Source of the DNA: Leucoraja erinacea
Lineage: Eukaryota
Assembly (NCBI RefSeq): GCF_028641065.1
Contig: NC_073378.1
Span: 107,198,001 to 107,262,000, forward strand
Reading direction: 5' to 3'
DNA: 64,000 bases
The notes beneath the pieces were generated by a model. That model searched no databases. It had not been told where the DNA came from and saw only the letters and a list, made by a program, of their open reading frames with translations. The position numbers and the translations under genes were made by a program. Numbering within the stretch: position 1 is the first letter of the stretch; every line of letters starts with the position of its first letter. Below are positions 1 through 64,000 of this stretch, piece after piece.

Positions 1-1554
1 TCATTATATATTTTATTCTGAAGTTGTTGACATTATGCCACACTACAGGTGATGTTAGCAAAATGGTCATGAAATAAATTAGAAAATCTCTAGCAAACTG
101 TGAGGGAGGGGAGGGGAGAGAGTGGAGGGCATCCATTAGTAAAGGCAGTATTTTCTTTGGAGTTCCAGGCGGCAACACATTGTACATGTTAATATTTGCA
201 ATCTATGTTAAACGAGCTGGAAATGTGACTATTGTGCACATGTTTGCAGATGACCGAGTTCAGGTCAAAGTAGAAAAGGTTTGAAACTGACCGACAGACA
301 ATGCTTGGAATTTGAATGAGTTGGAGGATCCAATCATGCCATGTGGAAATCTTTCCTTTTTTAAATCCTTTTTACTTCTGATTGAAACGCAACAATGAGA
401 CTTTCAAGTTACTCAATCAAAATCATTTCCTAACTGAAATAAACAGAAAATGCTGGAAATACTTAGGCAATGCCTGCGAGATGAAAAACAAAGTTATTAT
501 TCGTGATTGGTGAATAGGTTACTGACCCAAAATACCAACCCTAGTTTCTTTCTCTACTTGACATGTTGAGATTTCCAGTATCTACAGTTTTCCCCCATAT
601 TTTTCCAGATTTTAACTGGCATTTTCCAACAGTAGGGAAGATTTTATGCTGAAGATTATTGACCTAGCTGCAGTGATACCACAGCGTTCTGTAAAAATGA
701 CCCTGCTGTAATTGTTTCTTTGTGACTGGTACAAAGAAATCAACAGATCTGTACCCTATTGCACTGGTTTAATCTCGTGCTTCAGCAATGTGCTTTCCCC
801 TGAGAAAATACCTAAATTGCATGTCAACCTGCTGCAATCCGGCTAAATTTGATTTTTGCAATTTGTCATTTCAAGGATACGACATAGAATATCAATCAAT
901 ATTTGAAATGTGAGGATACAAGTACGTTGGAAGAGACTTACAAGAAAGCTTGACAATGATCAAGCCAACATAATGGAATTACACAACGATGATAGCTGAG
1001 AAAATATTTGATCCAGGGACAGATACAGAAAAAAAACCTTTTCAGATCCTGCTATTTACAGTAACTATTGTGTTGTAACCTGAACATTTCATACCTGACC
1101 AATTACAAAGCAACACTGCAATACATTTATAACACCCAAGTTTTTTACCAGTTGGAAAATTATTTATTTTCTAATTGGTCAGAGATCAAGTTTTGCTTCT
1201 GATATTTATTGAATTTGTTTAATAATTATTGGGTAGCTCTTCAAAAATCCTGAACACTATTCAAAATGTATTTGTACATTGCTGTGAGTGTTAAAGAAAA
1301 ACTCTATCCTAATTTTTATAGAATTTTGAAATAACAGTAAGTTAGTTAAATTATCAAGTCAACCCAATAAGTTCACTATATCATGATAATACCGCATTAA
1401 ACTTTATTAATTTCCTAGAAACCCAACTAACACTGCTGTTTCCTGAAAGTGGGTTACAGGTGCAGGTCGATACTAATGCAGAGGTCTTCTTTTAAGCATT
1501 AAAAGATTTCAAGTCCCAGATTTTTAGTTGAGGAATCTAACCATAAGTGATGGT

Positions 1555-1675
1555 AGACAAAAGTGCTGGAGAAATTCAGCGGGTGAGGCAGTATCTATGG
1601 AGCGAAGGAATAGGTGACGTTTCGGGTCGAGACCCTTCTTCAGACTGATGTGGGGGTGGTGGGGGGAAGAAGACT
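1555..1675 (-). mobile_element. Penelope-like element terminal (pLTR) fragment with hammerhead motif
   Basis: Matches the terminus of the GIY-YIG-bearing copies at 8401 and 42325; flanked by direct repeat ATAAGTGATGGT (1543-1554, 1676-1687). Confidence 0.8.
1615..1643 (-). ncRNA. Minimal type I hammerhead ribozyme motif
   Basis: Minus strand reads CTGAAGA-A-GGGT(CTCG)ACCC-GAAA-CGTC: catalytic boxes, stem II, palindromic ACGT stem III and GUC cleavage triplet. Confidence 0.65.
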
Positions 1676-2019
1676 ATAAGTGATGGTCTGTCCTCCTTAT
1701 CAATTGCTCAAATGTAATTCAACAGCCCAAATTATAGTGAAATAACATTTGTTTCCTGAGATTGATGTCGAGTTTCTCTATATATTTCTCCGACGTGATG
1801 GCAATGAATAAAGGGCTCTGATGGCCAGCACAAGCTCAGTCCAACACTGCTCTGCAGAGCAAAGACATTCAACTCGTTTTACTTCATCCAATGATGGGAA
1901 TGTGGAAGATAAGATTACTATATTTTCAGGCTTCTTCCATAGGCAAGTAGTTTAACACAACCTGACTGGTTCCTTACTGGTTATATGTTACTTACTGGTT
2001 ATGTGTTCTCCCTTCACCA

Positions 2020-2350
2020 ATCCCAATGTTTGAAAAGCCAGAATATAGTGGATGTGAAGAGGATATTTCAACTAGTGGGAGAGTCTAGGAACTGATGGCA
2101 CAACCTCAGAATAAAAGGAGATGAGGAATTTATTTTGTCAGAGGGTGGTGGATATGTGAAATTCATTGCCACAGTTTGTTATGGAGGCCGTGTCTTTGGA
2201 CATTTGTAAAGTGGAAATTGATAGGGTATCAAGGGTTACAGGGAGAAGACACAAGAATGGAGTTGAGAGGGAACAATAGAACAGTATGATTGAATGGCGA
2301 AGTAGACGCAATGGGCCGAATGGCATAATTTGGCTCTTATGAGTTACGAA
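2020..2350 (+). mobile_element. CR1 LINE 3' fragment (degraded)
   Basis: Similar to the 3' end and UTR of the element at 46409-49507 (gggccgaatggc motif). Confidence 0.75.
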
Positions 2351-2607
2351 CTAATGAATCATTTACGTTCACCAACAAACTCTGACTGTCTTGTGCTTTG
2401 GTTTTCCATAGGATAAGGCAGTGATTACATACAACATTAGGTTTGCTCTTTTCTCAAACTATGTAATATAGCCACATACAATAAATATGATGGTTCAAAA
2501 TTTCAATTGAAAAATAACTCATTCTACCAATCAACCTTCAGATTCATATGTATCCCGAATAAGTAAACATTAATAGCACAAAGTTGAATAATAAAATAAA
2601 TACTCAC

Positions 2608-2844
2608 AGTTACTCCAAAGAAATTGGTTTCATTCATGGAATCCAGAAAGATCTGACCAAGGTCTTTGTTCATGTAAGTAAAGTCGCGGATGGTTTGTGC
2701 ATGACCCATACGTTTCAAACTATCCATCGCTCGTTGTAAAGTCGTGGCAATTACCCAAATTCCATCATACGCAAATCCGTGAAATTTGCTATATTCAGCA
2801 CTACCTCTCATTTTGTTGTAGTCTTGCTCATATTGTTGAGGTGT
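2608..2844 (-). CDS. GABBR2: GABBR2(-like) coding exon, equivalent to human exon 7
   Basis: 237 bp, cag|ACA...ACT|gtgagt; TPQQYEQDYNKMRGSAEYSKFHGFAYDGIWVIA...MNETNFFGVT (inside ORF 2524..2880). Confidence 0.96.
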
Positions 2845-3135
2845 CTGCAGGAAATAATAAATACGATAAACACATTTCAATTCATGATCTAGGGTAAATC
2901 ATGAAGAAAATAAAAAGTTTACTTCTTTCTTCAGTTTTTCCATCCCGTTCACTTCCCCTACCACTGCAGTGTTCTCACATGGTGTTCCCAGCTCGCAGAG
3001 TAACATCACTTCTCCTCAGAATGGCAGGTGCTCCTCATGAATAGATTTAGTATTCTTGGCACATGATGAATTTCTCATAATTCATTCATGTTTATATGAA
3101 ACTCTGAACAGTGCATTGAAAACATAAATATTCAC

Positions 3136-3324
3136 CTGTCCAGATATCGTCTTGATGGCTTTTGTACTTAGTGGCTCAAAATCCACTGCTACATATCCTT
3201 CCATGGCAGTGAGCAGATGTTTCACAGTACAGTTAATGGATGCAGCTATTTTCCACCAGTTTAGCTGGTACCAGCCGGGAATAATCCATTGGTATTTAAT
3301 TCCATGCATATTTTCATTATAAGC
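3136..3324 (-). CDS. GABBR2: GABBR2(-like) coding exon, equivalent to human exon 6
   Basis: 189 bp, tag|GCT...CAG|gtgaat; [63 protein letters not shown] (overlaps ORF 3082..3309). Confidence 0.95.
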
Positions 3325-3480
3325 CTAAAAATAAAGAACACAGCAATATAAATCATTCAATAAACATGGCTACGTGCATATTTCATTGCAACAGGGACAA
3401 TTATGATAGCACATGATTAGATGCTTAAATGATGTGATGCTTTGGTAAAATAAATTTAGAAAAGCAGTTTCCGTAAACTA

Positions 3481-3770
3481 ATTAGTTTAGTTTAGTTTAA
3501 AGTTGCAGCATGGAAACAGCCTATTAGCCCACCTAGTTCACGCCAACCAATGATCGCTTGTGCACTAGTTCTATCCTACACACTAAGGACAATTTATAGA
3601 AGCCAATTGACCTACAAACCTGCATGTCTTTGGAATATGAGAGGAAACTGGAGCACCCGGAGAAAACCCATGAACATACAAACTCCATACAGAGAGCACC
3701 CGTAGTCAGGATCGAACCCGGGTTTCTGGCACTAAGGCAACAACTCTACCACTGCACCGCTGTACCGCCC
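3481..3770 (-). mobile_element. tRNA-derived V-SINE (HE1-like)
   Basis: On minus: tRNA-like head (gcggtacagcggtgcagtggtagagttgttgcc, B box ggttcgatcc), V-domain-like ccgggtgctccagtttcctc and (taaac)n tail. Confidence 0.8.
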
Positions 3771-4249
3771 CCGAATATGAACAGAATGGAAAAATCCCCT
3801 GCAGTCCATCTTGCCCATGCCGATGAAATTGGCATATCGGGTGAGTTCCATTTGTCTCATTTGGTCCACAGCTCTCAGAAACCTTCCTATCTATATTTTA
3901 CTTTCCAAAATGTTTTCTAAAATTCCTAATTGTAACCATACGTTTCAACATTACAATTGTCAGCAAATGTTTGGAATTATTTTTGAGAGAGGGTTGTTTA
4001 GAATGCCCCATGCAAAAATATGTAAGCAGCATTAATGACAGCTTAAAATGAATAGATTAGCAGTAAAAAAACAGACACAGCAACAGACATAGAACAGGTC
4101 CAACTTATTCATATGTGGATGCAAGTGGTTGATCGATATCTTTATTCATTCTATTCAGAATTTTCACACATGGAAATTAAATTTCTAATACTCTGACTCA
4201 ATTAAAGATAGCTGAATGAGGTGGATGGTGGTTCAGGACTGCTCTCTTG

Positions 4250-4430
4250 TTGGTGATAGGATGGTTAGTTGTTGAATCTGGAGGTATGCATTTTCACACT
4301 TCTGCACCTCTTGCCTGATGGGAGAGGGGAGAAGAGGGAATGTCTGGGGTGAGACACATCCTTGATTATGCTGGTGGTCTTGTGAGGCAGCATAAAGCAT
4401 AGATGGAGTCAATTGAAGGGAGGTTAGTTT
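4250..4430 (-). mobile_element. Rex1/Babar-like LINE 3' fragment (degraded)
   Basis: Resembles the 3' parts of the copies at 24338-25972 and 57300-57780. Confidence 0.5.
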
Positions 4431-5176
4431 AGAACCCTAAAACCAAATGAAGTAGACCATACAGCATCTTACGACTGCTCTACTGTTCATGCAACCCATT
4501 GTGGATCATTTTAATTGGTTTGGTTTATTTATTGTCATGTGCACAGAGTTACAGTGAAATGCTTGCTCTGCATTCTATCCAGTCAAATCACACCATGCAA
4601 TAGATCCTCATCTGAAACAGCACACAGACACATTCTGGCACCATTATTCAACTTCAGAGTCTTCATGTACCTCCAGTCCAGTTTAGAATCTAACAGTTAT
4701 ATCCTAACTCTCCAAAGATCTAGCCATTTCAGCCTTTCGAATACTCAATAAGTGAGCATCCACAGCCCATTGAGGTGGAGGATTCCAAATACTTCGCTCT
4801 GGTGGAGTAATGAGTACAGTTTCCCATTAATCCTGTAAATTAGTTCCATTCTTGTGGAAACCTTATTGGAAACAAGATTCAGAATTACAGCAAGAAGGAT
4901 TGAGGAAAGGTATTGGAACAATATCAGAGCCTTGCATGACACCAGTTTACATTGAGATTATGGTTGTCGTGGACACATTAATTAAGCTCTTGTACAAAAA
5001 AACATGATGATCAAGACCTGAAGTTTAAAACAGGACTCAGGTGGTGTCAAAAACAAAGAGGGCAATAGGTTTATGATGACAGGAAGGATTTTAAAAGAGA
5101 TCTGATGAGCAAGCTTTATGCAAAACATATGGTTTATCAGGCAGTAGCCCCTGCTCTCATGTACATTTCAGATACA

Positions 5177-6043
5177 TCTATATATTTCGATAATACTAAA
5201 AGTCTTCCTATTGTTTATGTTTGTGCCCATGATCCACCCAAAGCCCGACAGCCATCTGGTACCTGGTGGGGAGGGTGGAGCCACCAGCCAAGCCCGGGGA
5301 CTGGGCATGGGCTGGAGCCGAGCCTGGTGCTGGAGCTGGAGTGAGGGCTGAGCCCGGGGCTTGGGATGGGGCTGTGACCGGGGCTGAGAAAGAAGCCGCT
5401 GCTGGAACCAAGGACGACCCTGGATCCAGCTGGAGATGAAGTCGGGGCCTGAACTGGAGCCCAGGCAGCGGCTGAACCAGGTACGAGAACCAGGCCGAGT
5501 TACAGGCCCTGGCACTGCTCTATGACCTGCCTAGGTGCTGGGACAGGGAATAGGAATAGAGAGAGAAATGGGGGGAATCCGGGGGGGGGGACAGGGTACC
5601 TGGGGGGGAGGGGGGGCCACCAGGGGCCCGGGACTGGGGTGAGCTGGAGCCGAGCCTGGTGCTGGAGCTGGAGTGAGGGCTGAGCCCGGGGGCTTGGGAT
5701 GGGGCTGTGGGGGCTGAGAAAGAAGGGCTGCTGGAAACCAAGGACGACCCTGGGGTGGGAGTGGGGCCTGGAGGAGGGAGGGGGGGCTGGGGAGTGGGGG
5801 CCGAGTGGAGGCCCTGGGGCTGGAGACCTGGGGAGTGGGGGTGGAGGGGGGAGATGGGGGGGTGGGGGGGGGGGGGGGGGGGGGGGGGGGGTGAGGGGAA
5901 AGATCCTGGGGAGTCGAGGAGGGAGAGTGGGGGAATATTGCATTGGGGGCTATGTGTGAGTGGGGGAATATTGCGTTGGGGGAACGGGTGAGTGGTGAAT
6001 ATTGCATTGGGGAACGGGGCCCAACAGGTACCACTTGGTCTAG
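5177..6043 (+). mobile_element. Non-autonomous Helitron-like element
   Basis: 5' TCTATAT...TAATACTAAAA; 3' degenerate hairpin ggggcccaacaggtacc followed by CTAG; inserted between A and T with no TSD; internal ~130-bp duplication and G-rich tract. Confidence 0.7.
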
Positions 6044-6940
6044 TAATGATTTAAAACGCTGGCTTAAACAATCCCTTACATCCACCAGCAGAAAAATAAA
6101 GCAATGCCACTATCCTTCCCCAGGCTAACTTTAGATGACATTAGCCAACATTCATGCCCCTATTACTTTTGATTTTGCTCTTTCGGGCAGATCTGCCAGC
6201 CTGAAACTGAAACACCTGCCCTTGTGTTAGTGTCTGCAGGTCCTGCATTGGCCTCACCTACCACCGAATTGGAGCCCAAACAAGTCATACTCAATCCTGG
6301 GGAGAGGGGGGGAAGGTAGGAGGAGACAACGACAATTGCCGGGATGCCCATCACTTTAAGAATCCGCTGAAATATACGGCAATAGTACAATCCAAAACAA
6401 TAGTTCTGCTCTCACATGACTCACAACACTCAAGGCATTGGAGAGATAACCCGGCTGCTGTCTCTGAAGTTATATATCAGATTAGTGCTGCTGAGAAATC
6501 ACTTGATTTTTATTATGCATTTCGTTGTCTCTGTACTGTACACTGACAATGACAATTAATTGAATCATTTCATTTCATTTCATTTCATTTCATTTCAATC
6601 ATTATTTTCATTCTAAAATGTTCATCATTATTCATGAGGTAAATAATATTCCAAAATGTCCTTGCACTAGAGTAGGCCAATATGTTTTTTAGTTCTGAAA
6701 CTCAGTTGGGGTCCTTTTTCACTGATACGTATCAGTGGACCATAGTGGATGCAGCCCAGATTTTTAACTATCTTTCCATTTGGTGATGAAAAGCACTAGG
6801 TGACAAAAGATTTCAGACAACACTCAGCTGATGGGCACAGCCCTGCTACAATACGAATATAGGGAACAGATAGAGCACGCTTTATCATTGTAGTGTTCTC
6901 ATTATGAAAACACAATCACACAACTTACTCCTCATTCTAG

Positions 6941-7110
6941 AAACATAGAAACAGAAAATAGGTGCAGGAGTAGGCCTTTCGGCCCTTCAAGCCAGCAATT
7001 GCCATTTAATATGATCATGGCTGATCATCCAAAATCAGTACCCTGTTCCTGCTTTCTCTCCATATCCCTTGATTAAGTTAGCCCTAAGTGCTAAATCTAA
7101 CTCTCTCTTC
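6941..7110 (-). mobile_element. CR1 LINE 3' end
   Basis: Reverse complement of the 3' UTR and tail of 46409-49507. Confidence 0.8.
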
Positions 7111-7229
7111 AATACATCTTGTATCCAAAATGCAATTTAAATTTATCAGAATAAAATTTCCTCTGTTGATAAATATATCAAGTGAAATGTCATGCTATAA
7201 GATGCAGCAAAAATGACATGATCATTTTA

Positions 7230-7515
7230 TAATAATAATAATTATTATAATATTATATTTTATTGTCATTGCACATAAGTGCAACGACATTTGGTATGCA
7301 GCTTCCATCTGATGTCATACTTAAATAACTAATAACATTTAGATTTAGATACCCCGGGCATTCAGCAGGGCCGGTTCAGAGCCGCTATAGCTCTGGGAAT
7401 GAAGCTGTTCCTGAGTCTGGAGGTTCGGGCGTAGAAGGCCTTGTCACGTCTGCCAGAGGGAAGTAGTTTGAACAGTCCATTACAAGGGTATGAGGAGTCT
7501 TTATGGATGTTGATG
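7230..7515 (-). mobile_element. Rex1/Babar-like LINE 3' fragment with (AAT)n tail
   Basis: (aat)n followed by tttattgtcatt, as at 24338. Confidence 0.6.
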
Positions 7516-8400
7516 TCAATGTTTTCGATAAAATTTTAAAATTGGCAAGAATTTTAACCTCTTGGATCAGCCTTAATACAAGTTTTTATTCATCTCTCCT
7601 CTGTGACTGTGCCTACCTCCAAATCAGGAGCGTGTTGCACTACTTTTAATTTGGTTGCGTGAGTCCTGCTCGAACAATCCAATGAAGCTCGACACTATAA
7701 AGAACTGTCTGCCTACTTCAGTGGCACTCCCCCCACCAGACTCAACATTCTCTTCTTCATCACTGGTGCACTGAGGCTGCAGGGCGTACCTACTATAGAA
7801 TACACTGGCCCAGGTACCTGGTACCCACAACCACCAAGAACAATCAGGACAAAATGTCCATGGGAACATTACCACCCATAGGTTTCCTTCTTGGTTGGCA
7901 TGATAAGTTGAGCTGAAGGGCTTGTTTATTCATACATTCACCAATGTTGAAAACATTAGCGATGCAGTGGTGCTGGTTTCCAACGGAAACGGTGACGGAC
8001 GCACCACACATCTCTGATCTCTGTCCTCGAGTTCCTGCGGACTACCACCGCTGGAAGCATAGGATTTTGGTGTGTGTGCTTTATCATCATTCCTATGTAC
8101 GTGTGCTTTATCACAATGCTATGTACGACAGTGATCGCAACGGTTTAGGCGCCGACTTTCCGACTATGGAGCAGGTAGCACGGGATTACATGGTACCCGT
8201 GGCGGGGGGAACTCCCCCCCGACCTGACCTATTTCTCTTTGACTATCAAATTCACATACCATTCAGACTTGGAAACTGCTATTCTAAATAGTGGAATCCG
8301 ACCCAATAACATTCACCAGAGGTTCAAACAAAATAAGGTTCAACAAGAAGCAATCTGTGGTGGAGAGAGTGCAGACAAGGTTCACCAGGATGTTCCATGT

Positions 8401-8772
8401 ACTTGGGCAGCTTACAACCCAGTGGTATGAATATTGATTTATCTAACTTCTAGTAACCATTGCGTCCCCCCCTCTCTCCATCCCTCCCCCCCAAGTTGTA
8501 TTAGTTTCAAAGTCGTCTTGTTGAGTCTCATTGTCTGCAACCTGTTTTCCCCAAGCTCACAGCTAACAATGGCCTGTTTCCTTTATCATCTTTTTTATTG
8601 TGATTATCTTTCATTCATTTGTTCTATATCTCTCTATATCAATCTCTATCTTTCATTTCCCTTTCCCCAACTCTCAGTCTGAAGAAGGGTCTCGATCCGA
8701 AACATCACCTATTCCTTTTCTCTAGAGATGCTGTTTCACCCGCTGATTACTCCAGCTTTTTTGTGTCTATCT
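8401..8772 (+). mobile_element. Penelope-like element 3' end (ORF C-terminus plus pLTR)
   Basis: Encodes LGSLQPSGMNIDLSNF*, homologous to the end of the GIY-YIG region near 42640-42690; hammerhead motif at 8679-8706. Confidence 0.75.
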
Positions 8773-8911
8773 TCCATATACATACTTGTATACCCATTTT
8801 CTGCTTTATTTCAAGAGAACCACTCAGGCTCTATATTTTGACAGTTCTCTACACAGCACTACAAGGTGCTGTATGGAAATAAGAATACTAATGTCACCAT
8901 TTCATACTCAC

Positions 8912-8977
8912 ACAGCAAAATACCTTCGCTGCCATCCTCTCATCAAACTGGCCGAGAATAATTCGGACATCATTATC
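8912..8977 (-). CDS. GABBR2: GABBR2(-like) coding exon, equivalent to human exon 5
   Basis: 66 bp, cag|GAT...TGT|gtgagt; [22 protein letters not shown]. Confidence 0.95.
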
Positions 8978-9654
8978 CTGCAACAAGAGGAAATCGCATT
9001 CAGAAAACAAATGTGCAAATTAATGAATTTGGTTATAAGGATTGGTCAAGTGTGATGGACGTAAAATTGAATTAGTGAAAATAAACTGTTTAACATAACT
9101 ATGCTCTGAAATTTCTTCCCCTACTATATTTTGGGAGTACTTTCACCAAAAGAACTTCAGTGGTCCAAGGGCAATTAAAATTGGGCCACAAATGGTGGCC
9201 TCACCAGCAACACTAACATCCTAGACACGAATGAAAGGAAATGTGTTGCATATCTAGGGAGTGACTGAGTAATATCATGTCAGCCACACATCATATTTGC
9301 CTTTGAGTTTTAATTTCTTTTGATGTCAGAGGCTTTTGATTAAGCAGGAATGAAACAGGATTACATACTACATACCACGACACTCTCACAGGATATTTAG
9401 ACAAGTACTCATTTTTAATGGTTACTAATTGCATGGATAGAAAAAAGAAACCACCTCAGGTAGTGGTGCTCAGCAGATGGAAATTAATCAGTGGCCCATT
9501 GTATGCTTCTCCTGATATTCGACTTAATTTCATTGTAGCCACTAAAATTAAACGTGAATGATTTATAACATGGGGCTAATCAGATTCCATAATCATTTTG
9601 TATCATCTTCAGAGACAAATTTCTAACTGCAAATTTTCAAAGTTATGTTTCAAC

Positions 9655-10320
9655 ACTGTGCAGCGGTAGAGCTGCTGCCTTACAGCGCCAGAGACCTAGG
9701 TTCGATCCTGACCACGAGTACTGTCCGTATGGAGTTCATACATTCTCCCTGTGACCCTGTGAGCAAAGAGGTCCTTCTGCAGTTGTATAGGGCCCTGGTG
9801 AGACCACACCTGGAGTATTGTGTGCAGTTTTTGTCCCCTAATTTGAGGAAGGACATTATTGCTATTGAGGGAGTGCAGCGTAGGTTTACAAGGTTAATTC
9901 CCGGGATGGCAGGACTGTCATATGCTGAGATAATGGAGCGGCTGGGCTTTTAGAAGGATGAGAGGTAATTTTATTGAAACATATAAGCTTATTTGGACAT
10001 GCTAGAGGCAGGAAACCATGTTCCTGATGTTGGGGGACTCCAGAACCAGGGACCACTGTTTAAGAATAAGGGGTAAGCCATTTAGAACGGAGATGAGGAA
10101 ACACTTTTTCACACAGGTTGATTTTCTTGATACTTTCAAGTTCTTATTCTTAAACTGTGACCACAGGTTCTGGAGTCCCCCAACATGGGGAACATTTTTC
10201 CTGCATCTAGCCTGTCCAATCCCTTAAGAATTTTATATGTTTCGATAAGATATCCTCTCATCCTTCTAAATTCCAGTGAAAACAAGCACAGTCAACCCAT
10301 TCTTTCATCATATGTCAGTC
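9655..10320. mobile_element. Composite: V-SINE head, CR1 3' fragment (+) and inverted CR1 fragment (-)
   Basis: SINE head 9655-9758; ORF 9645..9953 contains EVLLQLYRALVRPHLEYCVQF; 10143-10320 is the reverse complement of part of the same segment. Confidence 0.75.
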
Positions 10321-11844
10321 GTGCCAATAACCTAGACGCTCCCATTTGTGAAAACTTCTTCTTCACCTCCAGACCTTTCATTATCCAGTAAGTTTCAATG
10401 AGGTCCCCCCTCACATCCAGCAAGTACTGGTACAGTGCCTTCAAATGCTCATCATATGTTGTTCCAATCATTCTCATAAACCTCCTCTGGACAGTTTCCA
10501 ATGCCAACACATCCCTCTTCAAATATGGACCCAAACACTGCAGACAATACTCCAAATAAATAGGAAGTAGCCATTTCCTTCCAGTGGCAATATACAAGGT
10601 GATGACCGTGCTCTGGAAGAAACATTATAATAGTACTCGTAAATTGCTGAGCTATTATGCTGAGGATAAGACATTGAGGGAATGAGATTGAAGGGATTGT
10701 TCAGTTGTGATCTGGATTAGTCTGGATGGGTTGAATGACATTTCAATGTACCAAGTTGCCTTCTGGAGCTCTGGGTCTGGTACAATCAATGACTGCTTTC
10801 CCTGCTGTGTTCCTATATCTTGTCCTTTGAAGTGAATTTTCATCTGCAGCAGCTCCAACGCCACATTGTAAGAGTGCATAAATGAATGCACGATCCTTGT
10901 TACATATCAGTAAAAGCCTCACTACCACAGTGAGATGAAGTGCTCCTGAACAAATTATTGTTTAGATTGCAGAAACACATCATTAACATAACACTTGTCA
11001 AAATAGTCTGAAGTTAACAAAGTTTTTTTGAAAAATGATTGTTCAAAGGTTTGGAATTGTTTTTTTCAATATGCCACACATGCCTTTGTAGTACAAATCA
11101 CAAATACTGCATCAATAAAATAAATCCAATAGACCAGAAAAGCACCAATGTTTTAAATGTGCTCAGCTAACAGATTTACTACAGTATAAAACATGTGCAA
11201 GAACCATTTGGCTGTCTAAAGCTCCTGATTTGCATATAGTCATACAACTTGCTTATTTTTATGTTCTTACATTGTGAAGCTCAAAAAGTTTTTTTTTTTA
11301 AATGATTAGATCATTCATTGCATTTGTTTCTCTAAACTTGCTGAATTCCTGTTGTCAAGTTGTTATAAGCACAGTGGATAATGGCCATGCACCCACAACA
11401 TTGAACCCTGGTCTATCACCACTCAGAAATGCTAATATTAAGATCCCTAATTGAGTGACCCCATTTACTGAACTATAGAATACCAGTTTACCTGATATTC
11501 CAAGGCATTATTTCCAAAAGACAGCAATAGCTGAGAAATGAATAATGAGTAGCCTTGGTGATTTGCTTCTTGTGATAATGGACAATGTTTTGACAGTGTC
11601 TGGAAGTGTGAAAATCATTCCTTTCACCAATATCAATATCCACAAAGGTTCCAGCTGGAATCAATGATATATTAGAGAAATCTGATCAGGTGATGATTTC
11701 TAAATTCATGTCATTTGAATTCTGAAGACAATCAGGGTGGAACTTTAATCTCACTTCAAGGGTAAAATATAGTTTTGCTTTTTACCCATTAACTCAGATT
11801 AATAGAGGATATAAAAATAAAATGGCAATATTTCCTTTACTTAC

Positions 11845-11946
11845 CCTGAGCTTTCTGACGCTCAAACACGGATCATTAGAGAAGCTCTCAGTGTCAGCGA
11901 TTTGAATGTCAGCTTTCTCCAGTTCACTGGTTAAATCATTCCTCAC
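11845..11946 (-). CDS. GABBR2: GABBR2(-like) coding exon, equivalent to human exon 4
   Basis: 102 bp, cag|GTG...AGG|gtaagt; [34 protein letters not shown]. Confidence 0.95.
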
Positions 11947-13839
11947 CTGTTAAGATCAAAATGAAAGAGAGATTATTGTCAATAATCTTATGAAGAATCG
12001 AGTGCACATTCTTTGATTAATCTTGCTTTATCCTCTCCCAGGTCAAAGTGCCAGAGAAACGATTTTCTTTTTCAGCAATGCTTTGAAACAATAATCTATG
12101 AGAAATGCTGCCCTCTCCCTCTCTCTTCAGCTAATGTAATCTGAAATGGCACAAGTGTTACATCTGAAGGGTGATGTTCAGGCTGAGTAAGGAGCCCCTT
12201 CAAAACCATAAAGGCAATTTATTTTCTTTGCAAGTATTCACTATTTCCCTTGCTGTGATCAGCTTCCAGGGCTGCCAATAGCCATATTTCTTGTGCCAGT
12301 CTTGCTAGCAGAAGCAGAATTTCATCTATGCCGAGTATTGTGGGCAAGCCTACTTCGTGACAGATAATTACCAGAGTTCCAAGGATCCTTCTGCTTTCTT
12401 TATCAGTGCTGCTGCTGTCAGCTATCATAGTGCATTCTGTAGATGTGAAGATAGCTAGATAGATTTGCCATTCCCTCGCAACAAACTTAAAAACATTGGC
12501 CATGGGCATGGACATGACAGTGTTGCGCATTAATTCCTGATTTCTTATAAATTTCAAATTTCCTGCACAGTGTAGACAGACATGAGAGTTCTCAACACAC
12601 TGGCCTTTGACTGCCTTCCTTTTTCTGACTGATGTTGGACTCCCCATGAAGTCCAATGGAAGAGTATGATGTGACACAAGAATGAATGAATGAATTATAC
12701 TTTATTCATTCATTTATTCATACATAAGAGTTGTATCTCATCAAGACTGAGGAACTCCCTCACCAAATAATCCAGGGCAGGTTAGACCGAGTACAGGAAC
12801 AATGCCTCGATTCACTAAATGGAGGGGATTAGGCACAAAGAATTAAAGTAGACTTCTGTTTACTTCATTTAGTCATTTACTTTTATAAAACAAATTAGTT
12901 TATTCAAAAATTAAAATGATCAACATATATTTAACTGCTCAATGTGCGGTGCTGTCGGGACTGCTATACCCAGCACAGTTGTGGACCATCCCCTGTTCCC
13001 CTGTCTTGGTGATGACCCTAGGCGATCATCCAGTTCATCTGAGGATCAAAGATGGATAAGGGTCTGATGGGCCATGTTGCCTAAATCCACAACGAAGGGT
13101 AAAAGCATGCCCAATGTCTCCCTCATCCTGATGGCTACCTTTGTGTGCAGCTGCATCAGGCTGTGCCTAGAACCTGTGGGCATCATGACATTACCTGCAC
13201 ATAAAATGGTGCATAATGGTTTACAAGTAGGAATCACAATGCACTAAACAAGAAAGATCTGGGTATTGAGAAAGTACGCATGAATTGAGATATAAGTTTA
13301 TGATAGGATTTTGTCATTAGATTTGTAAACTAGTAACCTGGACTAACAAGTGCAGGGATACCAATTCATCAACTAAGTGAAGGTCATAGTTAATAAACAT
13401 AATAAATGATAAGTGGGTTTTCTTACTATGTTTAATCTCAAGCACACACTATCATTGGTCTTAAATTTAATCTGTTCAGATTATTTATTGGGTTAAGTGT
13501 TAGATTAATTCCAAATTTAGCACCAGCTCCCAAAGATTAGTAATGGGGCTTCAAGGGCTGATCGGATTGAGTGTGCTCTTGTACAGTTCCTATTTACTCC
13601 TTCAGCTGCAACCAAGTCACTGCTTATTTCCTTTGCACTGGTTGAGATGCTACTAGTATTCTTTGTCATGGATTGAATTGCTAAATCCATTAATAGCTCA
13701 GATAGATATGGAGTCACACACTCCAGCCAGAATAGTCTGAAGAATGGTCCTGACCTGAAATGCCACCCATCCATTACCTCCACAGGTACTCTGCTGAGCT
13801 ACTCTCTCACTTTGGATGGGGTGGTGCTGGCTGGAAGGG

Positions 13840-14550
13840 CCGAATGGCCTACTCCTGCTCTCAATGCCAACTGAAACAGGTTGCAAATGTTGATCAACCT
13901 GCAGACCGACCAAGGAGGAAAGGAGAAGACAGCGACAATGTCCACAAGGATGCTTCAATCTGAAATGCCCCCATTGTATGGCAATGTCACCCCTCATCTG
14001 CTTTCACCTCTCATGATGGATCCCATACTACACATAAACAAGACAGGAGAGACTGGGCAGCCATGTCTGACTCCATACCCAGTGAGGAAGCTATCCGTTT
14101 CCTACCCAGTGTTTTGGATTGCACAATCGGTCTCTGTAAAGAGCAGTTGGATTAATTTCCTGATTCCCTCCCAAAACCCATTTTGGAGAGCTCATCCATC
14201 ATGTGTGTGATAACCTGTCAACAGCTTTCTCCTGGTCCAAGCAGGTGTTCACCCCTCAGTCCTGAACATTGGTGATGGTATAGAACAGGTGTTGTCCAGG
14301 TGGATCATCTGTCCAAAGGTATTGACCTGGTTGCTGATGGCCTTGGACAGAATTTGAGTGCTCACGTTTAGCAGTGAGATGGGTCTCCGATTCTTGGCGT
14401 CATTCTTTTCCCCCTTCTGCTTGTAAATGAGAGTGATGATGCCCTACCTACCAGAAGCATAGCATTGTACACTTCCAGAGGGTCCAGGCCCACCCAGTCC
14501 CTCAAAGCCGAATACAACCTAGCTGGTAAGCCATTGCTTCCGGGAGTTTC
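13840..14550 (-). mobile_element. Tx1/L1-clade LINE reverse transcriptase relic
   Basis: Minus-strand peptides KTPGSNGLPA, KNRRPISLLNV and LDQEKAVDR, typical of Tx1-clade ORF2; interrupted. Confidence 0.65.
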
Positions 14551-15524
14551 TTTCTACCATTAGCTATGAACCTTCAATACCACTTGTATTAAAACCTCCA
14601 GCTCCTCTCACATTCCTCTGCTTGAAGCACACAGTTCAGCAAGATGAACACCACCTTGCTTCTCCAGCTTTCTAACTATATCAGATCAAGTCATACATAT
14701 CAACTACTCTCTAGTACAGACACATTTCTCGAATTGCAATTCTCCAAATGCATTTCTCCAAATTCCCCAACATGTTGTCATTCAGTGTTTTGTCCTATCA
14801 GGTATAATGCACATATGGACTGAGTGTGCAAACCTGCAAATTGTTCTTGTTACATCTTCATTCATTTGAAGTGTTTCCTGACAGCAGCTTTAAACATCTA
14901 TTTTGCTTGTTTTGAACCTGCAGACCTTGTGCTACACTTGTAAACTAAATGTTGACTGCAAATTTGTAAGCATTAGCATCTGAAGGACACAAGGACTGTT
15001 GTTGATATAATTGGGCTGAAAAGTCAAGGTAATAAGTGGTACAGCAGAGAAGCAATGAACAACATTCTCCAAAAATAGATGTCTAATCTTCCCCTTAACT
15101 AATGATTTTGTGTGGTGGCTATTAAAAGGGGTTTTTAACATTTCTATGTATTTCACACTTTTCTGAATGAGATGATATGGATATTTTGTTGTAAGAAACA
15201 TCCAGGAATGACAATGATAAACTTAAATAAAACTTTATCATGACATTGTACTAAAAGATTTCATCCTGCTATTATTTTCTGTCAAAAACTAAACCAGTTC
15301 TTGAAGAATGTTTGTCAATATCGATCAATATACTGCAGTGTTAATATTACAATACTATTAAAGGATTGATGATGTAATTATCAATAATGCACAGCATTGT
15401 CCAATTCATAACTTCTCCTAATTTGGTAAGCTTTGCAGATAAATCTCAACGTGTGCAAATACCCACATTTATAGATTTTCAATCCCCACAATTCCTGTAA
15501 CAATGACAAACATTAATCTTACAA

Positions 15525-15825
15525 GACTTAGAGGTGTAGCGCGGAAACAGGTCTTTCAGCCCAACAACAATGCCAACCAGTGATCACCCCGTACAATAAC
15601 ACTTCCTTCACGTCAAGGACAAATTATAAACTTTTTACCAAAGTCAATTAACCTACAGCCTGTACGTCTTTGGAGTGTGGGAGGAACCCAGATCGCTGGG
15701 AGAAAACCACATGTGGTCACATGGAGAATGTACAAGCTCAGTGCAGACAGCACTCATAGTCAGGATCGAACCCGTGTCTCTGGCACTGTAAGGCAGCAGC
15801 TCTAAGGCTGCACCACTGGGCCGCC
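15525..15825 (-). mobile_element. V-SINE (HE1-like)
   Basis: Homologous to 3481-3770 and 54503-55147. Confidence 0.8.
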
Positions 15826-16016
15826 CTTCTAATTAATATTTTTAAAGTCAAGCTATAACAAAAATTCAACAGATGAAAACTAAATCTTGCGATCACATTC
15901 CAGGAACATTTATTCTTTGACATCAATGCTTGTTGGCTGGCTGATAGGGTCAGAGAATGCTAGGTTGCGTTAGTCATGCTGGAAGTGCTTACTTACATGA
16001 TTGGCAAATATAAAGT

Positions 16017-16297
16017 GTGTGGGAACGAAATGGAGATGCTGGTTTAAAACGAAGATAGGCACAAAAATTTGGAGTAACTCAGCGGGTCGGGCAGCATCTC
16101 TGGAGAAAAGAAATAGGTGACATTTCGGGTTGAGAAACTTAACTGCATATCTTTCATTCATTTGTTCTATATCTCTCATTTCCCTTTCCCCTGACTCTCA
16201 GTTTGAAGAAGGGTCTTGACCAGAAACGTCACTTATTCCTTTTCTCGAGAGATGCTGCCTGACCCACCGAGTTACTCCAGCACTTTGTGTCTATCTT
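16017..16297. mobile_element. Penelope pLTR pair in inverted orientation
   Basis: Minus copy 16017-16135 followed by plus copy 16140-16297; degraded hammerhead at about 16203-16230. Confidence 0.75.
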
Positions 16298-16574
16298 TGC
16301 TGAATACAAAGGTTGGGCTGATGACATTATTTTGCAGACGAGTGTTAATCTTGGTGTCCTGGCCAATGTTTCTACTTCGATTGCATTACGGACATCCTGT
16401 TTTACCACTATCACATATCAGTTTGTGGAAACATCCCAGCACAAATTGCCAGTATATTTCCTACATTGAAAATAATATCAACTCTTTAATAAGTACTTCG
16501 TTAGCTGTAAAGTATCTTAGGAAGTCTGGATATCTTGAACAGTACGATGAGGTTTTTGTTTTAAGTCTTGGTTT

Positions 16575-16912
16575 TATAAGAAACACTTTATCTCACAGAG
16601 ACTGGTGAGTCTGTGGAATTCTCACAGAGAGTGGTGAGTGTGGAATTCTCACAGAGAGTGGTGAGTCTGTGGAATTCTCACATAGAGTGGTGAGTTTGTG
16701 GAATTCTCTGCCTCAGAGGGTGATGGAGGCAGGTCTCTGGATGCTTTCAAGAGAGAGCTAGATAGGGCTCTTAAAAATAGCGGAGTCAGGGGATATGGGG
16801 AGAAGGCAGGAACGGGGTACTGATTAGGGATGATCAGCCATGATCACATTGAATGGCCGTGCTGGCTTGAAGGGCCGAATGGCCTACTCCTGCACCTATT
16901 GTCTATTGTCTA
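16575..16912 (+). mobile_element. CR1 3' fragment with a fourfold tandem of a 27-29 bp unit
   Basis: ctcacagagagtggtgagtctgtggaatt x4 (16592-16705), then the typical 3' UTR and ctattgt tail. Confidence 0.8.
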
Positions 16913-18573
16913 TATGAAAGTGTGGCAACTCACAGCTTAATCAAGAAAAAGTGCCCCATAAATTCTGAGGAAATGGTTTGTTATGAAGCAGCATTAACAC
17001 CTCTTTCAACTGTCTTGCTATCAGTTATGACATACGGGCTAAAGCAAAGGTTATCATTTTGAAATTTGCACCTGACCGTCGAAAAATCTCTCCAAATCTC
17101 TGAACCTTTTAAAGATAAAACTTGGCCTTACCAAAGAAATGTAAGTCCTTGATCTATTCAAACCTTGTGAACATGGATGGTACCTGTGTTTAACCTCTCA
17201 TCCAAAGATACGACTGTTTTTCACCAATGCAATGAAATGTCCACTTCAGTTATGAGTTTTGCAGAACAGGGCTTGAACATGCAAGGTCCTGACCCAGAGA
17301 CTGGGTTGCTGGTACGGCACCAAGGCTGACAGCTGCGTCAGAAGCACATGCCCATATGAATGTAAATTGTACAATTAATATCAAGCTCATGATTTACTGT
17401 GGAATAATGTATCTGAAAGCGCAATAGCCCCTCAATATTTTTGATAGACCTCTCTCTCCCTCTCTCTCTCTCTGACATAGGGAAGGGGGGGGGGGGGGTG
17501 TATGAACATTGAATTGTCCAATTTTAGGTAACTAACCCCCAAACAACCTGCCCCATTTCACTCTCCTCTCCCTTTTTCCCTCCATTCATTTCCAGCAATA
17601 TTCCTTCCTCTGCCTTAACAATTGGCACCTTTTCTACCATTTGCCCTCACACCTTTTATCTTTTCATCTCTGGCCTTTGTCCTAATATCTGCCAATCAAC
17701 ACCTCAAGAAAATGCCTAGAATTGTGCAAAGCCAGCCACAGATAAGATTGGACAGAGGATAAAAGGAGGGGAAAAAAGACAAAAAATACGAAGGAAAAAA
17801 AAGGTGGAGCTAGCCATAAAGAGAAAAACAGATAGTGAACATTTCTAGTAATACTTTAAAAAAGAGAGCATCTGAGTATTGATCTTATGGAAAGAGTCTG
17901 GGGAATTCATAATAAAAAATAAGTGGATGGTGGGTGAATTCAACAGGAATGTTGCATTAGTCCTCTTTGGGAAATTTCCAAAAAGTAGCTAAAAATCAGG
18001 AATTGATAGAGTTGGGGAAAGTCAGAAAAGATTAATGAACATATAACTGGAACTGCACGTTGATTAATTTTTGGCTTTTGATGGCTTAATTTTAAAGTAT
18101 TAAACGAAGCAGCTCATGGGATGACTGCTGAGTTCATTTTAATGTACCAAAATTCTCTAGATTTGGGGAAGATTCCTTTAGTAAGTGTAAACCATAAATA
18201 TAAGAGATTACAAATGCTGCAATCTGGAACAGAAACAAACGACTGGTGGAATTCAGTGTGGAGGCAGAGAATTAATATTTTGTGTCAAGATCCTGCATTA
18301 GTACCCAAAATGATGACCATCCCTCAGTCTTCACAGGTGCAACTGACCCCCTGACTTACTTCAGCATTCTTTGTTCTGCAACAAATATAACTCCTTTCTT
18401 CCAAATGGGAGGGAGACAGAAAGCAAGAATTACAGACCAATTAGTTTACCTCTGTCACAGGGAGCAGGTTAGAAGCTAAAATTAAATGTGCCAAAGCAGT
18501 GAACTTTGAAAAAATATAAAGCAATTAGGCTAAGCCAACGTGTTATGTGAAAGTGAAATGCGACATTTGATTG

Positions 18574-18661
18574 GTCTGAAGAAGGGTCTCGACCTGAAAT
18601 GTCACCTATCCATGTTCTCCAGAGATGCTGCCTGACCGGCTGAGTTACTCCAGCACTTTGT
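18574..18661 (+). mobile_element. Penelope pLTR fragment
   Basis: ctgaagaagggtctcgacctgaaatgtc...gagttactccagcactttgt. Confidence 0.75.
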
Positions 18662-18874
18662 CCTTTTTTAAATACTTAACCAATTCTTTGAAGAAGCAAC
18701 ATACGGTATACAAGTGATGAAAGGGAACTAGTGGGTGTACTCTGCTTTGGATTCCCAGAGTCAATGAATAAGGTGCCAACTCAACGGTAAGGTGGGAAAT
18801 AAAGGCTAATGGTTTGAGTTGATTATTATGTACCGAGATACAGCAATTCTTCCAATCCCTCCATTGCTTTATAC

Positions 18875-20527
18875 ATAGATACATAGACAATATGTGCAGG
18901 AGTAGGCCATTCGGCCCTTCGAGCCAGCACCGCCATTCAATGTGATCATGGTTGATCATCCACAATCAGTACCCCGTTCCTGCCTTCTTCTCATATCCCT
19001 TGAGACCTAGAGCTCCATCTAACTCCCTCTTGACCTTCACTGCCTTCTGATGTGGAGAATTCGACAGATTCACAATTTTTTGGGTGAAAAGGTTTATCCT
19101 CATCTCCGTTCTAAATGGTCTACCCCTTATTCTTAAACTGTGTCCCCTGGTTCTGGACTCCCCCAACATCGGTAACATGTTTCCTGCCTCTAGCGTGACA
19201 AATCCCTTAATAATCATATGTTTCAATAAGATATCCTCTCATCCTTCTAAATTCCAGTGTATACAAGCCCAGTGACTCCATTCTTTCAACAGATGACAGT
19301 CCAGCCATCCCGAGTGTAGATTGGCTATTGCATGTTAGCCAATCAGAATGCTTAGTAACTATAACTCCACCTAATGCATGCTTTATAGTGTAAGAATTCG
19401 CCTACTGTCTTCAGTAGCTGCAGTAGACTGAATGTATGATGTACTGCTTATATGATGATGAACTGAACATTAAAGATGCTTATGCTTCAACCTTTGTGAG
19501 ACTAAGATATTTACACCGGCAATTAACCTCATGAACCTACGCTCTACTCCCTCAATATCAAGAATGTCCTTCCTCAAATTTGGAGACCAAAACTACACAC
19601 AATACTACAGGTGTGCTCACTAGGGCCCTGTACAACTGCAGAAGGACCTCTTTGCTCCTATACTCAACTCCTCCTGTTATGAAGGCCAACATGCCATTAG
19701 CTTTCTTTATAGCCTGCTGTACCTGCATGCTTACTTTCAGTGACTAATGAACAAGGACACCCAGATATCATTGTACTTCCCCTTTTCCTAACTTGACACC
19801 ATCCAGATAATAATTTGCCTTCCTGTTCTTGCCAGCAATGTGGATAACCTCACATTTATCCACATTAAATTACATCTGCCATGCATCTGCCCATTCACCC
19901 AACCTGTCCAAGTCACCCTGCATCCTCATAGCATCCTCCTCACAGTTCATACTGCCACCCAGCTTTGTGTCATTTGCAAATTTGCTAATGTTACTTTAAA
20001 TCCTTTCATCTAAAGCATTAATGTATATTGTAAATAGCTGCAGTCCCAGCAACGAGCCTTGCAGTACCCCACTAGTCACTGAATGCCATTCTGAAAGGGA
20101 TCCTTTAATCCCTACTCTTTGTTTCCTGTCTGCCAACCAATTTTCTATCCATGTCAGTATCCTACCCCCAATACCATGTGCTCTAAGTTTGCCCACTAAT
20201 CTCCTATGTGGGTCCTTATCAAAGGCTTTTTGAAAGTCCAGGTACACTACATCCACTGGCTCTCTCTTGTCAATTTTCAAAGTTACATTCGCAAAAAAAT
20301 TCCAGAATATTAGTCAAGCATGATTACCCCTTCGTAAATCCATGCTGACTCGGATCTATCCTGTTACTGCTATCCAAATGTGCTGCTATTTCATCTTTTA
20401 TAATTGACTCCAGCATCTTCCCCACCACCAATGTCAGGCTAACTGGTCTATAATTCCCTGATTTCTCTCTCCCTCCTTTCTTAAAAAGTGGGATAACATT
20501 TGCTACCCTCCAATCCACAGGAACTGT
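18875..20527 (-). mobile_element. 5'-truncated CR1 LINE (degraded), interrupted by a solo LTR
   Basis: ORFs 20324..20518, 19996..20280 and 18966..19226 give RT fragments (DWRVANVIPLFKKG, YLDFQKAFDK); 3' UTR present. Confidence 0.9.
19315..19515 (+). mobile_element. Solo LTR (LTR retrotransposon remnant)
   Basis: 201 bp, TGTAGA...TTTACA termini; flanks ccgag/ccggc fit a decayed 5-bp duplication of the CR1 site ccggg; internal CCAAT box, TATA-like motif and ATTAAA. Confidence 0.65.
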
Positions 20528-20790
20528 GTTATTTCTCCCTACTTGGGGGATTCTTGCTCCCTACTTCTGCATTCCTTTCAATCCTGATAACCCTCTGAGA
20601 GATCTACTCCTGATCTCACCTCTTCAACCATCCTTGAATTTAAGTGCTCCCTCCTGGTGGCTATGCTGCCAGCTTCCAAGCTTTAAGCATTGAAATTTCA
20701 TTCCTATAGCACCTTGCTACGCCACCTCAGTTTACCTTGCCACGAGGAGGCTTAGCATTATACTTTCACTTGGTTTATCTACTGCTTCAA

Positions 20791-22797
20791 CCAAGGCTGG
20801 GAGATGAACATCCAGGGATAGTCAATATTCAGGAGGGATAGACAGAAAGGAAAAGGAGGTGGGGTAGCGTTGCTGGTTAGAGAGGAGATTAACGCAATAG
20901 AAAGGAAGGACATTAGCTTGGAGGATGTGGAATCGATATGGGTAGAGCTGCGAAACACTAAGGGCAGAAAACGCTAGTGGGAGTTGTGTACCGGCCACCT
21001 AACAGTAGTTGTGAAGTTGGGGATGGCATCAAACAGCAAATTAGAAATGCGTGCAACAAAGGTAAAAAGTTATAATGGGTGACTTCAATCTACATATAGA
21101 TTGGGTGAATCAAATTGGCTGGGGTGCTGATGAAGAGGATTTCTTGGAATGCATGCGGGAAAGTTTTTTAAACCAACATGTAGTGGAACCAACGAGAGAA
21201 TAGGCTATTCTAGACTGGGTATTGAGTAATGAGGAAGGGTTAGTTAGCAGTCTTGTTGTGCGTGACCCCTTGGGCAAAAGTGACTATAATATGGTTGCGT
21301 TCTTCATTAGGATGGAGAGTGACATTGTTAATTCAGAAACAAGGGTTCTGAACTTACAGAAAGGTAACTTTGATGGTATGAGACGTGAATTGGCCAAGAT
21401 AGACTGGCAATTGATTCTTAAAGGGTTGACGGTGAATATGCAATGGAAGGCATTTAAAGACTGCATGGATGAACTACAACAATTATTCATCCCAGTTTGG
21501 CAAAAGAATAAATCAGGAGGTAGTGCATCCGAGGATAACAAGGGAAATCAGGGATAGTATCAAAACAAAAGATGGGGCATACAAATTAGCCAGAAAGAGC
21601 AGCCTACCAGAGGACTGGAAGAAATTCAGAGTCCAGCAGAGGAGGACAAAAGGACATTAGGAAAGGGAAAATAGATTATGAAAGAAAACTGGCAGGGAAC
21701 ATGAAAACTGACTAAATGTTTTTAAAGATATGTGAAGGGAAGAAAAAGATTAGTTAAAACAAATGTAGGTCCCTTGCAGTCAGAAACAGGTGAATTGATC
21801 ATGGGAAAACAGGACATGGTAGACCAATTGAATAACTACTTTGGTTCTGTCTTCACTAAGGAAGACATAAATAATCTGCCGGCAATAGCAGGGGACCGGG
21901 GGTCAAATGAGATGGAGGAACTGAGTGAAATCCAAGTTAGCCGGAAAGTGGTGTTAGCTAAATTGAATGGATTAAAGGCCGATAAATCCCTAGGGCCAGA
22001 TAGGCTGCATCCCAGAGTACTTAAGGAAGTAGCCCCAGAAATAGTGGATGCATTAGTGATAATTTTTCAAAACACTTTAGATTCTGGAGTAGTTCCTGAG
22101 GATTGGAGGGGAGCTGATGTAACCCCACTTTTTAAAAAGGGAGGGAGAGAGAAAATGGGGAATTACAGACCAGTTACTCTAACATCGGTAGTGGGGAAAA
22201 TGCTAGAGTCAGTTATTAAAGATGGGATAGCATCACATTTGGAAAGTGGTGAAATCATTGGACAAAGTCAGCATGGATTTACAAAAGGTAAATCATGTCT
22301 GACAAATCTTATAGAATGTTTTGAGGATGTAACTAGTAGAGTGGATAAGGGAGAACCAGTGGATGTGTTATATCTGGACTTTCAGAATGCTTTCGACAAG
22401 GTCCCACATAAGAAATTAGTATGTAAACTTAAAGCACACAGTATTGGAGGTTCAGTATTGATGTGGATAGAGAACTGTGGCAAACAGGAAGCAAGGAGTA
22501 GGAGTAAACGGGTCCTTTCACAATGGCGGGCAGTGACTAGTGGGGTACCGCAAGGCTCAGTGCTGGGACCCCAGCTATTTACAAAATATATAATGATCTG
22601 GACGAGGGAATTGAATGCAACATCTCCAAGTTTGCGGATGACACGAAGCTGGGGGGGGGGCAGTGTTAGCTGTAAGGAGGATGCTAGGAGGCTGCAAGGT
22701 GACTTGGATAGGCTGGGTGAGTGGGCAAATGCATGGCAGATGCAGTATAATGTGGATAAATGTGAGGTTATCCACTTTGGTGGCAAGAACAGGAAAG
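20791..22797 (+). mobile_element. CR1 LINE ORF2 internal fragment, frameshifted, same family as 46409-49507
   Basis: ORFs 21222..21557 and 21732..22808 are highly similar to the 994-aa ORF; both ends truncated. Confidence 0.92.
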
Positions 22798-22799
22798 TG

Positions 22800-23760
22800 T
22801 TCTTATAATGAAACAGAACCCCCAATGGCTTGCTGGAGAACTGTCAATTAGACATTAAGACATTCTTCTCTCCACATACCATCTGCCACCCTGGCACCAT
22901 ACACTGCAAGCTAATTCAACATCAACACAGTTGTTTTTTTATATAAGCGAAGATCTCACATCACCTAATAAAATGCTACACATAAGATTTCCCCAATCTG
23001 GTAGAGCATCTGACCGCCACTTGAGACAGAAGAGTAGTTGTATCTCAGTTCTCTTGTCAACAGTGTAAACATCCACTGACCCAGCCATCTCTCAGAACAA
23101 CTTCCAAGTAGCGCACCATAAACACTTCAAAGACTTGGCCATGCCGAGACCTATGGTAATCCTGTGAAACATATGGATTCACATGACAGCAGATGACATG
23201 TCCATTTTTTAGAATGACCAGATTTGACAATGGTTCTGTACTCTCCTCAACCACACTGAGAACTCAATTTGGGCTAAAACTGAACACGAGCAAGCATTTT
23301 ACCTCCAGATAAGGAACTAGAGTTCATGACAATTTGTTCAGATTCTTCAGATGTCCATCCCTCGAGATTCGTAGACTCAGGACATCATCCAAGTATGCAG
23401 AGTCATTGGGAGTGTCCTGCAGCACCCCTCAACACTTCTCTGGAAATCAGCATGTACAGGGGGATTTACCAAAGCTGTTGAAATGTTGACAGTCAAAAAC
23501 TTTTGACTGCTCTTCAAATACCTTCTGTTGATAAGCACGACTCACACCCAACCAGGTAAACTCCTGCTCTATAGACAAAAGTACAGATAAGTTTTGAAAT
23601 CCAGGAATGGGATACTATTCCAGAAATGAGACTATTAAAAAGCATCCACATATCCTAATAAATCTATTAGGCTTCAACAATGGTACAATGGGTGTTGCCC
23701 AAGCCGAGTTTACAGATTCATTATAGAAAGGGTTGATTCACAGCTTGGTTTGGAAATAAC
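22800..23760 (-). mobile_element. Degenerate Gypsy/Ty3 pol relic
   Basis: Minus-strand peptides WATPIVPLLKPNRFIRICG (~23640-23705) and SAYLDDVL...HLKNL (~23335-23410) match Gypsy RT motifs; many disablements. Confidence 0.6.
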
Positions 23761-24337
23761 TCTGCCCAGACTGCAATTAATTGCAGAGTTTACATGTAGC
23801 CCAGTCCATTGCACAGACCAGACGTCCAACCATTCACTCCATCTACATTGCAAGCTGTCTTGGAAAGAAAGTCAATATAATCAAAGAGTTGTTGAACCCT
23901 GGTCACTCCCTTTTCTTCCTGCTCCGGTGGGCCAGAAGATATAGAAGCTTGAAAGTGCACACCACCAGACTCAGAAATAGCTGATTCCTCTTTGGTATCA
24001 GGTTTCTGAATGGTCCCACCACAAGCCAGGGTACTGTTTCATTCACCACTACCCCATTGCGAATATTGGACTTTCCCTCTGGAACTGGTGCACTGCGATG
24101 CAGAGAACTATATTTTGCACTCAGTATCTTTCCCTTTTCATTGTCGCTCAGTACACGTGACAATAATAAGCCTAAACCTACTCAACAAGTTCACTTATTT
24201 TAATTCTGAAAAGCCTGTCAATGTTTGCCACCAATTTTGGTTTTACTGCACCAGGGATTGATTTTATGTTTGGAGAATAAAACATTTTGGTTTGGTTGCC
24301 CAATTCATCTCTGCAAACGTTTGTGCCCCAACCTAAC

Positions 24338-25972
24338 TAATAATAATAATAATAATAATAATAATACACTTTATTGTCATTATAAATACATACAACAAAA
24401 TTTCAGGCGCACTGCCCGAGTGGAGCTCCAACGTAACAGATAAATAATAACGATAATGGAAACAACAAAAACGGCAAGAAAAACGTCGTCCGAATGTGCA
24501 AAATTTCACAGTATAGTGATGTGGCAGTACAAAGTATTGGCTATGGGAGCTGTGTGATCAGTGCAGAGTTCAGAGGGGTGATGGCCTTGGGGTAGAAACT
24601 GTTTGTTAATCTAGTGGTGTGTGATTCGATGGACAAGTAACGCTTTCCTGAGGGCAGAAGGGAAAACAAGTGATGTGCAGGATGAGATGAGTTATTTAGT
24701 AATAAGAAGTGATACCTTCTGCAGGCAACGAGAGCTATAGATCTTTTCCAGGGCAGGCAGGTGTGTGTTGGTGATCTTCTGGGCTGTATTGTTTAAGAAA
24801 ACTGCAGATGTTGGAAAAATCAAAGGTAGACAAAAATGCTGGAGAAACTCAGGGAGCATCTATGGAGTGAAGGAATAGGTGATATTTCGGGTCGAGACCC
24901 TTGTTGATGACTCTCGGCAGAGCCTTCTTGTCAGCCGCAGAACTGTTGTCATACCAGAATGCCATGTGTCAGGACACTCTCTATGGAGCAACGAAAGAAT
25001 GACATTAGTAGCTGCTGTGGCAAATTGACTTTCCTGAGTGATCTTAGGAAGTAAAGCCATTGTTGTGCCTTCTTTACCAGGGAGTGCGTGTTAGTTGACC
25101 GTCTGAGATCTGTTGAGATGTGGATGCCCAGGAACCTGAAACTGGAGACTCTGTCACGCTTTCTCCGTTTATGTGCAGTGGGGGATGGTCACCCTGCTTC
25201 TTCCTGAAGTCAATGATGAGCTCTTTTTTTTCTCTTTGTATTGAGTGCTTAGTTGTTCTCTGAGTACCAGCCTATTAACCTCTGTACCTCCTCCATGTAA
25301 GTTGACATTGCCCTCATTTATTACCCCCACCACTGTTGTGTCATCTGCAAATGTTATGATGGTGTTTGTGCTGTGGTTCGGTATGCAGTCATAGGTATAG
25401 AGGAAGTAGTGGGGGAGTAGTGGGGGAGTGGTGGGGTGTGGTGTGGGGGAGTGTGGGGGGTGGTGGGGGAGTGGTGGTAGTGGGGGAGGAGTGGTGGGGG
25501 GGTGGTGGGGTCTCATGGTGGATCCTGACTGACTGTGGCCGTTCCGTAAGGAAGTCCTTAGCCCAGAGCTAGATGTTGTGTTTGAAGTCTAGGTCGGGCA
25601 GCTTGGAGACCAGTCTACTGGGTACGATTGCGTTGAATGCAGAGCTGTAATCCACAAATAGCAGTTGTGCGTATGCGCCCCGTTGTTCTAGGTGGAGCAG
25701 TACAGTGTGGAGGGCAGAGGCAATGGCATCATCTGTTGATCTGTTTGCTCTGTACGCAAATTGGTTTGGATCCAGGGTTGATGGGAGAGCGGCCTTGATG
25801 TGTTTGAGGACCAATCTCTCCAGGCACTTCACAATTATTGGTGTTAGTGCAATCGGCCTGTGGTCGTTGAGGCAGGTTACGGCAGTCTGCTTCGGGACTG
25901 GCACTATTTCCGATGTTTTTACGCATGTGGGGACCATGCATTGTGCCAGGGATTGATTGAAGATTTTTGTCT
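24338..25972 (-). mobile_element. Rex1/Babar-clade LINE, 5'-truncated
   Basis: ORF 25569..26009 has [41 protein letters not shown]; FADD in ORF 25169..25516; (AAT)n tail at 24338-24366; interrupted by a Penelope pLTR at ~24790-24902 and by a G-rich tract. Confidence 0.85.
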
Positions 25973-26029
25973 TAACATGATGTTTCTCTGATTCAAAGGT
26001 CAGATTCACCCGTCTTTACTACTGCTCAT

Positions 26030-27100
26030 ATGTACTTCAATTGGAAAGGCACGGATTAATCAGGGATGGTCAGCATGCATTTGTTGAGGCCCAATTGTAT
26101 CTGATGAACTCAAGTAAAATTTTTAATAAGATATCGATGGAATGATGAGGTACTTGTTGCACTAAATTTTAACAAGGCTTTGACAAGCTTGTCAGCTGAA
26201 CAAAAATGTAAAAAGCAATGGGATCCAGCAGAGAGTGGAAAAATGATCAAAAATTGGCTCACCTGAAGGAAGAAATAAATGGTGATATTTGCCAGGCATT
26301 TGTGACTGGAAGGCTGACCTCACATGGGGTTTCACAAGCCTCGGTACTTAGCTCTGCAATTTTAATATAGTTTGGACCGAAATGTTCATGGCACAATCAA
26401 GACGTTCTACTTCAGGGTGAGGAAGAAAGCTTTTGGGTGACAGGAGTATAGACAGTCTGAAACCTTTGCCAGAAAAATAACAAATGGAAGTGTATTCTGT
26501 GTAGGGGGAAATAATTATTTTGGGGAGTTGCAATATGGCTAGATGCAACAATACACAATAACTGGAAGTATACTGAGAGATATGGAAGAATGAAAGAAGC
26601 CAATAGGGTTGAGATGAATCTGACAGTACCCTAGCTTATGGATGGACCATTCAGAAGCACAATACCATTACTTTAGAGTAGCTGGAAAATCAATAGTTAA
26701 ACATTTATGCTGGTTATTTCCTCTAATGACAAGACATAGAACTTGATAGGAGGGAGCATTCTTTGGCCTCAGTTTAAGTAATATACATAGTTCAACTTAA
26801 CACATTAAAGATTTGATTTCATCGGTGGGGGTGCTGAGGAGAATTACAAAGATGTTGTTAGGACTGGAAAGTTGTAGCTATAAGGAAAGATTGAATAACT
26901 TTGTGTTGCTTTATTTTGAATGGCGAAGGCCAAGGGAAGACATAATGGAGATAACACAATGAGAAAAGAGCCTGAATAGAATATACAGATCATTTAAATT
27001 AAGCAGCAGAAGGATTAGATGAGGGGAGTATTTTTTCAATCAAGAGCATGATGGGGTTTGGAACTCACTATTTAAATAACAGAGGCAAAAACAGTTAATG
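26030..27100 (+). mobile_element. Old, highly degraded CR1 LINE
   Basis: Residual motifs cagcatgcatttgt (QHGF-like), aaggctttgacaag (KAFDK) and agctataaggaaagattg. Confidence 0.55.
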
Positions 27101-30094
27101 ATTTCCCTAACTTGCAAGTCATTGACTTTGTGCTGAAAGGCAAGATTTGGTCCGATAGCTCTTTTTCAACTGGCTGTAATGATCAGATAAATGACCCACT
27201 TCTGTGTCATAATTGGTCTATCAGTGTCTCCTTCAGTGATACAGTAGCATTTTTGTTTTGTTCGATAATCTCCTGTAAAATGCTTTGGCGCGCTTTCATT
27301 GTGTTGAAACTGCCAGAGAAATTGAAGTTATTTTCATTGTTACAATAAAATATTGCAAGGCTATTCACAAGAACACAATCGGAAATATTGCACTGAATCA
27401 CATTGTTCCAATGGCCAAAAGAAACAGTCAAAGAGCTGCTTTTACACATTCTTCAAAAGAAAGGGTAAACTGATCCTCAGGCATCTCTCTAATACACTTC
27501 AAATCCAAAAAGAACAGTTAGAATGCCACAAACCTCAACAGAAACAGTGAAACATTGGACTGACATAAAACTAAATCAAAAAGATACATCCTTAAAACAT
27601 TTGTGTTTTTTTGCAAATTATATCAAAGTAAAAAGTTCTCCATCTTATAACAAATCCTGTTGATATCTAACTTGCCACCAGAAAGTCTATCACATATTGA
27701 AGGGGGTTGTTGAGAATCCATTCCCTGTGCAAATTATTTGGAATTTCTCCAACAGTCGAGGACCCATTTAAATGTTCTTATGAAAAAAATACAACTCTAT
27801 TACTTTTTGCAAAAATATGTTGAAAAACAGTCCATAGGCCAAAATTAGGCAGAGATCAAATCAGTGTTGATCTCTGCCTTACTCCGAACCCATCTGTGCC
27901 CCATTGGCTCAGATTTACTGCCGTTAGGAATGAATTGAAAACCAGTATTATTGTGCAGATTGCGCGATGGAATAATTTAAAGTAGCTGCAACGCTATTGT
28001 AAGGTCTACGTAAGAAACAACCTTCTCTGCAGAGGCATTGATATCCAGCAGATACTTTTATACCATGATGAAAAGGATCTTTTCATTTTATAATGCTTTG
28101 AAATTTCTGGCATTTATAGAAGAACACCTATAGGTTACACGAGCATCGTGACAGGATTGATTGGAGAATTTTTTAATTTTTTTTAAAGAGCTTCTTTGAA
28201 ACAGCAGGCTCAGTTTCATTCAGAATACAATGTAAATCACAGCAGGAATAAGTTTCCTGAAAGACAAATCCAGGGATTTATTATGTTGCTTCAAATTATA
28301 GAGTGTGGCATTCCAACTTTACCCTGACATTGTCTCCAGCCTGCCAGTTCCTTTGTGTTCCTCCTTGCACTACTGAGACAAATTAAAGATGACATGCCTT
28401 TTCTTTCATTCATTTACAAAAGGGATTGCCCCTTTCTCTCAGAACATTGCAAGTCTCTAGAACTCTTCTTCACAGGGCAGTGGAAGCGAAAGTATTTGAA
28501 TTTTTTTAAAGGAGATATTTGATAAGCACAGGAATTAACATTTACCAGGAGGGTTGGGGAATTGATATTATAATGACATCCACAATTGTATTAAAACGGT
28601 GGAAAATGCTTGAGAGTCTGAGGGTCAATTCCTGCTCTTGATTTATATCTTCTATATTCATATGCCAAGTTCTTAATTCAAATTAGTTATACACAGGGAT
28701 TAGTTTATCCTGGTGTGCATGAAGCTCATTGAGTAAACAATACACATGATAATGATAGTGTTTACAACAATAAACACTATGATGAGTGCAAAACAGCAGA
28801 ATTGTGCAAAGATTATAGTGCGATCAAAATTGGTGCAAAAAAAAAACACTTAAGTCCAATAACGGAACAACTAAATGAGATAAATTTAAGAGCAAGTCTG
28901 TGCGAAAGAGGTGATTGATTCAGGAGTTTGAAAGCTGCGGGGAAGAAGCTATTCTTAAGCCAGATGGCTGGGCTCTCAAGTGCCTGTCTCTCCCAGCAGA
29001 TGAAACAGAGAAAAGGAAATGGCCAAGATGACAGGCTTCCCAGCCTTCCTGTAGCAACACACCATGAAGATGGATTGGATGGAAGGAAATAACAGGCCTG
29101 TGAAAGACTGGGCTGTGTTTCCCATACCACACAGTGATACTTCCTGCAGAACCTCTTGAAAGAATGATCAATTAAATTTTGTACAAGAATCGTGAAATCC
29201 AAAAACTCTCATTAGATATGTCAGTCAAGAATACTTCTTATATCTCTATATGGACTTCCTAACAGGGAAAGGATACCAAAATAAATCTTCATTGGTGCCC
29301 TAATTTGGCTCAGTTAGTGGTTCAGTTGCCTCTGGTTATAAGCTTGTGAGCTGAAGATGTGATCTAGAAACAGCTGGAAATGATTCATGTGCCAATACTT
29401 TATGGCGAGGAGTGCCTGATATTGGACCCCGAGTCATATTTTCATAAGTCTCTGAGTTGCGGAAACATGTTGGATTCCCCGAGGCATCGTCGTTTACAAA
29501 CAAGTAATACATTTTTTATCACAATGCATTTATCAATAGTTATCCTCAAACTATCCTTAGAATAGGCAAGGTATGGCTGAACAGGTGAAAACAGACCAAT
29601 GGGGAAAAGCATGAGATTGAGAGAGGAGGGAGAAATCACAAGGAAGAAACCAGTGTGGAGGATATGATCCATTGCATGCTGATAATAGAATGGCAGTACA
29701 GGCTGCACTTCTCTCCATTTGACTTTGGTTTTAAATAAGATACAGCCATCTTCCTGGTGCTGGGTTTGGGTGTCTTATTAGTGATAGTGGTCGATCTGAA
29801 ATGTGGACCCGAGTCCTCAGTCCCACCCCTCTACTTCTACCTCTGACCGACATCTCTCTCATCCAATCGCCGCCCTCGATCACCAGTCCCACCTCCACTG
29901 TCTTGCAGAAAGCGGAGATTTTTAATCTATTTTTTTTTCACCAAATTTTAAAATCCGGATTCCAAAACATGGGGGGAATCGTCCCCCACCCCTCAAAATA
30001 TGGAGGGGGCCTGTTCCCCCTGTCCCTCCCGGGATTTCCGCCCATGCCAACAAGTGTGCATGGGAGACAAATTTTGCAGAGAGATCTTTCTGTG

Positions 30095-30192
30095 GGTACA
30101 CAAAAATGCTGGAGAAACTCAGCAGGTGCAGCAGCATCTCTATGGAGCGAATGAAATAGGCAACGTTTCGGGCCGAAACCCTTCTTCAGACT
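30095..30192 (-). mobile_element. Penelope pLTR variant with intact hammerhead motif
   Basis: Minus strand 30162-30189 reads CTGAAGA-A-GGGT(TTCG)GCCC-GAAA-CGTT. Confidence 0.75.
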
Positions 30193-33100
30193 TTTTTTGT
30201 GTGGGTGTTTGGTTGCTCATTTACATATGCAAATGTCACCACTGCAGTTAATCCATAACCCGGTAAACTGAGATTTGAGAACTAATTTTGGAGCGTTAAA
30301 TTCTTAACCCAGGATGATACATCAAAGTGGCATTTTATATTGCTTCGTGGATGAAATCTCAAATAACATCCGGATTACCTGTGTGCGCGTCATGAAAAAC
30401 ACACAGCAGTGCATGAAAGGAAGCTTCTCATTTTCCTGATGTCTCAACTAATCTTCTTGATGAAGCCACTTGACAGAAACTAACGCACTCTGTATTATCA
30501 TTAGTGTCTATGGAATATTATTTAATCTGATTAATAATCTTGTATCTTTAAGGATTCGAAACCATTTTTACATAAAATGAGCAGTACAAAACATAATCAA
30601 ATCTTATTATTATCAGAATAAATCTGAATGATCCACTTCTGTAAATTGGATTTTATGATTTTAGTTAAACATATCCTTGGAATATCACTGACAATGAATG
30701 TAGATATCAACATTAACATAAACATCATCCCCAACTAACATCACTGGAAAAATTAACCTCAATTATCACCCAGCAATCAAGAGGAGTATAATGCAAGAGA
30801 TAGATTTGTTGTCTTGAGTCAAAAGAAATCCGCAACACAATGTGGCCAATTATTTTGCTGAATAGCAGGATTCCCAATGTTTGGAGGGATCATAACTTGC
30901 ATTCTGGTGATTCATTGCTCTGTTGATATCCGCATGAATCAGAAGGAATTTCATTGAAAACACTTTACTCCTTTGAAACATTCTGTATAAATCTAATAGC
31001 TTTCTGAATACAGCTGGCTTTAGTTTTAAGGTTTGTGCTGTGTGCTGCTTCATGACTCAGGAGAAATCACTGTGGAAAATATCAAGGCCCCAGATGCTGT
31101 AGAGCAATGCAGAGTAGGAATATATAAAAGCGACAAACTGTTCTACTGATCATAAGCATATGAGCGATTTGCAAAAGCTCTGATCTCAAAATAGTCCAAT
31201 GTTGAATATGTGCCCCTTGCATTTTCACATGCCTTCCACCAGGTCACAAGGATTTATGTGCCTTATATTCTTAAAGGCTGTTGAATATCTACTTTAACCA
31301 CAGGACAACATTTTTGTAAAATTATTTTTGCACAAAACAATCATGATTTTGATAGTTGTAAATATGTGTCATTATTCTTCTCTGGCGTTTCATAATGATT
31401 TATATAAGTGCTCATATATGTTATATATTGAGAGCAGAGGTACCAAAATTATGACTTTACAACAATCGCTCAGGTCAAATCAATCTGAGCAGCAGAATCT
31501 CTTCATGAACTCCCACCAACATGGAGAATTCGGCCAACAAAAGCAGCATTGGGTCAAGGAGGTTGAGTTGTGGGGTTTGTGGTCAGAGAGAGCAACAAAA
31601 CTTGTGTGGGAATGCAGGAAAGTGTTTGAATATGTGGGGAGGGGAATTAGGTCATAGAGTAAAATAATAGTTTGGATGGGGAAAAGGGAAAGGTCACGAC
31701 GGTGGGTGCTGGTTAAAGGAGTGAATTAGGGGGAAGAATTCAAGGAGTTCACTGCGAAGTGAAGGGGCTGACCCGAGGATACTGGCACCAAGATCCCAAG
31801 GTGCAGCAATGTTTTTCACACCATTTAAAACATATTTTCATTTATCCTTCTTACCCAGATGGATAACCCAACTTATCTTAGTACCTAAGCATAGACATTG
31901 ATAATTAAGGCATTGAATATGCTGGCGTGCATCTTCCATGGTGCAACTGTGATACATGATTGTTCATGTGGAAAATAGACTCCCTCCGGTAAAGCTAAAT
32001 GGCACACATGCAAAGATCAAAAACAGGAAGTAGTAATAAAACTATCGTGGACATAAAGAAAAAAAATATTTAAAAAAAACAATTATGGTTTTTCTCAATT
32101 TTAAGATCCTCATTTATCTTGAAGTATTTCATTTCAATTAGATATTTTAAAACAGTCACCATTGCAAAAAGGGGAAATGCCGAAAGAACATTATTTTTAC
32201 AAATGAACAAAATCTTGTAAACTTCAAAAGTACATTCAATTAGCATTACTCTCAAACAGCTCCTGCAGTTGTATGCTCCTACTTGGCAACTATTTTGATC
32301 TCTTATTGTGACTGATGAAAAACTGGCAGAGCCCCCAATGAAACAATGGAGCAGCAGTTGTATTTCCCAGTGCCGTTCCTGAGAGTTTTTTGGCTGACAA
32401 TCAAGGGGTGGACCTTCTTCAAGCTCCTTATGAGGCAAATGGCAATTACAGCCACAAGCCACTCAAGCGGTAGGAAAAAAAATAATATTTGAAGAATTGG
32501 ACTGCTGAAATCTTACTGTTAATTAAAGGAACAGCCAAACGTCTGCTGTTTGCATTTCATTGAGCCAATGAATGGTAAAATTGATTAACAAGAAAGTCTG
32601 CCTTGGGGACTGGACAGTTTTGACCACAGGTGTCAAGACCAGCTTGTAATAATTTAATTGGTGCCACATTCACTATTCTTCAACGCCATTTGTCTGGCTA
32701 GATCTATGTTGTGATAAATCAAAGGGCCTCTGTTGAAATGTTCAAGTTATTTTCATCAAACATCAAGTAAAAAGGATTCTTGAAAGGACGTCAAATTAGG
32801 CGATACTTGAAAACCAGGTGTGGGGATTGTTTGTGGTTGTGCATTGTGAGCAGTACATTTGAACTGGATATGCCTGCTTGTTAATGAGATTGATGGAAGC
32901 AGCTTGCAAGATCCACAGCACCATCACCTGCACCGTTCAAGAGAGATCCTGTCATAGGGTGTTTGCAGTCTTAAAAACAAATGCATTGTACAGATAAAAT
33001 GCAATGTGGCGACAAAAGAAGGTGGATGTTATTTCAAAACTGCACGTGATTTACAGCACTCTAGAGAAGTGGGAGAAAAACCTGTTAGATATATGCACAG

Positions 33101-33312
33101 TGGCAGAGGATAAGGGAATCCTGAAATAATTGGGGGATTGGAAGTAGATTATGGGAAAGCAAACTGAAGTGCAGCAAAGATCAATTCCACATATTTTGTT
33201 TAAAAAATAGCAATGCAATGCATAAAGAACTTTAATGTGCTGGCATAACCTGTTGAGATAAGACTTCAATCCCCATACTGCATATTCTGATAATGATACC
33301 CATAGTCTTATC

Positions 33313-33504
33313 GAAGATAGACAAAAAAAGCTGGAATAACTCAGCGGGACAGGCAGCATCTTTGGAGAGAAGGAAAGAATGACATTTCTGGTCGACCCGA
33401 AACATCACCCATTCCTTCTCTCCAGAGATGCTGCTTGTCCCGCTGAGTTACTCCAGCTTTTTGTGTCTATCTTCGGTTTAAACCAGCATCTGCAATTCTT
33501 TCTC
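33313..33504. mobile_element. Fold-back Penelope pLTR insertion with 15-bp TSD
   Basis: About 80-bp inverted arms centred on gtcgac (33391-33396); ACCCATAGTCTTATC at 33298-33312 and 33505-33519. Confidence 0.85.
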
Positions 33505-33596
33505 ACCCATAGTCTTATCCATTGCTCAATATCCCTTATGCACCTCACTCATCAATTCAATTAACCTGTCATTGCTCACACTCATACACAGGTGTA

Positions 33597-34290
33597 GAAC
33601 CATAGAAACATAGACAATAGGTGCAGGAGTGGGCCATTCGGCCCTTCGAGCCTGCACCGCCATTCAATATGATCATGGCTGATTATCCAACTCAGTATCC
33701 TGTACCTGCCTTCTCTCCATACCCCCTGATCATTTTAGCCACAAGGGCCACATCTATTAAATATAGCCAATGAACTGGCCTCAACTACCTTCTGTGGGAG
33801 AGAATTCCAGAGATTCACCATTCTCTGTGTGAAAAAAGTTTTCCTCATCTCGGTCCTAAAAGATTCCCCCCTTATCCTTAAACTGTGACCCCTTGTTCTA
33901 GACTTCCCCAACATCGGGAACAATCTTCCTACATCTAGCCTGTCCAACCCCTTAAGAATTTTGTAAGTTTCTATAAGATCCCCCCTCAATCTTCTAAATT
34001 CTAGTGAGTACAAGCCGAGTCTATCCAGTCTTTCTTCATATGAAAGTCCTGACATCCCAGGAATCAGTCTGGTGAACCTTCTCTGTACTCCCTCTATGGC
34101 AAGAATGTCTTTCCTCAGATTAGGAGACCAAAACTACGCAATACTTCAGGTGTGGTCTCACTAAGACCCTGTACAACTGCAGTAGAACCTCCCTGCCCCT
34201 ATACTCAAATCCTTTTGCTATGAATGCTAACATACCATTCGCCTTCTTCACTGCCTGCTGTACCATGACACCCAGGTCTCGTTGCGTTAT
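33597..34290 (-). mobile_element. CR1 LINE 3' fragment
   Basis: ORFs 33735..34055 and 34120..34305 are nearly identical to the C-terminus of the 994-aa ORF2. Confidence 0.92.
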
Positions 34291-34297
34291 ACACTTA

Positions 34298-35733
34298 CAG
34301 GGCATTCAGTAAGTATTCAGACCCCTTCACTTTTTCCACACTTTGTTACATTGCCGCCTTATTTTAAAATGGATTAAATTCTTTTTTTTTTTATCATCAA
34401 TCAACACACAATACGACACAAGAAGCAAAAACAGGTGTTTAGGAATTTTTACAAAGTAATTAAAAAGAAATAATTGAAACATCACATTTACATGAGTATT
34501 CAGACCCTTTACTTAGAACTTTGTTGAGGCACCTTTTGCAGTGATTACAGCCTCAAGTCTTCTTGGGTATGATGCTACAAGCTTGGCATAATTGTATTTG
34601 GGTAATTTCTCCCATACTTCTCTGCAGACCCTCTCAAGCTCCATCAGGTTGGATGGGGAGCGTTGATGCACAGCTGTTTTCAGATCCCTCCAGAGATGTT
34701 CGATCGGGTTCAAGTCTGAGTTCTAACTGGGCCACTCAAGGACATTCACAGACTTGTCACGAAGCTATTCTTGCATTGTCTTGGTGTGTGCTTAGGGTCA
34801 TTGTTTTGTTGGAAGGTCAACCTCCACCCCAGTCTGAGGTCCAGAATGCTCTGGAGCAGGTTTTCATCAAGGATCTCTCTGTACTTTGCTCCGTTCATCT
34901 TTCCCTCAATCCTGACTAGTCTCCCAGTTCCTGCCGCTGAAAAACATCCCCACAACATGATGCTGCTACCACCATGCTTCCCCGTAAGTATAATATTGGC
35001 CATGTGATGAGCGGTGCCTGGTTTCCTCCAGATGTGACGTTTGGCATTCAGGCCAAAGAGTTCAATCTTGGTTTCATCAGACCAGAGAATCTTGTTTCTC
35101 ATGGTCTGAGAGTCCTTTAGGTGCCTTTTGGCAAACTCCAAGCGGGCTGTGATGTGCCTTTTACTGAGGAGTGGCTTCCATCTGGCCACTCTACCATAAA
35201 TGTCCTGATTGGTGGAGTGCTGCATTTGTAGTTGTCTTTCTGGAAGGTTCTCCCATCTCCACAGAGGAACTCTGGAGCTCTGTCAGAGTGACTATCAGGT
35301 TCTTGGTCACCTCCCTGACCAAGGCTCTTCTCCCCTGATTGCTCAGTTTGGCCGGGTAGCCAGCTCTATGAAGAGTCCTGGTGGTTCCAAAGTTCTTTCA
35401 TTTAAGAATGACGGAGGCCACTGTACTCTTCGGGACCTGCAATGTTGCAGAAATTGTTTTATACCCTTCCTCAGATCTGTGTCTCAACACAATCCTGTCT
35501 CGGAGGTCTACGAACAATTTAGCTCAATTTTGAGTGTCATAGCAAATGGTCTGAATACTTATGTAAATGTGATATTACAGTTATTTCGTTTAAATTACTT
35601 TGCAAAATATTCTAAACACATGTTTTCCCTTCTTCATTCTGGGGTGTTGTGTGTAGATTGATTTTAAAATAGGGCTGTAATGTAACAAAATGTAGAAAAA
35701 GTGAAGGGGACTGAATACTTACTGAAAGCACTA
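34298..35733 (-). mobile_element. Tc1-family DNA transposon (IR/DR type), defective
   Basis: TA|CAGGGCATTCAGTAAGTATTCAGACCCC left end with a matching right TIR; inner direct repeats at ~34490 and ~35545; transposase motifs [21 protein letters not shown] and NPIEHLW in ORFs 34746..35225 and 34513..34713; frameshifts and N-terminal deletion. Confidence 0.92.
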
Positions 35734-37174
35734 TTGACTGTAGTTGTAAAAACTAAAGTTGTTGTAATTGTTTTTTTAAGGCATTTCAAACTAGTAATTC
35801 TACATGGAGCAAAACAGTTTTCCAAAATAATGCACTGTAGGCCCTTATCCCAATGGCTAGAATAAATCTGGCCTCAGAGGATTGATCACCATCAATAAGG
35901 CACAAAATGCTTTAGGAGGTCAAAATATTTTTAGCCAAATGAAAATGTCATTTCACAGTTTCAGGGAGATAATTTTTTATATTAATGAATAAATCAGATT
36001 CAGGCCATGAAACCCAGATGAATCTTGTGTTGTTATTACCCAAGATCAGTGTATTCCCTCAGGGTAAAAAAAAAATGAAAGGAGCTTTTATAGAGGGAAA
36101 ATGACATGGAAGTTTACATGGAAAATCACATGGAAAGCCTCAAAGTGACACCTGGGTGATGTGTGGCCTTTGTCAGTGCATCTTTCAAAAATCAAATAGT
36201 TGAAAAGAAAAAATGATTAATCTTGACATTTCTGCTACCTCTGTTGTTTATCTTATTCTCTCTACTTGCATAAAGGTCGTAAACATTGATCAAATTCTGT
36301 TACATGCGTCGAGCTTGTTATACAGACCTTCCAGCATAAACAGAAATAATCACATCTGTGTCGAATCACAAGCCATTTAAAATCTAAAGTTAAATTATTA
36401 TTCTTGATTTGTGCAAAGTACATTATCTTATAACTGAGTTGTGTTATTGGGGAAGTCTACTGTACTAGAAAAATAAGAGCAGGAGAGGACCGCCAGGAAC
36501 ATTCATAGTGATCATGGCTGATTAAAGCTGACCTTTCCTCCTCTTCTGAATCCTATACCACCAGCCTCAATTCTACAACCTTTCAAATAGTTTTCTATCT
36601 CAAGCTGAAATACTGCCACTGTACTTTCCGAGCACATTTAAAAAAAACAATTGATGCTTTCTGAGATAAATTAACTTAATCTGCATAACTTTTATTGTTT
36701 CCATGGTTTCCTGTCTCTCTTTATTTAATAGATTTAATATCTATGCCTCCCACAAGTATTGTTCACTAAGGTCCAAAACGCTGGTCATTTCCTCAGATAT
36801 CTTACTGTACTTACAGTAGGCCATACCAGATTCAAATTCTATCATTATCTCGTGATCGCATTAGTCTTATGCTTTTAACCAGAAATGTTTTAAACGTATC
36901 ACCAAATAGTTAAACAATTTCATTTGTTTCTGTTCATTTCATTTTACATTATCACTATACTGAGCTTTGATTTCTTCACTTGTCCTACTGCCAAGCTTTT
37001 GTACTGAGCACTACTACACCTTCTGTCGTTTATTAATTAGAGTCACAGAGTGAAACAGCATTGAACCAGGCCCTTCAGCCCAACCTGTCCATGCAACCCA
37101 AGGTGATTTCCTAAGCTAGTGGCAACACCTGCATTTTGCCCACATTCTTCACAAGCTTCCTCTGTTCAAATATA

Positions 37175-37585
37175 AACACAAAGTGCTGGAGTAACTCAGC
37201 AGATCAGGCAGCATCTCTTGAGAAAAAGGATGGGTGACTTTTCGGGTCGAAACCATTCCTCAGACTGAAACTAGGGGGTGGAGAGCTGAGGCAAGACAAG
37301 ACCAGGACCAATCAGGGCCAGCTACAAATAATCTCAGGTAGTGCAGTGTCCATGGTGGGCCCATTGTTGGCCAGGGAAGGTGTGATCACAAGACAGATAC
37401 AATTTGGAGAGCTGAGGCACTAGTTAAACAACTAGGTGGGAGAAAAGGGGCAAGGGGGGAGGGGGAAGGGGAGGAAAGTGTAGGTAGAAGTTACTTAAAT
37501 TTAGAGAATTCAACATTCATACCATTGGGTTGTAAGCAACCAAAGCAAAACATGTGATGTTGTTCCTCCAATTTGCGTGGCTTGA
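37175..37585 (-). mobile_element. Penelope-like element 3' end
   Basis: pLTR plus ORF C-terminus homologous to 8401-8772 and 42325-42700. Confidence 0.7.
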
Positions 37586-38400
37586 TCTGTTCAAATGTCT
37601 TTTAAACATTGTGAGTATACCCGTTATATTGCATTCCTTATGCCCACAACTTTGTGTGAAAAATCATGCCCCTTGGGTCCTTTTTAAATCATTGCCATCT
37701 CACTTTAACCTATGCCCTCTAGTTTTACTCACCTACCCTGGGAAAAAAAAACAGTGACTATCCATTTTATCCATGCTACTCATGGTTGTATAAACCTTTA
37801 TAAAGTCACCTCTTAGCCTCCATCGCTCCAGGAAAATCAGCTCTTGCTTATCTTGTTTCTCTTCAACTAAAGCCAACCTGACCTTTAATTATACCCTTCC
37901 TCTAATGTGGCGACCAGAACTGCATACAAAGGTCTGAGGCACTCACCAATGTCCTATACAGCTTCACATGACATCCCAACTCTTGTACGTAATGTCCCAT
38001 CCAATATAAGCCTTCTTCACCACTTTATCTACCTTTATCGTCACTTTCAGAGAACTATGTGTTTGTAGCCCTATCTATACAATACTTCTCAGGGCCCTGT
38101 CACTTAGTTTGTACGTACTGCACTGGTTCCATTTTCCAAAATGCATCACTTCGCACTTGAGTTAAGTTCCATCTGTTATTCCTTTGCTCACTTTCCCGGT
38201 TGGTCAAGATTGTGTTGTAACCTTACCAAATCATCTTCACTTTCCACTACACCACCAATGTTGATGTCATCTGCAAATTTACTGATCATGCACCTACAGT
38301 ACATTCTCATTAATATATATAAGTAAGAGGGAACATCACTGGCGGCAGGCCTCCAGTTTGAAAAACAACCCTCCACACTCGCCCTTCTGGACGTTTTGAT
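37585..38400 (-). mobile_element. Old CR1 LINE fragment
   Basis: ORF 38188..38376 contains ISKFADD. Confidence 0.7.
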
Positions 38401-39831
38401 GGTAAGACAGTCATTGCTGAGGCAGATAATAAGGATTGAGTCTTGGATTTCTGTAGCGATGTCCTCAGGCTAGCATGATTGACTGACAACCACAATTATT
38501 GTCTCTTGTGCAAGGTATAGTTTCAACCACTGGAGTGTTCTCCTTTGATTTTTGTTTTCTGTTTGATTTCTGTTTTAATCAACGGCCTTGATGTCATACT
38601 ACTTCAAATTCTGCTTTGGTATCAAAAGCAATCTTTATCACCTCAGCTCTGGAACTCTGTCGGTGAACAGAGCCTTGGCCTCAATTCCCATTGAGTACAA
38701 ACTTGCTAAGACATTTGCCTAAACCTTAAGAGTAATTACTTTTACCTTAGATTTGCTTTTAAACTTCTTAACAAGAAATCTTTAAATGACACACAAGCTT
38801 GGGAAACATATTAACAACCAGATCAATGATTCTTCGGAACACATTTCTTCCCTTGTCTTACATGACAGGGTGAGAAGATAAAAATAGCTCACAGAAAACC
38901 AAATGGTAAACAATTAAAAATAAATCAGTTTAAGCCCAAACTGGAATGTTATATACGGATCAAAAAAAGACATTAAATAACATGTAAAGAAATTGTTTAG
39001 ACATTCTCAAGAAACCATGATTAAGGGTTATTTGAATCTTATTCGTACAATTGGAAAGCAAAGTCTTCATGAATAACAGCAAGCTTGTCTAGAAATGAAC
39101 ACCTAGTTTAGCAAATTGGACAAGATTTGTGTTAGGTTTATTAAGCTGTAGAGAAGGCAAACACCTTTGAGATTGTTCCAATAATATTAACAGGATGGGT
39201 GCCCTCTGTAACCTTCACATATCTATAGTCAAAAAGAAAATGTAAAAAACAGAGAGATTGGCAAAGTATAATCATTGTGACAAGAACTGAGAACATATTA
39301 TTTTTGGCTTAACAGTCCGGTTAGTTAAAAAAAAAGATTTTAAAAAATCAGCATGCCTGCCAGCTGTTTGGCTGGGTAAAACAGAATATAAAATGTCTTG
39401 ATTATGTGCAAACTTAGGTTAGTTCATACCAATTCTTTGATTGCTGAATAAAATGATTTCCTTTTGGTCAATTGCATCACCAGTATCGTCTGTCATCAAG
39501 GTGTATAATAGAGTCTGTTTCTCAACTGTTATTTGGAGGTCTTAAAAGGTAGAGAGCAGGAAAAGTGATTCTAGGCACAGTTAGATTGATTACCAATGCG
39601 ACATATGAATAAAACATATTTCTTCTACCATCGGTCTTGTGCTTACTTAAAGCACATTGGCGTGCTGTTGATTGGGTTAAAATTGGGCATTGATGTGCTG
39701 GCTCAAAGTCACTCTGCTTCTGTCAGTTGCAAGTGAATCTCTGCTGACTTTTCAGCTGCTCAAGCCCATTGCTCCTGCCTTAATTAAAATGTAAAAGTTG
39801 TGGATTGTTGATGTAATGAGTGCAGCCTTAA

Positions 39832-40361
39832 GGGGCTCTCCCACTGCGGTGACCTAATCCGCGAGTTCTGGCGAGTTTGCCCTCGACTCATACTCGCAGC
39901 ATGGTCGACACGAGGTCGTAGGAGGTCTTTGTAACTCTCCTTCATGCTCGAGAGTAGTCCCCGCGTACTCGATGCCTCAGTTAGGTTGCGGCGTATTTTT
40001 CAACATGTTGAAAAATGCCCGCGAGTAAAAAAAGGTCGCCATGGAAAAAATCAATACTTTTTTTATTCGTAGGTTTAGTCAAAGTAGGTCGTAGAGGGTC
40101 GGCATGTTATTCGTAGGTAATCGAGGGTAGTCGAAGGTAATCAAAGGTAGTCATAGATAGTCTTCATCATAGTCGAAGGGAGGTCGAAGGAGGTCGGCTT
40201 CACTCTCCACTATTCGGTGTCCAATTTTCCCGAAGCTAGTTATCAACAGAGTCGAAGGAGGTTTTCTACATAGTCGAAGGAGGTCTTCAACATGATATTT
40301 TTTCAAACTCTCCTAATCTATTCTAAACTCGCCAATTAGGTCGCTGCAGTGGTACAGCCCA
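39832..40361. mobile_element. Harbinger-type MITE (family A)
   Basis: TIR GGGGCTCTCCCACTGCGGTGACCTAAT / ATTAGGTCGCTGCAGTGGTACAGCCC; TTA/TAA at the left flank; internal gtcgaagg subrepeats. Confidence 0.75.
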
Positions 40362-40519
40362 TTTTTACAATTTACTATTCGACTAGCATCATGGCAGGAA
40401 CTTTCCCAGGAAATCAAATGTGAAGTAGCAAATTAGTCAGATGAAGTAAGATGTTGATGTTATTATTTGTGGAGTGCAGGGCGGTATCCAGAGAAGAGGG
40501 ATGAACTCTGTAGCAAATT

Positions 40520-40890
40520 CCAAGGATGGCGAGACTGACATATGATGAAAGAATGGATCGACTATGTTTATATTCACTGGAATTAGAAGGATGAGAGGGA
40601 ATCTTATAGAACCATATAAAATTCTTAAGGGATTGGACAGGCTAGATGCAGGAAAAGTTGGGAGAGTCCAGAACTGGGGGTTACAGTTTAAGAATAAGGG
40701 GTAGGCCATTTAGAGCTGAGATGAGGATCAACTTTTTCACAGAGAGAGTTGTGAATCTGTGGGATTCTCTACCACATAAAGTAATGGAGGCCAATTCACT
40801 GGATGCATTCATGAGAGAATTTGATATAGCTCTTAGGACTAATGGAATCAAGCGATATGGGGAGAAAGTAGGAATAGGGTACTGATTCTG
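40520..40890 (+). mobile_element. CR1 LINE 3' fragment
   Basis: ORF 40646..40885 matches the ORF2 C-terminus. Confidence 0.8.
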
Positions 40891-41106
40891 GAACACAGAC
40901 AAGCAAATGTAATGTATGGTGCACGATCCCTTTACATTCGCGGAGCTCCCTGCGGCTCCCAGCGGCGCTGAACAACATCGCAAAGTCCCTGGGGCCCTTT
41001 GCCGAGGGCCGCCAGCGTGAATCTCTGCCCGGCGCGGCCTGGGGACTTCGGGAGCCGCGGACTCTGGTAGGTAGCGGCCGCTTCGGTGGTCCAAGCTGTT
41101 GAGGTC

Positions 41107-41770
41107 ACAACTTTCTGCATTCCTTTCCGCTCCTGGACACTCAAGTTGCTGAACCAAGCCACGATGCAACCAGTCAGCATGCTCACCACTGTGCACCTGT
41201 AGAGGTTCGAGAGAGTCCTCTTTGACATACCGATTCTCCGTAATCTTCCCAGGAAGTAAAGGCGCTGATGTGCTTTCTTTATAATCTTCGGAAATATGCA
41301 CGCCCAGGAATTTGAAGTTCTTGACCCGTTGATATAAACGGGATTGTGGGTCCCTATATAACCCCTTCCGAAGTCCACAATCAGTTCCTTGGTTTTGCTG
41401 GTGTTGAGGGCCAGGTTATTGTGCTGGCACCATTTGGTCAATCGGTCGATCTCACTTCTATACTCTGACTCGTCACCATCAGTGATTCATCCCACAACAG
41501 TGGTGTCATCGGCGAACTTGATGATGGAGCTCGCACTATGTCCAGCTACGCAGTCATGAGTATAGAGTGAGTAAAGCAGAGGGCTGAGCACGCAGCCTTG
41601 AGGTGCTCCCGTGCTGATTGGTATCGAGGATGACACACTTCCACCAATAGGGACAGACTGTGGTCTGTGGATGAGGAAGTTGAGGATCCAATTGCAGAGG
41701 GATGCGCTGAGACCCAGATCTGAGAGCTTGGTAACCAGCTTGGAGGGGATGATTGTATTAAATTAGTGTA
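41107..41770 (-). mobile_element. Rex1/Babar LINE RT fragment
   Basis: WCQHNNLALNTSKTKELIVDF and KKAHQRLYFLGRLRR in ORF 40932..41441; KFADD near 41505-41520. Confidence 0.8.
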
Positions 41771-42277
41771 TAGGTTCATGAGGGGAATAGATAGTGTTGA
41801 TGCACAGAGTATTTTACCCAGAGTAGGGGAATCAAGAACCAGGGGACATGAGAGGGAAAAGATTTAATAGGTACCTGAGGGGCAATGTTTAAGAAACATT
41901 GCAGGTACATGGACAGGATAGGTTTTAAGAAATATGGAGCAAACACAGCTGTGACTAGGGTAGATATGACATGTTGGTCAGTGTGGGCAAGTTGGGCTGA
42001 AGAGTCTGTTTCCATGTTGTATGACACTTGATGGCAATTTTTTCCATAGAGAGTGGTGGGCATATCGAACCACGGGAAGTAATTGAGGCAGGCACTATAA
42101 CAACACTTAAGAGACATTTTGACAGGTACATGGATAGTAAAGGTTTAGAGAGATTATGGGACAAACATGGGCAGGTGGGATTAGTGTAGATAGGGTATCC
42201 TGGTCAGCATGGGCAAGGTGAGCTGAAGCACCCATTGTCATGCTGTATGGCTATGACTATTTGGCAAGACATGTTCT

Positions 42278-43555
42278 AGTTTAGTTTAGAGATATAGCAT
42301 GGAATCAGACTCTTCAGCTCACCAGATAGATACAAAATGCTGGAGTAACTCAGCAGTACAGGCAGCATTTCTGGAGAGAAGGAATATGTGATGTTTCGGG
42401 TCGAGACCCTACTTCAGACTGACTTCAGGGGGGAGGGAGATAGATAGATGAGGAAGTGTGAAGGTGTGAAAACAGGTCAAAGGGAATGGAGATCAAGGAA
42501 AGTGTAGAGTACATAATCTTTAGCTGGGAAACGGTAACAACAAAGCAAACAGAGATAAAATATAATCGGAGACAGTCAGACTGGTCGGAGAACAGGGAAT
42601 GGGGAGGGATGGAGAGAGAGGGAAAGCAAGAGTTACTTGAAGTTAGAGAAGTTAATGTTCATACAACTGGGGTGTAAGCTGCCCAAGCAAAATATGAGAT
42701 TTGCACTGGGCCTCACTCTGACAATGGAGGAGGTCCAGGACAGAAAGGTCAGTGTGGGAATGGGAGGGGGAGTTAAAGTGTCCAGCAACCGGGAGCTCAG
42801 ATAGGTTCAGGTAGACTGAGCGGAGATGTTCACCTAAACGATCGCCGAACCTACGCTTGGTCTCGCTGATATACAGGAGTCCATACTTGGAACAGCAGAT
42901 ATAGTATATGAGGTTGGAGGTGGTGTAAATGAACCTCTGCCTCACCTGAAAAGACTGTCAGGGTCCTTGGACAGAGTCGAGGGGGGAGATATATGGACAT
43001 GTGTTGCATTTCCTGCAGTTGCTGGGGAAAGTACCTGCGGAGGAGGTGGTTTGGGTGGGAATTAACCAGGGAGTTGCAGAGGGAATGGTCTCAGTGGAAA
43101 GTGGAAAGGGGTGGAGATAGAATATGTGGCTAATGGTGGGATCCTGTTGGAAGTGGCGAAAATGTCAGAGGATTTTGTGCTGTACAGTTGATGGGCTGGA
43201 AGGTGAGGACCAAGGGACTCTGTCCCTGTTATGACGGGAGGGTAGGGGGGCAAGAGCGGACCTGTGAGATATCGAGGAGACCCTCGCTCGCTAGGTCCAT
43301 GCCGACCATCGATCACCCATTCACACTTGTTCCATGATATCCCACTTTCTCATCCACTCCTTTCACACAGCGGGGTAATTTACAGAGGCCAATTAACCTA
43401 CAAACCTGCACATCTTTGGGATGTGGGAGTAAACTGGAGCACCCGGAGGAAACAGAGAGAATGTGCAAACACCATGAGATGGCACTCGAGGTCAGAATCA
43501 AACCTATATCTCTGGCACTGTAAGGCAGCATGTCTATCAGCTGTGCCACTGTGTT
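42278..43555 (-). mobile_element. V-SINE split by a Penelope insertion
   Basis: SINE tail at 42278-42324 and body/head at 43287-43555 flank the PLE. Confidence 0.7.
42325..43286 (-). mobile_element. Neptune-type Penelope-like element fragment (Cys linker, GIY-YIG endonuclease, pLTR)
   Basis: ORF 42652..42945 SNLIYYICCSKYGLLYISETKRRFGDRLGEHLRSV is a decayed GIY-YIG; upstream GTFPSNCRKCNTCP Cys motif near 42995-43035. Confidence 0.85.
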
Positions 43556-44865
43556 ATCCCATGTGGAAATAACAAAATAAGCTGTATGGACTTTAATACA
43601 CTCTTTCAGTGATGACATTTTCATTAGCAAATTAATTTATTGACATGAGCTTAAAATATATACCAATGACAAAACTGTTGCACTATTTCATCTGATGCTG
43701 TTCTAAACTGGTGAGACCAGGGAAAGAGTTACCTGGACAGAGTAGGTGCTGATTTAATCATTTTCAACAGTTTTCATTTTTAAGTTGATCAAAGGTGTAA
43801 TAGTGATTAATACATATGAAATAAAGCCTTAGATCTGTTTCTGGATTTGGAGTTGAATCGAGTATTTTTGTGTTTTAAAGAGTTGGGAAAATGAGGCTTG
43901 TGTTAACTGTTTAGGATAACAGTAAAAGTGTAACATATTGGCATGACAGTCTTTGAAAAGAGGTGCCAACTCATTTAGAATAAATAGTCAATCTGCTCAA
44001 TTCTGACAGCAATCATTGCTGTCCTCCAGCTGTTTCGGTGATTGGTAGCCGCAAATCACAATGCAAAGTAAAATCATTTATCTTTAAGATTCTGACGGGA
44101 TGTCACAATACCAATTGCAGCTCAAAACATAGATGGTTATTTTGTGTTGTGCAGCTTCCTTTACCAGAGTTTGAATTGACGGACAGCAACTAAATCAATT
44201 GCTGAACTGTCTTGTTTATTTTTGGCGGTTTGATTTATCACTCTTTCTTTAACTTGAACACTTTTACTGCAAACTGATGCAGATAGATGCCAAAAAGTGG
44301 ATTGTAAATACTCGATAGGATAGAATACAGACTCCCAAGTCATAATTAAAAGGAACACTTTGATCTCAGATTTAATTGAAATTGTCGTGTAGTGTATTAC
44401 CAATGCATATTGAATAACATAGTTTTGGTTCTTCTAATCTCCTAAATCTAGGCTTGAAATTTGTTTTGTACAAATTTACAATGTCTTTACCCCGAAGTAA
44501 CAAAGAACTGCAAATGCTGGTGAATATACAAAATGACACAATGTGCTGAAGTAACTCAGCAGGTCACAAAGCATCTCTGCTTTTTTCTGGTGAAGTTGCC
44601 AAGCAGCAGTATGTGTATCAAGTGGTAAATGGAACTACAAATACAATCTTAGCTGACTTCAGAGGAGTAGCCTGGGCACAGGAAGAGAAACCATTGCAGG
44701 TGATTGGATGAATAAGAATAGTATTGATCCCATCAAGCTGGATCGTGATGAAGAAGATAAAAGTGTGGTCTCCCGTGACTAATTCAACAAATTGAATCAG
44801 AAAAATGCAGAGGGTTAAGAAATCGTTTTTCTCTATGGGATATAGAGAAATAGAGAAGATAGCTT

Positions 44866-45984
44866 TAAGATGGCGGCGCTGGCTTAACAGCTGCGGCCCA
44901 CCTGCAGTCCGTCTGTTTTTTTTTTTCTTTCGTTTTGTTTTTTGCCATGTTTTAGTTAATTTTGTTTTATTAAGTTGTGTATGTATGTGGGTGGGGTGGG
45001 AGAAACATGCTTTGGCCTCTTCCTTCGGGACTTTTTCCGAATGTCGAATCCCCCGTCTCAGTCTGCGCCGAGGCCTAATGGCGGAGCTGGCGGCAATGGA
45101 GCTGTAGCAGCGGCAGCAGTGGCGGAGACCTGACTCGGCCCTGGAGCTGTAGCGGCGGCAGCGGCAGCGGAGACCGGACTCGGCACCGAAGCTGTGGCGG
45201 CGGCGGCGGCGGCAGCAGCAGCAGCAGCGGAGACCTGACATGGCACCGAGGCTGTGACGGAGGCCGCGGCGGCGGAGACCTGACTCGGCACCGAGGCTGT
45301 GGCGGCAGCAGCAGCGGAGACCTGACTCGGCACCGAGGCTGTGGCGGCGGCGGCGGTGGCAGCGGCAGAAGCAGCAGCAGCGGAGACAGGACTCGGCACC
45401 GAAGCTGTAGCGGTGGCGGCAGCAGTGGCAGCAGCAGCGGAGAGCTGACTCGGCACCGAGGCTGTGGCGGCGGTGGCGGCGGCAGCGGCAGCAGCAGCGG
45501 AGACCTGACATGGCACCGAGGCTGTGACGGAGGCCGCGGCGGCGGAGACCTGACTCGGCACCGAGGCTGTGGCGGCAGCAGCAGCGGAGACCTGACCCGG
45601 CACCGAGGCTGTGGCGGCGGCGGCGGCGGCAGCAGCAGCAGCGGAGACCTGACTCGGCCCCGAGGCTGTGACGGAGGCCGCGGCGGCGGAGACCTGACTC
45701 GGCCTCTGAGCTGTGGCGAGGCAGCGACCACCCGCGGAGTTTGAACCGTCGCCTCGGCGCAGAGGGAGAACAAAGAGGGAAGAGCCAGAGACTTTAAGAT
45801 TTTGCCTTCCACCACAGTGAGGAGGTGTTTGGTGAACTCACTGTGGTGGTTGTTAAATTTGTGTTGACTATGTGTTTTTTCATTTTTTTGTAAATTATAT
45901 GTATGACTGCAGGGAAACAGAATTTTGTTCAGACCGAAAGGTCTGAATGACAATAAACGAATCTAATCTAATCTAATCTAATCT
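44866..45984 (+). mobile_element. Non-autonomous retroposon with internal GC-rich minisatellite
   Basis: 5' AAGATGGCGGCG; 3' 13-bp stem-loop (45809-45849); gacaataaa plus (AATCT)n tail; homologous 3' end on the minus strand at 57803-57985. Confidence 0.65.
45087..45720. repeat. GC-rich minisatellite, 12 units of 42-66 bp
   Basis: Core GCGGAGACCTGACTCGGCACCGAGGCTGTG separated by variable (GCG)n(GCA)n. Confidence 0.92.
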
Positions 45985-46408
45985 GATATTGCTGGTAAGG
46001 CTTATAAGAATCATTTTTCCCCACAATTCCTCCTTCGGCTGAGGCTTTTACTATTTGGTGATCCTCATGTTGGGATGTCAACTGATGGCTTTCGATCATT
46101 CAGGGTCAAATTAGTTTTGTAAAAGACTCTGCATTCCCATATCTTTTATCTTCATTATTTTATACAGCTTTCTTAAATGGAGGCACATCAGTCAGCCTCC
46201 ATTCTTTCAGAACCTAATTTTTCGCCTTCATTGATATAAGCCAGGACTCCTGCAATTTATTCTCTAGTTTCCCAAAACGTCTTTCGATATATCTGATCAG
46301 CAGGTTTATGGGCCTTCATACATCTTATGATGTCCAGCACCTCCTCAACTGTAATGCGATTATCCACAAGACATACCATTAACTTTCCCAAAGTCCATAG
46401 TCTTCATG

Positions 46409-49400
46409 CTGTCGGGGAGGATTTAAACTAATGTGGCAGGGGGATGGGTACAAGAGCAGAGGGGCAGGGGGGTGTAAAATGAAGGTAGAAGCAATAGGTA
46501 GCAAGGTGAAAAGTAAAAGTGGCAGGCAGACAAAACCAGGGCAAAAATCAAAAAGGGCCACTTTTCAACATAATTGTATAAGGGGTAAGAGCGTTGTAAA
46601 AACAAGCCTGAAGGCTTTGTGTCTCAATGCAAGGAGTATTCATAATAAGGTGGATGAGTTGAACGTGCAGATAGCCATTAATGATTATGATATAGTTGGG
46701 ATCACGGAGACATGGCTCCAGGGTGACCAAGGCTGGGAGCTGAACATCCAGGGATATTCAATATTCAGGAGGGATAGAGAGAAAGGAAAAGGAGGTGGGG
46801 TAGTGTTGCTGGTTAGAGAGGAGATTAACGCAATGGAAAGGAAGGACATTAGTTTGGAGGATGTGGAATCGGTATGGGTAGAGCTGCGAAACAATAATGG
46901 GCAGAAAACGCTGGTGGGTGTTGTGTACAGGCCACCTAACAGTAGTAGTGAAGTTGGGGATGGCATCAAACAGGAAATTAGAAATGCTTGCGACAAAGGC
47001 AAAGCAGTTATAATGGGTGACTTCAATCTACATATAGATTGGGTGAATCAAACTGGCAGGGGTGCTGAGGAAGAGGATTTCTTGGAATGTATACGGGATA
47101 GTTATCTAAACCAACATGTAGAGGAACCAACGAGAGAGCTGGCTATTTTAGACTGGGTATTGAGTAATGAGGAAGGGTTAGTTAGTAGTCTTGTTGTGCG
47201 TGGCCCCTTGGGCAAGAGTGACCATAATATGGTTGAGTTCTTCATTAGGATGGAGAGTGACATTGTTAATTCAGAAACAATGGTTTTGAACTTACAGAAA
47301 GGTAACTTTGAGGGTATGAGACGTGAATTGGCCAAGATTGACTGGCAATTAATTCTAAAAGGGTTGACGGTGGATATGCAATGGAAGGCATTTAAAGACT
47401 GCATGGATGAACTACAAAAATTGTTCATCCCAGTTTGGCAAAAGAATAAATCAGGGAAGGTAGTGCATCCATGGATAACAAGGGAAATCAGGGATAGTAT
47501 CAAAGCAAAGGATGATGCGTACAAACTAGCCAGAAAAAGCACCATACCGGAGGACTGGGAGAAATTCAGAGACCAGCAGAGGAGGACGAAGGGCTTAATT
47601 AGAAAAGGAAAAATGGATTATGAAAGAAAACTGGCAGTGAACATAAAATCTGACTGCAAAAGTTTTTATAGATATGTGAAAAGAAAGAGATTAGTTAAAA
47701 CAAATGTAGGTCCCTTGCAGTCAGAAACAGGTGAGTTGATCATGGGGAACCAGGATATGGCGGACCAATTGAATAACTACTTTGGTTCCGTCTTCACTAA
47801 GGAAGACATAAATGATCTGCCGGAAATAGCAGGGGCCCGCGGGTCAAAGGAGGTGGAGGAATTGAGTGAAATCCAGGTTAGTCGGGAAGTGGTGTTGGGT
47901 AAATTGAATGGATTAAAGGCCGATAAATCCCCAGGGCCAGATAGGCTGCATCCCAGAGTACTTAAGAAAGTAGCTCCAGAAATAGTGGATGCATTAGTAA
48001 TAATCTTTCAAAACTCCTTAGATTCTGCAGTAGTTCCAGAGGATTGGCGGGTAGCAAACGTAACCCCACTTTTTAAGAAGGGAGGGAGAGAGAAAACGGG
48101 GAATTACAGACCAGTTAGCCTAACATCGGTAGTGGGGAAACTGCTAGAGTCAGTTATTAAAGATGGGATAGCAGCACATTTAGAAAGTGGTGAAATCATT
48201 GGACAAAGTCAGCATGGATTTACGAAAGGTAAATCATGTCTGACGAATCTTATAGAATTTTTCGAGGATGTAACTAGTAGCGTGGATAGGGGAGAACCAG
48301 TGGATGTGGTGTATCTGGACTTCCAGAAGGCTTTCGACAAGGTCCCACATAAGAGATTAGTATACAAACTTAAAGCACATGGCATTGGGGTTTCAGTATT
48401 GATGTGGATAGAGAACTGGCTGGCAAACAGGAAGCAAAGAGTAGGAGTAAACGGGTCCTTTTCAGAATGGCAGGCAGTGACTAGTGGGGTACCGCAAGGC
48501 TCAGTGCTGGGACCCCAGCTATTTACAATATATATTAATGATCTGGATGAGGGAATTGAAGGCAATATCTCCAAGTTTGCAGATGACACTAAGCTGGGGG
48601 GCAGTGTTAGGTGTGAGGAGGATGCTAGGAGACTGCAAGGTGACTTGGATAGGCTGGGTGAGTGGGCAAATGTTTGGCAGATGCAGTTTAATGTGGATAA
48701 ATGTGAGGTTATCCATTTTGGTGGCAAAAACGGGAAAGCAGATTATTATCTAAACGGTGGCCGATTGGGAAAGGGGGAGATGCAGCGAGACCTGGGTGTC
48801 ATGGTACACCAGTCATTGAAGGTAGGCATGCAGGTGCAGCAGGCAGTAAAGAAAGCGAATGGCATGTTGGCTTTCATAGCAAGAGGATTTGAGTATAGGA
48901 GCAGGGAGGTTCTACTGCAGTTGTATAGGGTCTTGGTGAGACCACACCTGGAGTATTGCGTGCAGTTTTGGTCTCCAAATCTGAGGAAGGACATTATTGC
49001 CATAGAGGGAGTGCAGAGAAGGTTCACCAGACTGATTCCTGGGATGTCAGGACTGTCTTATGAAGAAAGACTGGATAGACTTGGTTTATACTCTCTAGAG
49101 TTTAGGAGATTGAGAGGGGATCTTATAGAAACTTACAAAATTCTTAAGGGGTTGGGCAGGCTAGATGCAGGAAGATTGTTTCCGATGTTGGGGAAGTCCA
49201 GGACAAGGGGTCACAGCTTAAGGATAAGGGGGAAATCCTTTAAAACCGAGATGAGGAGAACTTTTTTCACACAGAGAGTGGTGAATCTCTGGAACTCTCT
49301 GCCACAGAGGGTAGTTGAGGCCAGTTCATTGGCTATATTTAAGAGGGAGTTAGATGTGGCCCTTGTGGCCAAGGGGATCAGAGGGTATGGAGAAAAGGCA

Positions 49401-49507
49401 GGTACGGGATACTGAGTTGGATGATCAGCCATGATCATATTAAATGGCGGTGCAGGCTCGAAGGGCCGAATGGCCTACTCCTGCACCTAATTTCTATGTT
49501 TCTATGT
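46409..49507 (+). mobile_element. Young CR1-clade LINE (HER1-like), 5'-truncated at the end of ORF1
   Basis: Intact ORF2, 3' UTR and (TTCTATGT)n tail; TTCATG duplicated at 46403-46408 and 49508-49513. Confidence 0.95.
46431..49415 (+). CDS. LINE ORF2: apurinic-type endonuclease plus reverse transcriptase, 994 aa
   Basis: APE motifs CLNARS, ITETWL, GDFN, SDH; RT motifs YRPVSL, QHGF, DFQKAFDK, GVPQGSVLGP, FADD; no stops. Confidence 0.95.
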   Translation: MWQGDGYKSRGAGGCKMKVEAIGSKVKSKSGRQTKPGQKSKRATFQHNCIRGKSVVKTSLKALCLNARSIHNKVDELNVQIAINDYDIVGITETWLQGDQGWELNIQGYSIFRRDREKGKGGGVVLLVREEINAMERKDISLEDVESVWVELRNNNGQKTLVGVVYRPPNSSSEVGDGIKQEIRNACDKGKAVIMGDFNLHIDWVNQTGRGAEEEDFLECIRDSYLNQHVEEPTRELAILDWVLSNEEGLVSSLVVRGPLGKSDHNMVEFFIRMESDIVNSETMVLNLQKGNFEGMRRELAKIDWQLILKGLTVDMQWKAFKDCMDELQKLFIPVWQKNKSGKVVHPWITREIRDSIKAKDDAYKLARKSTIPEDWEKFRDQQRRTKGLIRKGKMDYERKLAVNIKSDCKSFYRYVKRKRLVKTNVGPLQSETGELIMGNQDMADQLNNYFGSVFTKEDINDLPEIAGARGSKEVEELSEIQVSREVVLGKLNGLKADKSPGPDRLHPRVLKKVAPEIVDALVIIFQNSLDSAVVPEDWRVANVTPLFKKGGREKTGNYRPVSLTSVVGKLLESVIKDGIAAHLESGEIIGQSQHGFTKGKSCLTNLIEFFEDVTSSVDRGEPVDVVYLDFQKAFDKVPHKRLVYKLKAHGIGVSVLMWIENWLANRKQRVGVNGSFSEWQAVTSGVPQGSVLGPQLFTIYINDLDEGIEGNISKFADDTKLGGSVRCEEDARRLQGDLDRLGEWANVWQMQFNVDKCEVIHFGGKNGKADYYLNGGRLGKGEMQRDLGVMVHQSLKVGMQVQQAVKKANGMLAFIARGFEYRSREVLLQLYRVLVRPHLEYCVQFWSPNLRKDIIAIEGVQRRFTRLIPGMSGLSYEERLDRLGLYSLEFRRLRGDLIETYKILKGLGRLDAGRLFPMLGKSRTRGHSLRIRGKSFKTEMRRTFFTQRVVNLWNSLPQRVVEASSLAIFKRELDVALVAKGIRGYGEKAGTGY

Positions 49508-50029
49508 TTCATGTCTTTTTCAATGGTAAAAACAAAGAATAAATATTCATTGAGGAACTTGCCTATCTCCTGTAGCTCCACACATTGATGACTCTTTGGT
49601 TTCTGACGGGCTTTATTCTCTCTCTCTCTCTCATTACCCTTTTCGCCTTAATACATTATAAAACCTCTTTAGATTCTCCTTAACCTCATGCTCCCTTTGT
49701 GCCCTCCTGATTACCTTAAGTATGCTCCTCAATCCCCTTCCAGGAATACAACTACCATCAATTTTAACTTTTCATATTCAACTTGCAAACATTCAACATT
49801 TTCATTCTTGGGATCACACTTCTGATTAATTAAGATAAGATAATGGGACCTGTTTAAAGTTCACATTGAATTCAGATTATTACAGTCATGAATATCAAAT
49901 GGGTACACCATCAAATTAAGCAACTTCACAATGGCATGGAGAAGTAAACTAAAATGAAGAGCAAACTGAAAAATAACTAATGCAATTTGGGTAACTTAAC
50001 CATGAAACCATACTTTACATATAACCATG

Positions 50030-50520
50030 ACCCTGTGTGAAATACCTGCCCCTCAGACCTCCTTAAAATATCTTCTCATTCATTCTAAACCTGTGCCCTC
50101 AAATTCAGAACTCTCCTGCCCTTAGGAAAAGCATTTTTTCCAATATCTGTTCCTCATAATTTCATATACCTATATCATTTAACCCATCAGCTTCCTATGT
50201 TCCAATGTGAATAAACTCAACCTATCCAATCTCTCTTTAGAATTACTGCCCTTCAATCCAGGCAACAGCCTGGGGATTTTTTTCTGCACTCTCTCCATTG
50301 TTTGCCATGCCTTGGACTATGAAGGCAAACATACCAAATGCCATCTTCACTACTCAACCCACCCGTGTTGCCACATTCAGTGAGCTGTGGACTTGCATCC
50401 TAAGGTGTCACTATATATAAATGGTTCCTGCCATTTACTCTATATTTCCTACCAGTATTTGACTTGCCAAAGTGCATCATCACACACTTCTGGATGAAAT
50501 TCCATCTGCTCCCAACCTTT
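50030..50520 (-). mobile_element. Old CR1 LINE 3' fragment
   Basis: Degraded reverse complement of the ORF2 C-terminal region. Confidence 0.55.
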
Positions 50521-50535
50521 CATCCATGTCCGGGA

Positions 50536-50537
<2 letters not shown>

Positions 50538-50606
<69 letters not shown>
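50538..50606. repeat. (CAGA)n microsatellite
   Basis: About 17 perfect units. Confidence 0.95.
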
Positions 50607-51798
50607 CTGAAATAAAACCACTGCACTATCATGAAAAAAAACATCTCATTCATATTTGTCATTCAGGGAAAGTTGTCTGATCTCAGCCACATGCCACAAT
50701 GTGATTATCAAATTGTAGACCATGGAAATAACCCAGCAAGCCACTCATTTCGGTTCTTGCAATATGTTGGGAGACTAAATATGGTGTTAATTTATCCTCA
50801 TCCCTTGAGTTCCAGTTCTAGCATATAGCCAAAACGACCTCTTGATCCTTGTAGCTATTTTCACAATTTTGACTTTGTAATTATATCTCAATCCAATTAA
50901 CAAAACTCGATCGTATTTGCATGAATAACAAGCTTCACCATATGGTATCTGGATTGCTAGTCGATGATATGCACACTTGAATCAGGATCTTCACAGGAAA
51001 CAAATTACGCACTACATCATCAGGCCCTAATCTGTAGCATGCGTGATTACTGAATTTGAAATTTGAATGCTTTGAAAGCTAGTCATGACAAAATTCCTTT
51101 GATTTTTAGGAAGTAGATGCTTTAAGACTGCAGGCAATAACTTACTTTGGTTCCATCACATTTAATAAATGCTGGAAGATCATGGGCCAGGTTGCATTAT
51201 CGCCTGCCAGTGGGTCCAAAGAAAACTGTTGCCTATTTGCAGTGCACACATCAGCACTTCCTGAAACTTGGTGCCAATTACATTCTGGAGTTGATTCTGT
51301 ACCATACCCAGGCCAGATACAACTTGTAAATGACCCTTCAGCATTCTGGCAGCTTTTCCTGATGTATCCGACACAACTCATGAATGAGATTGCTCATCCA
51401 TTAAAACAAGTTGTGCTATATAAAAAAAAATTTTAGTAGTTCACTATATATTTGTATTAACAAATTAATTTGTTTAGCAATTTTAATATGCTGTTTAAAG
51501 ATATGTTCGTTTTTTTTAGAAATAATACGAATTTCAATTGTTTCCAAATGTATTTTTTCTCAGTTGGTGCTGTCATTGAACATAGACCCTAAAATAAGAG
51601 ACATACAACAATGGAACAGGTCCTTTGGCCCACAATACCTATGATAGTGACAGATTAAACCAATCTCCTCTGCCTGCATACGATCCATATCCCTACATTC
51701 ACTGCACATTAATTTGCCTATCTAAAATTGCACTATCATATCTACCTCCACCACCATTCCAGGCTGCCACCTTGTGTAAAAAAAAAATTACCCCGACA

Positions 51799-52578
51799 TA
51801 CATTCAGACATACATCTTGTTTGTTTTTTTGCTTGCAGGTTTTGTGTTGTACTCCTATTTGCGCAAAAAAACGGTACACGATAGTGCTACAATTTTTGGC
51901 CCACCTTACTCACCATTGAAACAAGTTTTGTTCAGATTGATGGTATATTTTAAACGTTATTAACGTTTTAAATTTAAATTAACAAAACAGCGCCCCCACC
52001 CGCGCATGCGCGGTTGGGAGAGGGTTCCCGTGCGCGTCTTTATTGGCGTCACAAAGGAAATATCTGCACAGTTGGGGCCTTTCCAGAATTCAGATTGCCA
52101 TCTTTTTTTCATAATGACGACACGGATAAGATTACTTCCATTTTACTGATGCTCCAGGCCCGCAGGGACCCTGCGCCTGGGCGCTGAAGTTGGGGCTGCA
52201 TCTGCATCTGCAGATGGCGGGCTTGGGGGACGGTGGGAGGCCGCGCCGAGGATCCAAGGCCTTGGTGCTGAGCCTGGCTCTGAGTGCAGCGGCGCTGCTG
52301 CTTTGGGCATGCGAGTAGGGCACACCCGAGATCCTGGGGAGGTAAGGAGGGAGAGTGGGGGGATTGAGAGGGAGGAGGGGGTATGGAGAGAGAGCGGGGA
52401 AAGTTGGGGAGGTGAGGAGGAAGAGTGGAGGGTGAAGAGGAGGGGGAGGGAGTGCTGGGTGATGAAGGGAAATGAGCCATGCCTGCGCAGTTGGGGGCTA
52501 TGGGTGAGTGGTGGAATATTGCATTTGGGGAACGGGTTGCATTAGGGGACCAGCCCTCCCGTGTGACTCTTAGTCTAG
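51799..52578 (+). mobile_element. Non-autonomous Helitron-like element inside an old CR1 fragment
   Basis: Shares the gatagtgctacaatttttggcccacc and gagtggtggaatattgc blocks with other copies; ends TAGTCTAG|T; CR1 sequence resumes afterwards. Confidence 0.65.
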
Positions 52579-52704
52579 TCTCCTCTTACCTCTTTGCCCC
52601 TCTTATCTTAAAGCTGTGCACTTGAGTTTTTGATAATTGCACCTTGGGGAAAAAGTTCTGACTGTCTATCCTGTCCATGCCATAAGGGCTGGTATAGGAG
52701 GGGT

Positions 52705-52740
<36 letters not shown>

Positions 52741-53911
52741 GTAGTGCAGGTGGAGCATCAGATCAAAGACTGTCGGTCCTAACAAAGCAACTTTGCACTA
52801 TAAACATTTTCCACCCAATACGCATCAAAGTTGTTTTAATTTACACTCAATTATTAAGCACGTTTTTTTTTCTCTGTCAAATTCTTCCAATTCTTTACAA
52901 AGATGGTTTGTAATGTTGATTCATGTTAATGTACTTCACTAACAGACATAAGCATTTACCAGATACATGGAGGTCATTCTGCACTGTCAATGATGTGTTC
53001 AAGATTTATTCAAATACAATTCAGCTATTTGTAGAACACAGAATAATGCATCTAATAAGTTTCACTGCTAGTGCCAAGCTGATGTAATCAAATCACAGAT
53101 TTCCTGTGGTGTGCCCTGTATGGATCCTTCTGATTTCTCAGTGGTGATCCTATCTTGCGTCATTCAAGGTAAATTGACCAGAAATAGCTGTTAAAGATCT
53201 GGAGCAGAGATTGGTTGTGTCTCAGCTGTTTACAAACATTAAAGGAAAATGATCCGAGCAGATTAAGATTCACATGTCCATGTGGTTTATCAATATTAAT
53301 TAGAGATGGATATCAGTAAATTCTAATGAAATACCTTCAAGCTGATTGCTTTCTAGATCTACTGTAAGGCATTATCAGAGCCATCAGAACTAGGCTGTCT
53401 TCTTGGTTTGTGAGTGTTATTGAACAATAGTTTCCATTTATTAATTATACAATGTCTTCCATGTTCCAGTGGTCTGTTGGCACACACTGTGAAATGTCAC
53501 ACATGAATAAAACATCAGGCAGATGGTCATCACCATCAAAATGTATCCCTTGAGGAGATTAACATATGTTCAAGAATCTGTGGTATGTCTTGATTGGCTA
53601 GTGGTACGTAATAGTTAGCTATGATCTATTAATTTAATCAATCTTTATGTATATTCTTCCTTCAAACCTAGTTATGCTGTAACAACAGTGGTGCAAAATG
53701 GCAAACAACGAATGGAAGGGTCCACTGCAGGAAGTAACCAAGTAAACATACAAGGTTTTGTCCATGCGAGGCTTTGAGACTGCCTCACTGTTACGAGTAA
53801 AAAATCTTCCAGTGATAACAAGAAATCTCTCAACACTTTTGATGCCGATGGTGAGTTTTGCAATATATATTTATCTTTCAATATTTAAATACACAAGTAA
53901 AGAAGTCATAC

Positions 53912-54082
53912 CTCAGAGAACCGTTGTACATCCTGGGTCAAGGTCCCTACTCGACGCCAATGAAAACGCTTGAGGAACTTGACGACTGCGGGGTTGACTG
54001 CATTATCAGATGGAACAGTTCGGAAGAAATAGGGGTACTTCTTCTTATCGGCTAGGACCGGTGTGGTTGCAGCAAACGAAAG
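53912..54082 (-). CDS. GABBR2: GABA-B receptor subunit 2 (-like) coding exon, equivalent to human exon 3
   Basis: 171 bp, AG/GT bounded, phase 0; translates [57 protein letters not shown], near-identical to GABBR2 as recalled. Not in the ORF track. Confidence 0.96.
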
Positions 54083-54502
54083 CTATAAGAAATAAGAAGA
54101 TATTGTCAATAATTCAATGGAAGCCATCTTCCTATTATATACTTATTACAGCTCAGAACCATATTTTTAGAAACTCAAACTGATAGCTGTGAATGGTACT
54201 GACCAGTAAAAATATCCTGAAGGGACAAACTCAATTCACTGAAGTTATCAAACTTAAAAAATACATTTTCATTTTCAAAGTGTGTGTACTTAAAATATAT
54301 TGCCTTAAACCTATACCTGCAAACTTACTAATCATGCCCAAAGGAGCATGTCAAAAATAAATTAAATTCCAGGTTTGAACAAACATGATTTTGATATTGG
54401 ATCATCAATCTGTATTTGCAGTATGATTACTAAGTGAACTGTGCTGTTTAGGTAATAGCTGAGAAGTGAAGCAATATGCAATATAAACAATAAAGAAACA
54501 AC

Positions 54503-55147
54503 ACACGGTGGCGCAGTGGTAGAGTTAAAGCCCTGTCCCACGGTACGAGTTCATTCCAAGAGCTCTCCTGAGTTTAAAAAAAATAAAACTCGTGGTAAGC
54601 ACGGAGAATGAACATAACGGGTATGTGGAACTCGGGGACGTCACTTAGCGGCTCGTAACGCTAACGGCAGGTACTCGGGAAGAATCGCTAACAGCAGGTA
54701 AGCACGGGAAGACTCGTGAAGATTTTTCAACATGATGAAAAATGTCCACGAGAGCCTCGAGTACCGACGAGTGGCCATTACCGTAAATCTCTAAGTTCGA
54801 ATCAGGGCAAACTCGGGAGAGCTCTTGGAATGAACTCGTACCATGGGACAGGACTATTACTGCTTTACAGCGCTTGCAGCACCGGAGACCCGAGTTTGAT
54901 CCCGACAGCGGGTGCTGCCTGTACGGAGTATGTACCTTCTCCCCGTGACCGCGCGGGTTTTCTCTGAGATCTTCAGTTTCCTCCCACACTTCAACAACGT
55001 ACAGGATTGTAAGTTAATTGGTTTGGTATAAATGTCAAGTGTCCCTAGTGTATGTAGGATAGTGTTAATGTGCGGGGATCGCTGGTCGGTGCGGACTCGG
55101 TGGGCCAACAGGCCTGTTTCTGCACAGTATCTCTAAACTAAACTAAA
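54503..55147 (+). mobile_element. V-SINE (HE1-like) interrupted by a MITE
   Basis: Head cacggtggcgcagtggtagagtta|ctgctttacagc, V domain and (taaac)n tail. Confidence 0.85.
54528..54856. mobile_element. Harbinger-type MITE (family B)
   Basis: About 48-bp TIR starting AAGCCCTGTCCCACGGTACGAGTTCATTCCAAGAGCTCTCC; TTA TSD at 54525-54527 and 54857-54859. Confidence 0.88.
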
Positions 55148-55612
55148 TCACACGTGATCAAAGGAGTAGGGAGCCTGTCAGCATTAATGCTGAGGCTGAA
55201 ATACTTGTCTAGAATGTTACATTAGATCTTACAGCACCTCTTTGTTAAAATCTAATCAAGTGATGATAGAAAAAAAATGTTAAGGAAAATGGAGTTATCG
55301 ACTTTAGAGGCAATTTTCTGGCTTAGTCATGCACATCAGAAATTTAGACAGTTATTTCAAATTTACAAACCAAAGAACCAGCTGTCAGTGAACATCCGTC
55401 TGCATTCTGATGAGAACTCTCAGAAGGGAATGGATGGCTAATTGTTAATAAATTAGAGTGGATTCAAGAAGCCCGAGTGTAACTGGGTGGTTAGTTTAGT
55501 TTATATTGGACAGGTTAAATGTTCAAAAAAAAACTGATCAAATGTTAGTGAAGTGCAAATCAGAGCCAATAATATGAAAATGGCTTTAAACAGGGAGACT
55601 TTTTTCAGTGAG

Positions 55613-55684
55613 TATCTATCGATATCTATCTATCCATATCTATCTATCTATCGATATCTATTGATATCTATCGATATCTATCGA

Positions 55685-55721
<37 letters not shown>

Positions 55722-57295
55722 CTATCTATATCTATCCTATTACTAAAACTCTGATCTTGCGCACTTCCGGTGTGTGTTGTTTTTAAATTTGTGCTAAAAC
55801 GGTACCCTATATCACTAGGATTTTTTCGCCACCTTACTCACCTTTCTCCTCTGCAACAAGTTCACCAAGTTTTGTTCCAATCGATGGAAGATTGCAACAT
55901 TTATGAAGGTTTAAAAAATCGTGAGATTGGTCTTCTCGCCTGTCAGTGCGGTCGGAGCCGGGAACCGGTGAGCACACACCCACCCCCCTTCCCCTACACC
56001 TCCCCCCTCCCCTACACCTCCCCCTCCCCTACAACTCCTCCATCCCCTCCAACACACTCCATCCCCTCCCCACACACTCCCTCCTACCCCACACACACAC
56101 CCCCTCCCCCACACCCACCCCCTTCCCCCCCCCACCCCCTCACCAGCCCCCGAAAGGCCCCGCCTGAAGCCGCCCCCCTCCACTGCTGCAGGATGCTTCC
56201 CGCCTGAAGCCGTCCCCGTCCCCGTCCCCCAGCTAGAGAATGCTCCCGCCGTTGCTTCGGGGCAATAGGTGAGTGGGGGTTAGTCCAGTATATTACCCAA
56301 ACTCTCTGTTTGTTTGTTTGTATGCATACATGTGTATGAGATCCAGAATCCCCGCCAAAGTGGTACATGATAGCGCTACAATTTTTGGCCCACCTTGTTC
56401 ACCATTGTTCTGGGATGTAAATGAAATAGGTTTTGTTCGGATTGATGTTATATTTTACAAGATATTGACATTTTAAACTTTACAAAAATCACTTTTCAAT
56501 CCACTTTTCCACTTGCCCTGCCCGTCAGCCGCATTCGATGTCACAATGGGATCCCAAATGTCATTTACATTTTTTTTAATTGCGATTTTCAAAAAAACAG
56601 TTTTAATCAAATTCTTACGTTTTCATTAACAGCCAACATTGTGTTTAGGTTATTTTACAGAAAAAAATTTGATTTGCATTGAGAATTCTATTTAAAGAAA
56701 AACATCATGATTTTCATTGTTGGGAGTGGGGATAGGGGGGGGGGGGGGTTTCATTTTTTTTTAAAACATCGCAATTTTCATTGTGGGTGGGTGGGAGGGA
56801 GAGTGGCGGAGGGGGGGGGGGGGTGATAGAGGGAGAGGAGGGGGGAGTGGGGGAGGGGAGGGGTAGCAAGTGGGGGATAGAGGGAGAGGGGGGGAGTGGG
56901 GAGGTGAGGAGGGAGAGAGGGGGAGGGGGATAAGGGGGAGGTGAGGAGCGTGGGAACAGGCAAATAGAGGGGGGTAGGGAGGGGACAGGGGTTGTGGAGG
57001 GAGAGAGTGACTGAGGGTAGGGGAAAGGAGAGGGAGGGAGAGGTGAGGGAGGGAATGGGGGAGGGGAGGAGGAGTGGGGAAGAAGAGGGAGGGCAAGGAG
57101 TAGGAGGAGGGAGTGCTGGGATATTAGGGGGAATGGAAAAGGATAGGGGTAGGAAGAAGGACGGCGAGGTGCAGTTGGGGGATGGTTGGCGTGACTTGCG
57201 TTGCAACGGGGATCTCTGACGTCACAACGGGAACCCCTCAGTTGCACCTGTGCAGTTGGGGGTTATGGGTCAGTGGTGGAATATTGCCTTGGGGG
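55613..57295 (+). mobile_element. Compound Helitron-like element with 5' (TCTA)n array
   Basis: (TCTA)n/tatcgata array leading into CTATTACTAAAACTCT; second similar unit starting ~56290; C-rich then G-rich tracts; 3' end truncated. Confidence 0.6.
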
Positions 57296-57299
57296 CAAT

Positions 57300-58720
57300 A
57301 ACGCAGAGATAATACTTAATGATAAAAAAAGAACCATAATAGTGTAAAAATTAATGTCCATAGTGAAACCAAAAACAGTTTCACTAACTCTGTTTCACTC
57401 CTGCTGAGGTTACTGTTGTGTAGTGTTCAAGTCCATGATGATTGCTGGGGAGAAGTTGAAGTTGATCAGAGTTTTCAGGCTCCTGTATCTTCTTCCCGAT
57501 GGTGAAATGAGTGTGTGGCAAGAACGGTGTTGGTAACAGTCGATATGCGCCCGAATGTACATCTAGAGAAGTTCAAGAGAGTATTTGGCGAATATTAAAT
57601 CTCGTCAATCTTCTGAGGAAGTAGAGGCATCAATGAGCTTTCTTTGTAATTGCATCAGTGCGTTGGCCCCTTCAAAGATATGTGGCAGGGAACTTGAAGC
57701 TGTTGATGGTGTACACTCCGGTCAAATCAATGAAGACAGGTTCGTGGATCCTCGGATTTCCCCTCCTGAAGTCAATAGGGGAGGGGACTGATTACCCCCT
57801 TGATAAATTGAATTGAATTTTGTTTATTGTCATTCAAACAAGTTTGAACAAAATTTTGTACCATGTAGTAATGACAGTAAAAAGCAACAAAACACACAAT
57901 TAACACAATTTAACACAAACATCCATCACAGTGAATCTCCAGGCACCTACGCACTGTGATGGAAGGCAAAACGTCTTATCTCTTCCCTGCTTCTTGATCT
58001 TGCAAGTGTTCAGAGCAAGAACTAGAATGTTGCCTGGGTTTCAGCAACTAAGTTACAGAGAAAGGTTGAACAAGTTAGGGCTGTATTCTTTGGAGCGCAG
58101 AAGGTTAAGGGGGGACTTGATAGAGATTTTTAAAATGATGAGAGGGATAGACAGAGTTGACGTGGAAAAGCTTTTCCCACTGAGAGTAGGGAAGATTCAA
58201 ACAAGGGGACATGACTTGAGAATTAAGGGACTAAAGTTTAGGGGTAACATGAGGGGGAACTTCTTTACTCAGAGAGTGGTAGCTGTGTGGAATGAGCTTC
58301 CAGTGAAGGTGGTGGAGGCAGGTTCACTTTTATCATTTAAAAATAAATTGGATAGTTATATGGATGGGAAGGGAATGGAGGGTTATGGTCTGAGCGCAGG
58401 TATATGGGACTAGGGGAGATTATGTGTTCGGCACGGACTAGAAGGGTCGAGATGGCCTGTTTCCGTGCTGTAGTTGTTATATGGTTATATGGTTGTTATT
58501 CTGGCAAAATTCATTTGGATTTGCAATCTTCCAACTGTACTCTGACTTATCATTACTTGTCCAACCATGACTGTGTCATCAGCGAAGTTAAAGATGATAT
58601 AAAGAGAATAGATCAGGGGGCTGAGCACACAACCTTGAGATGTTCCTGTGTGAATGGTAATCAAGGAAGAAGTGCCGCTGTCAATTTGTACTAATTGTGG
58701 TCTGTCAATGAGGAAGTCGA
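57300..58720. mobile_element. Nest: Rex1-like fragments (-) interrupted by a retroposon tail (57803-57985, -) and a CR1 3' fragment (58015-58495, +)
   Basis: ORF 58485..58877 has QGCVLSPL and FADD; ORF 57931..58413 has LSYRERLNKLGLYSLERRRLRGDLIE; (tatggt)n tail. Confidence 0.75.
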
Positions 58721-59226
58721 ATGGATCATGTTTTAGTGTAGGGGTGTCACTTACTGTTGATGCAGTAAAATGCCATTGCCTATACACTAAGGGTGCCTTC
58801 CATATCCCCATGTTTTTATAGGACCTTTCATTTGAACACAGAGATCCAGGAACCTCCTTGAATTGAATAGATTCCACCTATTGCAATTGTCTGTTCTTTT
58901 AACAGAACCTACTCTGGTAATAAATGTGTTATATTTGTCCATTATACATTAGTGCACTGCTGAGCTTTCATCCCATAAAATACTGATTCGTCACAGCACT
59001 CTTGGCCCTTCAGTCTGAACTCCCACAAGCATTAAAGAGACTATTCAGACCGTACCTTGCTGTGTTGCATGCTAGGAATCTGGCATCAAACCCAGCTCTC
59101 CCCATTGGTGCCAGCTGCTGTGTCAGAAAGGTGGTAGGATTCACTGACCACAGCTGGCACTCCTGGAATGAATTGATGTGGAGAGGTCACCTGTAAGGCT
59201 GGTGTTGGACAGACTGATTGGGTGGG

Positions 59227-59262
<36 letters not shown>

Positions 59263-60475
59263 GCAGCTGCTCAGCACTGAGGTATTAGTTCAGTGAGTGG
59301 AAATCCTTGTTACAAATTGACATCGCAGACAGTACAGCACAGTACGGAAGACCTTGAGCTGAGGAGATATTTCCAAACGAACAAAGAGCGGAAGCCAGCA
59401 ACCTCCATCAGGAGTGACAGTGAGGGACACTGCAGGAGAAAGGTGTCCTGTCAACACATGGCGTGGTGGTGAACATTGACCTGCACCTACTGTGTGAGCT
59501 CCACCACCCAGTGCTGAGGCCACACTCCCCCATCTCAAGCCCACACAGGCAGCCTGTACACATGGAACTGGGACAAGCCATTGGCGTGGAGGTGCCAGCA
59601 GGTACTAGGTTACTGGCATAGCTGCATGAAATTGAAGCAAATTTGCAGATTTATATCTGAATAATATTATAATCACACAGATTCCATTAACATCCAAAGC
59701 TCTAAGCAAGGTGGAAGATGGTAAAAAAATTCTGAAAAATGGTTGCAAACTTTCATGATAATTTTACCAGTTTTATTTTTCAACTTGATCGAATGTGTGT
59801 GTCAAGGATCTTGAACAGACCTGTGCCGAATAACTCCTATTAAAAAAAAATACTTTAAATCTGAATAATTTATGCTTGTGCTTCACTAGGCTTTCTCCAA
59901 TGCAATCAGGAAGATACATTGTTTGCTATTTGCCTATTAACAATATATATTCTTGGAATACAAAGATTTAAGTAGAATGATCTAATTAGACACAGGCACT
60001 ATCAAGATTTTAACATAAACCCCAGAGGCAGTTGTCCCTCAGTGTTGCAAAATTGAATCGAAACGGGAAAAATAAGATCATTCCGTAAAGATTAAATAGT
60101 TCTGTCACAGTTCTTCAGTCACCCAATCAATGGCTGCCAATTAGTTTATTTAACTGCTGGCTTATGGATTTACTTGGCTATCAAGTAAAACTGAAAGAAC
60201 CTTCCTTCTGCCTGGATGCACATTTACAAATTGGTATTTTGGATTAGCACCTGTGCTCTTAAGCAGGCTGAAAAATTATCGTTAGTCCACGATAATTCTC
60301 AACTTCAGTGCCCCGCAAGGCTGTGTTCTCAGCTCCTTACCTTACTCCCAATAACTCCACAACTGTACAGATAAATTCTGCTCTAACTTCTTTTTCAAGT
60401 TTGTATAGGATTCCACCGTAGTGGGAATGATATCAGCATTTTTCAAATGACCGTCCACAAACATGGTGGCCATTT

Positions 60476-60620
60476 GGCAGCACGGTGGCACAACGGTAGA
60501 GTTGCTGCCTTACAGTATGTGCAGCGCCAGAGATCCAGGCGCTGTCTGTACGGTGTATGTACATTCTCCCCATGCCCACATGGGTATTCTCCGAGATCTT
60601 CCGTTGCCTCCCACACTCTA
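60476..60620 (+). mobile_element. V-SINE 5' fragment
   Basis: ggcagcacggtggcacaacggtagagttgctgccttacag head. Confidence 0.75.
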
Positions 60621-60763
60621 ACCCTTGAGTTTATGCATTCATTTTCTTTCCCACTGCTACCCAGATCATTCACAAATGATTTCCATAGAAGATGTGATTT
60701 ATCTAGCGTGTTTCTATTGTCTGGTTACTTGAAATTATATCATCCCCACCCCCCTGTCTAAAA

Positions 60764-61752
60764 CTAGACTAAGTGGGACCCGTTGGGTCCCAGTCACACG
60801 GGAGACCCGTGGGGGAGGGTGGGTGTGGGGGGAGGGGGGGGGGGTGTGGGGAGGGAAGGTGGGTGTGGGGAGGGGGGTGGGGGGTGGGGAAGAGGGGGTG
60901 TGGGGGAAGAGGGGTTTGGGAAAGAGGGAAGGGGGAATGGGGAATTGGGGGAAGGGGGGGTGGGGGGGGGAAAGGGGGGGTGTGGGGAAAGCGGGGGTGT
61001 GGGGAAAGCGGGGGTGTGGGGAAAGAGGGGGGGTGGGGAAAGGAGAAAGAGGGGGGGAGAAGGGGGGGGGTGGAGAAGGGGAGGGTGTGAGAAAACGGGG
61101 TGGGGACTAAGACTAATGCTCCTGTCCCACTTAGGAAACCTGAACGGAAACCTCAGGAGACTTTGCGCCCCATCCAAGGTTTCCGTGTGGTTCCCGGAGG
61201 TTGCAGGTGGTTGCTGGAGGTTGCAGGTAGTGGAAGCATGTAGGGAGACTGACAAAAACCTCCAGGAACCTCCGGGAACCGCACGGTGGGGCGCAAAGTC
61301 GCCAGAGGTTTCCGTTCAGGTTTCCTAAGTGGGACAGGGGCATTAGCTTAAGTTTTCGGCCTCACGCAGCAGATCCTGGACCCACTCTGGCTTCACTCAA
61401 AGGCTTCCGGTTCAACTCAGTAGCTTCCGGCTGGTCGCGGCAGAAGCAGTCCGCACGCTGCTCACTCTCCGCGAGCTGCTCAACACACTCAGCTTTTTAT
61501 TCTCCTCGCCGCGTTATTGACAGTCGGTTCCAGAAAGGGCGATATTTATGATTTCTAAACCTTCATAACTGTTGTACTATTTCACCGATCGGAACAAAAC
61601 TTATTTGACTTGCAGCAAAGGAGAATGGTGAGTAAGGTGGCAAAAAATCGTAGCGCTATGGGGGATCGTTTTTGCACAAATTTAAATACAATGCAGACCT
61701 GAAGTGGTCAAGATGAGAGTTTTAGTAATAGTATAGATAGATAGATATCGAT
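60764..61752 (-). mobile_element. Non-autonomous Helitron-like element
   Basis: Minus strand starts (TCTA)n-TACTATTACTAAAACTCTC and ends with perfect hairpin GGGACCC-AAC-GGGTCCC plus ACTTAGTCTAG|T. Confidence 0.75.
61116..61343. mobile_element. Harbinger-type MITE (family C) nested in the Helitron-like element
   Basis: About 55-bp TIR ATGCTCCTGTCCCACTTAGGAAACCTGAACGGAAACCTC; TWA-type flanks. Confidence 0.85.
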
Positions 61753-61845
61753 AGAAGACAAAGTGCTGGAGCAACTCAGCGATTCAGGCAATGTCTCTGG
61801 AGAAATAGAAGGGTGACATTTTGGGTTGGAACCCTTATTCAGACT
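61753..61845 (-). mobile_element. Penelope pLTR fragment (degraded)
   Basis: aagtgctggagcaactcagc...gggttggaacccttattcagact. Confidence 0.65.
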
Positions 61846-63107
61846 CTCCATTAACATTCCTACCCCTTCCTTTTCTAATTGTTTCACCTTTTCAGACAAT
61901 ATAGCTTGAAATATATATCTCTAATCATACTCAATATAGAGCTAGGTTTCAGTGATGGTCAACACAGGGACCCTTTTATTTACATGTGTGGTTTTAATCC
62001 CTATTTTTGATTTGTTATATTAATTATAGAATTTATAGAAAATTAGCATTTATAGAAAATATCTTCACTGGGCATTAAAACTAATCAATCCTTCCATCTT
62101 ATGCTGTTTCTCCTTGCACTTTTAACATTTTAAAATATGATATTTCAATTGCAAAGTTTTAAGATTCTTTTCCATTTACTCTTCCATTATTTTCTCTATC
62201 GATTTTAACTATCCAGAATATCTGTAATATAGATTTGACCATTTAAAAAAATAACATCTTTAATTTAGTCATTTATAACATTGATATTTCTGCCTGTTCC
62301 CTCCTTTTTACCTTTGTTATTGGCTAAGTATTTTATTTACAAAACTGGAGAGATTGCAGAGATATTCACCAGGATGTTGCATGGATGAAAGGACCTTAGC
62401 TTTGGGGAGAGATTGGATTGTTTACCCTGCAGCAGAAGTGGTGACCTGGTGGATGGAAATAAAATTGAGGGTCATGCTTAAGTAGGTAGTCAAAATATTT
62501 TTCCCTTTTATAATGGTATCAAAAACAAGGAGTTTAAGACACGAGGAAGATTTAAAGAGGATCTGAGTGCTGATATCTGGAACATGTTGCCAGAGGAGAT
62601 GGTGGAATCACACACAATTAGTAGATTAAAAAGGTATTTAGACAGACACTTAAGCAAGCAATGTACTGTACGATATGGTCCTAATGCAGATACATGGAAT
62701 TAGTGTAGTTGAGCAAAAAGGTCAGCATAGACATGGCGGGCCAGCAGATCAGTTCCTGTTCCGTTCAACTCTCTGACCGTCAATGACACATTACAGGTAT
62801 AACCATTGAGGAAGACATAGTTGAAATCTAGCCGATCTCCCCAGTCTTGTAACCTGCCTGCAGGCATGCTGTGTTCATAATTTGTTGCACTCAAGCATGC
62901 CCTGTTTACACATATAACCTCTAGAAATTCACATCATTGATAATTTACTTGAGTAAGCTTTGATCATTTCTGAGAATAAATGAACACATGTGAACAAACA
63001 TTTAAATAAAAAGCTTTCATTTCATTGTTTTCAATTTGATCAATTTGGGCATTTCAAATCGAAAATACAATCAAGGCAATTCTACAAAATCAACTCCCTC
63101 TGCTCTT

Positions 63108-63325
63108 TGTATAGGAAAGAACAGCAGATACTAGTTTAAATCGAAGGTAGACACAAAATGCTGGAATAACTCAGCGGGACAGGCAGCATCTCTGGAGAGA
63201 AAGAATGGGTGACGTTCTTCAGACTGAAGAAGGGTCTCGGCCCTAAACGTCACCCAGTCCCTCTCTCCAGACATGCTACCCAGTCCCTCTCTCCAGACAT
63301 GCTACCATTTTGTGTCTGTCTTCAC
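63108..63325. mobile_element. Inverted Penelope pLTR pair
   Basis: Minus copy to ~63223, plus copy from 63224 with a mutated hammerhead box (TAAA for GAAA); internal ~26-bp tandem duplication. Confidence 0.75.
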
Positions 63326-63913
63326 TCTACTCTTTCATTTACAAGGTTCAATATCCTTTATTTTACCTTTGATATTCTTGTTTGAATCTACTTTTCTTTT
63401 TTGTCATGTTATTAAGTCTCTTTTATTTGTATTGGTTTATTTAGTTTCCTTCCTCTCCTTCGAGCAGCCACAGAGGAAGAGCCTAAACAGCAAACGCAAG
63501 TAACGGAGGATTCAGATTAGTTGCTTATCAGTGGGAAGCTTAATGTTAAAATATATAAACACGGAATACAGTGCAGGCTGGTAATCTAAATTAAATAAGG
63601 AAAATGCTGAAAACTGCACAGCAAGTCAGATCTTTGAGATTTCTTCAGTTTCTTCCTCAATGGTTATACATACAATGAGCCATACAATCACAGAGTCAGA
63701 GTTGTGCAAATTGGGCAATATATGTGGTGAGAGATAACATTTCACATCACATAATCAAGGTGCAGTGGGGATGGCATTTAGGGTAGTGGTGCGCTCCTCC
63801 AACAGGATGTGGGACTACACCTGCTACTTGCTGCTCCTAATGGCTGCATGAGGAAATAGAGCAGCAGCCAAATGACCTCTGGATCGTTTGGGAGACTGAG
63901 AGCCTCGTAGTTA

Positions 63914-64000
63914 TGCCCCTGTCCCACTTAGGAAACCTGAATGGAAACCTCTGGTGACCTTGCGCCCCACCAAAGGTTTCCATGAGGTTTCTGGAGGTTT
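63914..64000. mobile_element. Harbinger-type MITE family C, second copy (runs off the window)
   Basis: TTA|TGCCCCTGTCCCACTTAGGAAACCTGAATGGAAACCTC. Confidence 0.85.

Follow-up and report, generated by a model that had tools for sequence, protein, structure and literature searches.

A hammerhead-bearing Penelope-like terminal repeat in the Leucoraja erinacea genome and the boundaries of its insertions

The repeat dispersed through a 64,000-nucleotide stretch of Leucoraja erinacea DNA (GCF_028641065.1, NC_073378.1, forward-strand positions 107,198,001 to 107,262,000; hereafter the window) belongs to an abundant EN+ Neptune-type Penelope-like retrotransposon, whose terminal repeat (pLTR), with its hammerhead, it represents, and we consider it likely that its short copies are dead-end products of the reverse transcription of that element. 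With regard to ribozymes there is little unusual here, since Penelope termini have been known to carry minimal hammerheads since 2014. The value lies in scale and statistics: the very many insertion boundaries preserve traces of how Penelope elements replicate, and bear on the RNA start site, the origin of pseudo-LTRs and inverted ends, and the purpose of the hammerhead. Direct predictions, open to the in vitro system that already exists, follow from three features: a shared 5' boundary distant from the cut site, tails on one side only, and inverted pairs whose arms have the same source.

The terminal repeat and its parent element

A single seed copy recovered 15 termini at E<=3.4e-8, and a profile made from those 15 recovered 17 (about 14 insertions) at E<=3.1e-10; across five shuffled windows and one reversed window the best E was 1.3. 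The repeat is present at all 11 places named in a sequence-only reading of the window, and further termini begin at 13730, 16196, 18301, 33390, 44530 and 63218. The full core stands in two copies; only these 2 of the 11 checked base by base keep both boxes, a 4-bp stem II and ACGU, and the remaining 6 termini, judged by profile coordinates, are either without the first box or themselves partial.

The short copy at 1555..1675 (-), with about 30 nt of 3'UTR, an intact GUC minimal hammerhead at 1616-1643 and a tailless terminus, lies between exact 12-bp TSDs at 1543 and 1676. A GUU-subfamily short copy at 30092..30196 (-) has intact boxes and a stem II predicted to be unfolded (11-nt repeat with one mismatch at 30087/30196, scored without a control). 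Other short copies are found at 18570..18667 (+), starting 2-3 nt before CUGA with a stem I of 3 bp and a broken stem III; at 24790..24915 (-), tailed and with a degenerate first box; at 13730..13817 (+), old, divergent, broken in stem III and absent from the earlier reading; and at 61754..61850 (-), degenerate and adjoining an ATCT-type microsatellite. The last of these, checked at 61843, is degenerate in either reading register. Partial copies occupy 18301..18381 (+), which is very divergent and has a possible inverted partner at 18229-18300 below significance (E 0.13), and 44530..44579 (-), a tailed terminus without hammerhead.

GIY-YIG ORF ends do lie upstream of the motif where this had been noticed, namely at 8402 (+), about 37560-37470 (-) and 42957-42600 (-). 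The 5'-truncated element at 8402..8775 (+) comprises the last 16 or so codons of this ORF, the 3'UTR and a hammerhead with broken stem III (ACAU), within a direct repeat of 10 nt with one mismatch (8393/8772, again without a control). That at 37172..37585 (-), likewise 5'-truncated, carries the ORF end, UTR and a hammerhead with broken stem III between exact 11-bp TSDs (37161 and 37586). The longest copy, 42324..43281 (-), runs from the end of the thumb through the Cys linker and a frameshifted GIY-YIG domain to the UTR and a hammerhead mutated at G8 and in stem III.

Genome-wide, the Penelope-like origin proposed earlier is borne out by termini on RT/EN-bearing copies and ahead of the ORF start. 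The EN piece has 75,939 first-look candidates, and in most of 30 EN loci the terminus lies 250-530 nt downstream. Pfam matches to GIY-YIG (E 0.034) and RVT_1 (E 0.0015) are both below the curated cut-offs, these being decayed copies, and a second EN piece (L033) has no Pfam match at E<=0.01. The order RT, thumb, linker, EN is present in L137, L135 and L033, and several copies possess a CX4CxxC linker (C-NRRR-C-NT-C); Neptune elements, and also Nematis, are described as having a CX2-5CxxC zinc finger that links RT to EN (PMC8557442, in part). One locus (L230) has the order pLTR, tail, ORF and another (L247) is a full tandem, both reading UTR, hammerhead, tail and ORF start. Nine long copies (L219-L233) begin alike at the 5' end, but the sequence they share there is a different one and was rejected as a pLTR, and the joint tables of the RNA reads hold no well supported spliced form.

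A sample of 140 stretches of 10 kb (1.4 Mb) contained 612 termini, which make up about 4.3% of the sampled bases and extrapolate to about 0.96 million genome-wide; when the first 80 stretches were reversed as a control, none appeared. In those 80, 44/305 termini have a same-strand neighbour within 600 nt (about 19 expected). No head-to-tail units occur within the window; elsewhere tandem runs are occasional (L008, L029), their units mostly lacking the first box. Among titles and abstract openings on Penelope, hammerheads and sharks or skates the family is undescribed; it may be catalogued in Repbase or Dfam.

Scored on a column profile of 111 copies, the motif has by sequence the features of a minimal type I hammerhead: CUGANGA, GAAA, NUH, an unpaired base after A9, G10.1-C11.1 and a palindromic 15.2-16.2. 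The best cores are those picked out earlier, 1616-1643 (-), CTGAAGA-A-GGGTCTCGACCC-GAAA-CGTC, and 30162-30189 (-), CTGAAGA-A-GGGTTTCGGCCC-GAAA-CGTT. The palindromic AACGTT assigned to stem III of the latter has to be corrected; stem III actually consists of four nucleotides, the palindrome ACGU, and the longer string arises because C17 is U in the subfamily of that copy. The hallmarks of this GUU subfamily are a UUCG loop, a U-G pair, U17 and G1.1, and it is predicted to misfold and has a competing hairpin. Exact cores number 33,814 (GUC) and 26,585 (GUU) in the genome, with none for the reversed pattern. Helix I, scored at three positions, has 2 bp in 36/57 intact cores, 3 bp in 5/57 and 0-1 bp in 16/57 (4-5 bp are typical; the D. 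virilis variant has 2 bp), and we share the doubt already voiced about monomer activity. Changes in stem II are limited to U-A to U-G (147 vs 42 of 213) and the loop, with no double-sided change. At the master level core plus stem II shows a trend to conservation over downstream columns (p=0.10-0.25), one CpG-decay cluster being counted against it. An Rfam scan of the window found no hammerhead family at E<=10, and the matches it did return were rejected as hairpin artefacts on the palindromes.

Insertion boundaries and head-to-head pairs

About half of the single copies begin, raggedly, 0-5 nt before CUGA. Upstream homology is shorter than 20 nt in 116/223 single copies, base frequencies reach background by -5, and the upstream pyrimidine share is 0.49 as against 0.83 in long copies. 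The 5' ends do not pile up at the cleavage site, where only 8/294 single copies and 6/156 pair arms end. Among 13 ORF-start copies with a hammerhead, 8 begin at -7..+3. The 3' ends fall into two groups about 35 nt apart. That short copies have TSDs of their own is upheld, with lengths of 10-18 bp; a TSD of at least 10 bp flanks 22/99 short copies and 1.7% of controls.

Head-to-head pairs hold 39% of termini, and in the 1.4-Mb sample 123 such pairs were counted against 11 tail-to-tail (12.7 expected). Three of the places listed earlier (16017, 33313 and 63108) are pairs of this kind, a point that the sequence-only reading did not note. That at 16016..16299 joins a tailed minus arm truncated in stem II to a plus arm with a UTR remnant and a mutated first box. 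The palindromic insertion at 33313..33504, whose arms meet in the central TCGA of stem II and which is devoid of a CUGANGA box, has a tail on its plus arm only, exact 15-bp TSDs at 33298 and 33505, and a hairpin of -125 kcal/mol (z -19.9). The pair at 63108..63324 meets at a TTCAG-A-CTGAA palindrome (11-nt repeat with one mismatch at 63098/63325, without a control); its minus arm is tailed and lacks stem II, and in its plus arm TAAA replaces GAAA and part of the sequence is duplicated internally.

The two arms of a pair derive from one source: they belong to the same subfamily in 44/58 pairs (15.5 expected) and share 12 rare alleles (1.5 expected). TSDs surround 17/58 pairs vs 7/571, and a tail is found on one arm in 56/86 pairs and on both in 3/86 (p=1e-4). 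Junctions often fall at the palindromes of the hammerhead itself; 64 of 156 arm ends lie at -6..+1 and 30 in stem II, and exact palindrome junctions recur 1,735 (stem-II-centred) and 1,448 times. Joints in which a cleaved arm meets an uncleaved one so as to extend stem I were sought and discarded, the 1.4-Mb sample holding 0-1 exact cases. Extrapolated from the 123, about 190,000 inverted pairs could form long RNA hairpins in host transcripts.

We propose that reverse transcription would use uncut RNA and start within the pLTR, at either of two sites. The model for this is the anole element, for which an internal start, two start sites and an uncut template are reported in vitro (PMC11167929, in part). 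In about half of single insertions the cDNA would end at the front edge of the hammerhead because the template RNA probably begins there; run-off at a transcription start within the Inr-like YCAGTCT is a step about which we are evenly divided. Pairs may arise when two cDNA ends join, or by fold-back at the hammerhead palindromes. More tentatively, the mRNA may start 2-4 nt before the hammerhead core, making the hundreds of thousands of short copies strong-stop-like cDNAs and the hammerhead also a DNA-joining or strand-transfer sequence. Reverse transcription would then begin inside the 5' pLTR and run off the 5' end of the RNA, and the cDNA would integrate, join a second cDNA end at the palindromes, or transfer to the 3' pLTR, the last yielding long and tandem copies. 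If so, the GUU subfamily traded its catalytic fold for a 15-nt palindrome favouring such joints. No strong-stop or run-off account for such elements was found in our literature search.

Several observations count against the derivation of short copies from reverse transcription of the element as just set out. Of the 13 ORF-start copies, five reach into the UTR; an excess of 5' ends is seen within the core too (45/257 at profile columns 13-24, partly alignment decay); only 22% of short copies have a TSD under the strict rule; no cap-like G stands at -4 (5 G of 18 non-C); no starts pile up at -3 in the reads of eight RNA runs; clean microhomology is a minority, with an overlap of at least 1 nt in 22/78 junctions and inserted bases in many; and no intact full-length ORF was recovered among the copies examined. 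The excess of G at -3 (3,888 G vs 2,812 T) could stem from an A>G change or a subfamily, and a cap-derived G was dropped as a candidate, being absent at -4 and ambiguous at -3. Origin of the 5' end from a splice acceptor (CAG|T) was rejected, given that A(-3) and G(-2) often persist in short copies and that these have no common upstream exon.

Some of these points suit a by-product origin in which the 5' end is instead a stall, a template switch or an endonuclease cut at the front edge of the hammerhead, to which we give the same guarded credence as to the strong-stop-like cDNAs. It would account for ends that are ragged over 0-5 nt and more frequent inside the core, for similar stop fractions in terminal (116/223) and ORF-start (8/13) copies, and for the want of a cap-like G and of RNA starts; EN-mediated resolution has been invoked for PLE ends (PMC8557442, in part). 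Run-off followed by transfer to the 3' pLTR likewise predicts equal stop fractions, however, and the promoter of Penelope is internal and includes an initiator (PMC2377424). Moreover, the short copies stop just past the structure. They do so on YCAGTCT, which fits the initiator consensus.

It is improbable that the short units form a self-propagating, non-autonomous family, SINE- or retrozyme-like and mobilised in trans, and the earlier view of most copies as ribozyme-only non-autonomous units lacks support: short and long copies fall into common subfamilies in similar proportions (36/34 and 17/13, with 95/195 copies unassigned). The 5' boundary that the copies share, their own TSDs, their great abundance and the recurrence of identical palindromes (the 1,735 and 1,448 junctions above) speak for such a family, and both trans mobilisation via pLTRs (PMC3846280) and PLE-derived retrozymes (bioRxiv 10.64898/2026.07.22.740005) are on record. 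On the other hand, ORF-bearing copies end at the same site and have ragged 5' ends too, so that neither an own master sequence nor a fixed 5' end of the SINE type is seen. The stem-II-centred palindromes are units without any catalytic box, and six of them differ from one another while the two arms of each have private variants in common, which fits separate births. The anole element RNA needed for reverse transcription reaches past the start site (PMC11167929, in part), a region that solo copies lack.

Ribozyme activity and the GABBR2 transcript

GABBR2 lies on the minus strand, as had been recognized (coding exon 2608..2844 (-) with AG/GT ends, matching GABA-B receptor subunit 2 at E 1.3e-27 in a phmmer search of PDB), so that minus-strand copies are sense to it. 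The suggestion that these could cut the intron is unlikely to be correct: sense termini (10, vs 7 antisense) are not depleted in the window, and the only two intact sense cores are 28.5 kb apart, one of them predicted to misfold. RNA ends just after GUC were looked for in raw reads of eight related RNA runs, whose match in species is unconfirmed and whose libraries are fragmented or 3'-primed, and no read ends at the cut site. In long reads 89-97% continue into unlike flanks. A few joints that go back match internal tandem duplications of the terminus, the libraries being without circle enrichment.

That sense-strand copies are working ribozymes cutting GABBR2 or other host pre-mRNAs, under selection for or against, is very hard to credit, despite about 33,800 GUC and 26,600 GUU intact cores, dimer partners that exist in RNA because the repeat is 0.09-0.7% of reads in the eight runs, and, where copies were ascertained by their hammerhead, boxes that look less decayed than the columns downstream (5.7% vs 10.4%): the contrast is gone in 38 protein-ascertained copies (4.1% vs 5.3%, p=0.47), stem I is 2 bp, the dimer of the best copy is only about 1.7 kcal/mol below two monomers, and published minimal hammerheads have no activity as monomers and low activity as dimers, or otherwise need the protein of the element (PMC11167929, in part). 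Selection on the boxes of inserted copies was thus rejected, the contrast being biased by ascertainment and unresolved subfamilies. Dimer cleavage is credited to Lunse et al. in PMC6765202. The best explanation is that the motif is kept in master elements and decays passively in inserted copies. Cleavage would need a dimer and probably help from protein, and cutting of GABBR2 pre-mRNA by these copies is therefore unlikely.

Comparison with known systems

The following comparisons draw on portions of the cited texts. The hammerheads that metazoan PLEs carry in their pLTRs, described by Cervera and De la Pena (2014, PMC4209133), resemble ours in the CUGANGA and GAAA boxes, the unpaired base after A9, G10.1-C11.1, a palindromic stem III without a loop, motifs that are for the most part single and dispersed, and nearby opposite-strand pairs. 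Helix II has 4 bp here and 7-8 in Schistosoma, and helix I here only 2 bp. Intact cores number about 60,000 as against about 4,000 in coelacanth and 9,000 in Xenopus, by differing search rules. An abundant subfamily with U17 and a competing hairpin is unlike the motifs in these portions, and cartilaginous fish do not occur in the text parts and one supplement searched.

EN+ Neptune and Nematis PLEs (Craig et al. 2021, PMC8557442) share RT with C-terminal GIY-YIG, the CX2-5CxxC linker, partial tandems, an inverted 5'-truncated copy and a 30-40 bp tail at one end. Our 0.96 million termini compare with 37,000 copies called high for Naiads, although the two were counted differently, and most insertions here are pLTR-only, unlike those elements. 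Anolis Poseidon PAc (Frangieh et al. 2024, PMC11167929) is alike in its two tail-defining 3' ends, absence of cut-site ends and uncut template; its ORF starts within the hammerhead whereas ours starts about 35 nt after the tail, and the 5' boundary at the hammerhead front edge has no PAc counterpart in the portion cited.

Non-LTR retrozymes (bioRxiv 10.64898/2026.07.22.740005), reported also from one cartilaginous fish, are likewise short, derived from PLE termini and equipped with a type I hammerhead. By definition their units follow one another in tandem, head to tail, and every unit has its hammerhead intact, an arrangement that the skate copies do not show, being single or head-to-head with occasional tandem runs. 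A parallel to the pairs is given by the Penelope pLTRs of Adineta vaga (PMC3846280), with head-to-head inverted pLTRs, palindromic junctions, solo pLTRs, an Inr-like sequence and TSDs of 8-10 bp. Its few pairs were explained by self-priming on an antisense template; the junction palindromes in Leucoraja erinacea, unlike those of Adineta vaga, belong to the hammerhead itself, and thousands of them can be counted.

The terminus and its parent element

A single seed (1546-1660, minus strand) recovers 15 termini in the window at E<=3.4e-8, the terminus being the terminal repeat, with a minimal hammerhead, of a Penelope-like element. An iterated profile recovers 17 at E<=3.1e-10, whereas the lowest E among six control sequences was 1.3; since this profile was built from the window copies themselves, the seed result is the fairer measure. 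Every place named in the sequence-only reading was found again by these searches. Three of them are head-to-head pairs (16050/16196, 33310/33390 and 63140/63218), and the window therefore holds about 14 insertions. Exact target-site duplications (TSDs) flank the copies at 1555 (12 bp), 33313 (15 bp) and 37172 (11 bp); with one mismatch allowed, none was found for five of the nine window places tried.

The longest copy, 42324-43281(-), continues past the terminus into an upstream GIY-YIG endonuclease (EN) domain and linker, and copies at 8402(+) and 37585(-) retain the last codons of the ORF. Outside the window, one sampled locus (L230) has the order UTR, hammerhead, terminus, tail and ORF start, and another (L247) has the same order plus an EN end upstream. 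With a terminus both after the EN and before the ORF start, the repeat is, on its sequence organization, the pLTR of a Penelope-like element. The longer copies carry a C-X4-C-XX-C linker; a CX2-5CxxC-type linker marks Neptune and Nematis (PMC8557442, in excerpt), and this one feature is the basis of a putative clade placement. Their match to RVT_1 (E 0.0015) lies under the Pfam cut-off, and no intact full-length ORF was recovered among the copies examined. Genome-wide, the EN piece gave 75,939 first-look candidates and the thumb 27,897.

Several variants were observed. In nine long copies (L219, L221, L222, L224, L227, L228, L231, L232 and L233; oriented ~745-1308) a common non-pLTR 5' sequence replaces the ORF start; several begin at the identical base, and three have an additional common AT-rich stretch upstream. 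A possible explanation of this group is a chimeric subfamily, joined to some other mobile element or to a promoter. At loci L008, L029 and L201 (C1372), truncated termini follow one another head to tail in brief runs; there is also a ~2.4 kb tandem with thumb/EN pieces. The tail (terminus columns 92-125, e.g. window 24790-24830(-)) includes a pyrimidine tract followed by CAG, splice-acceptor-like in the element's sense direction, and could be exonised in host introns.

In 140 grid-chosen 10 kb stretches, from the large contigs only, there were 612 termini (4.4 per 10 kb), which extrapolates to 0.96 million genome-wide (bootstrap 0.85-1.07 million). An earlier profile detected 314 termini in the first 80 of these stretches, equivalent to 0.86 million, and none in reversed sequence. 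Exact whole-genome patterns matched 33,814 GUC and 26,585 GUU cores, with 0 in controls.

Host gene, transcripts and neighbouring repeats

The exon at 2608-2844 matches solved GABA-B2 chains (E 1e-27), making the host gene GABBR2 on the minus strand. The GABBR2 motifs KYQW, QWII and FFRTVP are found in frame near 3297(-) and 54028(-), and most window copies are therefore likely to be intronic. Cutting of the GABBR2 pre-mRNA would require 4-bp pairing between two intact sense cores; the two in this window are separated by 28.5 kb, and for one of them misfolding is predicted.

Eight raw-read RNA runs from related or like-labelled organisms, from libraries blind to caps and 5'-OH ends, were aligned to two tandem loci. 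Between 0.09 and 0.7% of reads match, almost all on the terminus and most continuing into unlike flanks; in these runs and loci neither read starts nor read ends pile up at -3 (counted back from the CUGA) or at the cut site. The pattern fits passive read-through. At L247:1295, a T-rich site in the 3'UTR, more than 1,000 reads in each of three single-cell runs end in long poly(T), reflecting either polyadenylated antisense transcripts or internal priming at that site.

The window also contains a 1004 aa open frame (46401-49415(+)) with endonuclease and RT motifs, presumably those of a CR1/L2-type LINE. A second, decayed LINE copy (~20790-22810(+)) is 92-95% alike, and 3' fragments are numerous across the window. 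Transposase fragments at 34746-35661(-) are Tc1/mariner-like by their motifs. A GC-rich tandem array (45058-45790) has 42-66 nt units, GCA/GCG triplets and several open frames, and an inverted repeat (61106-61353; 97-nt arms, 54 nt spacing) bears no relation to the Penelope terminus.

The hammerhead and its decay

In a column profile 111 high-scoring copies show both boxes, one unpaired base after A9, G10.1-C11.1 and a loopless ACGU, which is the minimal type I layout described in PMC4209133 (in excerpt). Of 57 intact cores in the sample, 36 have a stem I of 2 bp. An Rfam scan of the window yielded no hammerhead model at E<=10. The repeat noticed in the sequence-only reading is real, and that reading is borne out in part; its proposal of mostly ribozyme-only, non-autonomous units is not supported. 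Of 11 copies checked base by base two keep CUGANGA, a 4-bp stem II, GAAA and ACGU, namely 1616-1643(-) and, from the GUU subfamily, 30162-30189(-); the other nine do not.

The young GUU subfamily, to which 30162-30189(-) belongs, is the least diverged (mean 4-6%), with ~26,000 intact cores. Its loop has become UUCG, the U-A pair U-G, C17 U and A1.1 G, and these changes yield a 15-nt palindrome whose predicted hairpin absorbs GAAA. For the 30189 core the predicted stem II probability is 0.00-0.05. The 1643 core reaches a predicted 0.81 in its short form and falls to 0.03-0.12 with more flank. Since a subfamily this abundant has a palindrome predicted to prevent hammerhead folding, it may be able to spread without catalysis.

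Among hammerhead-ascertained copies the boxes have changed by 5.7% versus 10.4% in downstream columns, and in the consensus they are conserved relative to their flanks, as the sequence-only reading required of a hammerhead. Yet among copies found through protein search and aligned from a downstream anchor (38 of 47), the figures are 4.1% versus 5.3% (p=0.47), and an intact core survives in only 5 of the 38. Conservation is thus at the level of the consensus, and the boxes decay passively after insertion.

Insertion boundaries and replication

The interest of this family lies in the statistics of its boundaries, not in the ribozyme. Of 235 sampled, non-inverted copies extending as far as the first box, 223 were flanked by sufficient sequence, and in 116 of the 223 upstream homology to any other copy is below 20 nt. 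In 103 short-homology, core-anchored copies agreement with the parental YCAGT drops from 79% at -1 to the background level by -5, contiguous matches upstream of the core being 0-5 nt. The rate of ends per nt at risk is 0.021 in a generous 25-nt bin at the front edge, compared with 0.002-0.007 farther upstream; around the cleavage site it is 0.003, and inside the core it is also raised (0.015), partly through alignment decay. The 3' ends form two groups ~35 nt apart, and TSDs of 10-18 bp occur in 22 of 99 copies versus 1.7% of shuffled pairings. Two assignable subfamilies split alike in short and long copies (36/34 and 17/13; 95 of 195 copies unassigned). Thirty loci picked by ORF start and classed by eye have a hammerhead in front in 13 cases, eight starting at -7..+3 and five reaching into the UTR.

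Head-to-head pairs number 123 (239 of the 612 termini) versus 11 tail-to-tail, with 12.7 expected. Score and length filters left 78 pairs, three of them in the window. Of their 156 arm ends, 64 fall within -6..+1, another 30 are in stem II, and 6 are close to the cut site. One stem-II-centred junction is common to six pairs (1,735 exact cases genome-wide), and the core-centred junction has 1,448 exact cases; overlap is clean in 22 of the 78, the others abutting or carrying inserted bases. Within 58 well-covered pairs the arms share a subfamily in 44 (15.5 expected) and have 12 rare alleles in common (1.5 expected), to which gene conversion between the arms after insertion could add; exact TSDs surround 17 of 58 pairs versus 7 of 571 controls. 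Of 86 pairs, 56 carry the tail on one arm, 3 on both and 27 on neither (p=1e-4). The self-complementary parts of the hammerhead would probably join two cDNA ends or fold one back.

The shared 5' boundary falls on YCAGTCT, a sequence consistent with the initiator consensus. Given this initiator-like sequence and the internal promoter of Drosophila Penelope (PMC2377424, in excerpt), our leading reading is that run-off of the RT at the 5' end of the element RNA would set the boundary before CUGA. A stall or an endonuclease cut is about evenly balanced against it. The cap signature is absent at -4, and at -3 (24,435 A, 3,888 G, 2,812 T) it is ambiguous.

Penelope-like elements are already known to have inverted copies, palindromes at the junctions and tails on one side only (PMC8557442; PMC3846280; both in excerpt). 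In the anole element, as excerpted from PMC11167929, RT has two internal start sites on the RNA, and these define the tail; extension takes place on both strands of the target, the main template is uncut RNA, and the hammerhead cuts only when protein is present. Because the anole protein requires RNA beyond the start site, solo copies in the skate would probably be unable to spread further. The ends of the skate copies fit replication of the anole kind (PMC11167929, in excerpt); new relative to that element is the 5' boundary directly before CUGA.
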